Part shown: positions 1-64,000 of the stretch, one piece after another
Position numbering within the stretch: position 1 is the first letter of the stretch
How the letters are laid out: the number at the start of each line of letters is the position of its first letter
IMG/VR virus record: IMGVR_UViG_2579779107_000005
DNA length: 64,000 nucleotides
Direction: 5' to 3' (one strand)
Source: a virus
Taxonomy: Duplodnaviria > Heunggongvirae > Uroviricota > Caudoviricetes
The notes under the pieces: model-generated
Database searches by the model: none
Told to the model about the DNA's origin: nothing
What the model saw: only the letters and a program-made list of their open reading frames with translations
Made by a program: the position numbers and the translations under genes

Positions 1-425
1 AGCGAGCCCCAGCTCTCGATACCGAGGTGCTGGGGGTGGTGGATCGTCGTGGTGCTGACGACCGCGAAGCTGCCAGCCTCCTCGCGACCAGCCCGCGCTT
101 CTGCGACGTCCGCGCGAGCCTGATACCGAGCGGCTGCGTCCAGCAGGTCTCCGCCCTTGCCGAGGGTGTTGATCGAGAAGTCGTCAGCCTTGATCGACTG
201 ACCGGCGACCGTGAGCGCGACGGCGAGCTGTTCCACGAGTACGGCGCACGCGCGCAGGATGTTGCCGTCCTCGAGCACGAGGGCGACGTCGATCGAGTCG
301 TCGGACCAGTAGGCGTAGTCGCCTTTGCCGTCGACGACGCCGGTGGCCTCGGTGTCGCCGAGCACCAGGCGCACGCGGCCGACATCGGTCGCCTTGTCGA
401 GGGGGAAGGTTCCAGAGTTCGCCAC
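1..425 (-). CDS. head-tail connector-like structural protein (partial, 3' end beyond window start)
   Basis: Open minus-strand frame from GTG (about 425-423) running off the left edge. Protein-like translation (VANSGTFPLDKATDVGRVRLVLGDTEATGVVDGKGDYAYWSDDSIDVALVLEDGNIL...). Lies directly downstream of the capsid gene in the late operon. Absent from ORF track because there is no stop in window. Confidence 0.4.
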   Translation of the reverse strand, partial: MANSGTFPLDKATDVGRVRLVLGDTEATGVVDGKGDYAYWSDDSIDVALVLEDGNILRACAVLVEQLAVALTVAGQSIKADDFSINTLGKGGDLLDAAARYQARADVAEARAGREEAGSFAVVSTTTIHHPQHLGIESWGS

Positions 426-443
426 GGCCTCATTCTAGGCCAG

Positions 444-466
444 CTCCCAGCAATCTCCCAGAATGG
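444..466 (-). promoter_or_regulatory. late-gene upstream motif, two copies (plus-strand CTCCCAGCAATCTCCCAGAATGG)
   Basis: Same TCCCAG(N)AA(A/T)C family found upstream of six other minus-strand late genes. Lies 20-45 nt upstream of the GTG at 425. Confidence 0.4.
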
Positions 467-570
467 TCAGTCCCCCGGCGGAGCGGTTGCTCGACGCCGG
501 GGGACCATTGCAAGAGGAGGAGGGGCCTACTTGCTCTCTCAGGATACTCCCAGGTTCGCCGGAATAGCCA

Positions 571-615
571 GCAAAAGGGAGAGGCCCCCGGCGTGTTGCC
601 GAGGGCCTCTCTCTT
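571..615 (-). terminator. rho-independent terminator after major capsid gene
   Basis: Hairpin GAGAGGCCC-N15-GGGCCTCTC. On the minus strand it is followed by TTTTGCTGG. Sits right after the capsid TAA stop. Confidence 0.5.
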
Positions 616-624
616 AGGTGCTGG

Positions 625-1854
625 TTACGGGGCGTCCGTCCCGGCCGCGAGGGTCGGGAACTGGATCGGGCCGCCGGTGCCGTCCGACCAGATGATGAGG
701 TTCTCGTTCCAGAGGACCGCACCGTTGATGTCGCGCAGGCGGTAGGCCAGCGAGTCGTTCTCGAAGGAGCCCTCGAAGGGGCTGATCGAGCCGCCACCGA
801 CGTACGAGCCCTGCAGGTTCTGCACGCGCAGCTCCGGGGTCTCGTAGCCGCGCAGCTTGAGGAACTCGATGACCGGCCGGCGGGTCGAGCCCGGCGTCGG
901 CACGAGGAACCACGTGCCGTCCTCGATGCGCTCGTGCTCGATGAGCGTCACGTTCGAGAGCGAGGAGTGGTTGTAGCGGGCGCCGTCCTCGACGAAGCCG
1001 CCGTCGACGACGCGCAGCACCTTGCGCTGCATCTGGAAGTCCCAGAAGCGCTTGGTGCCGATCGGCACGAACAGGTTGTACGAGGACGCCTCGCCGATCC
1101 GGTTGCCCAGGACCTTGCGGCGCGAACGCTCGTAGATGGCCTGCTCGACGGCCTCCGGGGAGAGCTTCGCCTTCGCCGGGATGACGGTGCCGTCCGGTGC
1201 CGAGCCGCCGGCGAGCTGCGAGGCGTTGGTCACGGACAGGAGCGCGTCGAAGAACTCCGCGATCTTGCCGTCGACCGACACCGACATCAGCTCGCCCGGA
1301 ATCTGCTCGAAGAAGCCCACGGTGTCGTTGATCTGGGCTTCCCAGGTCCAGTCGAACCGCAGACCGCGCTTCGCGAGCTTCTGGTAGAAGCTCTCGAGGC
1401 CGCCCTTGAGCGAGACGAGCGGGTAGAGCCCGCCCTCGGGGATGATCGGGGCCTCACCGTGCTCGCCGAGCGCGGAACCGCGCAGGAGCGACTGGTTGTA
1501 CTCCGACCCCTCGGGGGTCTCGTCACCCTCGCCCCAGTAGAGCGAGTAGAGGTAGACCGGGCGGAAGTCCTTCACCGTGCGGGTGCCGGCCCAGGCGCCC
1601 AGCTCGTGCACCTCGCGGTCGTACTGGGGCACGAACTCCAGGTTGATTGCGTGGGTGAGGTTGACGGAGGCGTCGGTCGAGACGACAGCCTCGCGGAGCT
1701 TGGCGTCCGCGATGAAGTCGCCCTGCATGGCGGAGCGGAAGAGCTTCTGCGCCTCCTTGACCTTGGCCTTGGTGACGCCGGGCTGCGGGTGCAGACGACG
1801 GTCGAGCGTGAACGCGTTCTCGTACGTCCGCTCCTTGAACTGTGCGAGGGTCAC
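625..1854 (-). CDS. major capsid protein
   Basis: 409 aa ORF. Position in portal-protease-capsid order. Size and composition typical of HK97-fold actinophage capsid proteins. Followed by a strong terminator. Confidence 0.7.
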   Translation of the reverse strand: MTLAQFKERTYENAFTLDRRLHPQPGVTKAKVKEAQKLFRSAMQGDFIADAKLREAVVSTDASVNLTHAINLEFVPQYDREVHELGAWAGTRTVKDFRPVYLYSLYWGEGDETPEGSEYNQSLLRGSALGEHGEAPIIPEGGLYPLVSLKGGLESFYQKLAKRGLRFDWTWEAQINDTVGFFEQIPGELMSVSVDGKIAEFFDALLSVTNASQLAGGSAPDGTVIPAKAKLSPEAVEQAIYERSRRKVLGNRIGEASSYNLFVPIGTKRFWDFQMQRKVLRVVDGGFVEDGARYNHSSLSNVTLIEHERIEDGTWFLVPTPGSTRRPVIEFLKLRGYETPELRVQNLQGSYVGGGSISPFEGSFENDSLAYRLRDINGAVLWNENLIIWSDGTGGPIQFPTLAAGTDAP

Positions 1855-2279
1855 TTGACCACGACTCCGATCTTGACGGGGAGGACGCCGCGGTAGCGGA
1901 AGCCCTCGGGGAGGTTGACCACGCCGAAGCCCGGCGTGGTGGCGTCGTCGACCTTGGTCAGCGTCAGCGTCTCGTCGGCGACGACGAAGTAGACCGGGAC
2001 GCCGGTCTTCTCGGTGCCGGTGGCCCCCACGACCGCGAAGTCGAAGGTGCCGGTCGTCTCGACGGTCGATCGCAGCGCGCCCTGGCCGTTGTCCGGCTGG
2101 CGGATGCCCGAGATGGTCAGCCCGCCGACGAGCTGGACGCTCTTGGTCGAGCCGGGGGTGCCGGAGAGCACGACGCCCGCGCGGCCGTGGTTCATGGCGG
2201 CCTCGCCGGGCTTGACGGCCTTGGTGAAGTCCCAGATTTCCTGGGTGCCGGGGATGCTTGCGTAAACCTGTGCGCCCAT
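1851..2279 (-). CDS. head structural/decoration-like protein
   Basis: 142 aa ORF sandwiched between scaffold/protease and capsid genes with 4-nt overlaps. Gly/Thr/Val-rich beta-type composition. Confidence 0.4.
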   Translation of the reverse strand: MGAQVYASIPGTQEIWDFTKAVKPGEAAMNHGRAGVVLSGTPGSTKSVQLVGGLTISGIRQPDNGQGALRSTVETTGTFDFAVVGATGTEKTGVPVYFVVADETLTLTKVDDATTPGFGVVNLPEGFRYRGVLPVKIGVVVK

Positions 2280-2281
2280 GG

Positions 2282-3205
2282 TCAGAACCTCAGTCCCAGC
2301 GAGTAGCTGTCGTTGTCGGCGCCGGCGTCGAACCGGCGCCCGCTCGCGGCCGGCCGGGCCGCCTCGGTGACGTGCGCGATGGCCTCGTCCTTGATCTTCA
2401 CGGCCTCCGCCAGGTCAGCAGTGATGTCCGCGCCCTCTTCGGCGCGCGCGAGCAGCGCGGCCTCCTGGGCGGGGAGCAGCTCGGCGTCCTTGATCGCCTT
2501 GGACGCTGCGGCGAACGCCTGGACAGCCTCCTTGACGGTCGGGGCCTTGGGCTCGTCGCCCGCGGCAGCCGCTGCGGCCTCAGCCGCCTGCTTCTGGTCG
2601 GAGACGAACGCGAGGACCGGGGCGAGAACCTTGGCGACGGCCTTCTCGGCCGCCTCCTCAATCTGCTCGGGGGTCATGTCCTTCTCTCTCTCGTCTGCCG
2701 AGGCGGCAGTACGTCTGTGGTTCTCGAACAGCGCCAGGGCGCGCTCGGAAAGCTTGTCGGCGAGACCGGAGCCTTCGAGGCCCTCTTCGCTCACCAGGTC
2801 GACGGAGTTGGTGCGGTGGTAGACCAGCTCGGTGATGTTGCCCGCCTCGTCCATGCGCCCCATGGCGTAGATCGAGAGGCCCGCGAGCGGGGCCACCTCG
2901 TCGACGAGTTCCTGGTGGCGCGGGAGGACGTGCAGCTCGGCGACGAGTGCGCCGTTGGCGCCCTCCTCGGGGTCCCAGTACGCGCCCTCGGGGTAGTGGC
3001 CGAGGATGTCTCGCGGGTCGCGCTTCCAGTCGTGGTTGATGTACGCCTTGGTGCCGGCGGGGAACGCGAGCGGGCCGTACTGCTTGAGCATCTCGGCGCC
3101 GTAGAAGCCGCTCGAGCCCTGGCCGGGGACGGCGAGGACTGCGCGCCAGCGACCGTCAGCGGTCTTGGCCGCCTGGGCGGTCTCGCAGAGCAGAATGTCC
3201 TTCAC
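2282..3205 (-). CDS. scaffolding / prohead protease-like protein
   Basis: 307 aa, GTG start at 3205. C-terminal half is Ala/Glu-rich coiled-coil (AAEAAAAAAGDEPKAPTVKEAVQAFAAASKAIKDAELLPAQEAALLARAEE), typical of scaffold. Lies between portal and capsid. Confidence 0.5.
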   Translation of the reverse strand: MKDILLCETAQAAKTADGRWRAVLAVPGQGSSGFYGAEMLKQYGPLAFPAGTKAYINHDWKRDPRDILGHYPEGAYWDPEEGANGALVAELHVLPRHQELVDEVAPLAGLSIYAMGRMDEAGNITELVYHRTNSVDLVSEEGLEGSGLADKLSERALALFENHRRTAASADEREKDMTPEQIEEAAEKAVAKVLAPVLAFVSDQKQAAEAAAAAAGDEPKAPTVKEAVQAFAAASKAIKDAELLPAQEAALLARAEEGADITADLAEAVKIKDEAIAHVTEAARPAASGRRFDAGADNDSYSLGLRF

Positions 3206-3224
3206 GCAGCCAACTCTAAGGTAG

Positions 3225-3247
3225 CTCCCAGGAAACTTCCAGAAAAC
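3225..3247 (-). promoter_or_regulatory. late-gene upstream motif, two copies (CTCCCAGGAAACTTCCAGAAAAC)
   Basis: Tandem TCCCAGGAAAC / TCCAGAAAAC. Lies 20-45 nt upstream of the GTG start at 3205. Confidence 0.45.
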
Positions 3248-3256
3248 GCGAATCCG

Positions 3257-4810
3257 CTACTTCGAGACCTTGTCCGATCGCAGGTCGTTGCCCTTCGCGC
3301 CGTTGTCGCCGGTGCCCTTGTTCTTGCCCTGCTCGGGGTTGGCGGCCTGCTTGCCTGCGTCGCCTGAGGCGCCCTGGTCGGCGGGCGCGGCGGAGGCCTT
3401 CGCCTTGGCCTGGAGCTTGAGGCTCTTGAGGTTGTTCGGGCTCATCCAGCCGTCCGGGACTTCGTTGCCGGTGATTTCGAGCAGCTCCGAGATGCGGGCT
3501 TCGATCGGCTCGGGGTTGAACAGCCCGCTATTCAGCGCAAGGATCAGCGCCTGCAGCTCGCGGTACTGGTCCGCGGCGTCGTCGAGAGAGGAGAACGTGA
3601 CCTGCAGCTTCTCCGCGTCGGCACCCATCCAGAGGAGGATGCGACGGTCGAAGTCGATGTGGCGCTGGCGGCGAGCCTCCATGGCGAGTCGCGTGGGCAG
3701 GTCGAGGGTCGAGGCCGAGCCGTAGCTCGAGCCCGCGGAGCCGGGGTCGGACGACAGGGAGACGACGGAGACCTCGAGGGCGGCGGCGACGATCGCAAGG
3801 AGGCTGCGGCCGGAGTCGAAGTCGTAGCCCTTGCCGGCGGTCGGAAGTGGCACCAGCGCGTTCGCGCCGATGAGCGTGGAGCCCGCCTCGGAGGGCTGCG
3901 CGATGCGGGCGGCGACGTTCTCGGTCTCCTTCTTGGTGCCGGCGGCCACCTGGAAGGCGAACTGCGCCATGGCGTCGGACATGACCTTGCCCGACATGAT
4001 GAAGTCGCGGTAGACCTTCGCCCAGGCGAACGCGGTGAGCGCGTCGGGGACGCCGAACGCCCAGCCGACCTGCGAGTTGACGTGCATGTCGAAGATCACT
4101 CGGGCGTCGGGGGCCTTCTCACCCTCCTTGACGATGACCTGGAAGCCGGGCCTGTTCCGGCGGTCGTATGCGAGGTCGGTGTAGTGCCACTCCTTGACGG
4201 CCTTCGGGGCGCCGGTCTGGGCGTCGACGGTCGAGTAGTCGTCGTAGTCGATCCGGTAGGCGATGATTTCGTCGGGGCGTCGCGGGTTCACCTGGATCGC
4301 GCCAACGTACTCGAGCGACCAGGGCTCGAGGGAGTGGTCTGAGGGGTCGCCGAGCACGAGGTAGATGCTGTCGGTGTAGAGGGCGCTCTCACGCTCGTCA
4401 TGCGCCTGGGCGCCGAAGAAGGCGTGCTGGTTCAGGGGATCGCGGACGTACTTCGCCGTCTGCTTCTTGATGCCGGAGCCCTCGGGGAGCGCGTCGTCGT
4501 TGTAGTGGATGCCGCCGCGCCAGATGTTGTTGGTGCGAAGGCGGAGACCGCGCTGCATGTGGACGTTCCCGAGAGCGTTGCGCATCTTGCGCGACCATTC
4601 CTTGAGCTGGTCGAGGTCAGGCCCGGTGGACACCTCGGAGGTGCCGAAGACCTTGGACCAGCCGACGTCCTCCGCCTCGAGCATGGCGTTCCAGCGGAGC
4701 TGCTCGCGGAGGCCCTGCGATACCGCCTGCTCTCGGTCGAGCACCGCCTCGAGGGCGGCAAGGCGGTCTTCCTGGAGCACCAGCTCGGCTACAACGACTT
4801 CTTCACTCAC
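3257..4810 (-). CDS. portal protein
   Basis: Large ORF directly downstream of TerL. ORF track extends to 4984, but the likely start is the GTG (VSEEVVVAELV) at 4810 after the TerL stop at 4852. About 517 aa. Position and size fit a portal. Confidence 0.7.
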   Translation of the reverse strand: MSEEVVVAELVLQEDRLAALEAVLDREQAVSQGLREQLRWNAMLEAEDVGWSKVFGTSEVSTGPDLDQLKEWSRKMRNALGNVHMQRGLRLRTNNIWRGGIHYNDDALPEGSGIKKQTAKYVRDPLNQHAFFGAQAHDERESALYTDSIYLVLGDPSDHSLEPWSLEYVGAIQVNPRRPDEIIAYRIDYDDYSTVDAQTGAPKAVKEWHYTDLAYDRRNRPGFQVIVKEGEKAPDARVIFDMHVNSQVGWAFGVPDALTAFAWAKVYRDFIMSGKVMSDAMAQFAFQVAAGTKKETENVAARIAQPSEAGSTLIGANALVPLPTAGKGYDFDSGRSLLAIVAAALEVSVVSLSSDPGSAGSSYGSASTLDLPTRLAMEARRQRHIDFDRRILLWMGADAEKLQVTFSSLDDAADQYRELQALILALNSGLFNPEPIEARISELLEITGNEVPDGWMSPNNLKSLKLQAKAKASAAPADQGASGDAGKQAANPEQGKNKGTGDNGAKGNDLRSDKVSK

Positions 4811-4839
4811 GCCAGCGATCTTACAGTCAGTTCTCAGGG

Positions 4840-4852
4840 TTTTCCCAGAAAC
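4840..4852 (-). promoter_or_regulatory. late-gene upstream motif (TTTTCCCAGAAAC)
   Basis: Motif abuts the TerL stop and lies about 30 nt upstream of the portal GTG. Confidence 0.4.
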
Positions 4853-6669
4853 TAAAGAGGGGTTCCCACTGCGTTCCGTCGGATGTTGAGCATCTCGAAG
4901 GGGTCGCGCATCACCGTGGTGCCCTTCTTCATCTTGTTCACGGGGTCGTCGAGCCCGGGAAGGAGGGCTGAGGCGTAGATGCACGTGTCTGCCGCGTCGG
5001 GCGACTTGACGCCTCGCTTCTTCATTGACTCCTTGCTCTCGATGAGCATGGCGTTGTAGGGCGGCGCGACCTCGTAGAGGATGTCGCCGAGCTGCTCGAG
5101 GAGTAGCGCATCCTCGGGATCGAGGTCGATGAGCCCCTTCTCCATGCGGTCGCGCATCTTGTCGTACTGGAAGGCGCGATCGTTCTTGTGCACGTTGGGA
5201 TCGGGCGCCGAGCGCGAACCGAGCATCGAGATGATGGTGTACGGCGGATTGGCGCCGGCGACGGAGAACAGGGCGTCGATGAGGCCCTGGCCGATGCCCG
5301 AGCCGTCGATTCGGACCTGCTGGACGCCCAGGTTGACGGCGTGCTGATGGATGAGCGTGGCCTGGCCGACCGTGTGCAGGAGTCCGCCGTTGGGGTCGTT
5401 CTCCACGCGGTCGGTGAAGGGCTTGCCCCGGAAGCTGTCGACGTAGCGAATGCGCGCGCCTTCAACATCGGAGACGTTCCCCAGCTCGCTCGTGACGTGG
5501 CCGTCATCGTGGACGGTCTCGACCCACTCGTACATGAGGCCGGACTCGGAGAGGTAGAGGAAGGTCGAGTCGCCGGACTCTGCGCGGGCGACGTCGACGC
5601 CGAGGAAGCGCCGGCTATCGTCCGGGATGAAGCACTCGGCGTCCCGAGCCTTGCCGAGCGCGTACTCCGAGAAGAGGTTGTTGCCCTCGTCGTAGGCGAA
5701 CATGCCGAGCACCCGGGAGCGGAAGCGCGGGGAGTCGACACCGTACTCGAGGCGCTTCTCCTCGACGTAAGTGGGGCCGGAGAGCGAGCGCAGTGCCTCG
5801 GCGGAGAGCCCGAGGCCGAGCGGCAGGAGGTCGTGTTCGGCCTTGCGCGGGCAGTCGTCGGCGCAGAGCCCGCCTCCGTGGAAGTTGGGGGAGTCGAGCA
5901 CCGAGATAGCGTGCAAATCCCAGGAGACGCCGTAGGGTTCGCCGGTCTTCTCGTTGATCTTGCCGGAGAAGATGGCACCCAGTCGCGACGCTGGGTTCGT
6001 CGGGTTGGCGATCAGCAGACGGCGCGAGGTGTCGTTCGAGGTGATGTTGGAGAGCGAGTCGATCATCGCCTCGTTCAGGCCCACCGCCTCGTCGCCGATG
6101 GCGAGGACGTACTGGGCATGGATGCCCTGGAAGGCGTCCTCCTTATGGTCCGGCGGCTTGCGACCCTGGGCGATGAGCACGCCGAGCGAGGTCTTCCACT
6201 CGTCGTTGCCGGTGATGTAGCCGGGGAGCTGGTGGTCCGGGTAGCCGGCGGTGTCCTTGCCCTCGGCCTGCAGGCGCTTGAACTCCTTGTGGCGGTCGAT
6301 CGACTTCGCCATGAGTCCACGGATTTCGCGCCAGAGGATCGCCTTGACCTGTGCGGCTGATGGAGCGGTGGTCGCCACGAATGCGGAGCCGAGCGGGTGC
6401 ACGTCGATCCACCAGCACACAAGCACGGCGGAGAGGAACGACTTGCCGACACCGTGGCCGGCGCGCACGGCGACGGACTTCTTCTTGCCGATGGCGATGG
6501 CGTAGGCAATCTCCTGCTGCTTCCACCACAGGTCGACGTCGAGGATGTCCTTGGCCCACAGCACCGGGTCGGTGATGTACTTCGCCTTGCGTGCGTCGGC
6601 GCGCAGACCGTCCTCGACGTGGGGGAGGAGGTCTGTGAGCCAGCCGGCGTCGGCGACCGCCATGCTCAC
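4852..6669 (-). CDS. terminase large subunit
   Basis: 605 aa. Walker A (VRAGHGVGKS) and Walker B-like (VLAIGDEA) ATPase motifs, plus a C-terminal nuclease-type acidic region. Classic TerL position upstream of portal. Confidence 0.85.
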   Translation of the reverse strand: MSMAVADAGWLTDLLPHVEDGLRADARKAKYITDPVLWAKDILDVDLWWKQQEIAYAIAIGKKKSVAVRAGHGVGKSFLSAVLVCWWIDVHPLGSAFVATTAPSAAQVKAILWREIRGLMAKSIDRHKEFKRLQAEGKDTAGYPDHQLPGYITGNDEWKTSLGVLIAQGRKPPDHKEDAFQGIHAQYVLAIGDEAVGLNEAMIDSLSNITSNDTSRRLLIANPTNPASRLGAIFSGKINEKTGEPYGVSWDLHAISVLDSPNFHGGGLCADDCPRKAEHDLLPLGLGLSAEALRSLSGPTYVEEKRLEYGVDSPRFRSRVLGMFAYDEGNNLFSEYALGKARDAECFIPDDSRRFLGVDVARAESGDSTFLYLSESGLMYEWVETVHDDGHVTSELGNVSDVEGARIRYVDSFRGKPFTDRVENDPNGGLLHTVGQATLIHQHAVNLGVQQVRIDGSGIGQGLIDALFSVAGANPPYTIISMLGSRSAPDPNVHKNDRAFQYDKMRDRMEKGLIDLDPEDALLLEQLGDILYEVAPPYNAMLIESKESMKKRGVKSPDAADTCIYASALLPGLDDPVNKMKKGTTVMRDPFEMLNIRRNAVGTPL

Positions 6670-7196
6670 TGCTGCTCGATCCTCTTCTCGACCGTCTCGA
6701 CGGCGGCCGGGAGCTTGAGCAGGAAGACCTCCTGGACCTCGGCGGTCGGGACGTCGTGACGACGCGCCAGCTCGTCGGCGGCGGCGAGCATGGCGACCTG
6801 GATCGCCGCGAGCATGATCCGGGCCTGGCCTTCGCGGACCTGGTTGGCGAGCTTCTCCGGGTCGATGCGGTTCTTGTTGATCTGGTCCTGCTTCATCTTG
6901 AGCGCCTTGAGCGCCGTGTTGATGTGCTGGACGCTTCCGGCTTCGATTCCCGTGCGCAGGCTCGAGATGATGTCGTTGATCGACTCGAGGAGGAGCTGTT
7001 CCTGCTCGAAGTACGTGAGCCAGTTGCGATTCTCGAGCAGGTCTCGGACGCGCTGTGCGGCCTGCTCAGGCGACACCACGCCATTGACGGCCTGCGACAT
7101 CTCCTTGGGGCTGAGGCCGTCAGAGGCGGCGCGCAGGAGCTTCCGGTCGAGGGGACCGTTCGCGAGACCGCGCTCGTACTTCTGGACTTCTGCCAC
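6666..7196 (-). CDS. terminase small subunit (putative)
   Basis: 176 aa ORF overlapping the TerL start by 4 nt. First gene of the late operon. Helical composition. No specific motif, so called by position. Confidence 0.45.
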   Translation of the reverse strand: MAEVQKYERGLANGPLDRKLLRAASDGLSPKEMSQAVNGVVSPEQAAQRVRDLLENRNWLTYFEQEQLLLESINDIISSLRTGIEAGSVQHINTALKALKMKQDQINKNRIDPEKLANQVREGQARIMLAAIQVAMLAAADELARRHDVPTAEVQEVFLLKLPAAVETVEKRIEQQ

Positions 7197-7216
7197 GCGA
7201 CTACTCTAGGGTGGCT

Positions 7217-7237
7217 CTCGGGAAACTCCCAGGAAAC
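7217..7237 (-). promoter_or_regulatory. late-gene upstream motif, two copies (CTCGGGAAACTCCCAGGAAAC)
   Basis: Lies 20-40 nt upstream of the TerS start at 7196. Confidence 0.45.
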
Positions 7238-7245
7238 GGGTGGCG

Positions 7246-7290
7246 AGAGCCCCGGTCGACTTGAACTCGGCCGGGGCTCTCGTTTTGGGC
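7246..7290 (+). terminator. hairpin plus T-tract (terminator-like), T-tract used as IS target
   Basis: GAGCCCCGG-N15-CCGGGGCTC followed by TCGTTTTGGG. The T-tract is duplicated at 10152-10166 as the IS target-site duplication. Confidence 0.35.
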
Positions 7291-7293
7291 TTG
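7279..7293. repeat. target-site duplication, left copy (CTCGTTTTGGGCTTG)
   Basis: Identical 15-mer at 10152-10166. Each copy directly abuts a terminal inverted repeat of the IS481-like element. Confidence 0.6.
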
Positions 7294-7487
7294 TGTCATG
7301 TCGCAGGAGATGGGTGACGGTTCTGTATCAGGACATCGGTGACAGTTTGGGTGGTCTTGGTGGTGACACTTCATGGCGGGGGCGCTGGTTGTTCTCGTGA
7401 CTCCGGCATTGCAGCGGCCATGAGGGAGGGGTGCGAGCAAAGGCTCGCACCCCTCCGGAATCGTCTATTCGGTTTTCACCGTCTTGG

Positions 7488-7715
7488 TTAGGTCGGGTGG
7501 TTGATGCGTGCTGGGGCCTGCTTGCGAGAACGCAGCCGCCGGTATCTCTGTCCGAGGAAGTAGAGGCCTGGTGCTCCGAGCGCGGTCGCGAGGATTGCCT
7601 GCATCGTGGCGTTGAGCATCACCAGGACGGCGGCCATGGCCGCGCCGACGAGCAACGACACGAAGAAGTCCTCTACGAGGTAGTAAAGCGACTTCGGTTC
7701 TTTAGCACTTGACAT
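7488..7715 (-). CDS. small membrane protein (IS passenger)
   Basis: 75 aa ORF with one strongly hydrophobic segment (FFVSLLVGAAMAAVLVMLNATMQAILATALGAPGLYFLG). Inside the IS, upstream of the secreted-protein gene. Confidence 0.3.
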   Translation of the reverse strand: MSSAKEPKSLYYLVEDFFVSLLVGAAMAAVLVMLNATMQAILATALGAPGLYFLGQRYRRLRSRKQAPARINHPT

Positions 7716-8634
7716 CGTAGATCAGCCCCGGTCCGACGTATGGAATGTTCAACTGGATGCAACGTCCTGCCTTGAGGGCGTTGGTGGCGGCGTTCTTGAC
7801 GATCTGGAAACCCAGGTTTGCCACAGTAGTACAGGCCGCACCAGCAAGCCCGCCGATGATGCAGAGATAGGAGAACATCTGCCCGGCGCTGGCGAAGTCG
7901 GCGGCCTGTTTCGTCTCTGCCTTAGTGAATTTCGCCGTCCTACCCCACCACAGCCAGGTAACCGACGGATCTGCGACCACCGGGAACGCTGTCGTGGCGG
8001 TGAAGTCTACGACCTGGGTGAGCGTGTTGCCATTCAGCTCGTAGTGCGTGGGGACGGCTACGCCGTTAGCGTCTTTCGCCCACGGTGCAGCGATGTAGGC
8101 GAGGGTAGCGCCGTCACCGTTCACGACGAAGTAGGCCTCGCCCGCCTGAAGTATCTGGCCCCCGTCTGGAACGGTGAGTGCGTAATCATACCGTTTCGGG
8201 GCGATTGCAGCGGTGATGACCGTGTTGATTTGAATCGAGCCGTCGGTTGTGACTACGGGGACCGAGCTGGAGCCGTTGTTGTTGTCGTAGGAGACGACAC
8301 CGTCTTTCTCGACGTTTACGTTGCTGGCGCCGCCGGCGTAAGGCAGCCCCACCGACAGCACGCCCGCCGCGGTGCCGAGCGTGATGCCCGAAACCGGGTC
8401 AATCGGGACAGTGACATCCGCCCCCGACACCTGCGCATCGATCGCGTTCTCACCCGAATCTGTCGTCGCGACTGCCGCAGCGTTGTTTGCAGTCTCCGGC
8501 GTCGCGCTCGTCACCGTGCCGAGGACGTCACCTGCGCCGTTGTCTGCAAGCGCGGGTGCAGCGCCCAACAGTGCTAGCGACATGATCACTGTCGTTACGA
8601 TCGCCGCTTCCCCCAGATATTTCCTGATCCGCAT
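7702..8634 (-). CDS. secreted protein of unknown function (IS passenger)
   Basis: 310 aa. N-terminal signal peptide (MRIRKYLGEAAIVTTVIMSLALLGAAPALA). Gly/Thr/Val-rich beta composition with a C-terminal Cys pair. Locally lower GC. Confidence 0.5.
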   Translation of the reverse strand: MRIRKYLGEAAIVTTVIMSLALLGAAPALADNGAGDVLGTVTSATPETANNAAAVATTDSGENAIDAQVSGADVTVPIDPVSGITLGTAAGVLSVGLPYAGGASNVNVEKDGVVSYDNNNGSSSVPVVTTDGSIQINTVITAAIAPKRYDYALTVPDGGQILQAGEAYFVVNGDGATLAYIAAPWAKDANGVAVPTHYELNGNTLTQVVDFTATTAFPVVADPSVTWLWWGRTAKFTKAETKQAADFASAGQMFSYLCIIGGLAGAACTTVANLGFQIVKNAATNALKAGRCIQLNIPYVGPGLIYDVKC

Positions 8635-8811
8635 TGTGTTTCAACTTTCTTGTCGAGACCAATGGAACTGACAGTGCTCGCCACCCGCCCTGCGGAGCGA
8701 TCGGATCAGCTACCCCCTGGATGGCGAACGTAACAGCCGCCGACCACGGCCCGCAATCCCGCGGCTCCAGCGGACGCAAACGGCCAGGAGCGTTTGGTTG
8801 GGAGGCTCATC

Positions 8812-10091
8812 GAGTGACAGCGAATGAACCTATCGATCCCCGAATCCGTCTCGCGATCGCACAGTGGCCCGACGATGCGCCGCATGGTGCCATCTCGACG
8901 TTCTGCATTGAGCACAGCATCTCACGCAAGTCGTTCTACGAGTTACGAAAACGCGCGCAGACGGAGGGGCCGGCGGCAGTGCTCGAGCCGCGGTCCAGAC
9001 GTCCGAAGTCAAGTCCAGCGCGGATTCAGGACAACATGAAGTCTCAGGCGCTACAGGTGAGAGCCGCCTTGGAATTGTCCGGTCTGGACCACGGGCCCAT
9101 CAGCGTGCACGACAGGATGCGCTCGATGGGAATCGACAGTGTGCCCTCGATCGCATCGCTGGCCCGAATTTTCCGGGAAGCGGGAGTGGCCAAACTTGAG
9201 CCAAAGAAGAAACCTCGATCGGCATGGCGGCGGTTCGTCTATCCAGCACCGAATGCGTGCTGGCAACTCGACGCCACCGAGTACGTCCTCACCGGTGGCC
9301 GTAAGTGCGTCATCTTCCAACTGATTGACGATCACTCCCGCTTCGCAGTCGCTTCTCATGTCGCATGGGGTGAAACTTCCGAGGCCGCCGTGGCGATATT
9401 CGACAAGGGGGTTCGTGCGCATGGAGTGCCCCAACGGCTCCTGTCCGATAACGGGGCAGCGCTGAACCCCTCGCGTCGTGGGATCCTGGGCCAACTAGTG
9501 AAACACGCCTCCGCCCTAGGAACCGAGGCCATCACCGGCAAACCCTACAAGCCGACCACTCAGGGCAAGAACGAACGTTTTCACCAAACCCTGTTCCGCT
9601 ACCTCGACAAGCAACCCCTGGCAACCACCCTGGCAGAGCTCCAGGGTCAGGTTGACACGTTCGACCGCATCTACAACACCCAGCGTCCCCACCAGGGACT
9701 CCCCGGACGCGCGACGCCCCAAACAGCGTGGGATGCCACCCCGAAGGCGGACGCACCCCGACCCAAACCAGAACAGCCCCTCTTCGCCCGAACGGCCAGC
9801 AAACGCTTCCACCGCGCGCCCGCACCGACCGAACTGCCAGACGGCGTCGTCCTCAGAAACCTGAGCAGCGCCGGCACGTTCACACTCGGACGAGTCACCT
9901 ACATCGTCGGCGGCCAGTACCGCTTCCAGCAGGTCCTAGCCATCGTTGACGGCGACACGATCACCGTCTCCAACCTCGACGGCGAGATCCTTATCGAGCA
10001 CACCCGCCCACCCGCCGGGGTGACCTACGTCGGCAACGGCAGACCCAGCGGCCCACGCCCCAAAAACTCCACAACGTCACCGAAGTCCTGA
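8812..10091 (+). CDS. IS481-family DDE transposase
   Basis: N-terminal HTH region then an rve-type DDE core (WQLDATE, LLSDNGAA, KNERFHQTL). ORF track starts at 8634, but GTG 8812 (VTANEPIDPRIRLAIAQW) is the likely start. Confidence 0.8.
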
Positions 10092-10151
10092 GACACCAAC
10101 TGTCGCCGGTCTCCTGATACAGAACTGTCACCGATGTCGCGAGACAAGACA

Positions 10152-10166
10152 CTCGTTTTGGGCTTG
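10152..10166. repeat. target-site duplication, right copy (CTCGTTTTGGGCTTG)
   Basis: See left copy at 7279-7293. Confidence 0.6.
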
Positions 10167-10179
10167 CGCTCGGCCCCAA

Positions 10180-10195
10180 TCGAACATATGTTCGA
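10180..10195. promoter_or_regulatory. perfect 16-bp palindrome TCGAACATATGTTCGA
   Basis: Perfect dyad in an AT-richer stretch between the DGQHR gene 3' end and the original TerS upstream region. Candidate operator/late-promoter element. Confidence 0.35.
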
Positions 10196-10371
10196 TACAT
10201 GGGATGGGGAAGGTCGAACGAAGAAGGTTTCCGGGGTCAGTACCCGGCGCCGCTGGATTGGGATGCGATCGAGCAGGAGTTACTCGCAAAGGCGGCAGGA
10301 GACAGCGAACCGCCCCAGCGCGGTCGGGATACGCCGGGGCGGCCGGTGAGCGACGAGCAGGACTAGGGGGC

Positions 10372-11808
10372 CTACAGGTCGCCCGTCTCGCGAGCTGCTC
10401 GCGCAGCCGCGGTCTCGGGGCGAAGGAGGGCGTCGGCCTCCTCCTCGGTCAGGCTGTCGAAGTCGAACTCCGCCTCTGCCGGCCGCGGGGTGGGCGCAGC
10501 GTTCAGGAAGTCCGGCTTGTCGATAGCCCAACCGACGAATGCGTCAACGACGGCGACCGCATCCTGGCGGCGGCTCGAGGGAGCGCTCATGCCGGGAATG
10601 AAGCTCGGCATGCCGATCTGCTCGAACAGCATCGAGCCCTCCCAGATGGGCACCTCGAGGTGCGGAGCGAGCTTCTTGAAGAACTCCTCGACCATGGCCG
10701 TCGAGAAGGCGTGGTCAGTCACCAGCTCGTAGCGCGTTGCGGCGAGGATGCGCAGGAAGACCGGAGCGCCAAGGAGCGAGTGGGCGCGCAGGTCGTCGGC
10801 CGTGATCTGCCCATGCTGGAGCTGGTAGAGCGGCGGGAAGGCGCGAACGAGCGAATCGAAGAAGTCCTTGGCGTTCTTCTCGATTTCCTTGTCGTTGAGC
10901 TGTGCCTCCACGCGCTTGCCGACTCGGCCTTCGTAGCCGACCGTGAGGGCGCGCACGGTCTCGATGACGTACTTGGCGGTGGTGAAGTACGGGGACTTCT
11001 GCGGTAGCCGGTCGGTCTCGGTCTCGACGCGATTCGCGAGCAGCGGGTGGCTCAGGATGTCCTCGAGCGCACGGTTGACCGCCTTGCGGGAGTCGAAGCG
11101 TGCGCGGACGGACGCCGTGATGCCCTTCGCGTTCTCGGCAATGTCGTAGAACGCCTGACGGTAGTTCTGGGGGTCGGCCTCCACCATGATCTGCACGGGG
11201 ATGCGCTCGCGGGTGAATCGCGCCGCCTGGGTCTCGAGCGCCGCCTTCTGGCGCTCGAACTCGGCGACAGCATTTCCATCCTCAATGCGGCGCGCCTTCT
11301 TGATTAGCTCGCTGATCTTCGCTACGTCGGCGTTTATCCCGTCGAGGGCCTCGTACAGACCGAGGATTCGGTGCTGACCGTCGAGGATGTGGACCTCGCC
11401 AACCGCGGAGCGCTGGAAGGAGACGGCGCCGAAGGCCACGCCGTGTGCCTCATCGGTTGCGGCCTCGAACTCGAAGGGGCGCTCGGTGCGCAGAATGATG
11501 CCGGGCACGACCCACTCGGGGGTGGCGCGCAGGTATGTGGCGAAGTCGCTCGCGTGCTTGGGGTTGATGCGGCGGTTCCCCACAGTGGGGACCTCGGGGT
11601 TCGGCCGCGGGACGAGGGACATGATCTGCAGCAGCGACAGGTCCAAGAGGTAGTTCGTACGACCGCCCTGGACGAACCGAGTGCCGTAGTAGGTCTCCTT
11701 GGTGTTGTAGCCCGTGGCCGCGGGCAGTGTGGACAGATTCAGTGACATATTCATCCCGTCAAGGGTGGTGGGGTGCGCGGGCTGCGCGTTTTGCGGTCTA
11801 TATATCAT
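10372..11808 (-). CDS. DGQHR-domain protein (DndB-like, ParB/Srx-fold)
   Basis: 478 aa with the signature ILDGQHRILG and surrounding DndB-type conserved blocks. No dndACDE or dpdA partners visible in the window. Confidence 0.7.
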   Translation of the reverse strand: MIYRPQNAQPAHPTTLDGMNMSLNLSTLPAATGYNTKETYYGTRFVQGGRTNYLLDLSLLQIMSLVPRPNPEVPTVGNRRINPKHASDFATYLRATPEWVVPGIILRTERPFEFEAATDEAHGVAFGAVSFQRSAVGEVHILDGQHRILGLYEALDGINADVAKISELIKKARRIEDGNAVAEFERQKAALETQAARFTRERIPVQIMVEADPQNYRQAFYDIAENAKGITASVRARFDSRKAVNRALEDILSHPLLANRVETETDRLPQKSPYFTTAKYVIETVRALTVGYEGRVGKRVEAQLNDKEIEKNAKDFFDSLVRAFPPLYQLQHGQITADDLRAHSLLGAPVFLRILAATRYELVTDHAFSTAMVEEFFKKLAPHLEVPIWEGSMLFEQIGMPSFIPGMSAPSSRRQDAVAVVDAFVGWAIDKPDFLNAAPTPRPAEAEFDFDSLTEEEADALLRPETAAARAARETGDL

Positions 11809-11963
11809 CCCGCTGACACCTGAGTGTTCGCGGTGTGACTAATCGAACCACGGTTCTTTAAGTGAGTCAATTCCCTGTCTGAGGATGTGCCTATGCTCAG
11901 ATAGCCGGCTCCTCGGGGGGCCAGGAGCACCCGCAGTCTCACCAAATATTCGGAGCGTCACGC

Positions 11964-12203
11964 ATGCAAACCCGCAACACCCAGATCGTGTCCCTTCACA
12001 CCACCGACGGGCAGGAGGTTCTGCTCTATCCGGGCCGCGATGGCAGTCTCTTCGTGGAGCGGGTCAGGCCGAACGGCCGCCGCGATGCCCAGTCGATCAT
12101 GCAGTTCGACCCATCCGAGCTGCTCAGTGCCGTGAGTACCGTCTCTACGCGGACGCAGCCGATCTTCACCGTCGAAGGGCTCGCGCAGAACCTCTCTGCC
12201 TAA
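11964..12203 (+). CDS. hypothetical protein (isolated plus-strand gene)
   Basis: 79 aa ORF with ATG start and protein-like composition. Followed by a perfect hairpin terminator. Divergent from the DGQHR gene. Confidence 0.35.
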   Translation: MQTRNTQIVSLHTTDGQEVLLYPGRDGSLFVERVRPNGRRDAQSIMQFDPSELLSAVSTVSTRTQPIFTVEGLAQNLSA

Positions 12204-12224
12204 CCGAACCGTTCTACGTAGACA

Positions 12225-12263
12225 CGAAACGGCCCCCCAGTTTTGGGGGGCCGTTCGTTTTGT
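12225..12263 (+). terminator. rho-independent terminator
   Basis: AACGGCCCCCC-AGTTTT-GGGGGGCCGTT hairpin followed by CGTTTTG. Confidence 0.6.
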
Positions 12264-12361
12264 CATTAGTGAGCAGATCGGCGTGTCTACGGCCGCACGG
12301 GATGGGTCTCGGCCGACGTCGTGTTCCGCCGGCTACCGCAGCCCTGGCGTCAATTAGCCAC

Positions 12362-13006
12362 CTATCCGATCAGGTACGGCGGTGCGGGGTCGGTGTGCGC
12401 GAAGGCGTTGTGCTGGGGCTCTCTCAAGGTGAAGGAGACGAGGCGACGCAAGTCGTCAAGGCTGCCGTCGTTGCGGATCAGTCGGTGGAAGTGTGCTGCG
12501 CTGATCGACTCGGAGGAGTGCCCCTTCCCTCCGCCGGACCCGTCATGGCCCGGGCGATTGACGTACCAGGTCTCGCCGATGCTGTTCGCCATGTCGACTT
12601 CGTTCGGGAAGCGGACGCCGGTGAGCACGACGTTCTGGCCGTCGTCGAGCAGTGCCCTGATGTCCTTGGCGATCAGGTCGACCCAGACGTTCTCGCCGTG
12701 GACGTCGCGGCCCGCCTCGGTGCCGAACTTCTGCATGAAGTGCCGGAAGTCCTTGACGGTCTTCGCGTCGACGTAGCCGACCGCGCTCACGAGGGTGCGC
12801 GCCCGCGCGAACCCGGGCCAGACGTAGAAGCGCAGGCGAAGCGCTTCACGCAGGGTCACCCGGATGTACGGGTTGGCGGCGAGAGTTGCGACGAGAAGCC
12901 TGTCGCTCATGCCGATCTTGGTGAAGTCGTGGTACTGGACGAGGTAGTCCGCCACGGCGTCCTTGCCGGCGCCGAGGTGGCCGCCGAGTCCAATGAATCG
13001 AGTCAC
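12362..13006 (-). CDS. deoxynucleoside monophosphate kinase-like P-loop kinase
   Basis: GTG start at 13006 with a 4-nt overlap onto the upstream stop. P-loop GLGGHLGAGKDAVADYL resembles T4 gp1-type dNMP kinase (SGKDTTADFI). The upstream PR-rich part of the 462-aa ORF in the track is an artefact frame. Confidence 0.55.
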   Translation of the reverse strand: MTRFIGLGGHLGAGKDAVADYLVQYHDFTKIGMSDRLLVATLAANPYIRVTLREALRLRFYVWPGFARARTLVSAVGYVDAKTVKDFRHFMQKFGTEAGRDVHGENVWVDLIAKDIRALLDDGQNVVLTGVRFPNEVDMANSIGETWYVNRPGHDGSGGGKGHSSESISAAHFHRLIRNDGSLDDLRRLVSFTLREPQHNAFAHTDPAPPYLIG

Positions 13007-13560
13007 AGTCCGAAGACCTCCAGGATCGCGAGGCGCCAGTCGCGCCAGTTCGTGAGCCGCACCAGGTCGGTGCGGTGCTGGTTGTGGGGCTGGTCGAAGA
13101 TGACTTGCTGCCACGAGGGGGTGGCGTAGCCGGTGATCTTCGGCTTGTCGTCGATGAGGATGTCCCCGGCGACGATGGTCTTGTCGTGGGTGATGACGGT
13201 GCGCGCCGCCCAGTCGTCGCCGAGGAAGTTGCGCACCCAGTGCAGCTTGTCGCTGGCGCAGGTCGGGTTGGAGAGCCAAGGAGAGGTGACGAGGAAGACC
13301 TCGAGGCCGGTGTCGTGCATCTCCCAGAGTGCGTCGTAGGCGCCGTCGACGGGCTCGAGGTCGCGGTAGAAGCCGGGCTCGTTCATCACTGCGGAGATGA
13401 TGAGCTGCTCGGTCTCGCTGCGGCCCTCGTAGAGGTTGAACTGCTTCATGTCGCCGGCGCGGGGGATGGCGCCTGCGCGGTCGTACTTCTCGAGGCCCTG
13501 GTCGTAGCGGAGGTTCCAGTGGGCGATGGTGTCGTCGAGGTCGACGAGGACGCGGGTCAC
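13003..13560 (-). CDS. HAD-family 5'(3')-deoxyribonucleotidase-like phosphatase
   Basis: 185 aa. HAD motif I VLVDLDDTIA. NT5C-like length and architecture. Confidence 0.65.
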   Translation of the reverse strand: MTRVLVDLDDTIAHWNLRYDQGLEKYDRAGAIPRAGDMKQFNLYEGRSETEQLIISAVMNEPGFYRDLEPVDGAYDALWEMHDTGLEVFLVTSPWLSNPTCASDKLHWVRNFLGDDWAARTVITHDKTIVAGDILIDDKPKITGYATPSWQQVIFDQPHNQHRTDLVRLTNWRDWRLAILEVFGL

Positions 13561-13790
13561 AGCTCGGCTCCTGTCCTGCTCTTGAGCACGTACAGGACGG
13601 TGTTGCGCACGGTCGCCCCGACGTTCTCGGCGAACGCTTCGTACCCTGCGGGGTCATTCGGGAGCTTGGTGGTGATGCTGCGACGGTCCATCGGCAGTCC
13701 GAGGTCGTCGAGCGCGCAGAGAGAGACGCGAAGGCCCTCCGGCGTGCCATCCCAGGAGGGCGGCATGACCTCCGGCATCTCGGCGCTCAC
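13557..13790 (-). CDS. hypothetical protein
   Basis: About 77 aa ORF filling the gap with 4-nt overlaps at both ends. GTG start. Confidence 0.3.
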   Translation of the reverse strand: MSAEMPEVMPPSWDGTPEGLRVSLCALDDLGLPMDRRSITTKLPNDPAGYEAFAENVGATVRNTVLYVLKSRTGAEL

Positions 13791-14281
13791 GCGATCACCC
13801 ACTCGAGGGTCTCGCGCAGCCATGCCTCGTTGGCGCCGTTGAAGGTGCCCTGCTCGCGCGCCCGGTCGATGATGTCTCGTTGCGCCTGCGCGAGGGCGGC
13901 GTAGATCGCGCGGTCGTCGATGCGGTGGATGACCTTGGCCCCGGTGAGCGTGTCCGGGTGGGTCGGGTCGAGGGGAGTCGTCTCGAACACGGGAACCGTG
14001 AAGTCGACGAGGTGGTTCGGCACTCCGTCGCGGACCTGCACGAGGATGCGCGCCGGCAGGGTGGTGACCGGCTCCTCCATCGCGACATCGGCGACGAGGC
14101 GGAAGCCCGTGCTGGTCGGCCGCATTCTGTCGAGGCGGACCTTGGTGCGGTGGCCGGCGCTCCACTCCATGATGGCGTGCGTCTCGGTGATGTCGACGAC
14201 CTTGCCTCGGCGGCCCTTCTGGCGCTTGTCGCAGTCCTCCCAGGTCTGGCCGACGACGGCACGGGGCTCGGCGGCGGTCAC
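13787..14281 (-). CDS. hypothetical protein
   Basis: 164 aa ORF. Operon-packed. Protein-like composition. Confidence 0.45.
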   Translation of the reverse strand: MTAAEPRAVVGQTWEDCDKRQKGRRGKVVDITETHAIMEWSAGHRTKVRLDRMRPTSTGFRLVADVAMEEPVTTLPARILVQVRDGVPNHLVDFTVPVFETTPLDPTHPDTLTGAKVIHRIDDRAIYAALAQAQRDIIDRAREQGTFNGANEAWLRETLEWVIA

Positions 14282-14979
14282 GCGGCGCGCTCCTCGTCCT
14301 TGGCGTGGCCGGCGGGACCCTTCGGTGCTTCGTCGCCCTTGAGGGTCACCTTGTACGACTCGCGCGATGCGGTGTGGAAGACGACGATGCCCTCGGGCCG
14401 GTCAAATCGGGCGGCCAGGGAGCCGTGCGTGCGCAGGTTCTCGAGCGCCTCCTGGATCGCGGCCTCGCTGAACGGGCCTTCGTAGAGTACGGGCACGACG
14501 CCGAGGCCGGGCACGTCGTCGTTCCAGAGGTCGGTGCCGTCCCACGGGTGGTCGAAGTCAGCCCAGCGACCAGTGTTGAACAGCGAGAAGTGCCTCTCGC
14601 CGCCCTTGAGGCCGTAGCCCGACTGGATGCCGGAGCCCCACCACTCGCCGTAGTGGGCGCCCTCGCCGAGCAGCTCGACGAGCGCCTGCGCGTTCTTCTC
14701 GACCCAGGCGGCGAACCCATAGTTGTCGGTCTGCTTGCCGGGGGTGATGAAGCGAGTGCGGGACTGGGCGTAGACGTGGTACTCGGTGTTGGGGAAGCCG
14801 TCTTCGGCGAAGTCGGTGCCGAGGATGACGGCGACGCAGTTCGGGTCTTCCTTGACGGATGTGCCGAAGGTCTCCGCGACGATGACGACGGCCGCATTGG
14901 TGCCGTCGATCTTCTCGGTGACGATGATGTTGCGGTTGAGTCTGGCGATCTTGGGCCAGGGCTTGAACTCGATGGTCAC
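14278..14979 (-). CDS. RNA ligase-family nucleotidyltransferase
   Basis: 233 aa. Motif I KIDGTN (KxDG) near the N-terminus plus downstream EG/IVVFH and K-rich motifs typical of small ATP-dependent RNA/DNA ligase-type enzymes. Confidence 0.6.
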   Translation of the reverse strand: MTIEFKPWPKIARLNRNIIVTEKIDGTNAAVVIVAETFGTSVKEDPNCVAVILGTDFAEDGFPNTEYHVYAQSRTRFITPGKQTDNYGFAAWVEKNAQALVELLGEGAHYGEWWGSGIQSGYGLKGGERHFSLFNTGRWADFDHPWDGTDLWNDDVPGLGVVPVLYEGPFSEAAIQEALENLRTHGSLAARFDRPEGIVVFHTASRESYKVTLKGDEAPKGPAGHAKDEERAA

Positions 14980-15176
14980 GATGTCACTCTCCGGTAGGGG
15001 CTGATCTGGTCTTCGGTGGCGTAGCGGCGGCGGCCGGACTGGCCGGAGCGCAGGGTGTAGAGCGGCCCGTAGGCGCTCCCGTCTGGGTTGATGTCGATGA
15101 CCTCCCAGGTGAGCGGGTGGGCATCGTCGGCGATCGTCACGACGTCGCCGAGCTGGATGTCAGAGGTCTCGGCCAT
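14976..15176 (-). CDS. hypothetical protein
   Basis: 66 aa ORF. 4-nt overlap with the downstream gene. Confidence 0.35.
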   Translation of the reverse strand: MAETSDIQLGDVVTIADDAHPLTWEVIDINPDGSAYGPLYTLRSGQSGRRRYATEDQISPYRRVTS

Positions 15177-15272
15177 CGCGCCACTCCTTGAAGACCCAGC
15201 CGCCGAGGAAGCCGGAGCCGAGGCCGATGAGGCAGAAGACGAAGGCGATGCCGGCGGCGGCGGATTCGGCGA

Positions 15273-15503
15273 TCATGCGGCATCTCCCGCCCGCTCGGCG
15301 AGGATCGCCTTGCGCTCTCCCATGGGGAGAGTGATGTCGTGGGTGCGCGTCTGGCGGGTGCCGTCTTCGAGTCGCTGGTGCACGACGACCTCGGACGTAC
15401 GGAAGTCGATGCGCGTGACGCTCCCGATGTTCTCGACGCCGAGAGCGGCGGCGAGGTCAACAGCGGCCGAGAAGGCGGCGAGACGGACTGTGTGGAGGGT
15501 CAT
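15273..15503 (-). CDS. hypothetical protein
   Basis: 76 aa ORF. Protein-like composition. Confidence 0.35.
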   Translation of the reverse strand: MTLHTVRLAAFSAAVDLAAALGVENIGSVTRIDFRTSEVVVHQRLEDGTRQTRTHDITLPMGERKAILAERAGDAA

Positions 15504-15770
15504 GCGGCTTCGGTTCCTTCCTACTGCGTGGGGTGCAGCTCGATGACGCCGGACTCGGGGTTGCGGTACACGAGGTACAAGCCGGGCGCCGGCGGGAGGT
15601 ACTTCGTGAGCGAGACGCGCCCGCGGCTGTCGGGGAGGACGGAGCCGAGGGGCTGGCGGCCGGCCATCAGCGTGCCGTCCCGTGGGCTGTGGTCTGGATG
15701 CCGGAGGTGACGCGGGCGTCTCCGAGGCGGTTGGCTTCGGCGATCAGCTCGTCGAAGGTGGGCTGGGGGG

Positions 15771-16553
15771 TCATGCGGCGTTCCTTTCGAGGCTGGCGAG
15801 GTAGTGGGTGGGCCATTCGGGCTCGCAGACGGCGGTGGGCTCGTTACCCTTCGTGCGGAGCCAGTTCTGGAGGCTGGCCTGATCCTCGGCGCGCCAGCCG
15901 ATCTGCTGGCCGTGGAGGGCGCTGAGGCTGGTGCGGAGGTCGGGCGCTCCGGCGAGGTGAGGGAGGTGCTTGCGGATGATGGCCTGGGTGATCCGGCCGG
16001 AGGCGATCGCGTCGAAGTTGGCGGCGTGAGCCTCCTCCTCCGAGAGCTGGATGCCGTAGCGCGCCGCGGTGGCGACGAGCTTGCGCTGGCCGGAGCCCTT
16101 GATGTACTTGGCGAAGTGCCTGTCGAGGACGATGGAGTCGAGGACGTTGATGCCGCTGCCGCCGAAATGGGGGCCATAGGGGAGCGGCGAGGAGCCCGCG
16201 CGGACGAGGTGGGCGTCGAGCATCGTGCAGTCGTAGGCGAGGTTGTGGCCGGCGAGCGGGGTGGTGACGAGGGCGCCGCCGCAGATGGCGTAGATCAGGT
16301 GCCCGATTTCGGTCACTACCGCGTCGATGTCGCGGCGGGTGCGCGGGTCGGCATCGAGGCGCTCCTTGGTCCAGCCGTGCACCTCGGCGGCGCCGTCCGG
16401 GATCGGGATGCCGGGGTCGACGATCCACTCCTGCTCGCGGATGATGTTGCCGTCGGGGCCGAGGAGACCGAAGTAGGCGGTGACGATGCGGTCGTTGAGC
16501 GGGTCAGTGCCGGTGGTTTCGAGGTCGAATACGCCGAGGTCGAAGTCGATCAT
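15771..16553 (-). CDS. DnaQ-like 3'-5' exonuclease (DEDDh)
   Basis: Exo I FDLETTG, Exo II HNLAYD and Exo III HAANFDAIASG motifs. Confidence 0.8.
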   Translation of the reverse strand: MIDFDLGVFDLETTGTDPLNDRIVTAYFGLLGPDGNIIREQEWIVDPGIPIPDGAAEVHGWTKERLDADPRTRRDIDAVVTEIGHLIYAICGGALVTTPLAGHNLAYDCTMLDAHLVRAGSSPLPYGPHFGGSGINVLDSIVLDRHFAKYIKGSGQRKLVATAARYGIQLSEEEAHAANFDAIASGRITQAIIRKHLPHLAGAPDLRTSLSALHGQQIGWRAEDQASLQNWLRTKGNEPTAVCEPEWPTHYLASLERNAA

Positions 16554-17023
16554 CGGCGGGCCTCCGTGTCCTTCTCGATCTGGGCGGTGGCCTGGGCGCC
16601 GAGAGCGCGGGCGATCGACGGCGGGATCGGGTAGCTCGTCGGCTCGGCGAAGCTTCGGTCGGCCACCAGGTCGACGTCGTGCACATCGCCGGGGCGCTGG
16701 GTGCTCAGCTTGTCGAGGAGCGGTCCGCCGATGGCTGCGACTTCCTCCTTGGTGAGGACTCGCTCGGGGCGCTTCGTGGGCTGCGGCGTGAGAACGTACC
16801 GGTTGCTCTGGGGGCGAAGCAGCGCGACCGCCACCATGACCAGGTATGCGACCAGGAAGACGACGCTGAGGTTGAGGCGGAAGTTGAAGAAGAGGTCGAG
16901 GACGAGCACGACGACGAAGAAGGCGGCGTAGGCGACCAGGAGGGCGTACTCGGCGACCCAGGCGGGGTTGTTCCTGGCCGTATAGCCGGGGAGCGGGCGG
17001 TTGGAGGTGAGCTTGGTGGTCAC
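16550..17023 (-). CDS. membrane protein
   Basis: 157 aa. Two strongly hydrophobic helices (WVAEYALLVAYAAFFVVVLVLDLFF, LSVVFLVAYLVMVAVALL). Confidence 0.5.
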   Translation of the reverse strand: MTTKLTSNRPLPGYTARNNPAWVAEYALLVAYAAFFVVVLVLDLFFNFRLNLSVVFLVAYLVMVAVALLRPQSNRYVLTPQPTKRPERVLTKEEVAAIGGPLLDKLSTQRPGDVHDVDLVADRSFAEPTSYPIPPSIARALGAQATAQIEKDTEARR

Positions 17024-17034
17024 GGTGTCTCCTA

Positions 17035-17169
17035 GACGATGGGTGAGTCGAGCGGGGGAACGAAGTCGCAGTGCGTGCAGGCCACGACGTCGGTGCCGGG
17101 GCGGAAGGGGAGCATGACGCGCCCGCAGTACCGGCAGCCGACGGGGAGCCTGGCGCCGGCGGGGATCAC
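17035..17169 (-). CDS. small zinc-ribbon protein (not in ORF track)
   Basis: About 44 aa. GTG start overlaps the upstream stop (GTGA). Two CxxC pairs (VGCRYCG ... CTHCDF). Confidence 0.3.
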
Positions 17170-17501
17170 TCGTCGACGTGGCCGGCGGCGGCCTGGTTCA
17201 GCTCGTCGTGGATGGGCTGGTTCAGGAGCTGGCGGATGTGCTCGCTCTTGACGAGCTGCACGGTGCGGAAGTAGGTGCGGGCGTCGGCCTTGAGGCCGCG
17301 CTCCTGTGCGTACTTGTCGGCGAGGGCCTTGCGGGCCTGCTCGCGGGTCGAGGCGCCGGAGGCATAGACGGTGCGGCGGTCTGCGCGGTGGGCGGCGGCC
17401 TGGGCTTCGTTGTTCACGGGTTCTCCTTGCTGCGGGTTGTCGAGTTGGGGGTGGTGTCCCAGTCGCCGGGTCCGAATAGCTGGCAGATTCGCCAGACCCA
17501 C
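17166..17501 (-). CDS. hypothetical protein
   Basis: 111 aa ORF. The start may lie internally. Confidence 0.35.
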   Translation of the reverse strand: MGLANLPAIRTRRLGHHPQLDNPQQGEPVNNEAQAAAHRADRRTVYASGASTREQARKALADKYAQERGLKADARTYFRTVQLVKSEHIRQLLNQPIHDELNQAAAGHVDE

Positions 17502-17556
17502 CAGGCCGTGGCGAATGCGACGCCGGCGATGACGAAGCCGATGGCGAGGACTGCGG

Positions 17557-17769
17557 CTACCACCGGACCAGCTCCCAGACCCAGCCGCAGAGGGCGCAGG
17601 CTCCCCAGGCGATCACGGCGAGGAACCACGAGAGGAGGAGGTGGCGGCCGATGGTGAGCATGTTCTGGAACCACGTGAGCCACCCGAGCCACGAGAGGAC
17701 GCCGCTGATCGATCCGACGAAGGTGGCGACGATGAGGAAGGTGATGAGGAGCGCGAGCGGCCAGTCCAT
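17557..17769 (-). CDS. small membrane protein
   Basis: 70 aa. Two hydrophobic helices. Trp-rich. Confidence 0.4.
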   Translation of the reverse strand: MDWPLALLITFLIVATFVGSISGVLSWLGWLTWFQNMLTIGRHLLLSWFLAVIAWGACALCGWVWELVRW

Positions 17770-18029
17770 CAGGCTGCCACCTCCTCGGTGCCGCTGAGGC
17801 GAGCGCGCACGGCGGCGATGAACGCCTCCTGGGTGACCCCGGCGCGATGGAGGGCGTCGTCGATAGGGTGGCCCCAGCGCGGGCTGCCGAGCGGGCGCTT
17901 GACGTCGAAGTCTTCGCCGAACTTGAGGTACTGGGCGAGGATCGCGCCGGCGTAGTCGCCGAGGGTGGCCTCGTCGTCGACCCTGTGCAGGGCGGGGTCG
18001 ATCGGGAGGGCGAGGATGTCGGCGGTCAC
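17769..18029 (-). CDS. hypothetical protein
   Basis: 86 aa ORF. Overlaps its neighbours. Confidence 0.4.
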   Translation of the reverse strand: MTADILALPIDPALHRVDDEATLGDYAGAILAQYLKFGEDFDVKRPLGSPRWGHPIDDALHRAGVTQEAFIAAVRARLSGTEEVAA

Positions 18030-18451
18030 GCGGTCAGCTCCTTGGGGGCTGCGGCCGGGGTGGCCTCGGTGTCGGGGATTCGGGTGGCCTCGAAGATGAC
18101 GATGGCCTCCTGGTAGTCGCGGATGGCGGCGAGGGCTCGAGCGCGCTCCTCAACCGTGAAGTCGGCATAGCGGCCGTCGACGCGGAGGTAGCCCTCGGCG
18201 GCGCGGAGCATGTCGGCGCGGGAGCCGTTGGAGAAGTCCTCGATACTGCTGGCGCTGTCGCCGAAGCCGTTGCAGGAGCAGCCGGAGTCCTCGAGCCAGA
18301 AGTAGCGGTCGCGGCTCGGGGAGTACCAGCCGGCGATGCCGGACCACTCGTAGCCACCGGTCTCCTCGTGGAAGACCTCCTGCCAGTCCTCGAAGCCGGA
18401 GCGGGCGACGTACGTGCCGGCCTCGTAGTCGTAGCGGTCGATGGCGCTCAT
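18026..18451 (-). CDS. hypothetical protein
   Basis: 141 aa ORF. Protein-like, acidic. Confidence 0.45.
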   Translation of the reverse strand: MSAIDRYDYEAGTYVARSGFEDWQEVFHEETGGYEWSGIAGWYSPSRDRYFWLEDSGCSCNGFGDSASSIEDFSNGSRADMLRAAEGYLRVDGRYADFTVEERARALAAIRDYQEAIVIFEATRIPDTEATPAAAPKELTA

Positions 18452-18951
18452 GCGGTGGCCCCGAGGGTCTTGGCGGCCTCGAGGAGGTCGGTGAAGGTGT
18501 AGCCGTGCTCCTCGAGCACGTCTTCCAGCTCGCCGGTCCAGCCGGAGTTGCCGAAGGGGCGCTTGCCGGAGAAGCCCTCGTCCTCGTAGAGGACGGTCCA
18601 GAGCAGCTTGCCGAGGTACTCGCGGATCGACGAGGCGTTGGCGTCGTTCTCGTCCGGGTTCATGGGGAGGTCGAGGATCGGGTGCTTGTCGGCCACGGGG
18701 GACTCCTTCGTGTTCGGGGCGCCGTCGGGGACGGTCTGCCAGGCGGGGACGCAGCGCTGGACGGCGCTGGTGTAGAGGACGCCCTTGCGGCCGTATCGGC
18801 GGGCGCTGTTGAGGCGGTCGGTGCGCATGCCGCGGGCAGCGCCGAGCGTTCCGTAAGGGCCGTAGATGTCGGTCTCGACGGTGCCGTCCGGCAGGGTCTT
18901 GTAGATGACGGCGCGGAAGCTCTCGCCGTCGGCGGCTTGGCGGCGGGCCAT
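18448..18951 (-). CDS. hypothetical protein
   Basis: 167 aa starting at MARRQAADGESFRAV. The upstream S/T/P/R-rich part of the 308-aa ORF in the track is an artefact frame. Confidence 0.45.
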   Translation of the reverse strand: MARRQAADGESFRAVIYKTLPDGTVETDIYGPYGTLGAARGMRTDRLNSARRYGRKGVLYTSAVQRCVPAWQTVPDGAPNTKESPVADKHPILDLPMNPDENDANASSIREYLGKLLWTVLYEDEGFSGKRPFGNSGWTGELEDVLEEHGYTFTDLLEAAKTLGATA

Positions 18952-19130
18952 CAGGCGTTCGCCTCTCGGACGAGCTGGTCGAGCCAGAGCTGGGCCTCGT
19001 CGAGCTTGGTGAAGACGAGCGCCTTCTCGCGCGAGACGGGGAGCTGGGCGACCTGGGCGCGCGCGGTGTTGAGGCCGCTGTGTGCGCGTTCGACGGCGGC
19101 CAGTTCGCGGCCGTTGAGAGCCACGGTCAC
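18951..19130 (-). CDS. small hypothetical protein
   Basis: 59 aa. GTG start overlapping the upstream stop. Confidence 0.3.
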   Translation of the reverse strand: MTVALNGRELAAVERAHSGLNTARAQVAQLPVSREKALVFTKLDEAQLWLDQLVREANA

Positions 19131-19486
19131 TCGCCCGTCTGGGTGACGTCGATGGCCTCGGTGATGTTCGGGAACGTCGAGAGGAAGCCGTTGCGGTGGC
19201 CGTACGTCGTGAAGAGGTAGGCGTGGTGGGGCTGGATGCTGGCGTAGATGTCGGCGGAGTTGTAGCGGCCGAGGAAGGGCGCGTCCTCGACGTTGAGGAT
19301 GCCGCAGTCGGAGGTGTAGACGCGGTAGACGCCGTTGCCGTCCTTGTCGATCGTGTGATCCTTGGAGTCGACATGGCACGCCTGGCCGTGGGTCACCTCG
19401 TCGGTGGTCGGGGCGCAACCGGCGAGAGTTGCGACGAGCGCGGCGCCGGCGAGGGCGACGGCTGCGATGCGGGTCCTGAGCTTCAC
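19127..19486 (-). CDS. lipoprotein
   Basis: 119 aa. Signal peptide ending in lipobox LAGC (MKLRTRIAAVALAGAALVATLAGC). Confidence 0.55.
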   Translation of the reverse strand: MKLRTRIAAVALAGAALVATLAGCAPTTDEVTHGQACHVDSKDHTIDKDGNGVYRVYTSDCGILNVEDAPFLGRYNSADIYASIQPHHAYLFTTYGHRNGFLSTFPNITEAIDVTQTGE

Positions 19487-19494
19487 GGGGTCTC

Positions 19495-19599
19495 CTAGTT
19501 GACGAGCAGGTACAGGGTGATGAGGTCGGCCAGGGCGAGTGCCCCGGCCACAGCCAGGAGGATCGAGTTGACCCTCCTGGCGCGGCGGGGGGTGGTCAC
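19495..19599 (-). CDS. small membrane peptide
   Basis: About 34 aa (VTTPRRARRVNSILLAVAGALALADLITLYLLVN). GTG start overlapping the SPFH gene stop. Confidence 0.25.
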   Translation of the reverse strand: MTTPRRARRVNSILLAVAGALALADLITLYLLVN

Positions 19600-20591
19600 T
19601 ACTTGGCCGGCGTCTGGATCAGCGGGTTCGAGCCCTGGGGGACGACGAACACGGTGCCGGCCTTGAGGGCGTCGATGTAGTGCTGCTGCAGCACCTCGGG
19701 GGTCAGCGACTGCGTGAGGAGCTGGTTGGCCTTGGCGTCGGCCTCGGCCTTGGTGACGGCCTGCTGCGAGGAGACCTTGGCGGCGTCGAGCTTGGCCTGC
19801 TCCTTGGTGACGTCGATCTGAGCCTGCTGGGCGGCGGCGTAGCTGTCGGTGACCGCCTGGGGAGCGCGAATCTCCTGCAGCGAGATGCTGTCGACCGTGA
19901 CGCCGGCCTTGGCCCAGCGGGTCTCGAGCGCGTTCTTGATCTTGGCCTCGACGTCGGCACGCTTGGTGAGCAGGTCGATCGTGGAGAAGGCGTTCGGCAC
20001 CTCGCGGACGACGGCGCGGATGTCCTGCTCGATGAACGACTTCTTGAAGTTGTCCTCGGTCTTGAACTGCTTGTAGATGTCCGTGACGGCGGAGGCGACG
20101 ACCGAGTAGCGGACGGCCACGTCGATGTTGGAGGTCACGCCGTCCTGGTCCTGGACGGTGATCTGGGGGCCGGCCGCCTGGCCGCCGTTGTTGTCGTTCT
20201 GGTTGCCGCTGGCGCCGGCGAAGACGATCTGCTGGGTGCCGGTGCTGAACGAGATGGTGTCGACCCACGGCGCCTTGGTGTGGAGGCCGGATTCGGTGGT
20301 GGAGCCGACGAGGTTGCCGGTCCAGTCCTTGAGCTGCACCGACTCGCGCGTCTCCTGCGTGTAGAAGAGCTGCGGGACGCTGGCGCCGAGCCCGCCGATG
20401 ATGGCTGCGACGGTCAGGCCGAGGGCGACCCACTTGGCGACGGCGCTGGGGCCGTACTGGATGTAGTAGCGCTCCTCCGCCTTCTTCTGCCTGTGGATCG
20501 CCAGGGCCTTCTTGTAGGCGCGGGTGAGGGCGATGGTGACGACGATGCCGACCAGGCCCAGGATGAGCAAGATGAGTCCGAAAACGAACAC
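19599..20591 (-). CDS. SPFH/band-7 (prohibitin/HflK-like) domain membrane protein
   Basis: 330 aa. N-terminal TM helix, then an SPFH-type core (IDVAVRYSVVASAVTDIYKQF...), then a C-terminal coiled-coil (QQAQIDVTKEQAKLDAAKVSSQQAVTKAEADAKANQLL). Confidence 0.65.
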   Translation of the reverse strand: MFVFGLILLILGLVGIVVTIALTRAYKKALAIHRQKKAEERYYIQYGPSAVAKWVALGLTVAAIIGGLGASVPQLFYTQETRESVQLKDWTGNLVGSTTESGLHTKAPWVDTISFSTGTQQIVFAGASGNQNDNNGGQAAGPQITVQDQDGVTSNIDVAVRYSVVASAVTDIYKQFKTEDNFKKSFIEQDIRAVVREVPNAFSTIDLLTKRADVEAKIKNALETRWAKAGVTVDSISLQEIRAPQAVTDSYAAAQQAQIDVTKEQAKLDAAKVSSQQAVTKAEADAKANQLLTQSLTPEVLQQHYIDALKAGTVFVVPQGSNPLIQTPAK

Positions 20592-22049
20592 GTATCCTCC
20601 AGGTGATTTAGCGGGCTATTTGCCCTCTGGAATCCCACTATGGGGCAAGTGCGGCACTAGTTCAAGAAATTTAGCGGGCAATTTTCGGCGGTCCCCGCGG
20701 GGAGCTGGAAGGAGTGGCCGGCGAGGGGTTTCGTCGAAGCGGTGCAACTGGGGCAATCGCACCGCTCGGGCGCCGGCGAGGCGCACACCCGCCCCCGGCC
20801 TTTCGCGCGCGTCCCCCTGTCTTAAAATCTGAGGGCTTTCAGGTGGTTCCCAGGTTCGCGTTCGCGGAAAAAAAGATTCGCTGTTTCTGGAGCGTGATCT
20901 ATACCCCCCTCTGTGCGCGCGCGTGTGTGTTCTCTTTTCGATCATGGGGTGCATCAATCGTAAGTTGTTTCTTGATTCGGCTAGTGGTGTGTTAGTGTCT
21001 CTCTTGTCAGCGCGAAAGGCCCCCGGGCCGGAGGTGCTAGCGATCGAATCTTGAGAATTGAATATCGACCTAGCGGGGGAGCGATCCCCATACGCAATAG
21101 CTACAGGCGCTAACCAGAATCCGGCATGCGGGGATATGAAAGGGCAATGCGAGCAATCGCAGAGCTGCAAAGAATGCGCTTGAGAATCAGCAGACTGGAC
21201 AGAGCACGCCCCCGGGCCGCTACTCACGTACTTGCATACTTAGTCGCCACGCTGAATCACTAGCTAAAGTGCAAAACAGATAGCGACCTGCTAGAGTCGG
21301 TATCACGCCGAACGGGGCAAACCGGGAAACCGGTCACACCCCGCGAGACGCATCAAGATACGCAAACGCGAAACCAGCAACGTGCGGGCTGCAACCCAAT
21401 CCGACCTGGTTGAGCACCCGTCCTGGGCCACGGGCCTAGCCGAGACAGGGATTCACGTAGAGCGCCATGCGCACGGTTGTCCGTGCTCAGTCCGGTGGGC
21501 TTGACCCACACGGCCATGCTGCTCCACGCCCGAAATAGGCAGGGATGCGGAATCGCAACTTGGGAATTCAATAGTGGACTCTTAGCGCGCTAATGCCATA
21601 GCGCTCGCCCCTCGACACTGGGCGGCCTAGGCGCGTAGAGCATCATCCGATCGGCCATAGTGCCGCGCATCGGATCGCGCTTGGTAAGCGCGTGTCGTAC
21701 TAGCTCGACCTGTGCGAGCAAGTAGCCGAACAACCTCTCAGCTACAGAGGCACCAGTACGAGTGTGCCTAGGCGGAATTGCAGCCCGTCACCCCACAGTG
21801 GAACCGACCGAACGCCCTCTCCTGGGCGTGCACACCAGCGGGTCGGGAACCGTGACAGGACCACGGAACGAATTGAGTACCAAGATTTGCACCACCCCTA
21901 GCGCTGTCAGCCCGGGTATCCATCCCCGGCATGCGAACCACGCCGCAGGGTCACGCGGCAGCCCCGTGCTCCCACTACAGGTGGGCGCGGTCAGACCGGG
22001 CACGGGGCACGCATCATCCACCATCCGCACACACCAGACAGGGGACCAC
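20592..22049. other. long non-coding, lower-GC divergent switch region
   Basis: About 1.46 kb with no convincing ORF (the listed ORFs are low-complexity artefacts). Two TTAGCGGGC(T/A)A motif copies at 20607-20618 and 20671-20682. A duplicated module, CTTGAGAATTGAATATCGACCTAGCG at about 21047 and CTTGGGAATTCAATAGTGGACTCTTAGCG at about 21566. GC-rich hairpins (GGCCCCCGGGCC). Confidence 0.5.
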
Positions 22050-22329
22050 CATGTCCAAATCCGCCACCCTCGACCGGCCCACCATCACCCACGCGATCGA
22101 CACGGCGGGGCGCGACCTGGGTCCCGTGTCCAAGCGCACGGCCGAGTACCTGTACCTCGCCGACGGATCGCGCATCGCCCTCCACCGTGTGCAGAAGCTC
22201 GCGGCCACCCCCATGCCCACCCAGCAGAAGACCGTCCAGCCGGGCGTCACCCTGCACCAGTTCCCGGACGGCCAGTACCACGTGTCCACCACGGACCAGT
22301 GGCTCGCCGCCTGGGGTGAGGAGCTGTAG
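22050..22329 (+). CDS. hypothetical protein
   Basis: 93 aa from ATG 22050 (MSKSATLDRPTITHAI...). The longer upstream frames are artefacts. Confidence 0.45.
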
Positions 22330-22470
22330 AACCATGCCCAACCGCGACCACAAGCGCACCCCCGAATCCAAGGCCCGCACCCGCCAGCGTCAGCAGGCCC
22401 GCGCCCTCAAGTACGGCAAGACCCGCAAGCTGCGCTAGATTAGCCAGCAATTCATCAACCGGAGGCATTC

Positions 22471-22839
22471 GTGACCGCACCCATCCTCAGCACCAAAGGC
22501 ACGCCCATCACGTCCCGCGACGCTCTCGCCCAGTCGGCAGAGCGCGCCCGCCGCAGGCTCGCGGCCCACTCCCACGCCCCCGCCGGCGTCCTGTGGGACA
22601 GGCTCGCCGACCGCACCGACCTCGACCGAAAGCACGCCAAGAGCGTCGTGCTCTCGCCCGCGTACCACCTCGGCATCGCCCGTGCCTTCAACCGGGTCTC
22701 CCGCCACGCAGCGCTGCGCGGCACTCCCGGCGCGACCATCGGCAAGATCCTGCGCCCCTACGGCGAAGACGCCCGCGCCATCAGCCAGCTAATCCCGCAG
22801 GCGTACCGCGCCCCGCGCCCTCTGGAGGCCCGCGCATGA
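22471..22839 (+). CDS. hypothetical protein
   Basis: 122 aa ORF. GTG start after a TTAGC-motif gap. Confidence 0.45.
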   Translation: MTAPILSTKGTPITSRDALAQSAERARRRLAAHSHAPAGVLWDRLADRTDLDRKHAKSVVLSPAYHLGIARAFNRVSRHAALRGTPGATIGKILRPYGEDARAISQLIPQAYRAPRPLEARA

Positions 22840-22942
22840 GCTGGCTCGACATCATCCGCGCCCTGCTCAACCGCGGCGCCTGCTGGTACGGCCAGCACAC
22901 CACCCACTCGACGCGCTGCACCCTCAACTGAGAGGCACACCC

Positions 22943-23320
22943 ATGCGCTACTTCGGAGTCCTCAACGGCTCGGCCCTCGCCCCGTCGGGCATCCATGACC
23001 GTGAGGCCGTGGTCGTGCTCGATTCGATCCGCCACGCAGAGGACCACCTCTCGTTCGCCCATGTTGGCGCGAACCTCGCCCTGCGCAGCCACGGCGGCAA
23101 GACGCTCGACGGCGAGTACCCCGGCGACATTCCCGGCGGAGTGGGAGACGGGTCTCGCATCACGCTCTTTCAGGTGCCCCGCAGCTCTGTCTACGAGACG
23201 GACGACATGGACGCGGGGGAGCTGTATGACCTGCTGCTCCGCTGCTACGGCCCGGACCTCCACCCGGACTACGAACTGACCGTCGGCCCCCGTGGGGGCG
23301 TCAAGATCGAGAGGCTCTGA
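22943..23320 (+). CDS. hypothetical protein
   Basis: 125 aa ORF. Confidence 0.45.
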   Translation: MRYFGVLNGSALAPSGIHDREAVVVLDSIRHAEDHLSFAHVGANLALRSHGGKTLDGEYPGDIPGGVGDGSRITLFQVPRSSVYETDDMDAGELYDLLLRCYGPDLHPDYELTVGPRGGVKIERL

Positions 23321-23322
23321 CC

Positions 23323-23814
23323 ATGAGCACCCACGACAAGAACTGCGCCATGAGCGGGGCCGAACTCCGCCATGCCACCGACTCTGCACTGGAGACCCTC
23401 GCCTGGTCCGAGCACACAGGCTGCGACGCCCGCTCCACCTCGCTCGGCGGCGGCTTCATCTGCTACCAGTGTGGCTACCACTGCGAGTGCATCGTCTGCC
23501 GCGGTGGCAGCGACGACCGCGAACCCCTGCCCGAGTTCCTCGACGGCCTGGACTTCGACCAGTGGGCACCCGACGCGATCGAGAAGATGAGCGCCGAACT
23601 GTCGGACTTCATCGAGTCCAACTCCGCCGACCTCGACGGGCTCGACTACGGGCAGATCGCCCACGACTTCATCCTCACCCGCAACGCCTCCGGCATCGGC
23701 TTCTGGGACCGCGGCTTGGGGGAGCGTGGCACCCGCCTCACTGCCGCCACCAAGCCCTACGGCGAGATTCACGCCTGGGCCAACCACGAGACCCGCACCC
23801 TCGACTTCGAGTAG
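23323..23814 (+). CDS. hypothetical Cys-rich protein
   Basis: 163 aa with a Cys cluster (CYQCGYHCECIVC). Confidence 0.45.
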   Translation: MSTHDKNCAMSGAELRHATDSALETLAWSEHTGCDARSTSLGGGFICYQCGYHCECIVCRGGSDDREPLPEFLDGLDFDQWAPDAIEKMSAELSDFIESNSADLDGLDYGQIAHDFILTRNASGIGFWDRGLGERGTRLTAATKPYGEIHAWANHETRTLDFE

Positions 23815-23823
23815 GAGACCACC

Positions 23824-24600
23824 GTGACCACCGAAGACACCACCCCCGACGACGGCCGCAGCGTCGTCGCCTACGACAACCTCGACCGTGCGCTCACCAT
23901 CTGGGGAGCCACGTTCTACGACCAGACCTGGACCGCCCAGGAGAAGCGTTACCTGCTCGATGAGGCCGAGGCTGGCTTCGACGCCACGAACGAAGACCCC
24001 GACGGCTTCCGAGTCTGGGTCTCCACCTTCGGCCTCTACAACGCCGGGAGTCTCGCGGGCTACTGGGTCGCCGCCGAGCACGCCCCGACCACCGTGCCCG
24101 AGTTCATCGCTGGCATGGTCATCCGCAACCACAGCGTCGGCAAGAGCTTCCTGCAGAACGTGGGGGAGGAGCTGAACTGCTTCGACATCGAGAACAGCCC
24201 CGTCGACGCCGAGATGCACCCGAGCGCCGCGAAGGCATGGGCAGAGGCCATCAACGCGACCATCGCTGACCAGGGCGATCAGGTCACCACCTCGCTCATT
24301 GTCACCTTCATCCGCGACCACACCGGGGGCATCTGGCCCGACGACCTCACCAGCACCTTCGACGACCGCTTCCACGGCTTCTGGGAAGACGGCATCGCCT
24401 CCTGGTGGGTTGAGAACGTCTGGGAGACCTGGGTCGCCGAGTACAAGCAGCTCGCCGAGCACTCCTACCCGCGAGTCACGCTCCCCGACTGGCTGGAGTA
24501 CGCCGCATGGGGGATCGCCAAGAGCCAGGCCGAGGACTACCGCCTCTCCGGGTGGGCCGAGATTCACACCAACGACGGTGTGGCGGTGTTCAGCGAGTGA
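23824..24600 (+). CDS. hypothetical protein
   Basis: 258 aa ORF. Trp-rich, acidic. Confidence 0.5.
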   Translation: MTTEDTTPDDGRSVVAYDNLDRALTIWGATFYDQTWTAQEKRYLLDEAEAGFDATNEDPDGFRVWVSTFGLYNAGSLAGYWVAAEHAPTTVPEFIAGMVIRNHSVGKSFLQNVGEELNCFDIENSPVDAEMHPSAAKAWAEAINATIADQGDQVTTSLIVTFIRDHTGGIWPDDLTSTFDDRFHGFWEDGIASWWVENVWETWVAEYKQLAEHSYPRVTLPDWLEYAAWGIAKSQAEDYRLSGWAEIHTNDGVAVFSE

Positions 24601-24866
24601 CCATCCCCATCACCGCCGATCACCTCCGCCAAGCCGCACTCCGCTCGATCAAGTCCCCGCCCAACCCGCAGAGCGGCAAGCGAGAGGGCGACCCGCTGCC
24701 CATCCTCGTCAACGCCAACAACGCGCCGAGCCTCTACGGCATGGTCGAGAGCATCACGGGGGAGCTTCCCCCCGACGCCCCGAGCTACCAGCCCGAACCT
24801 CTCGCCGCCTACCTGCGCTCGATGCTGCGCCGGTGGGCCATGAAGCACGAACAGGAGAACCCGTGA
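24597..24866 (+). CDS. hypothetical protein
   Basis: 89 aa. GTG start with a GTGA overlap. Confidence 0.35.
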   Translation: MTIPITADHLRQAALRSIKSPPNPQSGKREGDPLPILVNANNAPSLYGMVESITGELPPDAPSYQPEPLAAYLRSMLRRWAMKHEQENP

Positions 24867-25174
24867 CCACCATCCCCACCTTCCCCGAGCACGCCATGAC
24901 CGCGGGGGAGCGCAGGGCTCTGCGCACCCAGGCCGACCTCGAGCGCCAGGCCAACCTCGTCACCCGCATCAGCGCCGCCACGCTCGGCATCACCACCGAG
25001 CCCACCCGCAAGCGCAAGCCCGCCGGCGAGTACCGCAAGCGCATCCGCCGGCGCCGCGTGCACGCCGCCCTCTACCTCACCAAGCAGCTCGTCATCGGCT
25101 GCATCCAGGGCTTCATCGCCGCCATGTTCGCCATCGGCCTCGCCACCACCGTCGTCGCCATCCTCACCCACTAG
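24863..25174 (+). CDS. hypothetical protein with C-terminal TM helix
   Basis: 103 aa. Hydrophobic C-terminus (LVIGCIQGFIAAMFAIGLATTVVAIL). Confidence 0.4.
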   Translation: MTTIPTFPEHAMTAGERRALRTQADLERQANLVTRISAATLGITTEPTRKRKPAGEYRKRIRRRRVHAALYLTKQLVIGCIQGFIAAMFAIGLATTVVAILTH

Positions 25175-25182
25175 GAGACCCC

Positions 25183-25650
25183 ATGACCAACCGCATCGAT
25201 GACACGGCCACCGCCGAATACACCGTCACCGTCCCCACCACCGTCAGCCGAGCCACCCTGGAGGAAATCCTCGACGGCCTCGGCTTCGACTGGTACTGGG
25301 CCTACGAGGTCACCCACCACGACGACCTGACCGACGTCGAGCGCACCGAGGGCCTCGCCTTCAAGGTCGGCTACTGGGACGACGGCGAGCAGTGGCAGCC
25401 CAGCAACGCACCCCGCGACGGCGCGATCTTCACCCACAAGTACGGCATCGTCGAGTACCACGAGGTCAAGGTCACCTGGCAGCAGCTCGCAGACGGCCTC
25501 GCCCTCATCGCCTCTGGCAAGCTCGCCAACGTCGAGCTGACCAAGGCCGCGTCCACCTACCTCCACGCCCCCAACGAGGCCGACGGCGACTTCTGGCTCG
25601 CCGACGTCGTGGTGCAGGCCGCCGCCTTCGGAAAGCTGGTGTTCGGATGA
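25183..25650 (+). CDS. hypothetical protein
   Basis: 155 aa ORF. Confidence 0.45.
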   Translation: MTNRIDDTATAEYTVTVPTTVSRATLEEILDGLGFDWYWAYEVTHHDDLTDVERTEGLAFKVGYWDDGEQWQPSNAPRDGAIFTHKYGIVEYHEVKVTWQQLADGLALIASGKLANVELTKAASTYLHAPNEADGDFWLADVVVQAAAFGKLVFG

Positions 25651-25937
25651 CCCTCACCGCACCCGCCGCCACGGCACACCACCCGTCGACCCTCCACAAG
25701 GTCCACGCGGCAGGCGACGCCAGCCGCAACCGCGTCGTCATCCGCGACGACGAGACCCACGAGGAGAAGCTCCAGCTCACCCCCTCGGCAGCCGAGAAGC
25801 TCATCCGCGACCTGCAAGGCGCGCTCGCCCTGCTCGACGTCTTCGCCCGCGCTCGATCGCAGCACGCCGGAGACCTCTACGAGGCCATGCGCGACGCCAA
25901 CGAGCACGACCCGGAGCACGACCCGAACGTCCCCTGA
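25647..25937 (+). CDS. hypothetical protein
   Basis: 96 aa. ATGA overlap. Confidence 0.4.
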   Translation: MTLTAPAATAHHPSTLHKVHAAGDASRNRVVIRDDETHEEKLQLTPSAAEKLIRDLQGALALLDVFARARSQHAGDLYEAMRDANEHDPEHDPNVP

Positions 25938-25945
25938 CTCGAATC

Positions 25946-25990
25946 TGGGAGGGGTTCGCAGACACCCGTCGCGGACCCCTCCCCGCATTT
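25946..25990 (+). terminator. terminator-like hairpin
   Basis: GGGAGGGGTTCGC-N10-GCGGACCCCTCCC followed by GCATTTACC. Confidence 0.45.
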
Positions 25991-26290
25991 ACCAGCTATC
26001 TCACTATGTAGCTAATATATTCATATAGTTAGTTGTATTAAGAGCATAGAGATAGTGTCACTACAACTCCCTGGTCAGGCCCCATTTCGCCCGCCCCGGA
26101 AAATCAACAACAACGGTCACATAGCGGGCTAATTCGCACTACATCGTGGACATACGCTATAAAGAAGCTGCACGCATCTTCATCAGGGTGCATAGCGGAT
26201 CGATATAGCGCATGTCGGCGATATAGCGGGAAATCCGCAGCAATGTGACCGGTATAGCCGATCCTGAACTTAGCTGGCTATTCGAACATC
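25990..26290. repeat. AT-rich segment plus iteron-like (T)ATAGCGG repeats (putative origin/regulatory region)
   Basis: AT-rich 25990-26060 (CTAATATATTCATATAGTTAGTTGTATTAAGAGCATAGAGATAG). Six (T)ATAGC(G/C)(G) repeats at about 26121, 26192, 26205, 26222, 26253 and 26270. Largest gap in the early plus block. Confidence 0.45.
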
Positions 26291-26332
26291 AACCCCTCAC
26301 GAACACTCGAACATTCATTCGATTGGAGCATC

Positions 26333-26719
26333 ATGACGAACACCGCGGAGAGAGAGACGCACGCCGATGCGAGCGCACCTGTGACCCTTCCGGCGCGGAA
26401 GTTCTTCGCGCTCGGCACCGAGGACCTGCTGGGCGGCGAGCACATCGGCCGGGTCATCTACCTCGAGCACTTCATGCGGATCGACCGGTTCGGCAGCCGC
26501 AACAGCAAGGAGCTGCGCGTCCGCAGCAAGACCCACATCGGGACCGTCGCGGCGGTCGTCGAGCACCGCGGCACCCGTGAGTACGGCGACATCGAGAGCC
26601 TGCGCCAGGCCGACAACTCGGACTTCCCCGACTACCACGTCGAGGTCATCTTCGCCGACGGCACCCACATCTTCATCCACGAGCGGGACACCGCGAACGT
26701 CACGGTGGTCGAGGCGTGA
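26333..26719 (+). CDS. hypothetical protein
   Basis: 128 aa ORF. Confidence 0.45.
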   Translation: MTNTAERETHADASAPVTLPARKFFALGTEDLLGGEHIGRVIYLEHFMRIDRFGSRNSKELRVRSKTHIGTVAAVVEHRGTREYGDIESLRQADNSDFPDYHVEVIFADGTHIFIHERDTANVTVVEA

Positions 26720-27003
26720 GCGTCCTCGAAGTCGGCGACGGCAACCGCGCCGACACCGTGCGCATCGCCGACACCCGATGGGACAGCAACGGCACGCAGT
26801 TCGTGACGGTCAGGGAGATGATCGGCGGCTACAACTCCTGGACGGGTGGCCGCAAGGTCGCCCTCCGAGCGATGCGAGCCACCGCCCGTCGCGCCATCCA
26901 CTACCCGGAGAAGACCCGCAGCGCACGCCTGGTGCGCGAGCACCACGACGGCGCTCAGGTCTACGCCACCTTCGCCGTCAGCCGCCTGGAGCCGACCCGA
27001 TGA
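26716..27003 (+). CDS. hypothetical protein
   Basis: 95 aa ORF. Confidence 0.4.
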   Translation: MSVLEVGDGNRADTVRIADTRWDSNGTQFVTVREMIGGYNSWTGGRKVALRAMRATARRAIHYPEKTRSARLVREHHDGAQVYATFAVSRLEPTR

Positions 27004-27449
27004 GCGCCGAACCGAAGAGCGCCGACCAGATCGCGAAGGAGCTGGGCGACCAGCGATTCGTCAGCGACGGCACGACGATGTACGGCGGCCTCACCGACAA
27101 CACCCGCCGCATCGTGCGGGTCGCCGCCCGGTCGGCAGCACGCCGGGCGCTTGAGTCCGCCGCGCTCCTCGCCGAGCAGCGGGGCATGACCGAGTACGGC
27201 CTCCCCGAGGCGATCCGTGCGCTCAAGCAGCCCACCGAGGGCGCGGTCGTCGAGGTCTGGTCCGCCCACACGTACGGCGGCTACTCGTGCGCCGTCGTCA
27301 GCGGGGACTGGGATACGGCAGAGAAGGCAGCGCGGTCATTCGCGGAGGCTCGCCTCGGCGCACCTGTGACCGTTGAGCGAAGCCACATCGGCCTTTCCGA
27401 GGGAATCGCCATCCACTACTTCACGATCAAGGAGACCGCCGGAGCATGA
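27000..27449 (+). CDS. hypothetical protein
   Basis: 149 aa from ATG 27000 (ATGA overlap). Confidence 0.45.
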   Translation: MSAEPKSADQIAKELGDQRFVSDGTTMYGGLTDNTRRIVRVAARSAARRALESAALLAEQRGMTEYGLPEAIRALKQPTEGAVVEVWSAHTYGGYSCAVVSGDWDTAEKAARSFAEARLGAPVTVERSHIGLSEGIAIHYFTIKETAGA

Positions 27450-27835
27450 CCCAGCACACCATCACCATCGACCGAGACCGAGCCATCGAGCTGATGGAGA
27501 GGGCCGTCGCCGAGAAGGGCGCGGACTACGTCTACGACCTCTCCGACGAGTACGGCACCGGCATCGCATGCTTCTACGTCCGCGGCGGCAAGCCCTCGTG
27601 CATCGTCGGCCACGCTCTGCACTACGCCGGTGTGGACATCGAGACCCTCGTCGAGCTGGACAGCCCTGCCGGCTACTCGTCCACCAGCATCGAGTCGATC
27701 ATCGAGAACGACCGAGTGCCCGGCCTCTCCTTCACGGCCGAAGCGCGCGCCGCCCTCCGCACGGCCCAGTCAGCTCAGGATCTCCGAGAGACCTGGGGCC
27801 ACTCGCTCGACCTGGCGAAGGAGGCGTCGCAGTGA
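27446..27835 (+). CDS. hypothetical protein
   Basis: 129 aa ORF. Confidence 0.45.
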   Translation: MTQHTITIDRDRAIELMERAVAEKGADYVYDLSDEYGTGIACFYVRGGKPSCIVGHALHYAGVDIETLVELDSPAGYSSTSIESIIENDRVPGLSFTAEARAALRTAQSAQDLRETWGHSLDLAKEASQ

Positions 27836-27978
27836 ACCCCGACCCGATCGCCATGGACATCTGGGAGTCCATCCACCGCAAGGAGCGGGAGCGCAAGGAG
27901 CGCCACCGCCGCGAGCTGCACCAGCGCGCCGTCGCCCGACGCCGCATCGAGAAGAAGAACAGGAGGCACCACCGATGA
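27832..27978 (+). CDS. small basic protein
   Basis: 48 aa. GTG start preceded by GAAGGAGG. Arg/Lys/Glu-rich. Confidence 0.35.
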   Translation: MNPDPIAMDIWESIHRKERERKERHRRELHQRAVARRRIEKKNRRHHR

Positions 27979-28484
27979 CCACCACTGCAACCGAGCTGCT
28001 CGACCACATCCGCTCCGCCGCCAACGGCCTGCTGGAGAACGACAACGACGAGACCTGGGGCGGCTTCACCTGTGGCGAGCTGGACCCGCTGCTCGACCTG
28101 CTCCGCTTCGCCGGGATGGAGGGCGAGGCTGCCGCCATCGAGCAGATGCACGCCGCTGGAGACGACGACCCGTGCGACCGGCACCACGGTCTCTACCTGG
28201 CGATCACGCAGCAGGGCTGGGGCTGGTACGGCGTCGGCGACTTCGAGGAGCGCCCCGAGCTGCTCGCCGAGATGCGCAAGATCATCGACGACTGGGACCC
28301 GGACGCCGACCAGACGACCGACCCCGAGCCGTGGCTCTACACCGCGCCGAACTACCCCGAGGGGCACCGCCTCCACGGCCGCCGCGTCCCCACCCCCACC
28401 ACCCACGTCGGCCCGCGCTATCACGCCCCGGAGTGGAAGCCCCGCACCGAGGACGAGCTGCGCGCCGAGGGGGTGCTTGCCTGA
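27975..28484 (+). CDS. hypothetical protein
   Basis: 169 aa. ATG preceded by AGGAGG. Confidence 0.5.
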   Translation: MTTTATELLDHIRSAANGLLENDNDETWGGFTCGELDPLLDLLRFAGMEGEAAAIEQMHAAGDDDPCDRHHGLYLAITQQGWGWYGVGDFEERPELLAEMRKIIDDWDPDADQTTDPEPWLYTAPNYPEGHRLHGRRVPTPTTHVGPRYHAPEWKPRTEDELRAEGVLA

Positions 28485-28849
28485 TGGCTACGACTGACGA
28501 CGCCTACTTCGACCTCCGCCTCCAGGTGCAGGTCACGCTCGACGAGGGCGAGCCCGCCGACCGCGAGAAGCTCTACGAAGCAGTCAAGGAGCTGGTCGTG
28601 GACGCGAACCCGCTCAGCCTGGAGACGTACGACCCCGAGGGCGAGGGCTGCGAGTACAGCATCGACGTCTGGGAACTCGAAGAGCGGAAGGTCCCCGAGG
28701 AGCAGCTCCGTGAGCTGGCCGATCTGGCCGAGGCCCACGCGAACGCTCTCGACGAGAACTGGGAGCACGGCGACCTCGCCGGGGCCGTCCGCGACGCCAT
28801 CGGGGACCTCCGGGTGATCGCCGCCACGCTGCGCGGGGAGGACGCATGA
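28484..28849 (+). CDS. hypothetical acidic protein
   Basis: 121 aa ORF. Confidence 0.45.
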   Translation: MATTDDAYFDLRLQVQVTLDEGEPADREKLYEAVKELVVDANPLSLETYDPEGEGCEYSIDVWELEERKVPEEQLRELADLAEAHANALDENWEHGDLAGAVRDAIGDLRVIAATLRGEDA

Positions 28850-29529
28850 CCGGCTACACCAGCGGCAAGACGACGCACGACCCGTTCCCCTGGGTCGGAG
28901 AGCCGGGCCACGCGAACACCCCCAACCGCTACGGATTCCGCGAGACGGGCGAGGGCGCACCGTTCTGGGATGACGTGCGTTTCGACCCTCGCCCCGAGTA
29001 CGACAACCACAACCCGATCCTCGTCGCCTTCCGCGAGTACGCCGCGCTCGACAACTTCGGCCACGTCAGCCACCTCATCGTTCATCAGGTGCGCGAGCAC
29101 CTCATCGTCGGCGTGGCGCGGGCCGGCTTCTACGAGGGATTCCTCGCCGTCGAGCGCGCTCGCCAGAACAGTAGCGCAGAGCAGCTCGAACACGCCCGCC
29201 GCGTCATCGACCCGCTCTGGCGGTTCACCTACCCGGACGACGGCTACGAGGAGCCCGCCCCCGAGGAGAACTTCTGGGACGACCGCACCACGCCGCTCGC
29301 CTACAGCGAGGGCGACAGCAAGCGGGACACCCTGGCGCGCCGCAAGGACATCGCCGGGCAGCTCCTTCCAGAGCGCTACCGCTTCCACTGGGACACCTGG
29401 AACGACGAGCTTGATCTGGTCTGCATCGAGCACGGCAACGTGCGCCACCTCAACACCGGCGGCGAGGAGGACTCCCTGCGGGCGGTCGTCGAGAGCGCGC
29501 TCGAGCACGAAGTGCAGGCCCACTGGTGA
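28846..29529 (+). CDS. hypothetical protein (paralogue A)
   Basis: 227 aa. N-terminal 60 aa paralogous to the next gene (MTGYTSGKTTHDPFPWVGEPG ... FDPRPEYDNHNPILVAF). Confidence 0.5.
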   Translation: MTGYTSGKTTHDPFPWVGEPGHANTPNRYGFRETGEGAPFWDDVRFDPRPEYDNHNPILVAFREYAALDNFGHVSHLIVHQVREHLIVGVARAGFYEGFLAVERARQNSSAEQLEHARRVIDPLWRFTYPDDGYEEPAPEENFWDDRTTPLAYSEGDSKRDTLARRKDIAGQLLPERYRFHWDTWNDELDLVCIEHGNVRHLNTGGEEDSLRAVVESALEHEVQAHW

Positions 29530-29876
29530 CCGGCTTCACGAGCGGGAAGGGCTCCAAGGACCCCGAGCCGTACGTCGGAATCCCCACCCCCGGCGGCGAG
29601 GGCATCCGGCTCGAACGGCCGCCGGTCACCGAGGGCTGGGAGGTCTTCCTGGACCCTCGCCCCGAGTACGACAACCACAACCCGGTGCTCGTCGAGCTGC
29701 GCTGGGACATCAGCGTGATCGGCGACCCGCGCTGGGCCGTCAAGAACCAGCTCGACGCACTGGCCTGGGGTGAGTGGAACACGCAGGCCACCTGGGAGCA
29801 ACGCCAGCACGCCCGCCGCGTGCTGGAGAAGCTCGAAGCCTTCTACGCCGAGACCAAGGAGCAGACGACATGGTGA
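29526..29876 (+). CDS. hypothetical protein (paralogue B)
   Basis: 116 aa (MTGFTSGKGSKDPEPYVGIPTPG ... LDPRPEYDNHNPVLVEL). Confidence 0.5.
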   Translation: MTGFTSGKGSKDPEPYVGIPTPGGEGIRLERPPVTEGWEVFLDPRPEYDNHNPVLVELRWDISVIGDPRWAVKNQLDALAWGEWNTQATWEQRQHARRVLEKLEAFYAETKEQTTW

Positions 29877-30289
29877 ACGACACCGACACCGACACCGAGC
29901 CCGAGACCCCGCTCGACGAGCTGTGGGCGGACATCGAAGACCTCCGCAACATGATCGGCGACAACGAGCACCCTGACGACTACGTGTCGGAGCGCGAGGA
30001 CCTCGCCGAGCTGGAGAAGGAGTGGGAGCGCCGCACGACTCCCTCCCAGCGCGCCGCCATGGAGGGGGAGGGCGGCATGTTCGTGCCACGCATCGAGGAC
30101 GGCCACGTTCTCTTCCGCGACGAGGACGGCAACGAAATCGCCATCGAAATCAGCGCCGGATGGTCGAGCCTCACGCCCGGCCTGCCCATCGTCCAGATCG
30201 ACACCACGACCGACCTCGGGCCGAACGAGCCGGAGGTTCGCATCTTCCTCAACGACAGCACCATCCACCAGCCCAAGGAGAACGCATGA
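29870..30289 (+). CDS. hypothetical acidic protein
   Basis: About 139 aa. ATG 29870 overlapping the upstream stop. Confidence 0.45.
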   Translation: MVNDTDTDTEPETPLDELWADIEDLRNMIGDNEHPDDYVSEREDLAELEKEWERRTTPSQRAAMEGEGGMFVPRIEDGHVLFRDEDGNEIAIEISAGWSSLTPGLPIVQIDTTTDLGPNEPEVRIFLNDSTIHQPKENA

Positions 30290-30843
30290 GCGACATGTGG
30301 ACCAGCATCAACCTCGACGACTTTGAGGTCCGCCCGATCGCCGAGTGGCCCGCGCAGGACGCCCTCAGCATCTTCGACCGCGGGGCGGCGCAGGAGTTCC
30401 TCGACGACGGGGACGAGCTGCGCGACTACATCGTGCGGGCCATGTCCGACACGCTGGAGGCCGACGTCGTGTTCTTCGAGTTCAACGACAACGGCGACAA
30501 TCTGTACGCGGCCGGCGGCAGCAACTACGAGACCGACAGCGGGAAGACGCTCGCCTGCGAGCTGACCGAGGTCACCACTGGGACTGCCCGCATCCGTGAG
30601 GAGTGGACGGGCATGGACCCGAACACCACCGAAACCGTCTACCGCGACGGCAAGGAGGTCGAGGAGGAGGGGGTCACGAGCGTCGAAGTGCCGAAGAACC
30701 TCCCGGAGCTGGTCGCCGCCGGACGCAAGGCCCTGGCCGACAAGGTGCTCGTGGTCAACGAGACCGGCAAGCCCCACGTCTACCCCGTCAGCGACGCGCT
30801 CCAGGCCCTCGTCGACGCGCTCGACCCGCAGGGAGCCCAGTGA
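30286..30843 (+). CDS. hypothetical protein
   Basis: 185 aa from ATG 30286. Confidence 0.45.
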   Translation: MSDMWTSINLDDFEVRPIAEWPAQDALSIFDRGAAQEFLDDGDELRDYIVRAMSDTLEADVVFFEFNDNGDNLYAAGGSNYETDSGKTLACELTEVTTGTARIREEWTGMDPNTTETVYRDGKEVEEEGVTSVEVPKNLPELVAAGRKALADKVLVVNETGKPHVYPVSDALQALVDALDPQGAQ

Positions 30844-30902
30844 AGCTCACCTGCCACCACATCACTCACCGCACCACCCCGCAGGACTAGGAGGTCTGCA
30901 CC

Positions 30903-31196
30903 ATGACGAACGACAGCCCGACCGTGAAGGCGGTCATCCACCTCGAGCACAACGACCCGCACGACCGCGCGCCGTGGCCCATCGGCATCGACGAGAACAA
31001 GCGCGTCACCAGCGGGCTCGGCCCCGACGACGGCGCGAGCCTGATCGGCTTCGGGCCGGCCGGGTCGTACGACGTCACGGTGTTCGCCGAGGCGGCTCTC
31101 GCCAACCCCGAGTCCGTCGTCGGCCTCGTCGCGACCTTCGGCAACGGCGGCATGTTCTCCTGGAACGTGCCCGTCGCCCGGCTGGAGGTCCGTTGA
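30903..31196 (+). CDS. hypothetical protein
   Basis: 97 aa. GGAGG RBS. Confidence 0.45.
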   Translation: MTNDSPTVKAVIHLEHNDPHDRAPWPIGIDENKRVTSGLGPDDGASLIGFGPAGSYDVTVFAEAALANPESVVGLVATFGNGGMFSWNVPVARLEVR

Positions 31197-31197
31197 C

Positions 31198-31497
31198 ATG
31201 GCCGGGGAGTCGGTCATGCTGATGGGCCGCGCAGACGTGACCCCCGAGTTCATGCCCCAGTGGGGCGTGCGCTTCGAAGACCCGATCGCCGAGCAGCTCC
31301 TGGAGCGCGGAGATGCGACGCCCGTCGCTCCGGTCTGCGTCCACGTCTACCGTCAGACGGACGGCGCCATCGTCGTCCAGATCGACCACGAGCCGCTCGA
31401 CAACGCCGACGCCCGCATCCGCGTCAACGTCAACGACGGCACCATCTTCGACCAGAACATCGAGACGGGTGAGTACTACGGCACCGACCCTGAATAG
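31198..31497 (+). CDS. hypothetical protein
   Basis: 99 aa ORF. Confidence 0.45.
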   Translation: MAGESVMLMGRADVTPEFMPQWGVRFEDPIAEQLLERGDATPVAPVCVHVYRQTDGAIVVQIDHEPLDNADARIRVNVNDGTIFDQNIETGEYYGTDPE

Positions 31498-31837
31498 CCC
31501 GCAGACCGAGCGCATCACCGTCTACTCGTACCGGCCGATCCCCGGCCTCGCCACCATCGGGGGGTTCGAGTTTGCCCGGGAGGGCACGCTTGAAGAGGCC
31601 GGGGTCATCACCCAGTACGGGCTTGACACCGACGTCTGGCATCACGACTGGGTGCAGACGCACGACCGCCGACTCCTCAGCATCGACGCACCCGCCGGCA
31701 TGACCGACGACGCCGTGCGCAGCTACATCCACCACCGCCACCTCGACGACATCGAGGCCGGTGTCCACGACGACACCGACGACTGCATCGGCCACCAGCT
31801 CCACACGGCCGCCATCACGGAAGGACACCGCCCATGA
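31497..31837 (+). CDS. hypothetical protein (start uncertain)
   Basis: Protein-like frame (LNSPQTERITVYSYRPIPGLATIGGFEFAREG...). No ATG or GTG near its 5' end. Overlaps the previous gene in another frame. Confidence 0.3.
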
Positions 31838-32136
31838 GCCTCGACGGCTACTGGAAGAAGTACGACGAGACCCTCGCCCGCGTCAAGGACGAGAAGCCCG
31901 ACACGTTCGACAAGCTCAAGGTCATCCTGGACGACTTCGAGCCGCCGTCGAGCGGCGAGGCGTTCTTCCCGGGCGGCGCCGACGAGAACCTCGGCGAGGC
32001 CCTCGGGGAGTCCGGCTGGGACGTGCGGTGGATCGAGGGCGACTACCTCTGGACCGCGCTGCACCCCGAGACCAAGGAGGAGCTGCACTACGTCGAGGGT
32101 GACCTCTATCGCGGGCGCTGGCTGCCCGTCCGATGA
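31834..32136 (+). CDS. hypothetical protein
   Basis: 100 aa ORF. Confidence 0.45.
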   Translation: MSLDGYWKKYDETLARVKDEKPDTFDKLKVILDDFEPPSSGEAFFPGGADENLGEALGESGWDVRWIEGDYLWTALHPETKEELHYVEGDLYRGRWLPVR

Positions 32137-32384
32137 GCTACGCCACCAAGGCCCACCCCAAGCTGGTCACACTCGACGAGGAGGTGCGTCGCCGCCACCG
32201 CGAGATGGATGGCGACCACTTCCCCGACCGCCCCGCCTACGGCCGCCCCGGCGGCACGAGCGTCGCCAAGTGGGCGTGCGGCAACGAGGAGTGCGACTAC
32301 TGGACCGGGTACGCGACCCGTGCCAAGGCGAACCGCATGATCCTGCAGCACTGCGACGCCAAGAACACCTCACCGCGAATTTAG
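32133..32384 (+). CDS. hypothetical protein
   Basis: 83 aa ORF with Cys residues. Confidence 0.4.
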   Translation: MSYATKAHPKLVTLDEEVRRRHREMDGDHFPDRPAYGRPGGTSVAKWACGNEECDYWTGYATRAKANRMILQHCDAKNTSPRI

Positions 32385-32433
32385 CCAGCAAAATCGTGTA
32401 CGCTGTTCCCATTCCAACACTCAAGGAGACCCC

Positions 32434-33006
32434 GTGAGGAAGCTCACACCCGAAGCCGAGGCCGCCGTCGAGCTGGCCGGCAAGAAGTGGCTCAAGCACA
32501 AGACCGCCCGCGAGACGCTCGAGGCGACGATCGCCAAGCGCGTCAAGACGGAGCTGGAGAGCGAAATGCTGGCTATCCGGCTGGAGTTCGCGACCGCCGC
32601 CCAGGCGGCGCTCGACGCCGGCGCGACCAAGATGGCTCTGCGCCGCGTCAGCAGCAAGAACCCCGGCACGCTCGAGGACTACCTCCTGCTGCTCGCCCCA
32701 GCCGAGACGCCCGAGACCGAAGCCGAAGCACAGGCCGCCGCGGTCGACGTCCAGATCGAGTGGATCGCTGGTGACCTGCTCATCAAGCTCGACCCGCAGC
32801 AGATCGCCGAGACCGACATCGACCGGCTCGATCCCGAGCTGTGGAGCGGCCTCTACGAGACGTTCCACCGAGTCGAAGACGACTCCTGGTTCATCGACCC
32901 GACGCCGATGGTCCCCGCCATCCACGGAGTCACCCAGTGGCTCTTCGCGGACACCGCCAACCACGACCGCGTGGTCGCCTGGGTGAAGGCGAACCCGAAG
33001 CCGTGA
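32434..33006 (+). CDS. hypothetical protein
   Basis: 190 aa. Shares a segment (ALDAGATKMALRRVSSK) with the 33647 gene. Confidence 0.45.
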   Translation: MRKLTPEAEAAVELAGKKWLKHKTARETLEATIAKRVKTELESEMLAIRLEFATAAQAALDAGATKMALRRVSSKNPGTLEDYLLLLAPAETPETEAEAQAAAVDVQIEWIAGDLLIKLDPQQIAETDIDRLDPELWSGLYETFHRVEDDSWFIDPTPMVPAIHGVTQWLFADTANHDRVVAWVKANPKP

Positions 33007-33218
33007 GCATCTTCGAGAGCGAGCACGCCTACAAGAAGCCCGGCCTGACCCTCGCCGAGTCGCTCGGGCTGGACATCCCCGACAACGCACCCGGCGGGCA
33101 GCCCCTCCGATCGCCGAATGGCACGGGGCTCAACCGGCTCTCGGAGCGCGCCCGCCGCGCCTCCGCGATCATGGAGAGCGGCTTCTACGACCTGGACGCC
33201 TACCAGAGGAGCGCGTAG
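33003..33218 (+). CDS. hypothetical protein
   Basis: 71 aa. GTG start. Confidence 0.35.
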   Translation: MSIFESEHAYKKPGLTLAESLGLDIPDNAPGGQPLRSPNGTGLNRLSERARRASAIMESGFYDLDAYQRSA

Positions 33219-33499
33219 TGACGGCCGCTCAAGACCGCTGGAGGCTCAAACCCTGGTACTGCGGAATCTGCTGCGTGAAGAGCACGCAGGGCCACCGCAA
33301 GCGCCACGAGGCTTCCGCCTCCCACCGCCGACTCGCCGCTCTCGACTACGGCGCGCCGGTGCCCCCGGCGGTGAAGCAGTCGGATCAGGACTTCGCCGAC
33401 TTCATCGCCCTCTTCCGCCCGCAGCGGCTCACCGGCTACGAGCTGGAGCTGTACCTGCGAGCCAAGACCCCTGACCACTTCGAGATGGAGGCCGCGTAG
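33218..33499 (+). CDS. hypothetical protein
   Basis: 93 aa ORF. Confidence 0.4.
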   Translation: MTAAQDRWRLKPWYCGICCVKSTQGHRKRHEASASHRRLAALDYGAPVPPAVKQSDQDFADFIALFRPQRLTGYELELYLRAKTPDHFEMEAA

Positions 33500-33622
33500 A
33501 TGGACTTCGATGACATCGACGACAGCGCGTACGACGCCTGGCTGGACGAGCAGGCTGACAAGTACGGACTCGACCCCGAGCCCGAATACGACCGCAGCGC
33601 CGAGATGGCCTGGCGCGAATAG
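33500..33622 (+). CDS. small acidic protein
   Basis: 40 aa (MDFDDIDDSAYDAWLDEQ...). Not in ORF track. Confidence 0.25.
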   Translation: MDFDDIDDSAYDAWLDEQADKYGLDPEPEYDRSAEMAWRE

Positions 33623-33646
33623 CCCGCAAACGAGAGGGGGATCGCC

Positions 33647-33958
33647 GTGACGATGGCGACAGTAGAATCTGTCCTCATGGACAAGGAACAGGCGATCGAC
33701 GAGGCCGGCCGAGTGTGGCGCAACAGCGTGGCGGAGCTGCCGGCCCTCAAGAAGCGCATCCGCGCCGAAGCCGAGGCGCGCATCGCCGAGGAGACCGAGG
33801 CCCGCCGCAAGGAGGCCGCCATCGCCATCCAGTTCGCTCTCGACGCTGGGGCCTCCAAGGCCGCACTGCGCCGGGTCACCACCAAGGACTACCGCGACTT
33901 CGAGGGCTACGTCGAGCTGGCCCAGCAGGTCACCGCTGAGGGGGCCGTCAGTGAGTGA
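33647..33958 (+). CDS. hypothetical protein
   Basis: 103 aa. Coiled-coil-like. Confidence 0.45.
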   Translation: MTMATVESVLMDKEQAIDEAGRVWRNSVAELPALKKRIRAEAEARIAEETEARRKEAAIAIQFALDAGASKAALRRVTTKDYRDFEGYVELAQQVTAEGAVSE

Positions 33959-33968
33959 CCCGAAGGGC

Positions 33969-34079
33969 ATGTCCCAGCAGGAGCTGGACGACTACCTCGA
34001 TGAGCTGGTGAAGCACGGCAAGGAAGACACGCCTGAGTTCGCTCGGGCCTACAACGAATGGGAGAGGCGAGATGCCTGA
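33969..34079 (+). CDS. small hypothetical protein
   Basis: 36 aa (MSQQELDDYLDELVKHGKEDTPEFARAYNEWERRDA). Not in ORF track. Confidence 0.25.
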   Translation: MSQQELDDYLDELVKHGKEDTPEFARAYNEWERRDA

Positions 34080-34317
34080 CCTCCTGGAGCGCGCCGACGA
34101 GGACACGCGCACCATCGACACCGAGGGCGGCGACCACGACCGCTTCGCGCACTACTACCGCAAGACCGACATCGAGCGGGCCTTCTTCGAGGGCGCGACG
34201 ATCCAGGCGGCGTGCGGCAAGTGGGACTGCCCGACACGCGACTTCCAGAAGTACCCGGTCTGCCCGGAGTGCAAGGAGCTGTTCGACGCCGCGCCGGACG
34301 AGAACCCGGAGGCGTAG
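34072..34317 (+). CDS. hypothetical Cys-containing protein
   Basis: 81 aa with CGKWDCP ... CPEC. Confidence 0.4.
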   Translation: MPDLLERADEDTRTIDTEGGDHDRFAHYYRKTDIERAFFEGATIQAACGKWDCPTRDFQKYPVCPECKELFDAAPDENPEA

Positions 34318-35886
34318 GTGGCGAGAGCGAAGAAGCCCACCCCGGTCCCGCGTCGCCTCGAGCCGCGCGAGGACCAGGCGTGGAAGATCGAGCGAGTTCT
34401 CAACGAGCCCACACAGGCCGCCCTCATCGCCGACGACATGGGCAAGGGCAAGACGCTCATGGGCACGGAAATCGTGCTGCGCTCGGACTGGAAGCGCACC
34501 CTCATCGTCGGCATCCGCGACACCGGCAAGCAGTGGGCCGAGTCCTTCTTCAACCAGTCCGGCGGCGCCGTCGAGGTCAAGCTGATGAACTCGAAGACCG
34601 TCGACGGCGAGAAGAACTGGGACGACTTCATGGCCGGGAAGCCGGGCGTGTACTTCGCGGGCATCCAGTGGCTCGTCAGCAAGGACTGGGAGGTCGTCAC
34701 CGAGCTGGACGAACACGACCAGCCGATCAAGGTGCAGGACAAGAAGACGGGGGAGTGGAAGGACAAGACGTTCTCCCAGCACACCGAGTTCATCGGCCGC
34801 CGCCTCAACACGAAGGGCCGCCACATCGACGCGGTGATCTTCGACGAGGTGCACAAGATGCAGAACCGGAAGTCGCAGACCTCACGCACCATCTACTCGA
34901 TCAAGTCCGACTGGCGCATCGGCCTGTCCGGCACGTTCGCCGGCAACAGCTTCACCGGCGCGTGGCGCGTCTGCAAGTGGCTGTGGCCCAAGCTGATCGA
35001 CGGCTCCTTCGTGCGCTGGAAGGGCGTGTGGTGCAAGACCGAGCCGATCACTCGCAAGGATGGCTCGATCATCAAGAGCGACAACCCCTACGCCGACAAC
35101 GAGAAGGTCGTGGGGGAGAAGCAGGAGGGCGCGTTCGTGAAGACGCTGCCCTGCTACATCCGCGACGAGCCGGACCCCGTGCCGGCTCCGCGCATCCTCA
35201 CGGTCCAGCTCACCGAGCGGCAGCGCGAGCAGTACGAATCGCTGCAGGAGACGTCAATGGCGTGGCTGGACGCCCACACGCCGTTCGGGAAGGAGCCGCT
35301 GATCGCGGACCTGCCGATCACTCAGCGGCAGCGCCTCCGCACGGCGACGCTCGGCGAGATGCGCTTCCTCGAGGACGGGCGGATCGGCTTCGATCCGATG
35401 TGCGAGAGCGCCAAGCTCAACGTCACCAAGCACATCGTCGACAACATCTGGGCCAACATGCCCATCGTCATCGGCGCGGTCTCGATCGAGTTCGTGATGA
35501 TGGCCGCCGAGCGCTTCCGCAAGTTCGGGTACGGCGCGGTCGAGTGGCACGGCAAGAAGTCGTCGAACGAGCGCGCGAAGGTCAAGGAGGCGTTCATCGC
35601 CCGCGATCCCGCCGCCCGCTACCTCTTCTGCACGATCCCCTCGATCGGCACTGGAACCGACGGCCTGCAGCGGGCCTGCTCCAAGATGATCTGGCTCGAG
35701 GAGAGCGAGAACAACCTCGAGAATGCGCAGTTCGTGAAGCGCTGCGCCCGGCCCGGGATGACGCTCGACTATGGGCCGTTCGAACACGTCAAGCTCCTCG
35801 CCGACGGCACCATCGACTTCGGCATCATGTACCGCCACGACGCCAACCAGGCGTCGATCAACGCCTCAATGCGCCGGGCTGCTTAG
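34318..35886 (+). CDS. SNF2-family helicase/ATPase
   Basis: Motif I DDMGKGKT (SNF2-type DEMGLGKT) and motif II IFDEVH, with a C-terminal helicase domain. Confidence 0.8.
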   Translation: MARAKKPTPVPRRLEPREDQAWKIERVLNEPTQAALIADDMGKGKTLMGTEIVLRSDWKRTLIVGIRDTGKQWAESFFNQSGGAVEVKLMNSKTVDGEKNWDDFMAGKPGVYFAGIQWLVSKDWEVVTELDEHDQPIKVQDKKTGEWKDKTFSQHTEFIGRRLNTKGRHIDAVIFDEVHKMQNRKSQTSRTIYSIKSDWRIGLSGTFAGNSFTGAWRVCKWLWPKLIDGSFVRWKGVWCKTEPITRKDGSIIKSDNPYADNEKVVGEKQEGAFVKTLPCYIRDEPDPVPAPRILTVQLTERQREQYESLQETSMAWLDAHTPFGKEPLIADLPITQRQRLRTATLGEMRFLEDGRIGFDPMCESAKLNVTKHIVDNIWANMPIVIGAVSIEFVMMAAERFRKFGYGAVEWHGKKSSNERAKVKEAFIARDPAARYLFCTIPSIGTGTDGLQRACSKMIWLEESENNLENAQFVKRCARPGMTLDYGPFEHVKLLADGTIDFGIMYRHDANQASINASMRRAA

Positions 35887-35909
35887 CCCGCTATCTGGAA
35901 GGAGAACCA

Positions 35910-36565
35910 TGAGCAGCGCCACCGCAACGCTCACCCCGGTCGTCGCGCCGTCGACCGCCACTGCGTCCCCGACGCCGATCACCCTGGCCCCTGAGCCGAC
36001 CACGCCGCCGGCGACCCGCCGCGCGGCCAAGAAGAAGCCCGCCCCCGGCCGGACGGCACTCGAGCGAGCCGAGCGCGCCGTGCGCCTCGAGCAGCTCCGA
36101 CGCGAGCAGGTCGACGAGTCCAAGAAGTTCCGCCGCTTCTCGGCCCAGCACATCTTCGTGCTCGTCACGCTCCTCGTGCTCGCCGCGTTCATGGCGGCCG
36201 CGTCGTTCCTCACCAGCTTCACCGGTCTCTACGGTGCCGCCTCGTGGGCGATCGGCGACGAGAACCCTTGGCTCAAGGCCGCCGCGCCGCTGATGTACGA
36301 CGGCGCGATCATCGCCTTCACCGTGAAGCTCTTCATGGACAAGGAGGAGGGTGAGAAGGTGCTCTGGACCTGGGTCTGGATCGCCGTGCTCGCCTCGATC
36401 AGCTCGGTCGTGAACATCTTCCACACGGTCGGCGTCTCGACGGCCACCAACTTCCCTCAGCTCATCGTCGGATGCGTCATCTCGGGCTCCGCGCCGTTCC
36501 TGCTCGCGCTCGTCGTCGACGTCGCCGCCAGCAAGGTGTTTCGGAAGCCCGAGGCGAGAACGTGA
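35910..36565 (+). CDS. integral membrane protein
   Basis: 218 aa. Ala/Pro-rich N-terminus then four hydrophobic helices. GGAGAA RBS. Confidence 0.5.
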
Positions 36566-36795
36566 GCGCCACCGCGCGCCGCGCCCGCCGCCTCGACAAG
36601 CGCCTCCTGCGCAGCATCGACCATCGCCTCGCGACGGCGCGAACCAACAAGCTTCGCCACATCGACATGGGGCACTCGCGGTTGAGCGAGAAGGAGCAGA
36701 CGCGAATCGCCCAGCTCGAGGCCGAGCGTCGAGCCGTGCTGGAGCGACTAAATCCACCGAGAGTGCCGGATTCCACGGCCGACTGGGCGGGGTGA
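36562..36795 (+). CDS. hypothetical basic protein
   Basis: 77 aa. GTG start. Confidence 0.35.
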   Translation: MSATARRARRLDKRLLRSIDHRLATARTNKLRHIDMGHSRLSEKEQTRIAQLEAERRAVLERLNPPRVPDSTADWAG

Positions 36796-36932
36796 AGTCA
36801 TCCGCCTGAGACTGTCCTTCGAGCTGCGCATCGAGCGCAGCCCGACCGCAACACCGGAGGAGGCCCCCGACCCACAGGGGGCCGAGTCTGTGACTGAGCG
36901 GGCACCGAGCCCGCGATACGTCGGTTTCCAGA

Positions 36933-37214
36933 TTGAAGAGGAAGGCTACCCACTTGACCGACGATGAAGCCATCGACCTGATCGAGGGCTACGAGGACTG
37001 GCGGAAGAAGCGCGCCAGCTCCGAGCCTGACCTGTCCGCCCGCGCCTACCTCGAGGAGCGGCAGGCAGGCAGGCGGCTCGAGCGCATCGAGTCGCTCGAG
37101 ACCACCGTACGATCCGCCGCCGGCTACACCTCGAAGATCGTCGAGGGGTACGCCGACGTGGTTCCGCTGCACCTGGTGCAGACGGTCCACGACGTCCTGA
37201 CCCGGGAGCCCTGA
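36933..37214 (+). CDS. hypothetical protein
   Basis: TTG start at 36933 or 36954 (GAGGAAGG RBS upstream). Confidence 0.35.
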   Translation: MKRKATHLTDDEAIDLIEGYEDWRKKRASSEPDLSARAYLEERQAGRRLERIESLETTVRSAAGYTSKIVEGYADVVPLHLVQTVHDVLTREP

Positions 37215-37540
37215 TGGGTGCCGGTACGGGGGTCGCGAGGCGAAAGGCCCGCGACTACGTGAGGAACGAGGCAGACCGGGAGTTCCAGCAGGCACACGAG
37301 GAGAGCGTCGACTTGAAGTGCCGGAAGCCCGGAGCTTGGAGGTACTACATCGGCTTCAAGCCGAGCCAGCGGCCCACCGCGGAGGGCGCGAAGCGCCTCT
37401 GCGCTGGTGTGGCCGGCGTCTCCGAGTCCTGCCCGCTGCTCGAAGCGTGTCGGGCCTTCGCCCACAATCTGCCGCCCGGAGTGGCGGACGGAGTGTGGGG
37501 CGGCCAGGTCTGGATCGACGGCGTTCTGCAGGCTGAATGA
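37214..37540 (+). CDS. WhiB-like (Wbl) transcription factor
   Basis: 108 aa. Four Cys including C-X9-C-X5-C (CAGVAGVSESCPLLEAC) followed by the Wbl-type G[VI]WGG turn (GVWGG). Confidence 0.6.
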   Translation: MGAGTGVARRKARDYVRNEADREFQQAHEESVDLKCRKPGAWRYYIGFKPSQRPTAEGAKRLCAGVAGVSESCPLLEACRAFAHNLPPGVADGVWGGQVWIDGVLQAE

Positions 37541-37804
37541 AATTAGTGGGCAATTGCCCCTTGCGTTAGCCCGCTAAACGGCATACCTTGATAGTCACAG
37601 GCAGTCACACAATGACCGCCCCGACCGGAGAGGAGGACCCGTGTTCTGGCAAAACTCGCGTAGGAGGTGAGTTGCTCCCCAGTGAACCCAATCGAACTGA
37701 GGAGCGACCACCATCAGAAGGCGCAGAAGGAATCGGCCGGGCGAGGCAGCTCTCCCTACGAGCTGCCTCCCCGGCCCCACCCATTAGAACAGGAGTTTCA
37801 CCGC

Positions 37805-38833
37805 GTGTCACACGACGACATGACCGAAGACGAGATGAGGGACCTGATGGTCCTGGCGCTCAACCCGACCACCGAGCGCGACCTCCAGATCGAGGTCGGC
37901 GCATCCAACCTGTCCAACCCGTGCGAGCGGTGCCAGGCATTCGAGCTGGTCGGCGTCGACCGCAGCGACCCGATCCTCGACAACGCCTGGGGCGGCCGAG
38001 TGATCGGCACCGCCATCCACAAGCACGCCCAGGGCAACCTCGACAAGGCGGCCGAGACCGCCAACCAGTTCGGCGACGACCTGGCGAAGCTCGGCTGGAT
38101 GTACCCGGGCATGGCACCCGAGAAGCCGGTGTGCCTCGGTGAGCTTCTGCCCGGCCGCACCATCACCTCGACTACCGACCTCTGGCTCCCCAGCCGTCGC
38201 ACCGTCGCCGACATCAAGAACACCGACCTGCGCCACCTCGCCTACTTCCGCGACGCGCTCTCGATCATGCGCGGCGATGGCCCCATCTTCGGGCGCGACC
38301 ACGAGTTCGTCGTGGTCTACGAGCTGACCACCGTCAAGTCCGGCCCGAGCAAGGGTCAGGAGGTCTACCGCAAGGCCAGCAAGGGCGTCTCCGAGCGCGC
38401 CTACGCCGAAGGCATCGCCATGGCGCAGTACAAGATCACCCAGTACCTCCGCCAGCTCCACCTCTACGGGTACGCCCTCGAGCTGGGCGGCGAGACGGTC
38501 AAGCTGCTCTTCATCAACTTCGTGGCCCGCGACTCCGCCATGACCGTCGACAACATCGGAACAGCCCGCTATTTCGAGGTCAACGCGCCCCGCGGCATCT
38601 CCGCCCACCGCTTCGTCTACAGCCGCGACTACGCCGCAGGCATCTGGAAGGAGGCGCAGGCCAAGGCCAAGGCGCTCGACGACGGCAGCAAGGAGCCGCT
38701 CGACTACATGGCACACCCGCTGTGCCTCGTCTGCTCCAGCGAGGAGACCCGCCTCTCCCGCGCGTCGGTCACGGTCGAGGCCCCGACCATCACCGCGGTC
38801 GATGAGTGGGCTGTCCCGGCGGTGGCCGCGTGA
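37805..38833 (+). CDS. RecB/Cas4-like nuclease (PD-(D/E)XK fold with Cys cluster)
   Basis: N-terminal CERC and C-terminal CLVC Cys pairs flank a core with nuclease-like acidic/lys motifs. Start GTG 37805 (AGGAG 9 nt upstream) or ATG 37820. Confidence 0.45.
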   Translation: MSHDDMTEDEMRDLMVLALNPTTERDLQIEVGASNLSNPCERCQAFELVGVDRSDPILDNAWGGRVIGTAIHKHAQGNLDKAAETANQFGDDLAKLGWMYPGMAPEKPVCLGELLPGRTITSTTDLWLPSRRTVADIKNTDLRHLAYFRDALSIMRGDGPIFGRDHEFVVVYELTTVKSGPSKGQEVYRKASKGVSERAYAEGIAMAQYKITQYLRQLHLYGYALELGGETVKLLFINFVARDSAMTVDNIGTARYFEVNAPRGISAHRFVYSRDYAAGIWKEAQAKAKALDDGSKEPLDYMAHPLCLVCSSEETRLSRASVTVEAPTITAVDEWAVPAVAA

Positions 38834-39705
38834 TCGAACTCAGGACAATCATCGGGACGGGCTTCGTCACGACTCCGACGTTCGAGGCGATGCGCTTCCC
38901 GGCAGGGGAGTCGCACGTCAAGATCGCTAACGAGAACGCCGGCAAGGGGTCGCTCACCGAGGTGGCGCGGCTCTACGGTCACGACCCGGCCGACCTGTTC
39001 ACCTTGGCGATGTGGGCGGACGCCGTGCACCAGCGTGGTTCTCGCGCCGTCGCCCAGATTCCCTACCTGCCGGGCGCCCGCGCCGACCGCGGGCTCCCGT
39101 TCGGAGCCAAGGTCTACGCGAAGTTCCTCAACGAGCTGCAGCTCGACAAGGTGGTCGCCGTCGACGTGCATTCGCCCGTCATGGAGAACCTCGTCGAGCG
39201 GCTCGCCGTCGTCGACTCTGCCCCCATCATCCGCCGGCAGGTCGTCGGACGCCCCGACCGCGACGAGCACGCCCAGCGCCACACCGGCATCATCGCCCCC
39301 GACAAGGGAGCGCGCCGCCGTGCCGAAGCGGTCGCCGCCATCTGTGGGCTCCCGGTCTATCAAGCCGAGAAGCACCGCGACGAGGCCACCGGCAAGCTCT
39401 CCGGCTTCTCATGCGAGCCTCTTCCCGAGGACGGCAAGTTCCTCGTCGTCGACGACATTTGCGACGGCGGCGGGACCTTCATGGGGCTCGCTGCCGCCAC
39501 CGGGGTGCCCAGAGAGCGACTCGACCTCTGGGTGACGCATGGCGTCTTCACCGGCGCCGCACCCGCCCTGCGCCACCGCTTCGGCCACCTCTGGACCACC
39601 GACTCGTTCTCGAGCCCGCTGCTCAAGGAGGACTGGCTGCCGGTCCCCGCCAACTTCCTCACCCGCATCTCCCTCGCCCCCTACATGAACGGAGCCCTTC
39701 TGTGA
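38830..39705 (+). CDS. Prs-like phosphoribosyltransferase (ribose-phosphate pyrophosphokinase / possible ADPR-PP synthetase)
   Basis: PRPP-binding loop FLVVDDICDGGGT. Prs-like length (about 291 aa). GTGA-overlapped with the upstream gene and overlaps the NAMPT-like gene. Confidence 0.65.
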   Translation: MIELRTIIGTGFVTTPTFEAMRFPAGESHVKIANENAGKGSLTEVARLYGHDPADLFTLAMWADAVHQRGSRAVAQIPYLPGARADRGLPFGAKVYAKFLNELQLDKVVAVDVHSPVMENLVERLAVVDSAPIIRRQVVGRPDRDEHAQRHTGIIAPDKGARRRAEAVAAICGLPVYQAEKHRDEATGKLSGFSCEPLPEDGKFLVVDDICDGGGTFMGLAAATGVPRERLDLWVTHGVFTGAAPALRHRFGHLWTTDSFSSPLLKEDWLPVPANFLTRISLAPYMNGALL

Positions 39706-41222
39706 GCGCCATTGCGCCCCTCCTCGAGACCGACGCCTACAAGCTCGACCACCGGCGGCAGTACCCCGCCGGGACCAGCAGGGTGTACTCGAACTTCACC
39801 AACCGCGGCAGCCGCATCCCCGGTGTGACGCACGTCGTCCACTTCGGCCTGCAGGCGTTCCTGCAGCGCTACCTCATGGACGGCTTCAAGGCGTTCTTCG
39901 CCGCCGACGAGGACGCTGTGGCCCTGGCCTACGAGCGCGCCGTCGCGTCGATCCTCGGCCCGAACGACGTCGGCTCCGACCATATCCGCGCACTCCACCA
40001 GCTCGGTCACATCCCGCTCCGCTTCGCCGCGGTGCCCGAGGGCACGCCTGTCCCGCTGCGCGTCCCGTCGTTCACCGTCGAGAACACCCACCCGGACTTC
40101 TTCTGGCTCACCAACTACATCGAGACCGTGCTCAGCGCGTCCGTGTGGGGGCCGTCGACGAGCGCCACGATCGCCCGCGAGTACCGCAAGGTGCTCGACG
40201 ACGCGGCCGAGCGCACGGGTGGCAGCAAGGAGGCGGTGGACTTCCAGCTCCACGACTTCTCCTACCGCGGGATGCCCGGCACCGAGGCGGCAGCCGCATC
40301 CGGCGCCGGCCACCTCCTGAGCTTCAAGGGCAGCGACTCCCTCGCCTCCCTCGAGTGGATCGACACCTACTACGGCGACAACCCGTGGCGCACGGACCTC
40401 TACCCGTCGCACACCGGCCTGCCGAACGGCCTCATCCTCGGCAGCGTGCCGGCCACTGAGCACAGCGTGATGTGCGCTGGCGGACAGGACGACGAGGAAG
40501 AGACGTACGAGCGCCTGCTCGAGCTGTACCCCAGCGGCATCGTCTCGATCGTCTCCGACACCTGGGACCTCTGGCACGTCGTCATGAGTATCCTCCCGCG
40601 GCTCCGCCACGACATCATGCAGCGCGACGGCAAGGTTGTGATCCGCCCCGACTCCGGCGATCCCGCGGACATCATCTGCGGCACGCGGCGCACGAAGCGC
40701 GGCTACAACGACGCGGCGGGCACCCCAGAAGAGGCCGGCCTGATCGAGCTGCTGTGGGAGATTTTCGGCGGTACGACGGTCAAGGGCCTCAAGGTGCTGG
40801 ACCCGCACATCGGTGCGATCTACGGCGACAGCATCACCATCGACCGGGCGCGCGACATCATCGAGCGTCTCGAGGCGAAGGGATTCGCGCCGAGCAACAT
40901 TGTCTTCGGTGTCGGCTCGTACACCTACCAGTACGTCACCCGCGACACCTTCGGGTCCGCGATCAAGGCGACGTACGTCGTGGTGGATGGCGAGGGTCGC
41001 AACATCCAGAAGGCGCCCAAGACCGACAACGGCCTCAAGAAGAGCGCCACGGGCCGCCTGGCGGTGGTGCGCTCCAACGGCGAGCTGACGCTTATCCAGG
41101 AGGCTTCGCCGGCCCTGGAGGCCGTCTCGGAGCTGCAGCCGGTCTGGGAGGACGGGCAGTTCATCACCTACCAGTCCTTCGCCGACGTGCGGCGCCAGCT
41201 CGCGCTCTCGACGGATGGCTAG
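39701..41222 (+). CDS. nadV: nicotinamide phosphoribosyltransferase-like (NAMPT/NadV family, possible Namat)
   Basis: About 506 aa. N-terminal TDAYKLDHRRQYP signature of NAMPT and conserved downstream blocks. Confidence 0.8.
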
Positions 41223-41340
41223 GAAGCACTACACCGGCGACTGCCCCCGCTGCGGCCAGTCGACCAAGGACCGGACGTGCCCTGTGTGCACAGATTGCCG
41301 GCAAACCATGAGCGCACTCGAGTTGGACGCCTGGCGATGA
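41215..41340 (+). CDS. small zinc-ribbon protein (not in ORF track)
   Basis: 41 aa (MARKHYTGDCPRCGQSTKDRTCPVCTDCRQTMSALELDAWR). Overlaps the NadV stop. Confidence 0.3.
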   Translation: MARKHYTGDCPRCGQSTKDRTCPVCTDCRQTMSALELDAWR

Positions 41341-41578
41341 CCACTCGAGACGCCCTGCCCCAGCCGGGGGACCCGGAGTACGGATTCCGGTGCCCCCGGG
41401 TGTCGGGCAGCCTGCACCATGCCCAACACGCAAGTCATCGAGTGCATCAGTCCCTACTGCGACTGGATCGGCGGCTCGCCCTGAGCTTGACCACAACATC
41501 TTGTGGTGCTGTATGGTCGCCAGCAGACCAACTTGAAATTGCTGGCTAAATCGCTATCGTCAAAGACCTGGAGGAAAT

Positions 41579-42568
41579 GTGACTGACACCATGACGACCA
41601 CCGCCCCCGCCCCGGCTCCCGAGGCTCCCGCCCCGGCCGCCCCGGAGCCCACGCCCGCCGCCGAGGCGCCCGCCGCAGTCATGCAGCGCTCGCTCGGAGA
41701 CCTGGCCGACCTGATCGGTCTCGAGGTCGAGGACTCGGTGGAGCTGGGCCTGCCCTCCTGCATCGCCATCATCGCCGACGCCGGCGCGGGCAAGACCACG
41801 CTCGCCGGCGGCATCATCAAGGTCCCGCTCTTCCGCAACGCGAAGATCGCCTACATCGACGTCGAGAAGGGCACGAGCGTCTGGGCTCAGGACCCGCAGA
41901 TCATGCACGCCGTGCAGAGCGGACAGATCACGCGGTTCTCGATCGACAAGACAGACCCGATCAAGGCGAAGGGGCAGCTCGACAAGCTCCTCGGCTACAA
42001 GGACGACAACGGCCAGAAGCACGTCGGCGCGCTCTTCTCCCCGGCCTTCGGCGTCGACGTCATCATCATCGACACGTTCGACACCCTGCAGGAAATCGGC
42101 AAGGACTTCTTCATGGCGACGACCCGCACCCAGGACGGCCGCCAGGACACCCAGGGCGCCTACGGCAAGCTCGCGCCGTGGACCACGGACATCCTGTGGG
42201 AGCTGCAGCACGGCAAGCCGTTCGGCCTCGTCCTCTCGCACGGCATGGAGAAGAAGGACAAGAAGACCGGCATCGACAAGCTCTCGATGAAGCTCGCGGG
42301 CTCGGCCAAGGAGTCGGTCGCCTCGATCCCGGACCTCGTGGCGTACATGACCTGGCAGGAGAAGGAGGACGAGGAGCCGCGCCAGACCCACCTCGTCGCT
42401 CACATGAGCCAGTCGGCCGAGGTCACGGTGAAGAACCGGTACGGCTTCGACGGCCCGATGTGGGACTTCTCGCTCCCCGTGCTCTTCGCCGCGATCGACC
42501 AGAAGATCGCCGCCAGCCAGGGCGTCATCGACGCCTTCACCCAGGCCAACACCCCGGCCGTCGCCTAA
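41579..42568 (+). CDS. RecA-like AAA ATPase (Sak4-like recombination/replication ATPase)
   Basis: Walker A IIADAGAGKT and Walker B VIIIDTFD. Ala/Pro-rich N-terminal linker. GGAGGA RBS. Confidence 0.65.
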   Translation: MTDTMTTTAPAPAPEAPAPAAPEPTPAAEAPAAVMQRSLGDLADLIGLEVEDSVELGLPSCIAIIADAGAGKTTLAGGIIKVPLFRNAKIAYIDVEKGTSVWAQDPQIMHAVQSGQITRFSIDKTDPIKAKGQLDKLLGYKDDNGQKHVGALFSPAFGVDVIIIDTFDTLQEIGKDFFMATTRTQDGRQDTQGAYGKLAPWTTDILWELQHGKPFGLVLSHGMEKKDKKTGIDKLSMKLAGSAKESVASIPDLVAYMTWQEKEDEEPRQTHLVAHMSQSAEVTVKNRYGFDGPMWDFSLPVLFAAIDQKIAASQGVIDAFTQANTPAVA

Positions 42569-42597
42569 CCACCAACAGCGAAAGAGAGAACACCACC

Positions 42598-43305
42598 ATG
42601 GCACTGTCCCAGGCAGTTATGGACGCCTTCAACAAGGGCGGCAACGGAGGAGGGCGTCAGCCGGCGCTCCCCGACAACAGCAGGGTCAACGTCACCATCG
42701 TCCCGAGCAAGAAGGACATCGGCTACATCGAGCGCGAGCCGATGACCGAGAAGGACTCCCCGAACGCCCGCATCCGCGTCCTCCGCATGCGCTTCGTGAT
42801 CCCGGAAGGCGAGCAGCACGCCAACCGGAACTTCTTCGCGAACATCCCCGAGGAGTTCGAGGTCTGGTCGGACAAGAACGGCGGCCTCGTCCCGTCGTAC
42901 CTGACCATCGGCCTGATGAAGGCCCTCGGCTACTCCCTCGAGCAGCTCGACGACGACACCGTGAAGAAGATCACCGACCGGGAGCTGCTGAACAAGCGCC
43001 TGCAGCTCGTGCTCGGCGTCGAGGCGGACACCCGCTTCGACGCGGCGGACGCCGACGAGGCCGCGAAGGCCGCCCAGAACCCGCTCTACGCGATGCGCAA
43101 CACGGTGAAGTTCATCAACGCGCCGTCCGCGTCGTCGAGCGCGCCGCGGGCGAGCGCTCCGGCCGCCGGTGGCATCCAGGGCGGCGTGCCGCGCGCCACC
43201 GCCCCCGCCGCTGGCGCCCCGCAGGCCGCGGTCGACCCGTGGGCCGCCGCCGGCGCGCCGGGTGCCGCCACCGACCCCTGGGCCGCCGCCACCCAGACGG
43301 TCTAG
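42598..43305 (+). CDS. hypothetical protein (ATPase partner)
   Basis: 235 aa. C-terminal Ala/Pro-rich tail with repeated DPWAAA. Confidence 0.45.
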   Translation: MALSQAVMDAFNKGGNGGGRQPALPDNSRVNVTIVPSKKDIGYIEREPMTEKDSPNARIRVLRMRFVIPEGEQHANRNFFANIPEEFEVWSDKNGGLVPSYLTIGLMKALGYSLEQLDDDTVKKITDRELLNKRLQLVLGVEADTRFDAADADEAAKAAQNPLYAMRNTVKFINAPSASSSAPRASAPAAGGIQGGVPRATAPAAGAPQAAVDPWAAAGAPGAATDPWAAATQTV

Positions 43306-43396
43306 CAGTAGCCAGCTAAATCGGGCCGCTGCGCACCGATCATCACTCCCCATGTGGGTAAAGACGATCCGGTCGAGATGCGCAGCGGTCCCATCG

Positions 43397-43484
43397 TCCT
43401 CGTAGCTCAGCAGGCAGAGCACTGAGTCGCCGGCGCCGGCGCGAACGAGACAGAGGCCGCGGGTTCGAACCCCGCCGAGGACGC
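43397..43484 (+). tRNA. tRNA-like element (atypical or degenerate; anticodon arm not canonical)
   Basis: Canonical acceptor pair GTCCTCG/CGAGGAC, D-arm TAGCTCAGCAGGCAGAGC and T-arm GCGGG-TTCGAAC-CCCGC. The 37-nt middle is a GC palindrome (GCCGGCGCCGGC) with no 5-7-5 anticodon stem-loop that I could find. Confidence 0.35.
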
Positions 43485-43556
43485 TCACCAAGCCGCCACA
43501 CCCCTGCCTGACCCGAACGGGTGGGGGTGTGGCCTCATCGAGAGGAACCCCCAGTA

Positions 43557-46052
43557 GTGCAGAGGAAGAGCCTCGCGATCGTCGACTATGCAGCCCTGGC
43601 AGCAGAGTCGGGGCTCAAGGTCGTACCGCTCACCCCGGTCGGCAAGATTCCCTGGGTCCAGAACTGGACCGAGGCCGCATCCACCGACGTCGACCAGGTG
43701 TACGCCTGGTTCCAGCAGAAGCCCCAGTCCAACTACGGCATCTGCACGGGCTACGACGGCCTCTTCGTCATCGACCTCGACGGACCAGAGGCGATCGCCT
43801 GGTGGCGCGAGCAAGGCTTCCAGCCCGGCGTCGAAGTGATGACGCCCAACGGCGGCATGCACGTCTACTACCGCGCCCCCGAGGGCTTCGAGGTGCAGAC
43901 GAACCAGAAGAAGCTCCACCACAAGGTCGACGTGCGCGGCGTCGGCGGACAGGCCGCCGGCCCGGGCTCCGTGCTCGGCACCGGGACGTACCGCGGCGAC
44001 GTCGAGGCGATCGCCGAGGCCCCCGAGGCTCCGCCAGAACTCATGGCGATCATCCCGGAAAAGCAGAGCTACACGCAGGTCGCCCCGACCCGTGAGGAGA
44101 AGGTCGAGGAGGCGCACGAGCGAGAGCGCGCAGGCGTCGCCTACATCATCCAGAAGCTCCAGAGCCTCCCCTCCGTCTGGGCCAGCGGCGCCGGATGGCA
44201 CGACACCGTGCGCGACCAGGCGATGTGGCTCTCCCGCATGGTCAACTCCAACGACTACGCCATGACCGAGGACGCCGCCCTCACGATCCTGCTCACCCAC
44301 ACGCCGACCTACCCGAGCTGGGGCGAGGACAAGGTCATCCTCTACTGGGAGGACGCCAAGAAGCGCACCATCGGCCAGTTCGCGCCGCCGCCCGGCGAGG
44401 AAGACGACATCCCCGGCCTGCTGCCGCTCTTCAAGGCGCAGGAAGGAGTGCCGACGACCGATTCCCGTGGGCGCGACTTCATGGACCTCGTGTGGACGCC
44501 GCCGGCAAGCGACACGGACGGCGCCTTCTGGGATCGACGCAGACAGATCATGCTCGAGTCGCTGCGCGCCGGCCTCGACATCCAGCAGGCGTTCTCCCTG
44601 ACCGCAGGCTCGGTCGCCGCCGAGATGCTGATGCGCGAGCACGATGGTCGCCTCACGCTGTGGAAGGAAGCCAAGAAGCACATCCGCGACTTCCAGAACG
44701 AGCAGGTCACGGGGCTCCCGACTCAGGAGCCCGACACGCTCGACGTGCCCGTCGAGCTGGGAGATGTCGACCGCCTCGAACTGCTCACCCGACTCGAGCG
44801 CGAGGCGATGTTCGCCGACCCCGACAAGTACCGGTGGATCGGCACCCGCTACCTCGAGTGGGTACGCGACTCCGTGAAGCTCGCCAACATGCCCTACCAC
44901 CGCCTGCACGTCTGGATGAACCTGTCCGTCGTCTTCGGCATGCTCGCGTACATCCCACGCGAGGGCAAGAAGCTCGGCGTCAACCTCTGGGGCTTCATCA
45001 TCGGCGACTCGTCGACCGGAAAGACCGAGGCTCTCGAGAAGGCCGAGAGCGTGATCGACGCCTACTTCAAAGACGACGACGTGAACCTCGGCGCAGACGC
45101 CACCACAGAGGCCCTGCACGACGCCCTGATCGGCCGCGACGGCAAGCCGAGCTACCAGGTCATCGACGAGGCTCACGGCCTCCTGGGCGACCTCAGCGGC
45201 TCCAAGGGATTCCGCGGCGACCTCATCACCCGATGGACCGAGTTCTACGAGGGCAAGGTCCGCGCCTCGCTGCGCAGCACGAAGAAGGAAATCAGCGGCA
45301 AGGCCGCCACCACCTCCTTCTCGCTCCTCATGCAGGGCACCTCGGAGAAGATGCGGAAGGCCATGAACACCTCGCTGTGGGAGTCCGGCTTCCTGGTGCG
45401 CGCGCTCTTCGTCATCGGCGAGAACATCGAGCCCTCCGAAGAGGACCTCGACGTCCGCCTGATCGAGGGCGACGCCGACGCGGCGTACAACGCCATGCCG
45501 CGTCAGTTCGCCGCCGAATGGCAGAACACCCGCAGAAGGCTCCAGGGCCGCTATGGCGACGACCCGATCAAGATGGAGTTCGAGGCGGACGCCCTCGCCC
45601 GGCTCAACGCCGCGATGAGGCGCATGCGCGCGGACCTCAAGACCAGGCCGAACCAGGTGGCCCTCAAGCCGTACGCGGCCCGATTCCCGAACCAGGTACT
45701 CAAGATGGCGGCGCTCGTAGCGCTCTCCGAAGCCCGTGTCACCGTGAGCGAGAGAGACGTTCTCATCGCCCTGCACGCGAGCGAGGAGTTCCTCACCGCC
45801 GCGATCATCATGGCGAAGCTCACCACCGACACCGACTTCGCGCAGAAGGTCGACGCCGTGGAGAAGCTCGTCGCCGAGCGCGGCGGAAAGCTCGAGCTGA
45901 ACAAGGTCTACAGGCACTTCTCGGAGCCCGTCTTCGAGGTCAACAAGTGGATCGACCAGCTCGTCGCCGAGAGGCGCGTCACCAAGACCAGGCCGATCAC
46001 CGGCGACTTCACCATCAACCTCATCAGAGACACGGAAAGGATGGCGGCATGA
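43557..46052 (+). CDS. bifunctional primase-polymerase (PrimPol) with C-terminal D5-like helicase/ATPase
   Basis: N-terminal Prim-Pol motifs (LFVIDLDG, GGMHVYY). C-terminal Walker A GDSSTGKT. About 830 aa. GTG start with GAGAGGAA RBS. Confidence 0.7.
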   Translation: MQRKSLAIVDYAALAAESGLKVVPLTPVGKIPWVQNWTEAASTDVDQVYAWFQQKPQSNYGICTGYDGLFVIDLDGPEAIAWWREQGFQPGVEVMTPNGGMHVYYRAPEGFEVQTNQKKLHHKVDVRGVGGQAAGPGSVLGTGTYRGDVEAIAEAPEAPPELMAIIPEKQSYTQVAPTREEKVEEAHERERAGVAYIIQKLQSLPSVWASGAGWHDTVRDQAMWLSRMVNSNDYAMTEDAALTILLTHTPTYPSWGEDKVILYWEDAKKRTIGQFAPPPGEEDDIPGLLPLFKAQEGVPTTDSRGRDFMDLVWTPPASDTDGAFWDRRRQIMLESLRAGLDIQQAFSLTAGSVAAEMLMREHDGRLTLWKEAKKHIRDFQNEQVTGLPTQEPDTLDVPVELGDVDRLELLTRLEREAMFADPDKYRWIGTRYLEWVRDSVKLANMPYHRLHVWMNLSVVFGMLAYIPREGKKLGVNLWGFIIGDSSTGKTEALEKAESVIDAYFKDDDVNLGADATTEALHDALIGRDGKPSYQVIDEAHGLLGDLSGSKGFRGDLITRWTEFYEGKVRASLRSTKKEISGKAATTSFSLLMQGTSEKMRKAMNTSLWESGFLVRALFVIGENIEPSEEDLDVRLIEGDADAAYNAMPRQFAAEWQNTRRRLQGRYGDDPIKMEFEADALARLNAAMRRMRADLKTRPNQVALKPYAARFPNQVLKMAALVALSEARVTVSERDVLIALHASEEFLTAAIIMAKLTTDTDFAQKVDAVEKLVAERGGKLELNKVYRHFSEPVFEVNKWIDQLVAERRVTKTRPITGDFTINLIRDTERMAA

Positions 46053-46498
46053 CCGCGAAGTACAAGGTCGACGAGGCGGTGCGCCGCACGAGGCTCCGCG
46101 CGCTGGAGACCGCGCTGCAGCACGTCCGCGCCGACTACACGGAGCGGGGCGACAAGATCACGGCCGCCGAGGAGCTGCTCGGCTATCGGGTGTTCACCAC
46201 CGCGCAGGTCGCAGGCTGGCTGGGACTCACAACCTACGCGCTCGAGGGGCGTGCGCAGGAGTTCGAGGACGCCGGCCGCGCCGAAGGCTGGGGATGCCGC
46301 CAGCTCGAGGTCGACCAGCTCCCGACGGCAATCCAGCTCGCCAAGGCCGGACTCTCCGAGTCCAAGCCGAAGACGCTGATCTTCGACGCCCACACCAAGC
46401 ACGGGATGACGTTCGACATGATCGGCGGCCTGCTCTGCCAGCACAAGAACACCGTCCGCCGCATCGTCAGAAGGATCGAAGGCGAGCCCTGGACGTGA
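46049..46498 (+). CDS. HTH DNA-binding protein
   Basis: 150 aa. Probable helix-turn-helix (FTTAQVAGWLGLTTYALEGRAQ). Basic C-terminus. Confidence 0.45.
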   Translation: MTAKYKVDEAVRRTRLRALETALQHVRADYTERGDKITAAEELLGYRVFTTAQVAGWLGLTTYALEGRAQEFEDAGRAEGWGCRQLEVDQLPTAIQLAKAGLSESKPKTLIFDAHTKHGMTFDMIGGLLCQHKNTVRRIVRRIEGEPWT

Positions 46499-46628
46499 GC
46501 GCGATGGGCGCCCACCCCGCCGGCGCCGACCTCGTGACCAGGCTCAGCCGAAGATGCCGCGAATACGAAGAGACGATCGCCGATTTGCGAGAGCGGATCG
46601 ACGAACTCGAGAACAGATAGGAGGCCCC

Positions 46629-47066
46629 ATGTCGAATGCCGTACCCGTCCTCCCGCTCGCCTGCCACCCGTACCCAGTGCCGCCCATCGTCGTCCAGGCG
46701 ATCAAGGAGGCGAAGGAGTACCTCTGCGCGCGAGACGGGCTCCAGTTCAAGGTCCAGATCAGCGAAGGAGTGCAGGCCAACCCCACGCGAGTCCTCGCAC
46801 TCAACGGGCCGCCGCCGTTCCTCTGCGACGCGGCGAAGGTGCGCAACTGGCGCGACAAGGAGGAGCTGGCGTTCTGGATCGAGTGGGTGCTCGACGAGGC
46901 CCGACCGGTCGAGGAGGGCTTCACACAAGTCGAGTGGCTCGGCCAGTACCTCCCCGGCATCCGGGACATCACCGACGAGGTAAACGGATGGGACCTCATG
47001 GTCCAGACCGAGACGTTCCTCGAGAAGGAGAGGGAGAGGGAGCGCCGTGGCGTGGGATTCCGCTGA
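46629..47066 (+). CDS. hypothetical protein
   Basis: 145 aa. GGAGG RBS. Confidence 0.45.
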   Translation: MSNAVPVLPLACHPYPVPPIVVQAIKEAKEYLCARDGLQFKVQISEGVQANPTRVLALNGPPPFLCDAAKVRNWRDKEELAFWIEWVLDEARPVEEGFTQVEWLGQYLPGIRDITDEVNGWDLMVQTETFLEKERERERRGVGFR

Positions 47067-47721
47067 TGAGGTCAATGACCTCGAGCCCATCTTCGACGTT
47101 GCCGTCCTCGAAGAGGAAGACGACGAGGAGCCGATCGCCAGGACCGAGCCCGCCGAGGTCCCCGAGAAGCTCCCGCAGTCCCCGAACTGGATGGTCAACG
47201 CCGCCCGCTCAATGAGCTGGGACGTGCGGATCGACGCCTACATGCTCTACATCCCGGCCGTCCTGTTCAAGCACGCCAACGACAACCACGCGGCCGGCGA
47301 CGTCCGCTACGCAGCGAAGGAGCACCTCGTCCTCGAAATCGGGGCTCGCCTGCCTGACCGGCGCGCGCGGCTCGGCTTCAAGGCCGTCTACTACGACGGA
47401 AAGTACCAGTGGAGCGAGGTCGCCGATCCCGTCGGCATCTTCCGCGAGCTGCGGTACGACTACACCCCGAGCGCGAACGAGTTGAAGCGCGTGAAGGACG
47501 AGCCCGAGTGGGCATGGAAGGCGCGCGTGAAGCGCATGGAAATCATCGCGGGCCAGCAGGAATACGACTACAACGACGGCGCAGAGCAGAGGCTCCATCG
47601 AGCAGAGATGAAGAACGCCACCGAACTCAAGACGTGGATGAACCAATGGGTTGCGCAGCTCGCGAAGCCCGTGGAGAAGCCCAAGCGCACCACCAAGAAG
47701 AAGGAGAACGAAGCAGCATGA
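47047..47721 (+). CDS. hypothetical protein
   Basis: 224 aa. Acidic N-terminus, basic C-terminus. Confidence 0.45.
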   Translation: MAWDSADEVNDLEPIFDVAVLEEEDDEEPIARTEPAEVPEKLPQSPNWMVNAARSMSWDVRIDAYMLYIPAVLFKHANDNHAAGDVRYAAKEHLVLEIGARLPDRRARLGFKAVYYDGKYQWSEVADPVGIFRELRYDYTPSANELKRVKDEPEWAWKARVKRMEIIAGQQEYDYNDGAEQRLHRAEMKNATELKTWMNQWVAQLAKPVEKPKRTTKKKENEAA

Positions 47722-48197
47722 TCCAGGCCATCAACATCGAGGCCGCCGACCTCGACGGCGCCGACGACAGAAGGTATCAGGACATCCTCACGAAGGTCGC
47801 CTTGCACGACGGCCGCGTGTGGACCCTGATGCTCGAACCCGAGCGCATCGACCGGACCAACGAGCAGCTCCGCGCCCTCAAGTCGTCGCTCGAGCGGCAG
47901 CTCGGATACGCGAAGCGATTCCAGAAGGGCGGCGTCCCCGAGTGGCGTAAGAAGGTCACCAACCTGCTCGCGCACGTCGAGACCTACCTGGCCGACATCT
48001 CCGGCGAGATGAAGCGGCTGGACCGTGAGGAGCTGCAGGAGTCCGCGGTCGGCGAGCTGGAGGAGTGGAAGGGAATCGCCGAGAAGCTCGCTGAGCTCCT
48101 GGTCGACGACCCGATGCTCGAGACCATCCGCCTGCCCCGCGGCCGCATGACCGTGGCCGAGTGGGTCGAGCTGCGCGCAGAGCGGCGGGCGGCATGA
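47718..48197 (+). CDS. hypothetical coiled-coil protein
   Basis: 159 aa ORF. Confidence 0.45.
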   Translation: MIQAINIEAADLDGADDRRYQDILTKVALHDGRVWTLMLEPERIDRTNEQLRALKSSLERQLGYAKRFQKGGVPEWRKKVTNLLAHVETYLADISGEMKRLDREELQESAVGELEEWKGIAEKLAELLVDDPMLETIRLPRGRMTVAEWVELRAERRAA

Positions 48198-48427
48198 GCG
48201 AGCGGATGACCACCGTGCGTCTGCGCACCGACCACCCCGCGTCCGGCGCGGGGCTGATGGACTACGGCCGCAAGACACGCGCCGAAATGATCGCCGCCCT
48301 TCGCAAGGGCGCTGAGCGCGACAAGGCGCGAGCGGACGCGATCCTCGCCGCCTCGGACGAGGAGTTCGTCGTCGAGACCCACACGGGCGTCCTCGTCCGC
48401 CGCAACGTGCAGGAGGTGGTCGACTGA
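48194..48427 (+). CDS. hypothetical protein
   Basis: 77 aa ORF. Confidence 0.35.
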   Translation: MSERMTTVRLRTDHPASGAGLMDYGRKTRAEMIAALRKGAERDKARADAILAASDEEFVVETHTGVLVRRNVQEVVD

Positions 48428-48675
48428 TGGCCTGGTGGAGAAGGCGCGCGCTGAACCGCGCCGAGATGGACCTGTACGCCAAGCTGCAGCGCGTGGCGGC
48501 CACCGATAGCCCGCTGATCGAGACGGGCGGCCGAGGCGACAAGACCCTGCGCGTCGGCCGCTCCCTCGCCAAGCGACGGCTCGCCCTCGTCGACGGCCAC
48601 GTGATCCGGCCGACGCCGGCAGCAATCGAGTTCCGCCGCCTTATCGCGGCCCGACAGAAGATGGGAGTGGCCTGA
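48427..48675 (+). CDS. hypothetical basic protein
   Basis: 82 aa ORF. Confidence 0.35.
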   Translation: MAWWRRRALNRAEMDLYAKLQRVAATDSPLIETGGRGDKTLRVGRSLAKRRLALVDGHVIRPTPAAIEFRRLIAARQKMGVA

Positions 48676-49601
48676 TGCCCTACATCGCCTACCAGGACTA
48701 CAACCCGAAGCCCGAGACGGCAGCGCTGATCCGATGGGCCGACGCGGTGGCGCGCGACTACAAGAGTCGCGGGCTCGACCTCACGCTGCGACAGCTCTAC
48801 TACCAGGGCGTGTCGCAGAACCTCTTCCCGAACAGCGAACGGTCCTACAAGAACCTCGGCAATGCGATCACCATGGGGCGACTCGGGGGCCGATTCGACT
48901 GGGACCTGCTGGAGGACCGTACCCGCAACGCGGGCAACACAGCCTGGTTCGGTCGCGAGATTCCGACGATCCAGTCCCTCATCGAGAAGACCCGCTGGCA
49001 GCGGACCCTCGACCCGTGGGCCGGACAGGAACGCCGCATCGAGGTCTGGGTCGAGAAGCAGGCGCTCGAGCAGGTCGCTCAACGCGCCGCGCAGGAGTGG
49101 CGCGTCCCCTACCTCGCATGCAAGGGGTATATGAGCGCGTCCGAGATGTGGGACGCGGGCTACAACCGTCTCGGCGACTACATCGCCGAGGGGCACAGCC
49201 CGCTCATTCTCCACATCGGCGACCACGACCCGTCCGGCATCGACATGACCCGAGATATCGAGGAGCGCCTCAGCCTCTTCGCGGGCGGCAGCGTCGAGGT
49301 GCGTCGCCTCGCGCTGAACTGGGACCAGATCGAGGCTTACAACCCGCCGCCGAACCCCGCGAAGCTCAGCGACTCGCGCGCCAAGGGCTACATCCAGGAG
49401 TACGGCAGCAGTTCTTGGGAGCTGGACGCTCTCCGGCCGGAGCTGCTCATTCAGATCCTCCAGGACGAGATTCGGGGCGAGGTCGATCAGGAGATGTGGG
49501 ACGCGAGGATGGCCGAGGAGGACGCTGCAATCGCCGAGATGAAGCACGTCGCCGATCGCTGGGATGACATCGCCGAGTTCCTCGCCGGAGGTGCCGAATG
49601 A
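48675..49601 (+). CDS. Toprim-domain protein (putative primase/nuclease-type)
   Basis: Conserved Glu in IEVWVEKQA and a DxD motif LILHIGDHDPSGIDM about 75 aa later. Spacing fits a Toprim fold. Confidence 0.4.
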   Translation: MPYIAYQDYNPKPETAALIRWADAVARDYKSRGLDLTLRQLYYQGVSQNLFPNSERSYKNLGNAITMGRLGGRFDWDLLEDRTRNAGNTAWFGREIPTIQSLIEKTRWQRTLDPWAGQERRIEVWVEKQALEQVAQRAAQEWRVPYLACKGYMSASEMWDAGYNRLGDYIAEGHSPLILHIGDHDPSGIDMTRDIEERLSLFAGGSVEVRRLALNWDQIEAYNPPPNPAKLSDSRAKGYIQEYGSSSWELDALRPELLIQILQDEIRGEVDQEMWDARMAEEDAAIAEMKHVADRWDDIAEFLAGGAE

Positions 49602-49852
49602 AGGACATGAGAGGTGCGGACGTGGAGGTCGGCGACAAGCTCGTCGTTGCGATGCGCGAGGGCAACCTCGCACACCTCCGCATTGCGCGGGTGACGGGCT
49701 TCGGTTCGCGCGGATCGTACGGCACGCCGGACCCGACGGTGCTCGTCGACTGGCTGGAGGTCGACGGCTGGCGGCCGGCCGGTGGCAGCGGCTACATTTT
49801 CGCGAAGCGCATGGGCTCCGTGCTCATCCTCGAGAAGGGAGGGGCGGTATGA
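49598..49852 (+). CDS. hypothetical protein
   Basis: 84 aa ORF. Confidence 0.35.
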   Translation: MKDMRGADVEVGDKLVVAMREGNLAHLRIARVTGFGSRGSYGTPDPTVLVDWLEVDGWRPAGGSGYIFAKRMGSVLILEKGGAV

Positions 49853-50115
49853 GCCTCGTCGACCGCACCAATGAGACCATCGCGCTCAGCTTGCATCGGC
49901 CGATGCTCGATGACTTCCCGCCCTACGCTCCCGTACATCCGGCGTCCCTCGACGTGGACGCCGACAGCGACTCCAGCTTCGACCCGAGTCACTGGGTGCA
50001 TGTCGCATTGACGGACGAGGATCACGACAGCGACCGGATCAAGCTCACCTACGAGGAGGCCGGCCTGCTTCACGACCGCCTCGGGCTGATCCTTGGGCGG
50101 GAGGCCGTATCGTGA
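49849..50115 (+). CDS. hypothetical acidic protein
   Basis: 88 aa ORF. Confidence 0.35.
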   Translation: MSLVDRTNETIALSLHRPMLDDFPPYAPVHPASLDVDADSDSSFDPSHWVHVALTDEDHDSDRIKLTYEEAGLLHDRLGLILGREAVS

Positions 50116-50534
50116 GCGCTTGGCACTACGGCCGCTCCTTCGAGGGTCACTGGATGGAGGACGACTGCCCGTGCCCGCAAGAGCCGTGTGGACTCGTCTC
50201 GAAGCCCGTGGAGGAGTGCGACCAGCACCCGCTCGGTCGATTCAAGACGATCCGCCAGTCTCACCCCGCGGAGCGCTGCCCCGCGCGCTTCGACGGCGCG
50301 ATCGAGTCCTTCGTCAGGTCCGTGCTCGAGAACGAGTACGCGCAGATCGAAGCAGACTTGCTCGCGATCCCCGGCGTGCACCGTGAGATGACCCAGGCCG
50401 AGGCGCTCGAGTTGGGGCTCGAGGTCTGCTTCCAGCGCTCCAGGGAGCCGTTCCGCTCCGAGTACCGAGGCATCCGCCGGCGCGGCGAGTGGGTCGTCGA
50501 CCATCACCCCGAGTGGGGGCCGGTGCGCGGATGA
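50112..50534 (+). CDS. hypothetical Cys-rich protein
   Basis: 140 aa with DDCPCPQEPCG ... ECDQHP ... ERCP. Confidence 0.4.
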   Translation: MSAWHYGRSFEGHWMEDDCPCPQEPCGLVSKPVEECDQHPLGRFKTIRQSHPAERCPARFDGAIESFVRSVLENEYAQIEADLLAIPGVHREMTQAEALELGLEVCFQRSREPFRSEYRGIRRRGEWVVDHHPEWGPVRG

Positions 50535-51001
50535 GCGGCAGGCTTGAGACCTTCCTCGTGCTCGACCCTGGCGGGACGACGGGCTGGTCCACCTGGCTCC
50601 TGCCGGCGGACGGCCCGCTCGAGCCGATCGACCACGGAATGATCCCCGGCGGCCTGCACGGGTTCATCCGGTGGTGGCGAGACATCCACGACTCGGACCC
50701 CGGGTTCGACTTCGTGGTGTCGGAGTCGTTCATCCTCGACGGCCGCACAGCGAAGCCGGACATCACCCCGCTGCACATCGAAGGAGCGCTGGCCGTGTTC
50801 TGCTCGGAGCTGGGGCTGCCGCTCTACTACCAGCGTAACGTCTACAAGGCCCACGCGCCGGACGAGCTGCTCCGACGGCTCGGTTACTACTGGCCGGGCG
50901 CCGGTCATGACCGCGACAGCGCCCGCCACGCCATCGCGTACGCCCTGACCCAGCGGCACATGCCGACCCTCATGGCGATCCACCCGCCGCCTGCGCGATA
51001 G
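50531..51001 (+). CDS. RuvC-like Holliday junction resolvase
   Basis: 156 aa. N-terminal LVLDPGGTTGWS (RuvC-type first Asp motif) and C-terminal DSARHAIAYAL. Confidence 0.5.
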   Translation: MSGRLETFLVLDPGGTTGWSTWLLPADGPLEPIDHGMIPGGLHGFIRWWRDIHDSDPGFDFVVSESFILDGRTAKPDITPLHIEGALAVFCSELGLPLYYQRNVYKAHAPDELLRRLGYYWPGAGHDRDSARHAIAYALTQRHMPTLMAIHPPPAR

Positions 51002-51010
51002 CTGGCAAAC

Positions 51011-51048
51011 GAGAAGCCCCCGGCATTGTGCCGGGGGCTTCTTCGTGT
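51011..51048. terminator. bidirectional rho-independent terminator at convergent junction
   Basis: GAAGCCCCCGG-CATTGTG-CCGGGGGCTTC with T-rich flanks on both strands. Lies between the plus early block and the minus late/lysis block. Confidence 0.6.
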
Positions 51049-51059
51049 TGGTCGGGCGG

Positions 51060-51380
51060 TCAGGCGGACAGGTGCCTCTTGGCGATGAAGCTGCTGATCG
51101 CCAGCAGCAGGGACGCGACGGACGCGACGTACAGCGCCGGCTGGCCGTCGAGGAAGCCGGCGGCGGTCGCGCCGACCGTGCCCACGGCGCCGAGCCACTT
51201 GCCGGTCTCGTAGATCGCGGCGCGGGCCTTCGCGGGGAGCTTCGACTCCACGACGTCGGCCACCGCATCGACGGTGCCGTTCTCGCTGGCGCCCTCCACG
51301 ATGTCCTTGAGCTTGTCGATGCCGTCAGGGGTGATTTCGTGCTTGCCCACGCGCTCTCTTTCTACTGGCAGGAATCGCAC
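51060..51380 (-). CDS. small membrane protein (holin-like)
   Basis: 106 aa. C-terminal TM segment (LYVASVASLLLAISSFIA). Last gene of the minus late block. Confidence 0.4.
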   Translation of the reverse strand: MRFLPVERERVGKHEITPDGIDKLKDIVEGASENGTVDAVADVVESKLPAKARAAIYETGKWLGAVGTVGATAAGFLDGQPALYVASVASLLLAISSFIAKRHLSA

Positions 51381-51478
51381 TGCAGTGCGTCCATCGGGTC
51401 GGTCGGGACGAAGTAACCGCCCGCGGTCTCGTTGCTGTTCTCGTTCATGGCCTCGTAATTCTCTCGCGGTTCTGCCCG

Positions 51479-52846
51479 CTAATCCAGAAATTCAGCGCTC
51501 GCGCGGAACTGCTGGCCCTGGTGGATCGTGAAGCCGTCGATGATCTGCGGCAGCTCGAAGTGGAACTCGCCCGACTCCTTGAAGCGGATCACGGCGACGC
51601 CCTGCTGCCAGTTCTCGAAGACCTCGGCCGAGCGCCCGTCGGCACCGATCGCACCGTTGACGCTGGGGACCGCGCCGTCGACACGGCAGAGGCAGCCGGG
51701 GTTGATCGCCACCGAGCGAATCGGGCCGAGACGGTCGTAGGTCGTCTTGGACTGCGCCTCGAGGCGGTGAGTGTGGCCGAACGCACGCGAGAAGTGCGGC
51801 GTCTCGTTCGTGTACTTCTCGGCCGTCGACCCGGAACTGCGGACCTTCGTGCCGTGCTCACAGCGGAGCTGGTCGTTGACCCACCAGTGCGACGTCGGGT
51901 AGGCGTCCTTGTAGATGACGTCGAACTCATCCAGGCGCAGCAGGTTCGGCAGACTCATCACCGGCCAGGACTCCGGCATGTTGCCCTTGCGGAGGCCGAA
52001 CGCGGAGACGGCGTTGGTTTCGACGAAGTTCTGCATCCGCTTGTCGTGGTTGCCCTCGATCCAGACGACCTTGCCGGGGGTGGCGGAGCGCAGTTCGGCG
52101 GCAAGGAGGGTGGTGCGGTCGATGGCCGGCTGCGTGGTGAGAGCGAATCCGGCCTCCTGTGCCCAGCGTGACTGCGAGGCAAGGTCGATGATGTCGCCCA
52201 TGACGACAGTCTGTGCCGGCCGCTCGGCAGCGACGATCTGCAGGAAGATGTCGATGGCCGCCTCGTCGTGGAACGGCTCCAGGGAGCCGTCGTCGAGCCG
52301 ACGGAAGCCGATCTGCGTGTCGGCCGCGAGCACCGCGGTCTTCCACTGTCCCCCGAGCGCCGTCGACCGCGGCTTGGGTGCCTTCACCTTGAGCGCAGGA
52401 CCGCGGTCGATCGGCTGCCAGGCAGGGCCTGCCGTGGCCTCCGGCTTGCGGGTGGCCGAGAAGCGATTGGCGTACAGCGTCTTGGTCACCTGGTTCTTGG
52501 TGTGCTGATTCCACACCGAGTGCCCGAACGAGTAGGTGAACTGCTCCGGGTCGTGGCCGTCCTTGCGGAGCTTGTCGAGCCACCAGCTCAGCGGCAGGAT
52601 GCGGTTGTAGACGACCTCGTAGGTGAGGTTGCCCTTCTCGTCCTGCCCGAACACGTCGCGCACCGGCTGGTCGTCGGCAGCTTCGGCGGCCTCCGCTTCC
52701 TGCGCCCGGAGCCGGTTGCGGTACTTCGAGATGGTGGCCTGGGCCACGTCCCACTTGAGTGCGAGGGCGGCCTGGGGGGCGTCTCCGCGCAGGTCGTCCA
52801 GGAACTCCTGGTTGTTGAGCAGGTCGATGGCCCTGGGGTCGTGCAA
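51479..52846 (-). CDS. calcineurin-like metallophosphoesterase with N-terminal HTH
   Basis: GDIIDL and GNHD metallophosphatase motifs. N-terminal helix-turn-helix-like segment. Confidence 0.65.
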   Translation of the reverse strand: MHDPRAIDLLNNQEFLDDLRGDAPQAALALKWDVAQATISKYRNRLRAQEAEAAEAADDQPVRDVFGQDEKGNLTYEVVYNRILPLSWWLDKLRKDGHDPEQFTYSFGHSVWNQHTKNQVTKTLYANRFSATRKPEATAGPAWQPIDRGPALKVKAPKPRSTALGGQWKTAVLAADTQIGFRRLDDGSLEPFHDEAAIDIFLQIVAAERPAQTVVMGDIIDLASQSRWAQEAGFALTTQPAIDRTTLLAAELRSATPGKVVWIEGNHDKRMQNFVETNAVSAFGLRKGNMPESWPVMSLPNLLRLDEFDVIYKDAYPTSHWWVNDQLRCEHGTKVRSSGSTAEKYTNETPHFSRAFGHTHRLEAQSKTTYDRLGPIRSVAINPGCLCRVDGAVPSVNGAIGADGRSAEVFENWQQGVAVIRFKESGEFHFELPQIIDGFTIHQGQQFRASAEFLD

Positions 52847-52869
52847 GCTGGTCCTCCTGAGTTAGCCGG

Positions 52870-53196
52870 CTACTTGGCGATCGCGGATGCGAGCTGCGAC
52901 AGCGTGACGAACAGGCCGACGCCGGTTCCGCACGCGGCGAGGATCGCGGCGATGCCGCCTACGACGACGTACCAGGGAGCGCGTGGGCGCTCCCTGGACT
53001 CGATGACGGTGAGGCGCGTCTTCACGCCCTCGATTTCGGTGCGGTTGGTGACGTTCTCGGCGCGCACGTCGTCGACGGCCTTGACCTGCTCGGCCTTGAA
53101 GTCGGTGAACGCCTGCAAGATGTTGCGCTGCCCTTCCTGAACCACGCCGATTGCGACGGCGAGGCCGGTGAAGTCCTTGGGAGTCTCGTCGCCCAC
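52870..53196 (-). CDS. holin-like membrane protein
   Basis: About 108 aa. C-terminal TM helix (WYVVVGGIAAILAACGTGVGLFVTL). Immediately downstream of the endolysin. The PRS-rich upstream part of the ORF-track frame is an artefact. Confidence 0.45.
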   Translation of the reverse strand: MGDETPKDFTGLAVAIGVVQEGQRNILQAFTDFKAEQVKAVDDVRAENVTNRTEIEGVKTRLTVIESRERPRAPWYVVVGGIAAILAACGTGVGLFVTLSQLASAIAK

Positions 53197-53197
53197 G

Positions 53198-54037
53198 TCA
53201 GAGACCGAGGGCCTTCCAGGTCTTGTCGCCCACGATCCCGTCGACGTAGAGGCCGGCGCGACGCTGGAACTCCCGCACCGCGGCGTCCGTGTTCGAGCCG
53301 AAGTCACCGTCGAGCACGAGGTTGCCAGCGTAGAGCGGGTAGACGGTCTTGAGTCGGGTCTGCAGGTCCTTGACGTCCTGACCCTTCGAGCCCTTCTTGA
53401 TCTGCGGGCGACCAGAGGCGGTGGGCGCGGGGTTCGCGACCGCCGGTGCACCGCCGAGGGCGGCCTCGGACTTCGGGCCAAAGAGGCCGTCGACCGTGAG
53501 GCCGTTCTTGCTCTGGAAGTCGCGTAGGGCGGCAACCGTGGTGGCGCCGATCTTGTCGTCGACGGCGAGCTTGTAGCCCTTGGCGTTGAGCTTGGTCTGC
53601 ACCCCGGCGCCGTAGCCGGGCGTGATGGTGGAGCCAACGATGACCGTGCGGACCCAGTGCCAGCTCTCGCCGGACGACTTGCCCTGCACGTTGTCGAAGC
53701 CGAAGCGGGCGGCGTTCTTGTCGAGCCACGCTTTGACGCCGGCGCCCATGTAGACGTCGACGGCGCAGCCGAGGCCGTGGTTGGAGAAGCCGGGGGTCGC
53801 GGCGACGGGGCCGCCCGCCTTCGCGCGACGGTCGGCCTCCCGCTGTCCGGCGAGGTCGCGGTAGCAGGACGGTACGCCGTCGTCTGCCGCGGGGCGGAGC
53901 GTGATGCCGTCCGAGGCTGCAGCCGCCACCATCGCGGCCCACTGGGCAGCCGTCTGCCGCTCGAGCACCTGCCCGGGTGCGCCGTTAGCCGCCTGCACCA
54001 GTTCGGATGCGGGAATCTGTCCGTTCGCGTACGTCAC
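53198..54037 (-). CDS. endolysin: M15 (VanY-like) peptidase with two peptidoglycan-binding domains
   Basis: SNHGLGCAVDV zinc-binding motif plus downstream His. Two PG_binding_1-like repeats (TVAALRDFQSKNGLTVDGLFGPKSEAAL; DAAVREFQRRAGLYVDGIVGDKTWKAL). GTG start at 54037 with GGAAGGA RBS. The N-terminal half of the 438-aa track ORF is an artefact. Confidence 0.75.
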   Translation of the reverse strand: MTYANGQIPASELVQAANGAPGQVLERQTAAQWAAMVAAAASDGITLRPAADDGVPSCYRDLAGQREADRRAKAGGPVAATPGFSNHGLGCAVDVYMGAGVKAWLDKNAARFGFDNVQGKSSGESWHWVRTVIVGSTITPGYGAGVQTKLNAKGYKLAVDDKIGATTVAALRDFQSKNGLTVDGLFGPKSEAALGGAPAVANPAPTASGRPQIKKGSKGQDVKDLQTRLKTVYPLYAGNLVLDGDFGSNTDAAVREFQRRAGLYVDGIVGDKTWKALGL

Positions 54038-54072
54038 GAGTATCCTTCCGTCACCAGGGAGTCTACAGCGCA

Positions 54073-54096
54073 CTCCCAGGAAACGCCCAGAATCAG
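54073..54096 (-). promoter_or_regulatory. late-gene upstream motif (CTCCCAGGAAACGCCCAGAATCAG)
   Basis: Lies 35-55 nt upstream of the endolysin GTG and abuts the upstream gene's stop. Confidence 0.4.
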
Positions 54097-54641
54097 AGCT
54101 TGACGATGTACGAGACGGTCGCGTAGGGCGGCATGTTGTTGTGTGCCTTGCCGCCGCCGGCCGCATCCGTGGAGATGCCCTGTGGGTAGGCACTGGAGCC
54201 GCCGTCGCTCGAGTAGTCCCGCCGGATGCCGGGGGAGCCGTTGTTGGCGGACACGTTCTGCTTGTGTGCGTGGGAGGGCATCTCGTCGACAGTGAGGACG
54301 TGACTCTCCTCGCCGCCCGTGAGCCCGGGCTTGTTGTAGGTGAGGTTGTTGACGTCGATGCCGAGCGGGAAGCGCTTGACGAGGTTCGGTACCCGGAAGG
54401 AGGCGCCGGAGCCGCCGTGCGCGTATCCGATCGCGGCGAAAAGCTTCGGGTAGTCGGCGGTGGCGTACTGCTTCCCGTCGCAGAGGAGGTAGCCGACAGG
54501 CGCGGTCGCGCCACCGTACGCCAGGACGGAGCCGGAGGGGACGGCGGCCGAATCGATGGCGGCCTGGACAGACTGCGCGAAGACCGAGAAGAGGTCCTTG
54601 AGCTTGCCGATGCGACCGGAGGTGGGTACTGCGATGCCCAT
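54093..54641 (-). CDS. phage tail collar domain protein (tail fibre-associated)
   Basis: Tail-collar signature GYLLCDGKQYATADYPKLFAAIG ... FRVPNLVKRFPLG. Confidence 0.65.
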   Translation of the reverse strand: MGIAVPTSGRIGKLKDLFSVFAQSVQAAIDSAAVPSGSVLAYGGATAPVGYLLCDGKQYATADYPKLFAAIGYAHGGSGASFRVPNLVKRFPLGIDVNNLTYNKPGLTGGEESHVLTVDEMPSHAHKQNVSANNGSPGIRRDYSSDGGSSAYPQGISTDAAGGGKAHNNMPPYATVSYIVKL

Positions 54642-54667
54642 TTAGCGGGCTCCTTTCGTGGCGTTGA

Positions 54668-57358
54668 TTACTGTTCGGCTGCGTACACGCCGCCGTCGAG
54701 GGAGAACCACACGCCTGCTGCGGCGTTGCGGCTAATGACATTGCCGTCAGGGCCGACATCGACGCGCGCGATCGTCCCATTCGAGAATCGCGGGAGAATG
54801 GGGCCGCCGGCGCCTCCAGACAGGGCACCCTTGGGCCGATTGCCGACCTTCGCGGTGTAGAGCGCCGTGGCGGCTGTGCCGACCTTGAGCAGGCCGCGCG
54901 TGTGCACTCGGCCGTTGACGTTGACGTACGCGCCCTGAGTGAAGAGCGTGCCGTAGTTGGATGCGCCATTGAGGAATGCCACCGTGTTCCACGGGAGCGA
55001 GTCAGTCGCGGCCGTCGCGACGACGAGCCCGCCCAGTGAGTAGACGATTCCAGCGGCGCGGCCACCGATCGACGTGATCTTCCAGTTGAGCTGGTTGTTC
55101 GACGCCGGCGCGATGCCCCACCCCGCGATACCGCCACCAGAGCTGGTAGCGAGGTGGTGGATTTGCAAGCTCGGCTTCAATGGGGCGGAGCCAAGGTCGA
55201 TTACTGGAGTGTTGTCGGCGGAGACGGCAGGACCCACGACGGCGCCGCGCCACCAGGCGAAGCCGTACGGGTCGATCCAGTACGCGGCGGTGGCATCCTG
55301 TCCCTCGGTGCCCGCATTCGACGGGTTACTCCACCCGGTCATGAACTTGGCGCCAGTGCCGGTCGATCCCGCGGGGAGAATTTCTGTCCAGGTGGCGACA
55401 CCGGCGGCGGGAAACGCGATTCCGCTGAGGCTGACGTATTGACCAGCGGTGATACTTCCCGAGCTGATCCACCACACCTCGCCGTTCGGGTAGACCTTGA
55501 TCCGACCTAGCGCGTCGTTCCATGCAATAGGAGCGGTAAGGGTGAAGTCCGGCCGGAAGCCGTCTGGCAGCGTGAAAATGCGGTAGTCGCCGGCGGTGCT
55601 CGTGGCAAAACCAACCAACCCCTCGAGGATTACGATGCCGTCGGGGGTCTTGGTGAAGCACGCCTCCTTCCATGTGTTGCCGTAAGAGCCGAACTGGCTG
55701 CTGAGAAGACCCATCGCAGACAGCGTGATCTGCGTGGAGGTTGACTGGATGAGCATGCCTTGAATGAGAAGGTCACCGCCGCTGGTGCGTGCAACGACCA
55801 CGCGGTCGCCGGGCTGTGGCGAGTAGGGGAACATCCAGGGGATGCCGTAGCTGGTGAAGGTACTGGTGCCATCGAACTTCACGCGCGGCAGTCCGGCAGT
55901 GTAAAAGGGGTCGATGGTGGCGAACCGGAGGTCGGCGAAGTCGTGCACGCTCACCTCGTCGAGCACCTTCTTGCCGTCGTTCTGGAACATCTGTCCCTTG
56001 ACGTCGACCATGCCCTGCTCGCGGTACTTGCCGATGCCGAGGCCGAGGGAGGCGTCCCAGTGCATGAAGATGGCCCCGGTGGCGACGGTCGACGAGAGCG
56101 CCGTCGTGGCGAAGATGTCGATGACCTCGATCAGCACGTCCCACGAGTGGGTGATGTCGTACGTGCCGACGATCTTCGTGACGGCGAGGGCGATACCCGT
56201 GCCGGAGCCGGATGCGACCTGAGTCCAGACGCTCGTCCCGTGCTGCCGGGTCGAGAGTCGGTAGGTGACGGAGTTCTTCTCCGTGCTCGAAGGCTTGAGC
56301 GATGTGGCGCTCGCCTTGAGGATGGCCTTGATGTACGTGCCGTCATCGTTTGGGGTGCCGTCGACCAAGACCCGGGTGAGGCTGAGCGCGGTTGTGTCGA
56401 TGGAGGGAGGGGCGTATGGCAGCACCGTGACGGTCGTCGAGGTGCTGCCGGTGCGACCGCGGGAGTCGGTGACGGTTGCGATGACGGTGACGGTGCCTGA
56501 GCTGTTGATGATGCCGGTGGTGCCGGTGGCGGCGTTGATGGTCTGTCCATCGACGGTGATCTTGTAGGCGGTGATCGTCGATCCGTATGCGCCGGCCGCC
56601 CCCTGGATGCCCAGGTTGAGCCTGGAGGCGCCCTGAACGTATCCGCCGACCGCGTTTGCTACGGCCGCGACCGCTTCTGAGGCGCTCACTGACCCGATCG
56701 TGGGTGCGACAGTGGCGGGAGCAGTGAGGGTGAAGTTGATCGCCGTGGTGCCGATCAAGGTGCCGCCGTTGTAGGTGTAGGTGGTGATGGTGCCGACACC
56801 GCTGGTGGCGTTGGGGATGGCGGTCAAGAGGTCGAGCGGGGGAGTCCAGGACACCGACGCACCCACCCCACCGGCGATGGTGCCCGACTTGCTGCCGAAG
56901 GCGTAGTTGATCGTGTGGGTGAAGGAGGCGCTGGCCCGGTTGGTGTTGATCGTGACCGCGGAGCCCGCCGCGATCGGATTCGCCGAGAGCGTTGAGTTCG
57001 AGGCGCGCGGGATCGTGGGGATGCCGAGCCCCTGTGAGATATCGACCGGGCCGCCGTAGGTGCTGGTGCCGGTCGCATTGGTGTGCGCGCTCACGTTCAG
57101 GGTCCCGTAGGACCCGTCCGCGTTGTGGTAGACGTTGAGCGTCTGGTTCAGGATGTCGATGCTCGTCCCGTTGAACGAGAACGAGCCGGAGCCGTAGGTG
57201 CTGACAGAGAAGCCGATGCCGGAGGCGTTGCCGCTCCAGCCGCTGTCCGAGTAGGCGTACAGGTGCACGTTGACGGTCGAGAAGTTGCCCGAGACGTTCT
57301 GCGAGATGAGCGAGACGTCGAGCTGGTATGTCGCGTGCGCGGTCTTGATGATCGCCAT
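54668..57358 (-). CDS. minor tail / tail fibre protein
   Basis: 896 aa. Gly/Thr/Ser/Ala-rich beta-repeat protein in the tail module. Confidence 0.55.
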   Translation of the reverse strand: MAIIKTAHATYQLDVSLISQNVSGNFSTVNVHLYAYSDSGWSGNASGIGFSVSTYGSGSFSFNGTSIDILNQTLNVYHNADGSYGTLNVSAHTNATGTSTYGGPVDISQGLGIPTIPRASNSTLSANPIAAGSAVTINTNRASASFTHTINYAFGSKSGTIAGGVGASVSWTPPLDLLTAIPNATSGVGTITTYTYNGGTLIGTTAINFTLTAPATVAPTIGSVSASEAVAAVANAVGGYVQGASRLNLGIQGAAGAYGSTITAYKITVDGQTINAATGTTGIINSSGTVTVIATVTDSRGRTGSTSTTVTVLPYAPPSIDTTALSLTRVLVDGTPNDDGTYIKAILKASATSLKPSSTEKNSVTYRLSTRQHGTSVWTQVASGSGTGIALAVTKIVGTYDITHSWDVLIEVIDIFATTALSSTVATGAIFMHWDASLGLGIGKYREQGMVDVKGQMFQNDGKKVLDEVSVHDFADLRFATIDPFYTAGLPRVKFDGTSTFTSYGIPWMFPYSPQPGDRVVVARTSGGDLLIQGMLIQSTSTQITLSAMGLLSSQFGSYGNTWKEACFTKTPDGIVILEGLVGFATSTAGDYRIFTLPDGFRPDFTLTAPIAWNDALGRIKVYPNGEVWWISSGSITAGQYVSLSGIAFPAAGVATWTEILPAGSTGTGAKFMTGWSNPSNAGTEGQDATAAYWIDPYGFAWWRGAVVGPAVSADNTPVIDLGSAPLKPSLQIHHLATSSGGGIAGWGIAPASNNQLNWKITSIGGRAAGIVYSLGGLVVATAATDSLPWNTVAFLNGASNYGTLFTQGAYVNVNGRVHTRGLLKVGTAATALYTAKVGNRPKGALSGGAGGPILPRFSNGTIARVDVGPDGNVISRNAAAGVWFSLDGGVYAAEQ

Positions 57359-58914
57359 TAGAGGGCCTTCACCACCGTTCCAGTGCCGTATCGCTCAAGC
57401 TTGTGGTTGCCCAGGATGACCTCCTCGCCGACGAACGACCGCACGAACATCTGCCCGGAGTTCCAGTACGAGACGGCGGAGCCGTTCTCGAGCATCTCGA
57501 TGCGGTCGTTGCGGAGCGCGAGCTGGAAGCGGGAGTTGGGATTGCTGATGACGGCGCCCTGGGGGCCGAAGGCGTAGACCGTCTGCATGTCTGCGAGCGT
57601 GCCGGCGGTGGCGTTCGCGTCGTCGGCGACGTCCTGCACGCGGCCGGCGATGATGGTCACGGTGTCGTTTGCGGAGATGTCGAGGTCGTTGCCGATGGTC
57701 GGCGACAGCTCGTTGACGGTGATAGTGCCCGCGATGAGCTGGTCGGCTCCGAGAGTGTGGGCCGTGATGAGGCCGCCGTCGAGAGTTCCGACCGTCGCCT
57801 TGCCGAGGTCGATCGACGCGATGACCTCATGGGAGACGGTCTGCGGAACCCATGTGGCGCCGTCCCACTGCCACTGTCCGATGATCGCCAGGGTCGAGTC
57901 GCGCTGGAACCAGAGGTCGCCCTCGTTCGTGCCATCTCGGTCGGGGGAGGTGATGGCGGTGGTCAGATGGTTCCCGCCCAGCGTGATGACGTCGGGCGCC
58001 AGGTCGGCGGCGGTGACGCCCATGACCGTGACGATGCCCGGCGCGCTCGGTGCCGTCTCGGTTCCGAGGCTGTCGACGGCGATGAAGCGGACCTCATAGT
58101 CCTCGCCGACGGTGAGGCCGCCGATCTGGATGCTGCCGCCCCCGCGCATGAGCACGCCGCCCATGCGCGTCCAGTCGTCGGCGCCGCGGGGCGAGACCTC
58201 GGCGTAGATGTAGCGGAACTGCGAGGGGGGCAGCACACCGTTGAATGAGCCGTACCATCCTGCGACCACGACGCCGGCCGCCGAACTCAGCACGGGGCCG
58301 GGCGGAGTCGCCATGTCCTCGAGGGTGGCCGGAATTGTGACGCGCCAGTCCGTGCTCAGCGCGCTCGAGACGCCGTAGGCCGAGATGGAGGCGACCTTGA
58401 CCTGGTAGTCGACACCCGGCTGCAGGCCGTTGACCTGAATCTGTCCGTTCGGAGAGTTCCCCAGCATGAGGTACGACGGGCCGGGGTCGACCGTGGTGCC
58501 GTCGCCGGGGTCCACGACGTCCTGGTGGTACACGCGCACCCACGCCTGGTAGTTCGTCGGGATGAGCGGGTTGCCGTCGACGTCGAGGTCGTTCGGCATG
58601 ATCGAGACGTCGAGGCGACCGTGGGGCGCGCCCTGCTGGTCGAAGTACGTCGACGGGGCGGCGACGAAGCTGTCATGGTCGATCGCCAGCGGGATGCGGT
58701 TCTTCTCGTACTCCGCGGCGAGCTGCGCTGCCGCCGAGTTGGCGGCGGCGGTGATGGCGTTTCCCGACGAGCGGAGCGCGGTCTGCGAGTTGTTCGCGAG
58801 CTGCTGCCGGTACGTGTCCTCGTCGCGCATGAAGCGCTCGACCCTGCGCACCCACGGCTGCGCGGAAACCGGCAGGCCGTTGTCTGTGAGCACCTCGGAG
58901 GACATGCTCAACAT
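57358..58914 (-). CDS. minor tail protein with FN3-like repeats
   Basis: About 518 aa from ATG 58914 (MLSMSSEVLT). The ORF track extends to 59028, through the upstream motif. Repeats of the type VDYQVKVASISAYGVSS / EDYEVRFIAVDSLGTE. Confidence 0.5.
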   Translation of the reverse strand: MLSMSSEVLTDNGLPVSAQPWVRRVERFMRDEDTYRQQLANNSQTALRSSGNAITAAANSAAAQLAAEYEKNRIPLAIDHDSFVAAPSTYFDQQGAPHGRLDVSIMPNDLDVDGNPLIPTNYQAWVRVYHQDVVDPGDGTTVDPGPSYLMLGNSPNGQIQVNGLQPGVDYQVKVASISAYGVSSALSTDWRVTIPATLEDMATPPGPVLSSAAGVVVAGWYGSFNGVLPPSQFRYIYAEVSPRGADDWTRMGGVLMRGGGSIQIGGLTVGEDYEVRFIAVDSLGTETAPSAPGIVTVMGVTAADLAPDVITLGGNHLTTAITSPDRDGTNEGDLWFQRDSTLAIIGQWQWDGATWVPQTVSHEVIASIDLGKATVGTLDGGLITAHTLGADQLIAGTITVNELSPTIGNDLDISANDTVTIIAGRVQDVADDANATAGTLADMQTVYAFGPQGAVISNPNSRFQLALRNDRIEMLENGSAVSYWNSGQMFVRSFVGEEVILGNHKLERYGTGTVVKAL

Positions 58915-58921
58915 TCTGTCA

Positions 58922-58937
58922 GGGAATTCCCAGAAAC
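58922..58937 (-). promoter_or_regulatory. late-gene upstream motif (GGGAATTCCCAGAAAC)
   Basis: Lies 10-25 nt upstream of ATG 58914. Contains the GGGAATTCCC palindrome. Confidence 0.4.
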
Positions 58938-61037
58938 CTAATGGGTACGCAGCGGCGAGGAGGCGAACTGCACGTCGGTGCGCGCCTCCCACACAGCATC
59001 GAAGGCTTCGAATGTGAGGTCTTGCCACACGGCGTCGAAGTCGTCCATGGTCGTGTCGCCGGTTGCCGTGACCTGGACGCCACCCTGCGAGCTGGCTGCG
59101 CTGGTGATCCGGTAGAAGGCGTCGCCGTGTCGGAATCGGGCACCGGCGAGTTCGCCGATGGGCAGGCCGGGGTCGGCGAAGTTCCCGCTGAGGGTGACGA
59201 CCGGCTCGGCGATGGTGGGGATCGTCTCGCTGGCGACACGATCGGCAGTTGCGCGACTCTGGACGTGCTTCGAGTCGATCGAGACCGTCTCATTGGGGGC
59301 GTCACCCTCCGCGAGCCCGGTGTCGTAGGTCAGCTTCGACGGGTGATCGATGATGCCGCTCGCGCGGATGCGCAGGCTTGAGTAGAAGGTGTTGTCGCCA
59401 GACTGCATCGAGATGGCGAACGGGGCGAGGCTCTTCTCGTTCTGGCCGGAGGTGATGGTGATGATGAGTGTGTCGGCGTTCTCGCCGATCGCCACCGTCA
59501 CCGAGCCGCCGAGGCGTTCCCAGGCTGCGGGGTCAAGGGTCTCGACGCTGCCCGTGTTCTGCGTGGTGGTGGTGTCGTTCGTCCCCTGCCCGACGACGGT
59601 GTAGACCGAGCCGTTCGCGCCGTCGCGCGGGCCAACCTCCTTCATGCACTTGGGCTGCTCGACAGACGTGAGGGAGCCGAGGATGGGGACCTCGATCTTG
59701 GTGATGGCGTTGGCGTCGACCGTCAGAATCGGAGCATCCTCGTTCCATCCGGCAGGGGTGAGAATGTCGAGCGTGTCGTCGTACGAGGCGGGAGGGTAGA
59801 CGAGCGCGTTGGTCTCGTGAGTGGAGCCGTAGTTGCGGACCTCGAGGGTCTCGGCGAGCTGAGACTCGTCGCTGGTGATGCTGGGGCGCTCCAGGTTGTC
59901 GCTGTCGATGAAGCGCTCGCGCGGCGGCCGAAGGAACACTGCGTCGCCTCGATCGCTCATCTCGACGCCCTGGACGGCGAGGAACTCCTTGAGCACGGTG
60001 AGCAGGTTGTCCTTGAAGCCGTGGACGAGGACGGGTCGCTCGGCGATCGAGAGGTCGACATTCAGTGGCCGGGACACTCCAACGGCGGCGAAGAGCATGG
60101 CGACGAAGCCGTCGAGGCTTCCGGTGAAGGGGTCGACGCGGCGCACTACGTTCAGTCGGGCAGCGACCGAGTAGCTCGTGATCGAGACGGTGGTGCCGTC
60201 GCTCGAGGGGCTGTCGATGCGTCCCTGGACAACCGGAGCACCCGCGTCGAACACGGTCAGCTCTCCGCCGCCGAGCAGCATGGATTCGTCGAATTCGGCC
60301 ACGCCGACCTGGACCGTGGTCGCGCCACCCGAGGTGTCGTTGGGGGTGAGTGGGGTCACGTTCTCCGTGATGGCGTAGGTGGTGAGGTTCTCCACCGTGT
60401 AGTACGGGCCGGGCTCGTTCGTGAGCGTGCGATTGGTGCGGATGGAGCGGGAGGCGTTCGTGGCACCCTCCCAGTAGTAGAACGCGCCCTCGGTCGCGGC
60501 TGAGGGGCTGTCTCCGTAGAACGGTGGCATCCCTGCGCCCATGATCGAGCCGAGCTTGACGTCGATCTTGTCGTCGACGGCACCTCCGTCAACGCGGAGC
60601 AGGAGGCCGTAGTTCGGCGCCGCGCCGATCGTCAGGGTGGAGACGCGCTCGACCCAGCCGCCGCTCGCCGTCGCGAACGAGGCGCCGGTGGGATTGTCGG
60701 CCGCGAGTTGGCTGGTGCCCTTGCGGAGGCCAAGCGTGCAGCCGGCCTGCGGGGCACTGGTACGCACCCAGAGGCGGATGTCGAAGGTCCCAGCGGGGAG
60801 GTCAACTCCCGTGAGGTTCACACCGATGAGGGCGGGGCCGGCGGCTGCCCGGATGAAGCGCAGGTAACGCTCTTCTTCGTCTTGCGCGAGCGACGGCGCG
60901 CCGAGTGTGGAGCTGAGTGTCACCCAGAGTCCTGCTCGGTCGGTGGCGTGAGGTGTGGGGAGGTAGTTGAGGGCAAGGGGCGCGCTAAGTGCGTAGAGCG
61001 GCAGGGGCGGCTGCTGAATGCCGAGAGTGACGGTCAT
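58938..61037 (-). CDS. minor tail protein (Tal-like position)
   Basis: 699 aa ORF directly downstream of the Dit-like gene. Confidence 0.5.
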   Translation of the reverse strand: MTVTLGIQQPPLPLYALSAPLALNYLPTPHATDRAGLWVTLSSTLGAPSLAQDEEERYLRFIRAAAGPALIGVNLTGVDLPAGTFDIRLWVRTSAPQAGCTLGLRKGTSQLAADNPTGASFATASGGWVERVSTLTIGAAPNYGLLLRVDGGAVDDKIDVKLGSIMGAGMPPFYGDSPSAATEGAFYYWEGATNASRSIRTNRTLTNEPGPYYTVENLTTYAITENVTPLTPNDTSGGATTVQVGVAEFDESMLLGGGELTVFDAGAPVVQGRIDSPSSDGTTVSITSYSVAARLNVVRRVDPFTGSLDGFVAMLFAAVGVSRPLNVDLSIAERPVLVHGFKDNLLTVLKEFLAVQGVEMSDRGDAVFLRPPRERFIDSDNLERPSITSDESQLAETLEVRNYGSTHETNALVYPPASYDDTLDILTPAGWNEDAPILTVDANAITKIEVPILGSLTSVEQPKCMKEVGPRDGANGSVYTVVGQGTNDTTTTQNTGSVETLDPAAWERLGGSVTVAIGENADTLIITITSGQNEKSLAPFAISMQSGDNTFYSSLRIRASGIIDHPSKLTYDTGLAEGDAPNETVSIDSKHVQSRATADRVASETIPTIAEPVVTLSGNFADPGLPIGELAGARFRHGDAFYRITSAASSQGGVQVTATGDTTMDDFDAVWQDLTFEAFDAVWEARTDVQFASSPLRTH

Positions 61038-61038
61038 G

Positions 61039-61059
61039 TCCAGAATTCTCCCATGAAAC
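61039..61059 (-). promoter_or_regulatory. late-gene upstream motif variant (TCCAGAATTCTCCCATGAAAC)
   Basis: Directly upstream of ATG 61037. Reverse-strand GGGAGAA lies 9 nt from the start. Confidence 0.35.
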
Positions 61060-61953
61060 TCACAGCTTCAACCAGGCGCCGACCTCGACCAGCTTGGCGG
61101 CGACGGACACCTCGGCGCGCTCGTTCACGCTGGAGAGCGCGGTGACCGTGGGTTCGTCTGCGAACGCGCAGCCAGAGTGTCCGCGCCCAGAGATGTACTC
61201 GCCGCCCTGGGGGGCGCGGTCGCTCCGGACGATCTGGAGGATCAGGGCCGACAGGGTGAGAGTGTCGCCCGGGGAGCCGTCGAGCTGGATGTCGACGCCG
61301 GTGGCGCCCTGGAACGACTCCTTGACGCGCTGCCCCGTGAGCCCGAGGGGCGTGAGGTATCGACCGGCGCTGCCGACGGGGGAGACCTTCACTCCGGCGT
61401 CGCCCGTAGCGCTCCCGTGGAATCCGGCCCAGAGGGTGTGCCCGGGCGGGATCGGCAGGTAGAAGGAGCGGGGGACCGACGTGTCCGTCAGCGTGTAGCG
61501 AGCCGAGAACGTGGGGTAACGCATGGTGTTCGCCGACGTTCGCACGGCTTCGGGCCGCGGTGCTGCGACCCCTGAGCGGACGTCGTTCAGGAGGGAGGGG
61601 GCGTCGCTGCAGGCGAGCACCGGGTTGCCCCAGTTGATCGGAGCGAGGTTGAGGTCCATCTCCATCGGGTCGATGAAGTAGACGAGGTTCTCGGGGACGA
61701 CGAACTTCGCCAGGGGGTCGTTGTCGTAGATGCCGGCGGCGAAGTCCAGCACCGGTCGCATCTCGAGTCGGCCGGCGACGGGCCAGCTCATGTTGTACTC
61801 GGCGTGCGACGTGCGCGATCCGAGCACGGCGGAGCCGCCGTTCACGAAGCTGAGCTGGGTGGGCAGCTTCTTCCGAGAGAAGTCGGCGCTGCTCGCCGGT
61901 GCCTTCACCCACGTCTCATTGCCGCGGGTGCCCATCCACATCACCTGTGCCAC
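61060..61953 (-). CDS. distal tail protein (Dit)-like
   Basis: About 297 aa. GTG start overlapping the TMP stop. Position directly after the tape measure gene. Confidence 0.45.
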   Translation of the reverse strand: MAQVMWMGTRGNETWVKAPASSADFSRKKLPTQLSFVNGGSAVLGSRTSHAEYNMSWPVAGRLEMRPVLDFAAGIYDNDPLAKFVVPENLVYFIDPMEMDLNLAPINWGNPVLACSDAPSLLNDVRSGVAAPRPEAVRTSANTMRYPTFSARYTLTDTSVPRSFYLPIPPGHTLWAGFHGSATGDAGVKVSPVGSAGRYLTPLGLTGQRVKESFQGATGVDIQLDGSPGDTLTLSALILQIVRSDRAPQGGEYISGRGHSGCAFADEPTVTALSSVNERAEVSVAAKLVEVGAWLKL

Positions 61954-64000
61954 TACCTGACTCCTGCCTTGACGAGACGGGCGTTCGCGCCGGACGCTGC
62001 GGTCGCGAGCACGCCGTCGTTGATGGTGAGCGAGTCCGCGAATTCCTGGAAGAGTCCGCGGAGGAACATGCGGTCGGCGGCCGACCACTGCGAGACGGTC
62101 GCCTGGGCACCGAGGTTCGGCATGGATCGGCCGACGGGACCGCCCGAGGCGTAGCCGCGGAGCGCGCGCTGGTGCATGTACGCGAGGTTCTCGACGCCGT
62201 AGTAGCGCACCGCTTCCTTCGGGAAGACGTACTCGTCGCGGTGGACGTATCCCGCGATGTCGTACTTCGCGCCGGACCCGGTGTAGCCACCGACGTCGTA
62301 GAAGTTCATGCCGCCCGAGGAATAGGTGATGCCGCCGGGGCCGGAGACCTTCGCAGTGATCGGGTGGCCGTTGAAGTAGCCCACGATGCCTGAGCGCATG
62401 CCGGCGGCCATCATGGCACCGATGCTCGTCACCTGGCCGTAGCTGTAGGTGGCGTTGACGTTCACTGCGGCGCTCGAGGCGTTGATCGTCTGCAGCACGC
62501 TGGTGAGGGTCGATCGCGCCGGATAGTCCTGGCCGCCGATGGTGACGTTCTGCTTGCCCTGGGCGATGGCCGCCAGGGTGGCGCTGAGCACCTGCTGGGC
62601 GGGGATGTTCTGGCCGCCGATGGTCACCGTCGCGTTCGACGTGTTGACGTCCTCGAGGATGGTGCGCAGCGCGTTGCCCGCGGGGACGTTGTTGCCGTTG
62701 ACTTCGACGTAGCCGACCGACTTGTTGATCGAGTTCACGATCTGGTCGAGGGCGGTCTGCGCCTTGACCTGGTGGCCGTTGATTTCGACGTAGGCGGCGC
62801 CCTTGTTGATGTCGTCGAGGACGTTCTGCAGCGCCGTGTACGCCGGCATGTCTTCGCCGTAGATGTTCACGGTCGGAGTCGAGTTGTCGATGAGCTGGAA
62901 GAGGCTCTCGAGCGCGTCGCCGACGGGCTTCGTGTCGCCCTGGAAGTGGATGGTCTTGGTGGTGCTGTCGGAGCCTGCGTCGTCGCCGAGCAGCCCGTCG
63001 AGCAGGCTGTCCCAGTCGAGGCCGCCGCCACCTCCGCCGCCGCCGCCGCCACCTCCGCCGCCCGAGGAGTTCGCGGCATCGAGCTTCGCCTGGAACTCGG
63101 CCAGGGCGATGTTGGCGGCGTCGAGGCCGTCGACCGAGATGGTGATGTTGCGGGGGATGCGACTGATCGCAAGGCCCATGTCGTCGAAGGAGCTGGCGTA
63201 GCCCATGATGGCGTCGCTGGAGTAGCCGGCCTGGGTTGCCTGCTGGATGAACTCGGCCTTGAGCTGCGCAGTCTTGGCGCGAAGCTGGTCGGCGGGCATG
63301 CCGCTCGAGGCGAGGGCCGTGATGTAGTCCTGGTACTTCGACACGAGGTCGGTGAGCGCCTTGCGGTTCTCGATCGCCGCCGAGCTGTTCCCGACGAGGG
63401 TCTTCGAGGCGGAATCCTGCGCGTCGTTGAGGTCCTTCTGCGCGTCGGCGGCGTCCTTGTTGGCCTCGTTGAGGTCACCCTGGGCGTCGGCGGTGTCGGC
63501 CGCGTTCTTGGCGAGTTCCGCCTGAATCTTCTTGACGCGCTCGGCATCGCCGTACATCTGAGCGACGCGGAGCCAATACTCCAGGTTGCTCTTGTCGGCC
63601 GCCAGCTCCATCAGGGTCGCGTTGGCGTCCTTCGCCTTCTGATTGGCGTCGTCGATCGCCTTGGCGGCGTCCTCGATCTTGCCCTGAGCATCGTCGGCCT
63701 TCTGGGCGATGTCGTTCCACGCCGAGGAGATGTTGTCGAGCGCGGTCTGTGGGCCGAACTTGATGTCGGCGATCCGCTTGAAAACGCCGGAGAGGTCGTT
63801 GCCGTAGTCCACGAGAGTGCGAACCTGCTTGGCTGCGCCGCCGGCAGCGCCGCCGAGTCCGCCTCCGCCGCCACCGACGCTCTTGGCGGCGCTGGCCGCA
63901 CCGTTCTTGAGCTTGGCGAGCATGGTCGTGACGGCGTTGCCGGTCTTGTTCGTGGTGACTGCGGCGCCGGTGAGCGAGCTGAGCACGCCAAGGAGCGGGG
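61953..64000 (-). CDS. tape measure protein (partial; 5' end beyond window end)
   Basis: At least 680 aa in the window. Ala/Gln/Lys-rich coiled-coil, poly-Gly tracts and a C-terminal Gly-rich region. Runs off the right edge. Upstream of Dit. Confidence 0.7.
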   Translation of the reverse strand, partial: PLLGVLSSLTGAAVTTNKTGNAVTTMLAKLKNGAASAAKSVGGGGGGLGGAAGGAAKQVRTLVDYGNDLSGVFKRIADIKFGPQTALDNISSAWNDIAQKADDAQGKIEDAAKAIDDANQKAKDANATLMELAADKSNLEYWLRVAQMYGDAERVKKIQAELAKNAADTADAQGDLNEANKDAADAQKDLNDAQDSASKTLVGNSSAAIENRKALTDLVSKYQDYITALASSGMPADQLRAKTAQLKAEFIQQATQAGYSSDAIMGYASSFDDMGLAISRIPRNITISVDGLDAANIALAEFQAKLDAANSSGGGGGGGGGGGGGGLDWDSLLDGLLGDDAGSDSTTKTIHFQGDTKPVGDALESLFQLIDNSTPTVNIYGEDMPAYTALQNVLDDINKGAAYVEINGHQVKAQTALDQIVNSINKSVGYVEVNGNNVPAGNALRTILEDVNTSNATVTIGGQNIPAQQVLSATLAAIAQGKQNVTIGGQDYPARSTLTSVLQTINASSAAVNVNATYSYGQVTSIGAMMAAGMRSGIVGYFNGHPITAKVSGPGGITYSSGGMNFYDVGGYTGSGAKYDIAGYVHRDEYVFPKEAVRYYGVENLAYMHQRALRGYASGGPVGRSMPNLGAQATVSQWSAADRMFLRGLFQEFADSLTINDGVLATAASGANARLVKAGVR

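Follow-up and report, generated by a model that had tools for sequence, protein, structure and literature searches.

Tandem Direct Repeats Associated with Predicted Late Promoters in a Leifsonia Prophage and Its Relatives

RESULTS

Paired 11-nucleotide units upstream of late genes

The DNA analyzed here (64,000 nucleotides, in its entirety referred to as the window) comes from a Leifsonia prophage; the phage is temperate, with a tRNA-Arg gene marking the end of the prophage. Eight tandem pairs, each consisting of two head-to-tail 11-nt units with the sense consensus tTTyCTGrGAG, occupy short gaps within the blocks of genes for head, tail, and lysis, all on the minus (gene-sense) strand. A first-pass annotation had reported seven TCCCAG(G)AAAC sites ahead of minus-strand late genes, several of them as tandem pairs. 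All seven are present at the coordinates given there, in short intergenic gaps 5′ of minus-strand genes, with first units starting at positions 465, 3246, 4852, 7236, 54094, 58937, and 61058, and the pairs are real, but "several" was too few, since all sites are paired, and an eighth pair (536 to 557) had been missed. The downstream genes encode putative TerS, the portal protein (identified by tblastn), a putative scaffold protein, the product of the gene following that of the major capsid protein (Phage_capsid_4), an endolysin with VanY and PG_binding_1 domains, and two tail proteins.

A position weight matrix (PWM) for the tandem pair found eight sites with scores of at least 21.9, all on the minus strand, while the next best position on either strand scored 14.5. 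Dinucleotide shuffles of the window gave 0.03 hits scoring at least 18, compared to the eight real sites, and no tandem-pair score of at least 21.9. A PWM trained on related phages alone yielded 11 minus-strand positions with scores of at least 12, all within the eight sites, and none on the plus strand of the window. The exact core TCCCAGRAA occurs five times in the window (0.61 expected), and a search for single units with two mismatches allowed gave no excess over chance (13 versus 12.5). The signal is the tandem arrangement together with its context, not the single unit. The scan returned no tandem-pair match on the opposite strand or in the early block, as had been claimed for the latter. 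The early region features a different palindromic motif at its promoters.

Promoter geometry and predicted leaderless starts

At five window sites, the pair is followed after 6 to 7 nt by a TAnnnT −10 box (TAGAGT, TAGAAT, TAAGAT, or TAGACT); at four of these, a further 6 to 7 nt separate the box from a GTG start codon, and the genes have no Shine-Dalgarno (SD) sequence. Specifically, the predicted promoter of the putative TerS gene (7194 to 7236, minus strand) comprises units TTTCCTGGGAG (7236 to 7226) and TTTCCCGAGAG (7225 to 7215), a 6-nt gap, TAGAGT (7208 to 7203), a second 6-nt gap, and GTG (7196 to 7194), which is the earliest start that this open reading frame (ORF) allows and is not preceded by an SD sequence. 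The portal promoter (4808 to 4852, minus) has units GTTTCTGGGAA (4852 to 4842) and AACCCTGAGAA (4841 to 4831), with 7-nt gaps on either side of TAAGAT (4823 to 4818) before GTG (4810 to 4808); its first unit adjoins the stop codon, TAG (4854 to 4852), of the putative TerL gene. For the putative scaffold gene (3203 to 3246, minus), units TTTTCTGGAAG (3246 to 3236) and TTTCCTGGGAG (3235 to 3225) are followed by a 6-nt gap, TAGAGT (3218 to 3213), a 7-nt gap, and GTG (3205 to 3203), and for the post-capsid gene (3 to 425; promoter 423 to 465, minus), units CATTCTGGGAG (465 to 455) and ATTGCTGGGAG (454 to 444) are followed by TAGAAT (437 to 432) and GTG (425 to 423), both gaps being 6 nt. These four sites were assigned to class A (regular geometry), and their promoters are predicted to produce leaderless mRNAs.

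The fifth class A site, at the endolysin gene (54035 to 54094, minus), is predicted to be leadered: units GATTCTGGGCG (54094 to 54084) and TTTCCTGGGAG (54083 to 54073) precede TAGACT (54065 to 54060) by 7 nt, and with a predicted start about 7 nt past the −10 box, a leader of about 15 nt containing the SD sequence GGAAGGA would precede GTG (54037 to 54035). The two tail sites show variant geometry (class C). Upstream of the gene at 57358 to 58905, the site (58903 to 58937, minus) consists of GTTTCTGGGAA (58937 to 58927) and TTCCCTGACAG (58926 to 58916), the latter overlapping by 3 nt the −10-like CAGAAT (58918 to 58913), which lies 7 nt before ATG (58905 to 58903); this geometry is kept in contig L022 at 14357. 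Upstream of the gene at 58938 to 61037, three units are present (61035 to 61069, minus), namely GAAGCTGTGAG (61069 to 61059), TTTCATGGGAG (61058 to 61048), and AATTCTGGACA (61047 to 61037), with the −10-like GAGAAT (61050 to 61045) 7 nt before ATG (61037 to 61035); L021 and L022, whose versions of the two genes overlap, lack this site.

The eighth pair (536 to 557, minus; GAACCTGGGAG TATCCTGAGAG) is positioned just 3′ of a palindrome and of an intrinsic-terminator-like hairpin (579 to 611, minus; 14 pairs, then CCTTTTGCTG) that directly follows the capsid gene. No −10 box was found at regular spacing from this pair; its own second unit opens with TATCCT. It is kept in L001, L004, and L010 and inverted in L009. 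The hairpin accounts for the downstream gene needing a new promoter of its own, and the relatives are arranged alike.

For the window and eight relatives combined, 34 sense sites were pooled. In 24 of the 34, the second unit and the TAnnnT that follows it are separated by exactly 6 nt (n = 18) or 7 nt (n = 6), with a background chance of 0.8% for TAnnnT at any of six offsets; the geometry deviates at the other 10. In 22 of the 24 regular sites, the ATG or GTG of an ORF of at least 129 codons follows the −10 box at 6 to 7 nt. Neither a TGn extended −10 nor a TTGACA-like −35 element was detected in any of the 24 regular promoters, and a search for sigma-70-type promoters in window positions 1 to 8000 found none. 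An SD-like core is present at 65 of the 102 genes called in the window, and only the genes for TerS, portal, scaffold, and the post-capsid protein, none of them with an SD sequence, have TAnnnT 6 to 7 nt before the start; other genes use an ordinary GGAGG at 5- to 10-nt spacing. Three of these four starts are the first possible in their ORF, and the TerS proteins of the window and L001 align from residue 1. By the predicted start numbering, the repeats would span approximately −40 to −19, replacing the −35 box.

Conservation in related phages

Pairs were found in a Frigoribacterium prophage (L001/L021) and in metagenomic contigs (L002 to L012 and L022). The layout is kept in eight related (pro)phages whose portal proteins are 55 to 70% identical, with 26 sense sites and 1 antisense site (0.13 expected per strand), at orthologous gaps as well as before tail and lysis genes. 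Both the TerS and the portal site have orthologs in L001, L002, L006, L009, L010, and L011, and the endolysin site has one in L021 (at 17516), also leadered. The suggestion of a late-gene-specific signal thus holds by position: the pairs are confined to structural and lysis genes and to the sense strand, and relatives retain them.

In four relatives (L002, L004, L009, and L010), the scaffold promoter contains the array TTGACTGGGAG TTTCCTGTGAG TATGCTGTGAA cGTG, which can be read as a canonical TTGACT-N16-TATGCT promoter with the units shifted by 6 bp. L008, of a more distant lineage, has no repeats; the corresponding positions hold −10 boxes of the leaderless kind, with TGn in six of seven. Another more distant relative, L017, carries unit pairs in a divergent early control region and not at late genes, and L020, an unrelated viral contig, has three similar units in an operator-like position just 3′ of a TTGACA-17-TATAAT promoter.

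Candidate regulators

Searches of the window proteins against Pfam, PHROGs, and NCBIfam detected no activator family (OmpR/SARP, sigma, or RinA/ArpU). Two genes may be considered candidates. The first (46049 to 46498, plus strand) encodes a basic 149-residue protein (pI 8.6), all-helical and with two helix-turn-helix-like motifs. Its C-terminal part resembles sigma-70 region 4 and HTH_23 below threshold (sigma-70 ECF region 4, E = 0.011 to 0.12; Sigma70_r4_2, E = 0.024); structural comparison with Foldseek gave weak matches (E > 0.4, TM 0.3), with sigma factors recurring among them. The family is confined to this phage lineage, with a homolog in the Frigoribacterium prophage. The second candidate (10372 to 11754, minus) is a 460-residue DndB-family protein, whose gene is directly 5′ of that for TerS in the repeat-carrying relatives and separated from it here by an IS insertion; it is absent from the repeat-less L008.

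DISCUSSION

The tandem pairs are very probably promoter-associated DNA elements of late genes. Two functions suggested by the first-pass annotation, a late-activator site and a segmented late-promoter element, are compatible with the data and amount to a single reading; the placement of the pair 6 to 7 nt from a −10 hexamer had been overlooked. In its full form, which we hold to be probable, if only slightly so, the repeats would constitute a −35-replacing site for a phage-encoded late activator. Factor dependence is suggested because the regular promoters have neither a −35 element nor TGn, while the repeat-less L008 has TGn. The nAGAAT boxes overlapping the second unit at 58937, 61058, and L022 14357, like the shifted scaffold arrays of four relatives and the pair at 536 to 557, count against an activator; a rigid activator-polymerase contact could not be kept in every one of these unit registers, whereas a repressor would be more tolerant. 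The lack of activator-family hits in Pfam, PHROGs, and NCBIfam and the early-region unit pairs of L017 likewise speak against the activator reading. Moreover, actinobacterial −10-only promoters can be active by themselves, so that the need for activation is unproven.

The units might instead be operators of a phage repressor which, bound over the −35/spacer region (or the −10 box at variant sites), would silence intrinsically active −10-only promoters during lysogeny or at an early stage of infection and might in addition form a polar roadblock. We regard this as possible but rather doubtful. The varying register at 10 of the 34 sites would suit it, as would the scaffold promoters of L002, L004, L009, and L010, where canonical −35 and −10 boxes are overlapped by units, the pair at 536 to 557 without a regular −10 box and its inversion in L009, the operator-like units of L020, and the temperate nature of a phage whose prophage has its end at a tRNA-Arg gene. 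There is also precedent in the stoperators of actinobacteriophages, to which a monomeric repressor with two domains binds (PMC9283540), and in the small repressor Gp36 of D29, whose binding sites are GC-rich direct repeats (PMC12266134). However, simple occlusion requires neither the strict 6- to 7-bp spacing at 24 sites over several non-orthologous promoters nor a 34:1 orientation bias, and it leaves aside that −35 and TGn are missing from all 24 regular promoters and that TGn is retained in the lineage without repeats. As the early region has its other palindromic motif and no units, a second repressor for late genes alone would be required.

A −35-type element for a phage sigma-like subunit or a remodeled host sigma factor (sigma appropriation) appears improbable. 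The −10 box follows the CTGGGA core of unit 1 by 18 bp, the 149-residue candidate has its sub-threshold region 4 and recurring sigma fold matches, and in some Microbacterium phages a sigma factor of the phage is paired with an asymmetric motif of 18 bp located 5′ of genes (PMC9224216). Yet neither Sigma70_r2 nor a full sigma factor was found in the window, the TAnnnT form of the −10 box is the housekeeping one, a lone −35 element has no need of duplication with an 11-bp period, and the fold matches are weak. Least probable, and not supported by the data, is an action in RNA, i.e., as an extended SD, as a site of RNA processing, or as a place where an antiterminator loads onto late read-through transcripts, functions that had likewise been proposed. 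The purine-rich GGGAG is SD-like and at site 61058 ends 10 nt before ATG, and the units would be inside read-through transcripts from upstream promoters. At regular sites, however, 18 to 20 nt lie between the end of GGGAG and the start codon, a distance too great for an SD, with the −10 box in between, and it is to this hexamer, a DNA signal, that the spacing is fixed. Because the −10 box precedes the start codon by 6 to 7 nt, transcription is predicted to start at the start codon, which would place the motif outside that mRNA and thus disfavors RNA-level functions, antitermination included. Furthermore, direct repeats cannot pair with each other to form a hairpin, no Rfam family matched at the units, and other genes use an ordinary GGAGG at 5 to 10 nt.

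The activator reading finds its closest parallel in Streptomyces SARP promoters. The afs box bound by AfsR at afsS contains two head-to-tail 11-bp direct repeats from −40 to −19 (center, −29.5) that overlap the −35 region, where a SARP dimer activates the sigma-HrdB RNA polymerase (PMC10936776). Poor −35 elements, a housekeeping-type sigma factor, and an actinobacterial host are common to both, and OmpR/PhoB-type direct-repeat boxes standing in for −35 provide a broader likeness. The 3′ repeat is 8 bp from the −10 box in SARP promoters (PMC10936776) and 6 to 7 bp here, the unit sequence is different, and searches of the prophage proteins revealed no domain of the SARP or OmpR type; here, the boxes belong to a phage and serve at least eight promoters in one late block with mostly leaderless mRNAs predicted, activation being presumed.

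Phage regulators of the Ltr superfamily (RinA, ArpU, and LtrA-C) and TP901-1 Alt bind direct repeats at the terS promoter and turn on morphogenesis and lysis genes; these regulators are basic proteins of small size with a faint resemblance to sigma factors (PMC3753634), a description that also suits the 149-residue protein with its faint likeness to sigma region 4. Such phages have a single late promoter, located 5′ of terS and itself immediately preceded by the activator gene, whereas many late promoters are predicted here, the gene 5′ of terS encodes the 460-residue DndB-family protein, and RinA/ArpU models gave no sequence match.

The stoperators of cluster A mycobacteriophages are short, asymmetric, orientation-biased sites in many intergenic copies, and the repressor that binds them is a two-domain monomer (PMC9283540), while D29 Gp36 represses the genes downstream of its direct repeats (PMC12266134). 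The units resemble stoperators in being short, asymmetric, present in many short intergenic gaps, and in one orientation relative to transcription. Unlike stoperators, which are single 13- to 14-bp sites found genome-wide, the early promoter among their locations, and independent of any −10 box, the window sites are 22-bp pairs at late genes only, mostly locked 6 to 7 bp from a −10 box. Cluster K mycobacteriophages have start-associated sequences, a repeated asymmetric motif 5′ of genes. In Microbacterium cluster EC phages, an asymmetric 18-bp motif occurs in about a dozen copies at a fixed short distance 5′ of start codons (PMC9224216). These EC and cluster K motifs differ in sequence from the units, precede or include the ribosome-binding site, and are found at structural and nonstructural genes alike, with a function that is only proposed.

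Under the activator reading, a regular promoter would consist of two 11-bp units, a 6- to 7-bp gap, and a housekeeping-sigma-type TAnnnT 6 to 7 bp before the start codon, with the units at about −40 to −19 standing in for the −35 box in promoters that have no extended −10. RNA polymerase would begin at the A or G of ATG or GTG, giving leaderless mRNAs, whereas the endolysin and some tail promoters would give short leaders with a normal ribosome-binding site. A phage DNA-binding protein made earlier in infection, most likely an activator, would bind both units as a head-to-tail dimer or via two DNA-binding domains and recruit or adapt the host sigma-A holoenzyme. Head, tail, and lysis genes would thereby be turned on together, and the many internal promoters would restart transcription past terminators such as that behind the capsid gene.

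Tandem 11-nt units upstream of late genes

All seven sites at which the first-pass annotation had placed a TCCCAG(G)AAAC element upstream of late genes on the minus strand were recovered. Read on the gene-sense strand, each consists of two 11-nt units arranged head to tail, and an eighth pair, absent from that list, lies at 557-536. A position weight matrix (PWM) for tandem pairs scored these eight sites, two of which had been kept out of the training set, at 21.9 to 32.3, all on the minus strand; the next-best score on either strand was 14.5, and dinucleotide shuffles gave 0.03 matches of ≥18 per window. That next-best match, a weak pair at 20857 in a 1.46-kb divergent noncoding region, is without a −10 box and was left uncounted. 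With a PWM derived from related phages alone, the minus strand yielded only the same eight sites and the plus strand none scoring ≥12; PWM scanning found no unit pair between 7.3 and 53 kb or on the plus strand, which bears out the annotated absence of the element from the early block. The 11 + 11-nt architecture is common to all eight window sites and 26 sites of relatives, and the 34 pooled sites give the unit consensus tTTyCTGrGAG, with a nearly invariant core C5-T6-G7.

A megablast search with positions 1 to 8000 gave no match among GenBank phages, and portal-based locus searches of IMG/VR and JGI metagenomes confirmed no relative; the relatives were instead reached through contigs that encode homologous proteins. 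When IMG/VR was scanned for two joined units as an exact pattern, six loci were returned, in none of which the pair is followed by the regular promoter geometry. The matches in L016 and L019 look like a 19-nt duplicated segment, those in L017 and L018 come from a distant relative whose early control region contains units, and those in L015 and L020 lie in an unrelated element. The latter, a viral contig of 47% G+C (L020 4640-4740 and 4900-4975, equal to L015 on the opposite strand), contains an iteron-like array of approximately seven 11-nt units (TTAyCTGAGrG) very like those of the window, and three more units (AATTCTGGGAG TTTCCTGAGAG TTTTCTGTGTG) just 3′ of a TTGACA-17-TATAAT promoter. BLAST found no protein common to L020 and the window, and its units may reflect convergence or a widespread DNA-binding specificity. 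Restriction-site avoidance or recognition and packaging sites were considered as explanations of the repeats and dropped.

Relatives and sister lineages

Portal homologs led to a Frigoribacterium prophage (L001; tail region, L021) and to metagenomic contigs L002 to L012 and L022, the portals of the relatives being 55 to 70% identical to that of the window. In the relatives, the window-trained matrix detected 26 sense pairs versus 1 antisense pair, with 0.13 expected per strand. The pairs occupy the orthologous gaps 5′ of TerS, portal, scaffold, and the post-capsid gene, and in L004, L021, and L022 they are also found before the gene preceding the tail-tube genes and before tape-measure, tail, and lysis genes.

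Two sister lineages differ in this respect. L008, a 68.8-kb contig with a portal of 44% identity, is without units; its late-gene gaps are the same as those of the unit-type phages and carry −10 boxes with leaderless or short-leader starts, six of seven with the TGn extension (TGn-TAGAAT-type boxes in the gaps at 6780, 9990, 11640, 14200, 14990, 18270, and 20160). This contig also has tRNA-like sequences 5′ of TerS. L017, a more distant relative sharing the DndB and TerS genes, has a 12-bp palindrome (TTAGTCCACTAA) before TerS, followed by TAGAAT, 6 nt, and ATG, and its unit pairs are confined to the divergent early control region. Given the late-promoter boxes of L008 and L017, the wider group is therefore characterized by numerous predicted internal late promoters, most of them leaderless. 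The element 5′ of the predicted −10 is lineage specific, which is what the binding site of a lineage-specific regulator would predict.

Predicted promoter anatomy and leaderless starts

Five window sites follow one layout, i.e., unit 1, unit 2, 6 to 7 nt, and a TAnnnT box, and at four of them a further 6 to 7 nt lead to GTG. Upstream of TerS, units TTTCCTGGGAG and TTTCCCGAGAG are followed by ccaccc, TAGAGT, agtcgc, and GTG; upstream of portal, GTTTCTGGGAA and AACCCTGAGAA by ctgactg, TAAGAT, cgctggc, and GTG; upstream of scaffold, TTTTCTGGAAG and a second copy of TTTCCTGGGAG by ctacct, TAGAGT, tggctgc, and GTG; and upstream of the post-capsid gene, CATTCTGGGAG and ATTGCTGGGAG by ctggcc, TAGAAT, gaggcc, and GTG. 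At the endolysin site, the pair, a gap of 7 nt, and TAGACT precede a short leader with GGAAGGA and then GTG. A Shine-Dalgarno (SD)-like core lies 4 to 10 nt before the start of 65 of the 102 window genes, and TAnnnT 6 to 7 nt before the start of only 4 of the 102, namely TerS, portal, scaffold, and the post-capsid gene, all four without an SD; in three of these, GTG is the earliest possible start of the reading frame. In actinobacteria, leaderless mRNAs are widespread and their translation is efficient (PMC4633059); a −10 box ending 6 to 7 nt before ATG or GTG is their sequence signature. If the start codon is taken as the predicted +1, the units would span about −40 to −19.

The pooled sense sites of window and relatives display the same arrangement: TAnnnT occurs at a gap of 6 nt (18 sites) or 7 nt (6 sites) in 24 of 34, the background chance of TAnnnT at any of six offsets being 0.8%, and in 22 of these 24 regular sites the ATG or GTG of a long reading frame lies 6 to 7 nt after the box. 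No sigma-70-type −35/−10 pair was found within positions 1 to 8000, and the extended −10 motif TGn is present in none of the 24 regular unit-type promoters. The TAG of the −10 box as an in-frame stop codon was considered and rejected, being out of frame at most sites. The suggestion that GGGAG might act as an extended SD or translation initiation element did not hold, as it ends 18 to 20 nt before the start codon at regular sites, upstream of the predicted start point; the site at 61058 alone has a borderline SD spacing of 10 nt.

Ten of the 34 pooled sites depart from the regular layout. The scaffold promoters of L002, L004, L009, and L010 read TTGACTGGGAG TTTCCTGTGAG TATGCTGTGAA cGTG, so that three units in a register shifted by 6 bp form a canonical TTGACT-N16-TATGCT-N6-GTG promoter; their TTGAC(T/A) is the exception with regard to the −35. 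At window positions 58937 and 61058 and at L022 14357, an nAGAAT box overlaps unit 2, and ATG comes 7 nt after the box. No regular −10 accompanies the pair that follows the capsid terminator (window 557, L001, L004, and L010), the second unit of which begins with TATCCT; in L009 this pair is inverted.

Prophage and gene layout

The window has a G+C content of 67% and approximately 103 genes according to a codon-usage gene call. Leifsonia aquatica is the host of the prophage, as an NCBI protein of this species, on a 638-kb contig, is 100% identical to a window protein. A minus-strand block from 20591 to 3 contains nucleotide-metabolism and small genes, the DndB-family gene, putative TerS, putative TerL, portal, putative scaffold, major capsid, and one more gene. 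The early/replication block on the plus strand (22051-51001) includes genes for an SNF2 helicase, a primase/helicase, and NAD salvage, and a minus-strand tail/lysis block (64000 to 51060) includes tape measure, tail genes, a tail-collar protein, endolysin, and further genes. Portal was named by tblastn, and capsid protein, DndB, endolysin, collar, and others by Pfam; for TerS, TerL, and scaffold, the names reflect only position and size. On the left, the prophage ends ~0.7 kb past window position 1, where a tRNA-Arg(CCT) gene is located, with a host ABC-transporter gene after it (L014 11855-13021). The attachment site therefore falls within the late region and divides the head module from the tail module; the corresponding position in L004 is occupied by an integrase. 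The stretch from head-tail connector to tape measure was surveyed in L004, L021, and L022, since the contigs found for the window phage stop where the prophage borders the host or break off within the tape-measure gene.

Several features of individual genes were recorded alongside. An insertion sequence (7488-10091) with an rve-family transposase gene (8634-10091, plus strand) and two further open reading frames (7488-7715 and 7702-8634) separates the DndB-family gene from the TerS promoter, leaving the late promoter intact; unlike in the window, the two genes are adjacent in all relatives. A 79-aa gene (11964-12203, plus strand) sits between those for the dNMP kinase and the DndB-family protein and runs against the leftward block, with position and orientation kept in L001, L004, L006, L009, and L010. 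A 28-codon mini-ORF (51362-51448, minus strand) has similar copies elsewhere in L004 (8513-8590), L010 (8573-8647), and L021 (20852-20932), those of L004 and L010 lying in the portal-scaffold gap just 5′ of the unit array; it resembles a short segment that is mobile or was duplicated. Within the early/replication block are a tRNA gene (43396-43483, plus strand; Rfam RF00005, 49.7 bits) and NAD-salvage genes (38830-41222), comprising a nicotinamide/nicotinate phosphoribosyltransferase gene (NAPRTase, E = 3.5e-37; NAMPT_N) preceded by one for a protein with a weak phosphoribosyltransferase domain, which may serve a counterdefense NAD+ reconstitution pathway. The early genes at 32434-33006 and 33677-33958 (plus strand) have a common segment, …DAGA(T/S)K(M/A)ALRRV…; the latter is preceded by TAGAAT, 8 nt, and ATG without an SD and may be a leaderless early gene devoid of unit pairs.

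Other noncoding elements

A second motif, the 12-bp palindrome TTAGCnnGCTAA, has 16 matches at ≤2 mismatches, versus 1.4 expected, with starts in the window at 564, 20608, 21582, 22440, 22781, 26121, 26270, 32381, 35883, 37566, 41538, 43308, 50998, and 52862. It is also present in L001, L004, L008, L012, and L017, lies mainly in short early-block gaps and at block borders, and is often found 3 to 5 bp 5′ of TAnnnT (e.g., at 41538, at L004 13660, and before TerS of L017). A dimeric regulator of early and middle genes probably uses it as its operator or promoter element. The divergent region between the leftward and rightward blocks (20592-22050; 1.46 kb), of lower G+C content and without a reading frame showing coding signal, contains the weak unit pair at 20857 as well as two TTGCCCGCTAAAT-like copies. 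Early control is probably exerted mainly from this region, which possibly also harbors noncoding RNAs or the origin.

A pair of hairpins (470-535, minus strand), conserved in L001 (14220-14290), L004, L010, L002, and L009, lies after the terminator of the capsid gene and ahead of the next predicted late promoter. The loop of the first hairpin is C/U rich and anti-SD-like (GGCCCCUCCUCCUC), and 10 of 18 predicted base pairs show compensatory changes across six phages. The hairpins, which have no Rfam match, could act as a leader or in termination, or could represent a small RNA.

Candidate regulators

Searches of Pfam, PHROGs, and NCBIfam with essentially all window proteins, many of them as concatenated chunks, which weakens E values, revealed no sigma factor, SARP/OmpR, RinA/ArpU, or antiterminator protein. 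Two candidates are put forward by inference. One is a 149-aa protein with a pI of 8.6, encoded at 46049-46498, 39 kb from terS. Its AlphaFold model (pLDDT of 86, i.e., confident) is predicted to be all-helical with two helix-turn-helix (HTH)-like motifs, and its matches to sigma-70 region 4 and HTH_23 are both subthreshold. An exhaustive profile search of 1.8 billion representatives recovered only nine relatives of this protein, one of them in the Frigoribacterium prophage, so there is no annotation to borrow; the PDB sequence search gave no match and Foldseek no significant one. The other candidate is the DndB-family protein (10372-11754), whose gene lies directly 5′ of TerS in the unit-carrying relatives and is absent from the repeat-less L008. 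The product of 37214-37540, which is weakly WhiB-like (E = 1.2e-3, below the Pfam cutoff), might be a third possible regulator, in the role of a sigma-binding partner.

Likeness to known systems and proposed mode of action

In our literature search, we found neither this motif nor these phages described, only analogous motifs of other actinobacteriophages. The afs box of SARP regulators consists of two 11-bp direct repeats from −40 to −19, centered at −29.5, over a poor −35 (PMC10936776). The pairs match it in position and period, where the positional match uses the predicted start point and applies to 24 of the 34 pooled sites, with 10 of 34 deviating. Whereas SARP/OmpR systems have a cognate winged-helix activator (Trans_reg_C, with or without BTAD), Pfam detected no such domain in the window proteins. 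Phage activators of the Ltr superfamily act via direct repeats at terS promoters (PMC3753634), and here a pair (7236-7215) precedes putative TerS, with orthologous sites in the relatives. However, Ltr (RinA/ArpU) systems encode a small basic activator with an Ltr/sigma-like fold immediately 5′ of terS, the place that in the relatives is taken by a DndB-family protein of ~460 aa, and they use a single promoter for the late operon, whereas the window has at least 8 sites and the relatives have 3 to 5 per 12- to 22-kb excerpt. Canonical sigma-70 promoters are resembled in the TAnnnT box at a fitting distance from the predicted start of SD-less genes; unlike them, regular sites have neither a −35 nor TGn.

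The best-supported reading is that the pair forms the −35-replacing half of predicted late promoters and would bind a phage regulator, which would activate transcription via a defined contact with RNA polymerase. This is suggested because the regular promoters have no −35 and no TGn, because spacing is strict across nonorthologous promoters, because the orientation bias is 34:1, and because the units are restricted to late genes. A terminator-like hairpin directly after the capsid gene, with new predicted promoters downstream, explains the need for internal promoters. More specifically, we tentatively propose, as a possibility short of an even chance, that a protein from a family without discernible kinship to known activators, either the 149-aa two-HTH protein or the DndB-family protein, is a SARP-like −35 substitute that, bound to the 11-bp tandem units between −40 and −19, drives at least eight internal late promoters with leaderless head, tail, and lysis mRNAs in Microbacteriaceae. 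A single rigid activation geometry is unable to cover all registers, and a repressor or roadblock bound at the units would tolerate varied registers better. Such a reading has actinobacteriophage precedents in the stoperators (PMC9283540) and in D29 Gp36 (PMC12266134); the stoperators of cluster A phages are, like the units, asymmetric, intergenic, and in one orientation (here 34 sense versus 1 antisense), but they are distributed genome-wide and include the early lytic promoter, whereas the window units have no site in 7.3 to 53 kb. We consider a repressor or roadblock rather unlikely and retain it on account of the ten deviating sites and these precedents.

Significance

Phage late promoters with a regulator-binding repeat are of a known kind. 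New would be the SARP-like geometry without a SARP protein, at least eight predicted promoters within the late block, and leaderless mRNAs predicted for core virion genes. Microbacteriaceae include plant pathogens, e.g., Leifsonia and Clavibacter, and the element could yield a phage-inducible promoter/regulator pair for this family. It also fixes the start codons of TerS, portal, scaffold, and neighboring genes and marks late genes in unannotated relatives. Late-gene control in actinobacterial phages is poorly understood, and this lineage provides a clean test case: the element is compact (22 bp), transcription is predicted to begin precisely at the start codon, and there are natural controls, i.e., sister lineages in which an extended −10 or a palindrome replaces the repeats and, within the lineage, some promoters whose units stand in a shifted register. 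Should the activator reading be true, these phages would use a SARP-like bypass of the −35 at many promoters within what is commonly depicted as a single late operon, and their core virion genes would be translated from leaderless mRNAs.

Follow-up and report, generated by a model that had tools for sequence, protein, structure and literature searches.

We report that an insertion sequence (IS) in a Leifsonia phage genome, a cargo-bearing element of the ~1.44-kb type of the IS481 family, belongs to a clade that inserts beside LexA operators at a fixed spacing, a conclusion to which we assign a probability of about 0.8. For most insertion sequences, less is understood about target choice, to our knowledge, than about any other step. 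The evidence comes from ~75 independent natural copies of relatives of the element, which lie at the same distance from LexA boxes. In the open-access literature searched we found no description of LexA-box or SOS-box targeting by IS481 or any other IS; the carriage of cargo by IS481-type elements is already known.

The analyzed sequence (the window) is a stretch of 64,000 nucleotides of phage DNA. The element spans positions 7294-10151 (2,858 bp), its ends read TGTCATG...CAAGACA, and a perfect 15-bp target site duplication (TSD) is flush with it on both sides. It is composed and bounded as follows.

7279..7293, left copy of the TSD, 15 bp, CTCGTTTTGGGCTTG
7294..7352, + strand, left terminal inverted repeat (IRL), beginning with TGTCATG and holding two copies of the motif CAGGA(C/G)AT(C/G)GGTGAC
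7373..8797, - strand, cargo block of ~1,425 bp, delimited by comparison with the relatives L002, L003, L006, L010, L026 and L053
7425..7456, hairpin with a perfect 14-bp stem, GGAGGGGTGCGAGC-aaag-GCTCGCACCCCTCC, directly past the stop of the 75-aa ORF
7488..7715, - strand, ORF encoding 75 aa, with two hydrophobic stretches and 14 nt shared with the end of the 310-aa gene
7702..8634, - strand, cargo gene, 310 aa, with a hydrophobic signal-like N-terminus ending ALA/D
8814..10091, + strand, transposase, 425 aa, with a GTG start and GGGAGG ahead of it, identified with Pfam and NCBIfam
10093..10151, - strand, right terminal inverted repeat (IRR), terminating ...CAAGACA
10152..10166, right copy of the TSD, 15 bp, CTCGTTTTGGGCTTG

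The initial annotation, which was made from the sequence alone, described 15-bp repeats abutting imperfect terminal inverted repeats (IRs) and a lower GC content inside the element, and all of this holds. The 15-mer occurs exactly twice in the window, flush with the IR ends on re-inspection; when up to two mismatches are allowed, 0.10 matches are expected by chance and none of 100 shuffles reaches two. The terminal arms (7293-7352 and 10093-10152) are 60 nt long and 80% complementary, amounting to imperfect IRs of ~55 nt, and the part of the left end that is conserved in the clade extends to 7372 (...CTTGGTGGTGACACTTC). GC content is 61.8% in the element versus 65.5% and 64.7% in the 3-kb flanks and 66.7% in the window, and GC3 is 0.73-0.76 inside the element versus 0.91 in the large terminase gene. 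The cargo lies within the IRs and the TSD brackets the entire unit, which would have moved into the Leifsonia phage genome as one piece. The 2,858-bp composite is known from this one site only; the same occupied site is also present in an independent SRA assembly, and a megablast comparison of the element with 50,697 phage records gave no match.

The surroundings of the insertion contain four further features.

7200..7232, - strand, promoter-like motif CTGGGAGTTTCCCGAG..TAGAGT, conserved and intact, directly upstream of the start codon (7196) of the terminase small subunit gene (TerS)
7244..7282, phage hairpin with 19-nt arms, whose last bases and the subsequent T-tract overlap the duplicated target
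10180..10195, LexA (SOS) box TCGAACATATGTTCGA, perfect, 13 bp past the TSD and 28 bp from the IS end
10199..10366, + strand, 55-aa ORF starting 3 nt past the box and directed away from the IS

The box is a perfect match to TCGAAC-N4-GTTCGA, the only one in the window, and the same consensus describes the LexA site of M. tuberculosis (PMC3381160). The 55-aa ORF is located between a DndB-like gene and the packaging genes; the ~33 residues at its N-terminus are kept in related phage contigs, where third-position changes are mostly synonymous, and we infer that it is a candidate LexA-controlled phage gene. In two such contigs (L089 and L090, with TerS 95% identical) the box, the small ORF, the hairpin and the promoter motif are all present without the element, the hairpin sitting at the same place. 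Because the region is uninterrupted in these related phages, the element represents a true insertion; together with the perfect TSD and the intact ORF and IRs, the comparison bears out the earlier view that the insertion is genuine and probably recent. The exact empty-site 28-mer was not found in the metagenome and viral collections, scans of IMG/VR with the TerS and TerL proteins returned nothing, and a distant blastn search with the left flank yielded only ~67% matches to terminases of Microbacterium and Arthrobacter phages. The TerS label (6666-7196) is assigned by position, with no family match.

Polarity of the insertion on the late operon, raised as a possibility in the initial annotation, is unlikely since the promoter-like motif is intact and located on the downstream side of the insertion, no more than 45 bp from the TerS start. 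We infer from inspection by eye that this motif is a putative, late promoter-like element. A consensus promoter scan of 7100-10450 found no sigma-70-type site (terminator-like matches were at chance level), and for this reason all promoter roles given here are putative. A prophage or episomal state of the phage DNA is plausible. Identical element proteins are on record on a 638-kb Leifsonia aquatica contig; among the ORFs scanned in the window, the annotation of which is partial, the genes are phage-like, none is an integrase, and no attachment site was identified. The gene order of the window looks circularly permuted.

The association with LexA boxes becomes apparent when relatives of the element are compared. 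We counted a box when a sequence with at most two mismatches to TCGAAC-N4-GTTCGA was located 26-30 bp from one element end. Such a box, most often at 29 bp, is present at 50 of 57 elements from actinobacterial genomes, and all 50 flanks are unique. The background frequency, 42 sites of this kind among 283,630 positions in the flanks, predicts 0.15 occurrences, which corresponds to a ~330-fold excess (binomial p ~5e-121). The box is found on the left of the element in 27 cases and on the right in 23. The 15-bp TSD of the window element is the norm for the clade (30 of the 50 box sites, with 14 bp in six more), and the gap between TSD and box is 14 bp in 27/38. Over the 50 sites neither the TSD nor the spacer carries sequence information, which is confined to the palindrome and there includes positions that were not used in the selection, namely an AT-rich central N4 and flanking A/T. 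In genomes with multiple copies (L051, L052 and L055; L073, L074 and L076) the copies are next to different boxes at the same spacing. Metagenome contigs replicate the association (25/36), and in an IMG/VR prophage contig a canonical copy flanked by a 15-bp TSD lies 29 bp from a box. The insertions are thus independent, at a fixed distance from the operator and far more frequent there than chance allows.

The genes that open just past the boxes include lexA (L047), dnaE2 (L013), three genes for AlkB-like oxygenases and ten for DUF222 proteins; judged from these adjoining genes, the boxes are shown to be real operators of the SOS regulon. Elements without a box (7/57 in genomes and 11/36 in metagenomes) mostly also have no TSD, and those may be rearranged or chimeric; two elements, L071 and L148, have a perfect TSD and no box. 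The preference is limited to close relatives: a LexA box was found in 0 of 11 elements whose transposases are 61-68% identical, and there is none near either end of ISArsp8, which has a 41% identical core and a 15-bp TSD. A tandem TTGNNNACA-N2-TTGNNNACA, which resembles DnaA boxes, is located 21-32 nt from three or four of the 61-68% identical elements.

The transposase consists of N-terminal HTHs, an rve/DDE core, a Pro-rich linker and a C-terminal small beta-barrel. Pfam matches to rve (5e-12) and rve_3 (1e-14) pass the cut-offs, further matches are to HTH_28, HTH_29 and HTH_32, and the catalytic triad is D153, D212 and E254, spaced by 59 and 42 residues. The initial annotation was correct in recognizing an rve/DDE gene here but not in its start, since the sequence 8812-10091 read in frame contains 11 stops; the open frame begins with the GTG at 8814. 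An exact look-up of the 425-aa protein retrieved no record because the gene caller chose a start that gives 456 aa. The assignment to the IS481 type is supported: NF033577 (IS481) is by far the best NCBIfam model, although its 194.6 bits are below the cut-off of 224 bits, NCBI labels the identical protein an IS481 family transposase, and the protein is 41% identical to the ISArsp8 transposase over residues 26-308 (E 4e-61), ISArsp8 being listed in the IS481 family (PMC6305408). The IRs of the window element and of ~130 relatives start with 5'-TGT. TSDs in the IS481 family range from 2 to 15 bp and are mostly 6 bp (PMC10045372), so that the TSD in the window has the maximum length in this range.

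The core of the transposase has its closest solved sequence relatives among retroviral integrases. In structural models the C-terminal extension is a small beta-barrel of the generic transposase kind; a fold search with this domain gave its best matches, at a non-significant E of 0.3, to IS21 IstA rather than to a sequence-reading domain. Only one position, L375, separates the clade associated with LexA boxes from its non-targeting relatives, a comparison that is uninformative because the outgroup is heterogeneous.

We propose that the clade, comprising elements with a transposase identity of ~69% or more, inserts non-randomly to one side of TCGAAC-N4-GTTCGA. The two strand transfers would take place ~14 and ~29 bp away from the box edge, with the element in either orientation, and would consequently produce a 15-bp TSD set 13-14 bp from the box. 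The target in the phage would have been the single perfect SOS box ahead of the small gene. There is, in our estimate, an even chance that the box is recognized via bound LexA protein, the LexA dimer serving as a landing beacon for the transpososome in the way that host factors serve retroviral and LTR-retrotransposon integrases. The site upstream of the SOS promoter would also be a safe haven, where the TSD restores the original sequence to 28-29 bp upstream of the box. A broader reading, in which operator-bound LexA is the beacon for a widespread actinobacterial clade, as a bacterial parallel to tethered integration by retroviruses and retrotransposons, sister clades may have changed to other protein-binding sites and transposition is coupled to the SOS state, is put forward tentatively, at slightly less than even odds.

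The same genomic pattern would be expected if the transposase itself, through an HTH motif or its C-terminal domain, reads the palindrome as a conserved and safely placed motif with no involvement of LexA, an alternative that we consider possible but somewhat improbable. The transposase does have more than one HTH-type match, and Tn7 TnsD, which recognizes attTn7 directly, provides a precedent. Insertions are also seen at boxes of which one half-site is degenerate, and the mismatches are distributed unevenly (13 in the IS-proximal half versus 25 in the distal half), both of which favor direct reading. However, the IRs, which the N-terminal domain must necessarily bind, have nothing in common with the LexA box, the C-terminal domain is predicted to be the generic barrel described above, and the used sites fit the LexA motif even at the unselected positions. 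These points argue against direct reading and are not decisive.

The remaining explanations concern the association itself. The initial annotation placed the insertion in the hairpin and T-tract upstream of TerS and listed the 16-bp palindrome separately. Both structures exist, and the 15-bp duplication does extend into the T-tract and the last bases of the hairpin, but the 50 independent sites have no common hairpin and no information in the TSD or spacer and share the box alone, at a fixed distance; that the hairpin set the site and the adjacent palindrome is incidental is therefore very unlikely, and the evidence points to the neighboring LexA box as the determinant, which had been noted without being connected to the insertion. 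Even less credible is random insertion followed by survival of only the harmless copies upstream of SOS promoters. The sites are intergenic, upstream of promoters and plausibly neutral, as such selection would require, but given the many equally harmless intergenic positions it cannot generate a spacing of 26-30 bp with a mode at 29 bp, nor the ~330-fold excess, nor the repetition of the spacing at different boxes in multi-copy genomes, and we rejected it on these grounds. The probability that the box is carried by the mobile element, or that the 2.86-kb segment is ancestral phage DNA, is close to nil. Nothing beyond proximity speaks for either: the TSD separates the IR from the box, the box occurs on one side only, either left or right, and the flanks past it are unrelated between sites, which excludes the box as a part of the element, and related phages carry the box without the element.

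The operator targeting of the clade can be compared with several known systems. The ISAba32 subgroup of the IS1202 family inserts beside XerC/D recombination sites (bioRxiv 10.1101/2022.12.17.520857). These are likewise single-transposase DDE elements with TGT ends, distantly related to IS481 and IS3, that recur a short, constant distance away from the site bound by a host DNA-binding protein; a passenger gene is present in some members, and the family shows discrete classes of TSD length. These elements, however, insert 5-6 bp from a recombinase site (xrs/dif-like), with a TSD of 5-6 bp and always in the same orientation, whereas the present clade, found in Actinomycetota, uses a repressor operator, with 13-14 bp between it and a TSD of 15 bp, and inserts in either orientation. 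A TSD of 15 bp is also known from ISMac4, ISA0963-1 and IS481EU, members of the IS481 family for which no target motif is reported (PMC10045372), and from ISArsp8 on the Arthrobacter plasmid pA58H2 (PMC6305408). The IRs of ISArsp8 are likewise built of two CAGGACATCG-type repeats, but its transposase is similar to ours over the core only and its ends differ in having no box nearby.

Tn7, with TnsD and attTn7, and the "res-site hunters" Tn5053/Tn402 are multi-protein systems with dedicated selectors (TnsD; TniQ plus bound resolvase). They similarly insert at a fixed distance from a protein-recognized sequence that is left intact, following the same safe-haven logic, but their insertion is orientation-specific, in contrast to the one-protein elements described here, which have no orientation bias. 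Integration tethered to host proteins is established for HIV IN with LEDGF, MLV IN with BET, Ty3 with TFIIIB and Ty5 with Sir4. The likeness is in the rve-fold enzyme, the C-terminal small beta-barrel and the recruitment by a DNA-bound host factor, proposed here; those systems are eukaryotic with the contact demonstrated, whereas a host contact in the present clade is putative.

With respect to the cargo, the initial annotation correctly identified a signal-peptide protein and a small membrane ORF on the opposite strand, which are the 310-aa and 75-aa products listed above. The cargo block is inserted in the short leader that in canonical relatives of 1.43-1.45 kb lies between the left end and the transposase start. 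Canonical relatives without cargo measure 1,416-1,477 bp, and L003 among them has a 15-bp TSD. Homologs of the 310-aa gene are ordinary chromosomal Leifsonia genes, one of which (L088) is followed by a similar overlapping ORF of 70 aa, and the family is mostly restricted to Leifsonia and related Microbacteriaceae. The cargo is a chromosomal gene pair of Leifsonia captured in the leader, and the hairpin at 7425-7456, as read by eye, is likely the terminator of its operon. In the 310-aa protein a beta-supersandwich forms the core (residues ~40-225) and a helical hairpin the C-terminus, and judged by this fold the protein is probably a candidate envelope or glycan-binding protein. The earlier view that a passenger gene in an IS481-type element is unusual is not supported: TnRErm46/ISRe46 (PMC6794481) and ISArsp12/ISPfr21 (PMC6305408) are published cases, and at least two more exist within the clade, with an ars operon and a methyltransferase as cargo. 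The published elements also combine an IS481-type transposase, TGT...ACA ends and cargo inside the IRs that moves as a unit, but they have transposases of the 333-aa class, 6-bp NCTAGN duplications and no operator targeting, as opposed to the 425-aa transposase with a C-terminal extension and the 15-bp duplications of the present clade. The ars-carrying relative in Gordonia is 99.9% identical at three different sites; the left ends of this element and of a Plantibacter copy are outside the flanks examined.

These results mean that an element with a single protein has an almost absolute preference for inserting at a fixed offset from a 16-bp operator, as documented by ~75 independent natural insertions. 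The targeting explains why such elements accumulate in LexA-controlled regions of phages and ahead of genes such as lexA and dnaE2, and how cargo such as an envelope protein, arsenic resistance or a methyltransferase is ferried into phages and chromosomes with the genes left undestroyed. For annotation, it supplies the rule that IS ends and SOS boxes can be located together, and in the phage the insertion draws attention to a likely switch that responds to DNA damage, made up of the only perfect SOS box and the small gene that follows it. With direct reading of the DNA, the transposase would represent a small DDE integrase that is naturally guided by sequence. With recruitment by LexA, the clade would offer a compact bacterial model of host-factor-tethered integration, the SOS state would be tied directly to the landing place of mobile DNA, and LexA-controlled phage and SOS promoters would be favored entry points for cargo.

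The window contains exactly two copies of the 15-mer CTCGTTTTGGGCTTG (7279-7293 and 10152-10166); when up to 2 mismatches are tolerated, the expectation is 0.10 matches, and no shuffle gave two. Both copies directly abut the arms of an inverted repeat (7293-7352 and 10093-10152; 60 nt, 80% complementary), which sets the limits of the element, and re-inspection thereby agrees with the initial annotation, which had placed the target duplication (TSD) flush with the terminal inverted repeats (left, IRL; right, IRR). The DDE/rve transposase, the signal-peptide ORF on the opposite strand and the small membrane ORF that it had listed are also all present; the transposase ORF reported at 8812-10091 is real, but 8812 is out of frame and the correct start is the GTG at 8814.

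7294-10151: the element, 2,858 bp, ends TGT...ACA
8814 (GTG start, GGGAGG ahead): transposase ORF, 425 aa, with rve, rve_3 and HTH matches
7702-8634, opposite strand to the transposase: passenger ORF, 310 aa, signal-peptide-like N-terminus
7488-7715, opposite strand to the transposase: small hydrophobic ORF, 75 aa, overlapping the 310-aa ORF

GC content is lower inside the element, as had been claimed (61.8% vs about 65% in the flanks), and GC3 is 0.73-0.76 vs 0.91 for the large terminase. Transposases 67-79% identical to that of the window are abundant in Actinomycetota, and the elements of these relatives (1,416-1,477 bp) have the same inverted-repeat architecture and are free of cargo. A perfect 15-bp duplication, as known in parts of the IS481 family (PMC10045372), is present at L003, among the first elements inspected.

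A comparison with related phages lacking the insertion had been proposed, and such phages exist. The metagenomic phage contigs L089 and L090 carry a terminase small subunit gene (TerS) 95% identical to that of the window; their homologous region is uninterrupted (small ORF, TCGAACATATGTTCGA, GAGCGCAAG.., hairpin, promoter-like motif, TerS) and is collinear with a version of the window from which the element and one copy of the TSD have been taken out. In the more distant L091, L092 and L094, a DndB-like gene is followed directly by a hairpin and TerS. The exact empty-site 28-mer had no match in the metagenome or viral collections. The core interpretation, a probably recent insertion of an IS481-type element with cargo, holds; NCBI names the identical protein an IS481 family transposase.

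The first four elements that were read had the palindrome TCGAAC-N4-GTTCGA 27-28 bp outside one end; it is identical to the Mycobacterium tuberculosis consensus for LexA binding (PMC3381160). The window has only one perfect box, 28 bp from the element. We fetched 80 loci from actinobacterial genomes, set the IS ends by alignment to the inverted repeats only, and counted the 57 elements with both ends found and at least 70 bp of flank. A box with at most 2 mismatches lies 26-30 bp (mode 29) from one end in 50 of the 57, against an expectation of 0.15 derived from 42 such sites in 283,630 background positions of the same loci (binomial p ~5e-121). In 27 elements the box lies to the left and in 23 to the right; no two of the 50 sites are the same, and in multicopy genomes separate copies are found at different boxes. 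The duplication measures 15 bp in 30 of the 50 and 14 bp in 6, and 27 of 38 gaps between duplication and box are 14 bp long, that of the window being 13 bp. In a position matrix anchored on the box, the duplicated segment and the spacer hold no information, and strong information is found in the palindrome and also in the unselected central A-T-A-T and the flanking A/T.

Among the genes that begin just past the boxes, pointing away from the element, are lexA (L047), dnaE2 (L013), three AlkB-like dioxygenases and ten DUF222 proteins. Since such genes typify the SOS regulon of actinobacteria, the boxes are, judged by their adjoining genes, genuine LexA operators. The pattern recurs in 78 independent metagenome contigs, where 25 of the 36 elements counted (at least 69% identity) have a box at the clade distance, and in an IMG/VR prophage contig with a cargo-free copy, a 15-bp TSD and a box at 29 bp. 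Several metagenome elements (L106, L134, L138, L143) lack a TSD and are flanked on either side by a box at the right distance; most likely they are chimeric assemblies in which flanks from separate copies of a multicopy IS were joined, and they call for caution in TSD analysis on short-read metagenome contigs.

Insertion occurs to one side of the operator, in either orientation, the two strand transfers falling about 14 and 29 bp away from the box edge, and it leaves intact the box and the sequence up to 28-29 bp upstream of it. This would constitute a safe site, where the element is placed upstream of an SOS promoter and the regulated gene would survive. As to how the box is recognised, we give a probability of about one half to recruitment of the transposase by LexA bound to its operator. 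The inverted repeats, which are the necessary binding sites of the N-terminal domain, have no resemblance to the box, and the clade-specific C-terminal 120 residues are modelled as a Pro-rich linker and a small beta-barrel (pLDDT ~88), with non-significant best fold matches to the IS21 transposase IstA. A symmetric dimer as landmark would also agree with the absence of orientation bias. Among solved structures, the nearest relatives in sequence to the transposase core are retroviral integrases, for which targeting by tethering is well established. The transposase might instead read the palindrome in DNA by itself, which predicts the same genomic pattern; we consider this somewhat less likely, and favour recruitment by LexA.

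Operator targeting is, as far as the compared sequences indicate, confined to one clade and does not extend to every IS481 element with a long duplication, because ISArsp8, an ISfinder-registered member with similar inverted repeats and a 15-bp duplication (PMC6305408), has no LexA box near either end, unlike the window element, and none was found beside elements at 61-68% identity (0/11). The ISArsp8 transposase is 41% identical to that of the window, in the core only. The metagenome elements L166, L172, L175 and L163 (transposases 61-64% identical) likewise have no LexA boxes. The first three have tandem TTGNNNACA-N2-TTGNNNACA repeats, for example TTGCCCACATTTTGCCCACA, which are DnaA-box-like and lie 21-32 nt from one end; L163 has the near-match GTGGACACATTTTGGACACA. 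The strict pattern occurs in 3 of 32 flanks (L166, L172, L175); none of the 211 flanks from the LexA-box clade has it, nor does any of ~393,000 background positions. These repeats may be a different landmark of a sister clade, on thin evidence.

Comparison with cargo-free copies places the extra ~1,425 bp (7373-8797) inside their 18-nt leader, between the conserved left end (...GGTGACACTTC) and the transposase ribosome-binding site; the block contains the two minus-strand ORFs followed by a perfect 14-bp hairpin. For the 310-aa protein, 172 homologues were found (62% identity for the nearest), for the most part restricted to Leifsonia and relatives; they occupy ordinary chromosomal contexts, in one case next to a similar overlapping 70-aa ORF. 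The initial annotation had regarded a passenger in an IS481-type element as unusual, which did not hold up: TnRErm46 (PMC6794481) and ISArsp12 (PMC6305408) are published examples with cargo inside the element, as in the window, and others belong to the same clade. The Branchiibius cervicis element at L075 2904-5297 (2,394 bp) has a 15-bp TSD and lies 29 bp from a LexA box; its cargo, a SAM-methyltransferase-like ORF of 265 aa, is located between the inverted repeats on the downstream side of the transposase. Gordonia tangerina (L022), G. aichiensis (L025) and G. otitidis (L028) share a stretch of at least 4.3 kb (1-4341; 99.9% identical) in which the transposase is linked, at the leader position of the window's cargo, to an ars operon (ArsR, ACR3, ArsC); identity stops exactly at IRR, a box lies 28-29 bp away in two of the three right flanks, and the left end is beyond the 3-kb flank. 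We regard it as a probable arsenic-resistance transposon belonging to this clade. In Plantibacter flavus (L001/L004), whose transposase is the closest relative (79%), the IRR lies 27 bp from a LexA-like box; no IRL could be recognised in the 4 kb upstream, and unrelated DNA (DUF305 gene, M23 peptidases) begins at this leader position. The copy is truncated or else carries a long cargo.

Further features of the phage are as follows.

1-7196, minus strand, left end: portal, protease and major head genes; the head genes run off the left end
7200-7232, minus strand: promoter-like motif CTGGGAGTTTCCCGAG..TAGAGT, at most 45 bp from the TerS start in the window and all related phages
10180-10366: LexA box, then 3 nt, then a 55-aa ORF (MGWGRSNEEGFRGQYPAPLDW...)
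Between head and tail genes, plus strand: ArdA-like protein, SNF2 helicase, NAMPT, Sak4-like ATPase, PrimPol
51060-63986, minus strand, right end: tail genes, tape measure at 61953-63986

The motif takes the form CTGGG(A/C)GTT(T/C)(C/G)C..TAGA(G/A)T directly upstream of the TerS start codon in the window, L089, L091 and L094, and persists although TerS identity among these phages is no more than 69-95%. It resembles a late promoter, from which TerS would be transcribed as a leaderless or near-leaderless mRNA. Because it lies on the TerS side of the insertion, the suggested polar effect on the late operon is unlikely. In L089 and L090 the first ~33 codons of the 55-aa ORF are kept, with mostly synonymous differences; the ORF has no family match and may be a damage-inducible phage gene, such as an antirepressor switch. 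A second LexA-like box, TCGAACATTCATTCGA (26307-26322, one mismatch; half-site at 26281-26290), with no adjoining IS, is found 10 nt upstream of the ATG of an ORF (26333-26719; 128 aa, no family match).

All ORFs scanned across the window are phage-like, with no integrase among them, and no close deposited phage was found, the best matches being ~67% terminase hits to Microbacterium phages. With minus-strand head genes leaving the window on the left and minus-strand tail genes on the right, the gene order implies a phage genome somewhat larger than 64 kb that is circularly permuted or wrapped; yet a 638,457-bp Leifsonia aquatica contig is on record with proteins 100% identical to the passenger and the transposase. 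The same arrangement (DndB-like gene, 55-aa ORF, transposase, passenger, 75-aa ORF, TerS) is present on a 4.7-kb contig of an independent SRA assembly. The phage also encodes a NAMPT-type nicotinamide phosphoribosyltransferase (39012-41222) and a tRNA-Ala(GGC) (43396-43484), and a DndB/DGQHR-family protein (10372-11808) adjoins the packaging genes.

The points stressed at the outset, unusual cargo and polarity, proved to be the ordinary part, and the overlooked adjacent palindrome led to the interesting result. Like the present clade, the ISAba32 group targets a protein-binding site, homing to XerC/D sites. In the open-access literature, which was our scope, we found nothing linking such an insertion sequence to LexA boxes; what would be new is site-directed transposition with the operator of a global repressor as the type of landmark.

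Follow-up and report, generated by a model that had tools for sequence, protein, structure and literature searches.

A DndB-like gene and a small divergent open reading frame (ORF) form a two-gene module that closes the early arm of a probable actinobacterial prophage ahead of its late, packaging operon. The module lies in IMG/VR record IMGVR_UViG_2579779107_000005, of which the whole stretch of 64,000 nucleotides that was analysed is called the window. The DndB-like protein, as judged from its sequence and gene neighbourhood, belongs to no Dnd or Dpd modification system. It may instead be a regulator that binds DNA at the early/late junction under the control of an NTP. A regulator was among several options listed in a sequence-only reading of the window and is compatible with the data; this NTP-gated form of it is our best guess, tentative and at less than even probability.

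A DndB-family protein apart from modification systems

The minus-strand ORF of 478 aa with the ILDGQHRILG signature is present as the sequence-only reading had described it. The true start is most likely M21 (ATG at 11748), since the form deposited for Leifsonia aquatica starts there and homologues align from this residue; the resulting 458-aa form is 100% identical to L. aquatica protein P0001. Its phage-like codon bias (GC3 0.87) shows that the ORF is genuine and did not arise by chance. Assignment to the DGQHR/DndB family with a ParB fold also holds, as two models are matched above their cut-offs: PF14072 (DndB, Pfam) over residues 43–394 with 118.3 bits (cut-off 29.1, E=4.9e-34), and TIGR03187 (DGQHR domain, NCBIfam) with 73.4 bits (cut-off 58.85). 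The DndB component model of PADLOC-DB v2 matches at 8e-13, the Pfam match to GmrSD_N is weak (15.5 bits, cut-off 33.2), and no NCBIfam model besides DGQHR and DndB matches at E<=1. The NCBIfam equivalog model for DndB, TIGR03233, gives 35.1 bits and does not reach its cut-off of 328; the phage ("long") form is about 100 aa longer than this model, with a C-terminal extension. The motif residues, including ILDGQHRILG, are invariant across an alignment of 120 homologues at 41–80% identity, which suggests that a nucleotide-switch site is under selection.

The predicted architecture is an N-terminal NTPase-type domain with the ParB-like N-terminal fold of the ParB/Srx superfamily, followed by an all-alpha C-terminal domain. 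Among solved structures, the N-domains of two restriction proteins, SspE and BrxU, come closest in fold, and PadC was also matched; a profile search of PDB sequences gave no match, and Foldseek against the PDB no meaningful one. No nuclease domain or motif was found by Pfam, EHxxP is absent, and inspection of the homologue alignment revealed no conserved Rx4-6H. In this the phage protein departs from the restriction effectors SspE, BrxU and DndI, which carry a DUF262/GmrSD-type N-domain and a C-terminal HNH/DUF1524 nuclease. With the CTP-switch DNA clamps ParB, KorB and Noc it shares the superfamily fold, as reflected in the PadC match, but no canonical ParB model (TIGR00180-type in NCBIfam, PF02195 in Pfam) matches at E<=1 and no parA partner occurs in the window. 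Moreover, a partition role is not needed, because the prophage appears to be integrated.

DndB acts as an autoregulator and binds DNA at palindromes (PMC4507180), its binding has been described as ATP-modulated (PMC10853773), and a DndB-like protein binds ATP and GTP (PMC12704722). The phage protein shares with DndB the Pfam family, the DGQHR motif and the succession of a ParB-fold N-domain and a helical C-domain, whereas it falls far under the equivalog score, lacks dndCDE genes nearby both here and in relatives, and is prophage-encoded in its own transcription unit beside terminase genes. DpdB, an ATPase, likewise combines a ParB-fold domain with a helical C-domain and lacks the nuclease motif (PMC10164549), so that its two-domain build resembles the one predicted here and neither protein carries that motif. 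However, DpdB has DGQQR where the phage protein has DGQHR, as in DndB, and dpdA (TGT-like), dpdC and the preQ0 genes are missing from the window.

The absence of Dnd and Dpd partners, already remarked on in the sequence-only reading, was borne out by Pfam scans of most called ORFs of at least 60 aa and all of about 150 aa or more, which disclosed no DndA/C/D/E, DpdA/TGT, QueC/D/E or dedicated nuclease partner in the window. In PADLOC-DB v2 the protein hit the DndB component model only and matched no complete or stand-alone defence system; other Dnd components are absent. The same reading had suggested that partners might lie in the unseen part of the genome, which does not agree with a window that probably spans most of the prophage, leaving a few kb unseen, nor with 26 clustered loci in which the only recurrent neighbours within +/-10 kb are phage genes. 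Therefore, a component of phosphorothioate or 7-deazaguanine DNA modification with partners outside the window, for which only the family resemblance speaks, is highly improbable in view of the low TIGR03233 score, the missing genes and these neighbourhoods.

Prophage setting and separate transcription

The gene map confirms the minus-strand orientation of the DndB-like gene, which has on one side the head/packaging operon (terS as its first gene, terL, portal, protease and capsid) and on the other a minus-strand early block with dNMP kinase, NT5C, RNA ligase and a DnaQ-like exonuclease (Table 1). The terS product has no Pfam or PHROG match, and terS homologues sit directly after the DndB-like gene in relatives. 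The sequence-only reading had spoken of a phage genome, but a prophage within a bacterial chromosome is more probable, since P0001 and the small-ORF product P0121 match L. aquatica proteins at 100% identity, each of them recorded on a 638,457-bp contig. In relative L002, host TetR and hydrolase genes follow directly behind the head module; related contigs measure 57–75 kb. The lineage is one of temperate siphoviruses of Microbacteriaceae and other high-GC Actinobacteria. The window also carries a pair of Prs-like and NAMPT-like genes and a weak ArdA-like match.

Table 1. Features around the DndB-like gene, in window positions
Feature	Position	Strand	Remarks
Large terminase subunit terL	4852..6669	-	tblastn matches under terminase large subunit annotations, <=40% identity
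Putative small terminase subunit terS	6666..7196	-	assigned by position and size only; 4-nt overlap with terL
Late-operon promoter-like element	7197..7233	-	CCTGGGAGTTTCC at 7233-7221; -10-like TAGAGT at 7208-7203
Terminator hairpin of DndB-like unit (predicted)	7244..7282	-	19-bp GC arm; -30.9 kcal/mol
IS481-like insertion element	7294..10151		2.86 kb; terminal inverted repeats, rve-type transposase
Second IS passenger gene	7488-7715	-	75 aa
IS passenger gene	7702-8634	-	310 aa; signal peptide-like N-terminus by eye
IS rve-type transposase	8634-10091	+	Pfam rve, rve_3, HTH_28
Perfect actinobacterial LexA (SOS) box	10180..10195		TCGAACATATGTTCGA; sole perfect copy in the window
orf55	10199..10366	+	55 aa; starts 3 nt past the perfect LexA box
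DndB-like/DGQHR gene	10372..11748	-	458 aa from M21; ORF extends to 11808 (478 aa)
Divergent intergenic control region	11749..11963		GC 0.57; TTGACT -35-like hexamer; weak LexA-like box
Small divergent ORF	11964..12203	+	79 aa (P0121, L. aquatica hypothetical protein); GC3 0.84; 100% identical deposited protein
Perfect 12-bp GC-rich hairpin	12228..12255		AACGGCCCCCCAGTTTTGGGGGGCCGTT; between early operon (dNMP kinase stop 12362) and small ORF

Sequence signals mark the DndB-like gene as a transcription unit of its own, with a predicted terminator behind it and then a conserved -10 element and terS. Prior to insertion of the IS element, the stop codon and the terminator hairpin would have been about 220 nt apart, in a spacer that corresponds to 10167-10371 joined to 7197-7293. 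Hairpins of -20 kcal/mol or stronger occur in 30/33 related spacers, with a mean of -30.2 against -18.7 kcal/mol for coding controls. The TAGAGT hexamer lies 6 nt ahead of the GTG start of terS, which is apparently leaderless, and the pattern TA[AG][AG]NT-N5-10-start recurs in 23 of 30 non-redundant loci, compared with 1.2% of control stretches. The accompanying word CCTGGGAGTTTCC was considered as a late-promoter element and set aside: its five sites are all intergenic and on the late strand, but the result is marginal against shuffles (3/100). On the other side of the module, the hairpin AACGGCCCCCCAGTTTTGGGGGGCCGTT probably terminates transcription in both directions and sets the module apart from the early operon. 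An operator common to the own and late promoters was also sought and rejected, as the mean shared word measured 7.8 against 7.4 in cross-locus controls; TTAGTCCACTAA is present in both regions in L001 and L049 only.

The adjacency to an insertion element, pointed out in the sequence-only reading, is real but incidental. The element is bounded by imperfect 60-nt terminal inverted repeats (7293-7352 and 10093-10152) and flanked by a 15-bp target duplication, CAAGCCCAAAACGAG (7279-7293 and 10152-10166), with the DndB-like gene outside; its insertion has split the spacer that separates this gene from terS, and no relative shows a gap there as large as that of the window. Thus, the view that the gene is cargo of the IS or, as the sequence-only reading had offered, the remnant of a defence cassette, since decayed, retains next to no probability: physical proximity is all that it has in its favour, whereas the repeats and duplication exclude the gene, its GC3 agrees with phage genes (0.87–0.98) and not with the IS genes (0.74–0.77), and full-length orthologues occupy the same slot, 64–836 nt from the terminase genes.

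Conservation of the slot and the LexA-associated small ORF

Relatives of the DndB-like protein and of TerL were found in IMG/VR by alignment-based scans. In 39 loci the DndB-like gene immediately precedes terS/terL in the same orientation, at the spacing given above; the identities of its product (39–80%) match or exceed those of TerL (24–79%), and its conservation equals that of capsid and portal. The sequence-only reading had reserved the case of a conserved core gene with a known structural or replication role; a fixed position and capsid-level conservation are indeed found across these loci, but the gene cannot be given any known role. The description as a core gene was abandoned for the lineage, as many TerL relatives lack the gene. 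Among 17 TerL-related viral contigs with TerL identity of at least 35% and at least 3 kb of upstream sequence, 11 are without the gene and other small genes fill its slot. It is also lacking in TerL-related phages of lower-GC hosts and in cultured phages, no match being obtained among 50,697 phage records by tblastn with the protein or by megablast with positions 7000-13000. Therefore, the gene is not indispensable for this type of virion or packaging.

These observations bear on a packaging accessory that would assemble near pac or cos and aid the small terminase in recognising or cutting DNA. Such a function would fit the adjacency to terS/terL in the 39 loci, the divergent adjacency to terL in L046 and L052, and the HNH endonuclease gene found between the DndB-like gene and terS in L021 and L056. 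Nevertheless, it is very unlikely, as a terminator and a promoter separate the gene from terS, the DndB-like identity does not follow the TerL type (about 40–49% whether TerL is at 25% or at 55%), the gene does not adjoin the terminase genes in L028, L045 and L064, and relatives by TerL manage packaging in its absence.

A small divergent ORF accompanies the DndB-like gene in 43/65 loci, including the terminase-unlinked L028 and L045. The small ORF of the window is the positional equivalent of the family of 60–90 aa ORFs in relatives: its tblastn match in L002 shows 47% identity over 45 aa, comparison by HMM gives no significant link to the main family, with about 4 bits, and a homologue search with it returned only itself. 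A low-confidence AF2 model from the single sequence has four strands and a helix.

LexA boxes, for which TCGAAC-N4-GTTCGA is taken as the consensus after mycobacterial and corynebacterial boxes, are about 9-fold enriched between the two genes: they occur within 320 nt upstream in 13/33 loci, where approximately 1.4 would be expected, and the motif CCGACATTG occurs in 11/28 intergenic regions against about 0.8 expected. Among the loci measured, the box precedes the start of the small ORF by 7–35 nt in L020, L022, L044, L049, L058, L060, L061 and L062, and stands farther from it in L027 and L059. In the window, the perfect box belongs to the downstream orf55, whereas the divergent small ORF has no strong box. 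The control region holds a weak LexA-like box, AAGAACCGTGGTTCGA (11843-11858, minus strand), with a perfect GAAC-N4-GTTC core and two consensus mismatches, which is not significant by itself (7 such sites in the window, 4.2 expected); a further candidate box is located at 26307-26322. The gene orf55 converges on the DndB-like gene, their stops being 6 nt apart, and looks like an SOS-controlled small gene, as its sequence context suggests; it has a tblastn match in L032 at 4228-4323 (56%, E 7.6e-8), where a perfect box is found at 4327-4342. The 18-bp palindrome ATCGAACATATGTTCGAT had been considered as a parS-like site of the DndB-like protein and was dropped in favour of a host LexA box, because it matches the consensus exactly and the same geometry occurs before unrelated small ORFs; the 18-mer had no matches in 100 shuffles.

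Possible roles and their meaning

Several lines of evidence are consistent with regulation at the early/late junction: the invariant motif residues, the fixed slot ahead of terS/terL in 39 loci, the signs of separate transcription (30/33 spacer hairpins, 23/30 -10 elements and the terminator-like hairpin at 12228-12255), and the co-conserved small ORF with its enrichment of LexA boxes. Precedents are found in the autoregulator DndB, the ATP- and GTP-binding DndB-like protein and the ATPase DpdB, and nucleotide-gated DNA-binding switches are often located on mobile elements (PMC12704722). By analogy with the ATP-modulated autorepressor DndB and the nucleotide switches of ParB and KorB, the protein would bind phage DNA at the early/late junction in an NTP-dependent manner, and the bound protein would control its own unit, the adjacent late operon or both. 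The small partner, encoded behind a LexA box in many relatives, may link this control with the SOS response of the host.

In other Gram-positive phages, the late activators RinA and ArpU occupy the slot just upstream of terS. The likeness of the DndB-like gene to RinA, ArpU and Ltr types, a separate gene before a late promoter and terS, is positional only: no sequence or fold relationship exists, with no Pfam or PHROG match to RinA/ArpU activators, and the phage protein is three times larger. Small antirepressors under LexA control are known as Tum of phage 186 and the Gifsy antirepressors (PMC3121763). These resemble the small prophage gene behind a host LexA box in many relatives, and also orf55, although homology was not detected and the divergent ORF of the window lacks a strong box. 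A regulatory role has further points against it, since no general operator is common to the own and late promoters, 458 aa is large for a dedicated transcription factor, and 11/17 TerL relatives and all cultured phages do without the gene. Moreover, the SOS link is indirect in the window, where the own-promoter box has two mismatches and homology of the small ORF is not demonstrable, and prophage "morons", which serve defence or conversion, classically show this very layout, a separately transcribed gene where two modules meet.

This layout, with its own promoter region and terminators, would equally suit a defence or exclusion factor of the prophage, in which a ParB/Srx NTPase, with or without nuclease activity and expressed in the lysogen, blocks incoming phage or plasmid DNA and an SOS-induced small partner turns it off upon induction of the prophage. 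The closest solved folds, those of the SspE and BrxU N-domains, point in the same direction, as do the many TerL relatives without the gene and the contexts of short-form relatives in defence islands or integrative elements: L005 near a type I R-M system (by eye), L004 near a DUF6361-PLD-helicase, and L023 with an integrase and a CAP12/Pycsar-type TIR protein nearby. In addition, the DndB N-domain is related to AbiU1/AIPR Abi proteins, with fusion to HEPN (PMC3632139), and ParB-superfamily effectors in conflicts have been proposed (PMC10853773). On balance, this role is possible but somewhat unlikely, because the protein has no nuclease domain or motif, its Pfam matches are DndB and a weak GmrSD_N, the PADLOC match is to DndB and to no stand-alone system, and prophage defence loci usually vary from one related phage to another, whereas this gene keeps its place in 39 loci and its divergence parallels that of the structural genes.

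The occurrence of the family on phages, in an ICE-like region with a relaxase (L030) and on plasmids, among them an Aeromonas plasmid where a member neighbours RadC/JAB, DUF4942 and an "antirestriction protein", together with the candidate counter-defence genes of the window (the Prs-like and NAMPT-like pair and the weak ArdA-like match), would be in keeping with an anti-defence factor, which the sequence-only reading had also put forward. This factor would shield the incoming or replicating element from host restriction, possibly of the phosphorothioate- or deazaguanine-dependent kind, for example as a mimic or titrant of DndB/DpdB-type components or through depletion of a nucleotide cofactor. 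It is an unlikely role, as the gene does not occupy an early-entry position but forms a separate unit at the far end of the early arm beside the late promoter, has no tie to Dnd or Dpd, and the SOS-linked partner would be left unexplained.

The tentatively preferred regulator could take a more specific form, that of a prophage switch of a new kind, in which the DndB-like protein silences the late/packaging operon or maintains lysogeny until an SOS-induced small antagonist, encoded by the LexA-controlled ORF, relieves the silencing. This version is decidedly doubtful; if it were true, a nucleotide-switch repressor would replace the classical CI-type repressor.

Public records name this protein "DNA sulfur modification protein DndB" where no sulfur-modification machinery is present, which is a warning against the transfer of names. 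ParB-fold NTPases of the DndB type have hitherto been studied mainly within DNA-modification systems (Dnd and Dpd), and the proteins described here represent a distinct DndB branch that is stand-alone, to all appearances separately transcribed, and located where the early and late regions meet in dozens of actinobacterial prophages. The module is compact, comprising two genes and a control region of roughly 100–300 bp, and its host L. aquatica is cultivable. With a role in defence or anti-defence, the protein would bring an activity new to the ParB fold that a single protein carries out; as a regulator, it would add a nucleotide-switch protein to the known means of timing phage late genes or induction.

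The DndB-like gene and its protein

The window holds, on the minus strand, a 478-aa ORF with ILDGQHRILG that the sequence-only reading had placed in the DGQHR/DndB family, and profile searches confirm this placement. The Pfam DndB model (PF14072) matches residues 43-394 with E=4.9e-34 (118 bits, cut-off 29), the TIGR03187 DGQHR domain model gives 73.4 bits against a cut-off of 58.85, the PADLOC DndB model matches with 8e-13, and the sole match in PHROGs is weak and to an unannotated family. Residues 21-478 are 100% identical to a 458-aa Leifsonia aquatica protein on a 638,457-bp contig, deposited as 'DNA sulfur modification protein DndB [Leifsonia aquatica]'. Since this deposited form and the alignments of homologues begin at the residue 21 start, the true gene most likely encodes 458 aa. 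Its third-position GC (0.87) is that of the surrounding phage genes. The protein can be regarded with high confidence as a genuine DndB-family ParB-fold protein encoded by a gene that stands alone.

A role in Dnd/Dpd-type modification together with distant partners is very improbable, as the protein reaches only 35 bits with the DndB equivalog model, far short of the 328 required. Moreover, no DndA/C/D/E, DpdA/TGT, QueC/D/E or integrase was found among the scanned ORFs of the window, in agreement with the lack of Dnd/Dpd partners noticed earlier, and neighbour clustering of 26 loci revealed no recurrent neighbour outside the phage set. No nuclease domain was found in the protein.

An AlphaFold model built with 120 homologues is confident (pLDDT 93.9); in it, an alpha/beta domain at the N-terminus leads into long helices and then into a C-terminal domain that is all-alpha, the same architecture as that described for DpdB (PMC10164549). 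Foldseek against the PDB gave no meaningful match, and neither did a profile search of PDB sequences. Among homologues at 41-80% identity, QGGR, NRxI..HA, DGQHR, FxDIAxN and several arginines are invariant, and these are the residues expected of a nucleotide-switch site. The subfamily profile retrieves 962 cluster representatives at E<=1e-3 and 217 at E<=1e-30 among 1.84 billion; the subfamily is a distinct branch of modest size.

Transcription unit and candidate operators

The gene map, obtained by composition-based gene calling with Pfam, PHROG and tblastn annotation, bears out the proposed location between the late operon and the early block.

Features of the window, with positions in nucleotides
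Feature	Position	Strand	Remarks
Head module	7196 to 1	minus	putative terS, terL, portal, head protease, capsid, c7 (conserved 140-aa gene)
-10-like element	7208-7203		TAGAGT
GC hairpin	7244-7282		3' of DndB-like gene
Target duplication	7279-7293 and 10152-10166		CAAGCCCAAAACGAG, exact, 15 bp
Inverted repeats	7293-7352 and 10093-10152		imperfect, 60 nt
IS481-like insertion element (IS)	7294-10151		rve-type transposase, two passenger ORFs
IS passenger	7488-7715		75 aa, hydrophobic
IS passenger	7702-8634		310 aa, no Pfam match
Perfect LexA box	10180-10195		3 nt 5' of orf55
orf55	10199-10366	plus	55 aa
DndB-like ORF, as scanned	10372-11808	minus	478 aa
DndB-like gene, most likely extent	10372-11748	minus	458 aa
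GAAC-N4-GTTC core	11843-11858		perfect core, 2 mismatches in box
Small divergent ORF	11964-12203	plus	
Hairpin	12228-12255		perfect, 12 bp
Early block	20591 to 12362	minus	SPFH, DnaQ-like exonuclease, RNA ligase, NT5C, dNMP kinase
SPFH/Band 7 gene	19599-20591	minus	first gene of early block
1.4-kb stretch	20592-22050		no convincing gene called
Replication block	22051-51001	plus	SNF2 helicase, exonuclease, Prs-like and NAMPT-like pair, AAA_24, PrimPol/DUF3987, topoisomerase-like protein
ArdA-like gene	23824-24600	plus	weak match, E 5.8e-4, under Pfam cut-off
Near-perfect LexA box	26307-26322		TCGAACATTCATTCGA, 1 mismatch; directly 5' of gene 26333-26719 (plus)
Prs-like gene	38806-39705	plus	phrog_619, 1e-66
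NAMPT-like gene	39702-41222	plus	phrog_448, 3.5e-188; Pfam NAPRTase and NAMPT_N
tRNA	43396-43483	plus	88 nt; directly 5' of PrimPol/DUF3987 gene
Topoisomerase-like gene	48675-49601	plus	308 aa; phrog_6247, 1.5e-92; no Pfam match
Tail module	64000 to 51060	minus	tape measure, tail proteins, tail-collar fibre, VanY/PG-binding lysin, metallophosphatase

The 12-bp hairpin sets the early operon apart from the small ORF, and 30 of 33 non-redundant spacers have a strong GC hairpin after the DndB-like stop codon (mean -30.2 kcal/mol vs -18.7 in coding controls). After this hairpin, 23 of 30 loci, vs 1.2% of control stretches, have a -10-like TA[AG][AG]NT 5-10 nt 5' of the terS start, a proximity which suggests that the late transcript may be leaderless. 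With hairpins on either side and this element before terS, the DndB-like gene looks monocistronic, placed where the early arm ends and ahead of the late promoter.

In 43 of 65 loci, a divergent ORF of 60-90 aa is found 5' of the DndB-like gene; two of these have lost the terminase link (L028 and L045), and the ORF occurs in none of the non-phage loci. The main family of these small ORFs is coherent; a variant in the window and in two related loci (L002 and L003) occupies the equivalent place, its homology to the main family not being demonstrable. Matches with at most two mismatches to TCGAAC-N4-GTTCGA, the actinobacterial LexA box consensus, are present in 13 of 33 loci in the 320 nt 5' of the DndB-like start, vs about 1.4 expected from the density within the same loci. 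Among the loci measured, the box precedes the small ORF start by 7-35 nt in L020, L022, L044, L049, L058, L060, L061 and L062, and is about 57-67 nt from it in L027 and L059. In the window, the GAAC-N4-GTTC core of the DndB-like promoter region is not significant alone, and the sole perfect box precedes orf55, which converges on the DndB-like gene. This pair recurs at a different site in L032 (4228-4342), a related viral contig; orf55 thus seems a small gene that is mobile and under SOS control, and its transcription would run antisense into the DndB-like gene.

Further candidate operators are the motif CCGACATTG (at most one mismatch), enriched in divergent intergenic regions (11 of 28 vs about 0.8 expected), and the palindrome TTAGTccACTAA, located directly 5' of the DndB-like start in L001, L044, L047, L049 and L057; in L001 and L049 it precedes terS as well.

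Prophage map and insertion element

The small ORF likewise matches an L. aquatica protein at 100% identity, again recorded on a contig of 638,457 bp, and, because both proteins share this identity, the window is very probably a prophage in the L. aquatica chromosome. Among 50,697 phage records, none resembles the window in DNA (7000-13000 compared) and none carries this DndB-like protein. The prophage map is permuted in an unusual manner, with the head module (terS to c7) at one end, adjoining host genes in relatives (in L002, TetR and hydrolase genes abut its end), and the tape-measure and tail genes at the opposite one (window ends 1-425 and 61953-64000; L002, 18196-21361). The attachment site therefore seems to lie between the head and tail modules.

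Other features are worth recording. The 1.4-kb stretch between the two divergent early operons is lower in GC (0.61-0.63) and yielded neither a convincing ORF nor an Rfam match; it could contain an immunity/regulatory region, an origin or undescribed RNAs. The overlapping pair of ribose-phosphate pyrophosphokinase-like and nicotinamide phosphoribosyltransferase-like genes may be akin to the NARP1-type NAD+ reconstitution pair by which phages counter NAD-depleting defences. The product matching the PHROG 'DNA topoisomerase' family displays by eye RQLYYQ together with a Toprim-like DHDPSG motif, which recall Topo VI-A/Spo11-type proteins. The unusually long tRNA is called tRNA-Ala(GGC) by ARAGORN (Rfam tRNA model, 49.7 bits).

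The insertion element sits in the spacer between the DndB-like gene and terS, which without it measures about 290 bp, inside the 64-836 nt that separate the gene from the terminase in relatives. That the gene is cargo of this element, or a remnant of a decayed defence cassette, is scarcely credible, given that relatives retain it at that distance and that the element is bounded by its own inverted repeats and the CAAGCCCAAAACGAG duplication. Together with the lower third-position GC of the element (0.74-0.77), this disposes of any link with the mobile element beside which the sequence-only reading had placed the gene; with high confidence, the insertion is incidental and the gene unrelated to it. 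The intact duplication suggests a recent insertion. Both passengers run opposite to the transposase, and the N-terminus of the longer one is signal peptide-like by eye.

Conservation beside the terminase and possible function

Homology to the DndB-like protein gathered 63 loci (26 from species-representative genomes, 33 from IMG/VR and 4 from assemblies), in 39 of which same-strand homologues of the window terS and/or terL follow the gene, usually succeeded by portal, protease, capsid and c7; dNMP kinase, NT5C, exonuclease and RNA ligase are common to many of them on its 5' side. Microbacteriaceae prophages or viral contigs, 57-75 kb in size, make up this terminase-linked set. Since identity to the window protein remains within 39-49% at TerL identities of both 25% and 55%, the DndB-like protein is conserved as well as the structural genes, with no co-variation with TerL type. 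In two loci (L021 and L056, about 11630-12157), an HNH-endonuclease-like ORF (HIDHV...N...CN by eye) stands between the gene and terS, the classic HNH-terminase arrangement of cos phages. In a neighbour-joining tree, phage-linked proteins are long forms (~450-480 aa), and a separate clade of short forms (~410-420 aa) occupies other contexts: another phage type (L028), a relaxase-bearing ICE-like region (L030), a neighbourhood in which type I R-M was identified by eye in the sequences (L005), a DUF6361-PLD-helicase cluster (L004), an integrase and TIR protein (L023), and plasmids.

As a control for sampling bias, loci were also drawn by TerL, and only six of the 78 usable viral loci carry the gene, all six already in the DndB-like set. 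It is missing from eleven loci in which TerL is 35-50% identical and the 5' sequence spans 3 kb or more; they have tail, glutaredoxin-like or small uncharacterised genes before terS, and their 50-60% GC makes other hosts probable. Thus, the gene is a conserved, position-fixed trait of a high-GC sub-lineage and not a universal core gene. The earlier reading had set against its own proposal a conserved core gene with a known structural or replication role; position and sequence are maintained in the 39 loci, and the eleven TerL relatives lack the gene. Its fixed position across the lineage, own transcription unit and small partner can be stated with high confidence.

In other Gram-positive phages, late activators are encoded in the slot before terS. 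This shared slot and the coupling of the module to LexA boxes lead us to favour, tentatively, an NTP-gated DNA-binding regulator at the early/late junction. The same preference draws on the fact that DndB is an autoregulatory DNA-binding protein (PMC4507180) and that a bacterial DndB-like protein binds ATP and GTP (PMC12704722). Against such a regulator, an operator shared by the gene's own promoter and the late promoter is not demonstrable, relatives manage without the gene, and a prophage moron would show this layout just as well. That layout fits prophage-encoded defence or exclusion, a possible if rather doubtful function; anti-defence is unlikely, and an accessory role in packaging decidedly so.

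A full-text literature search returned no description of a DndB-like gene fixed 5' of the terminase or paired with a LexA-controlled small ORF, the closest general statement being that prophages and plasmids commonly carry ParB-CTPase-fold proteins (PMC12704722). The DndB-like module is directly testable in a cultivable host.
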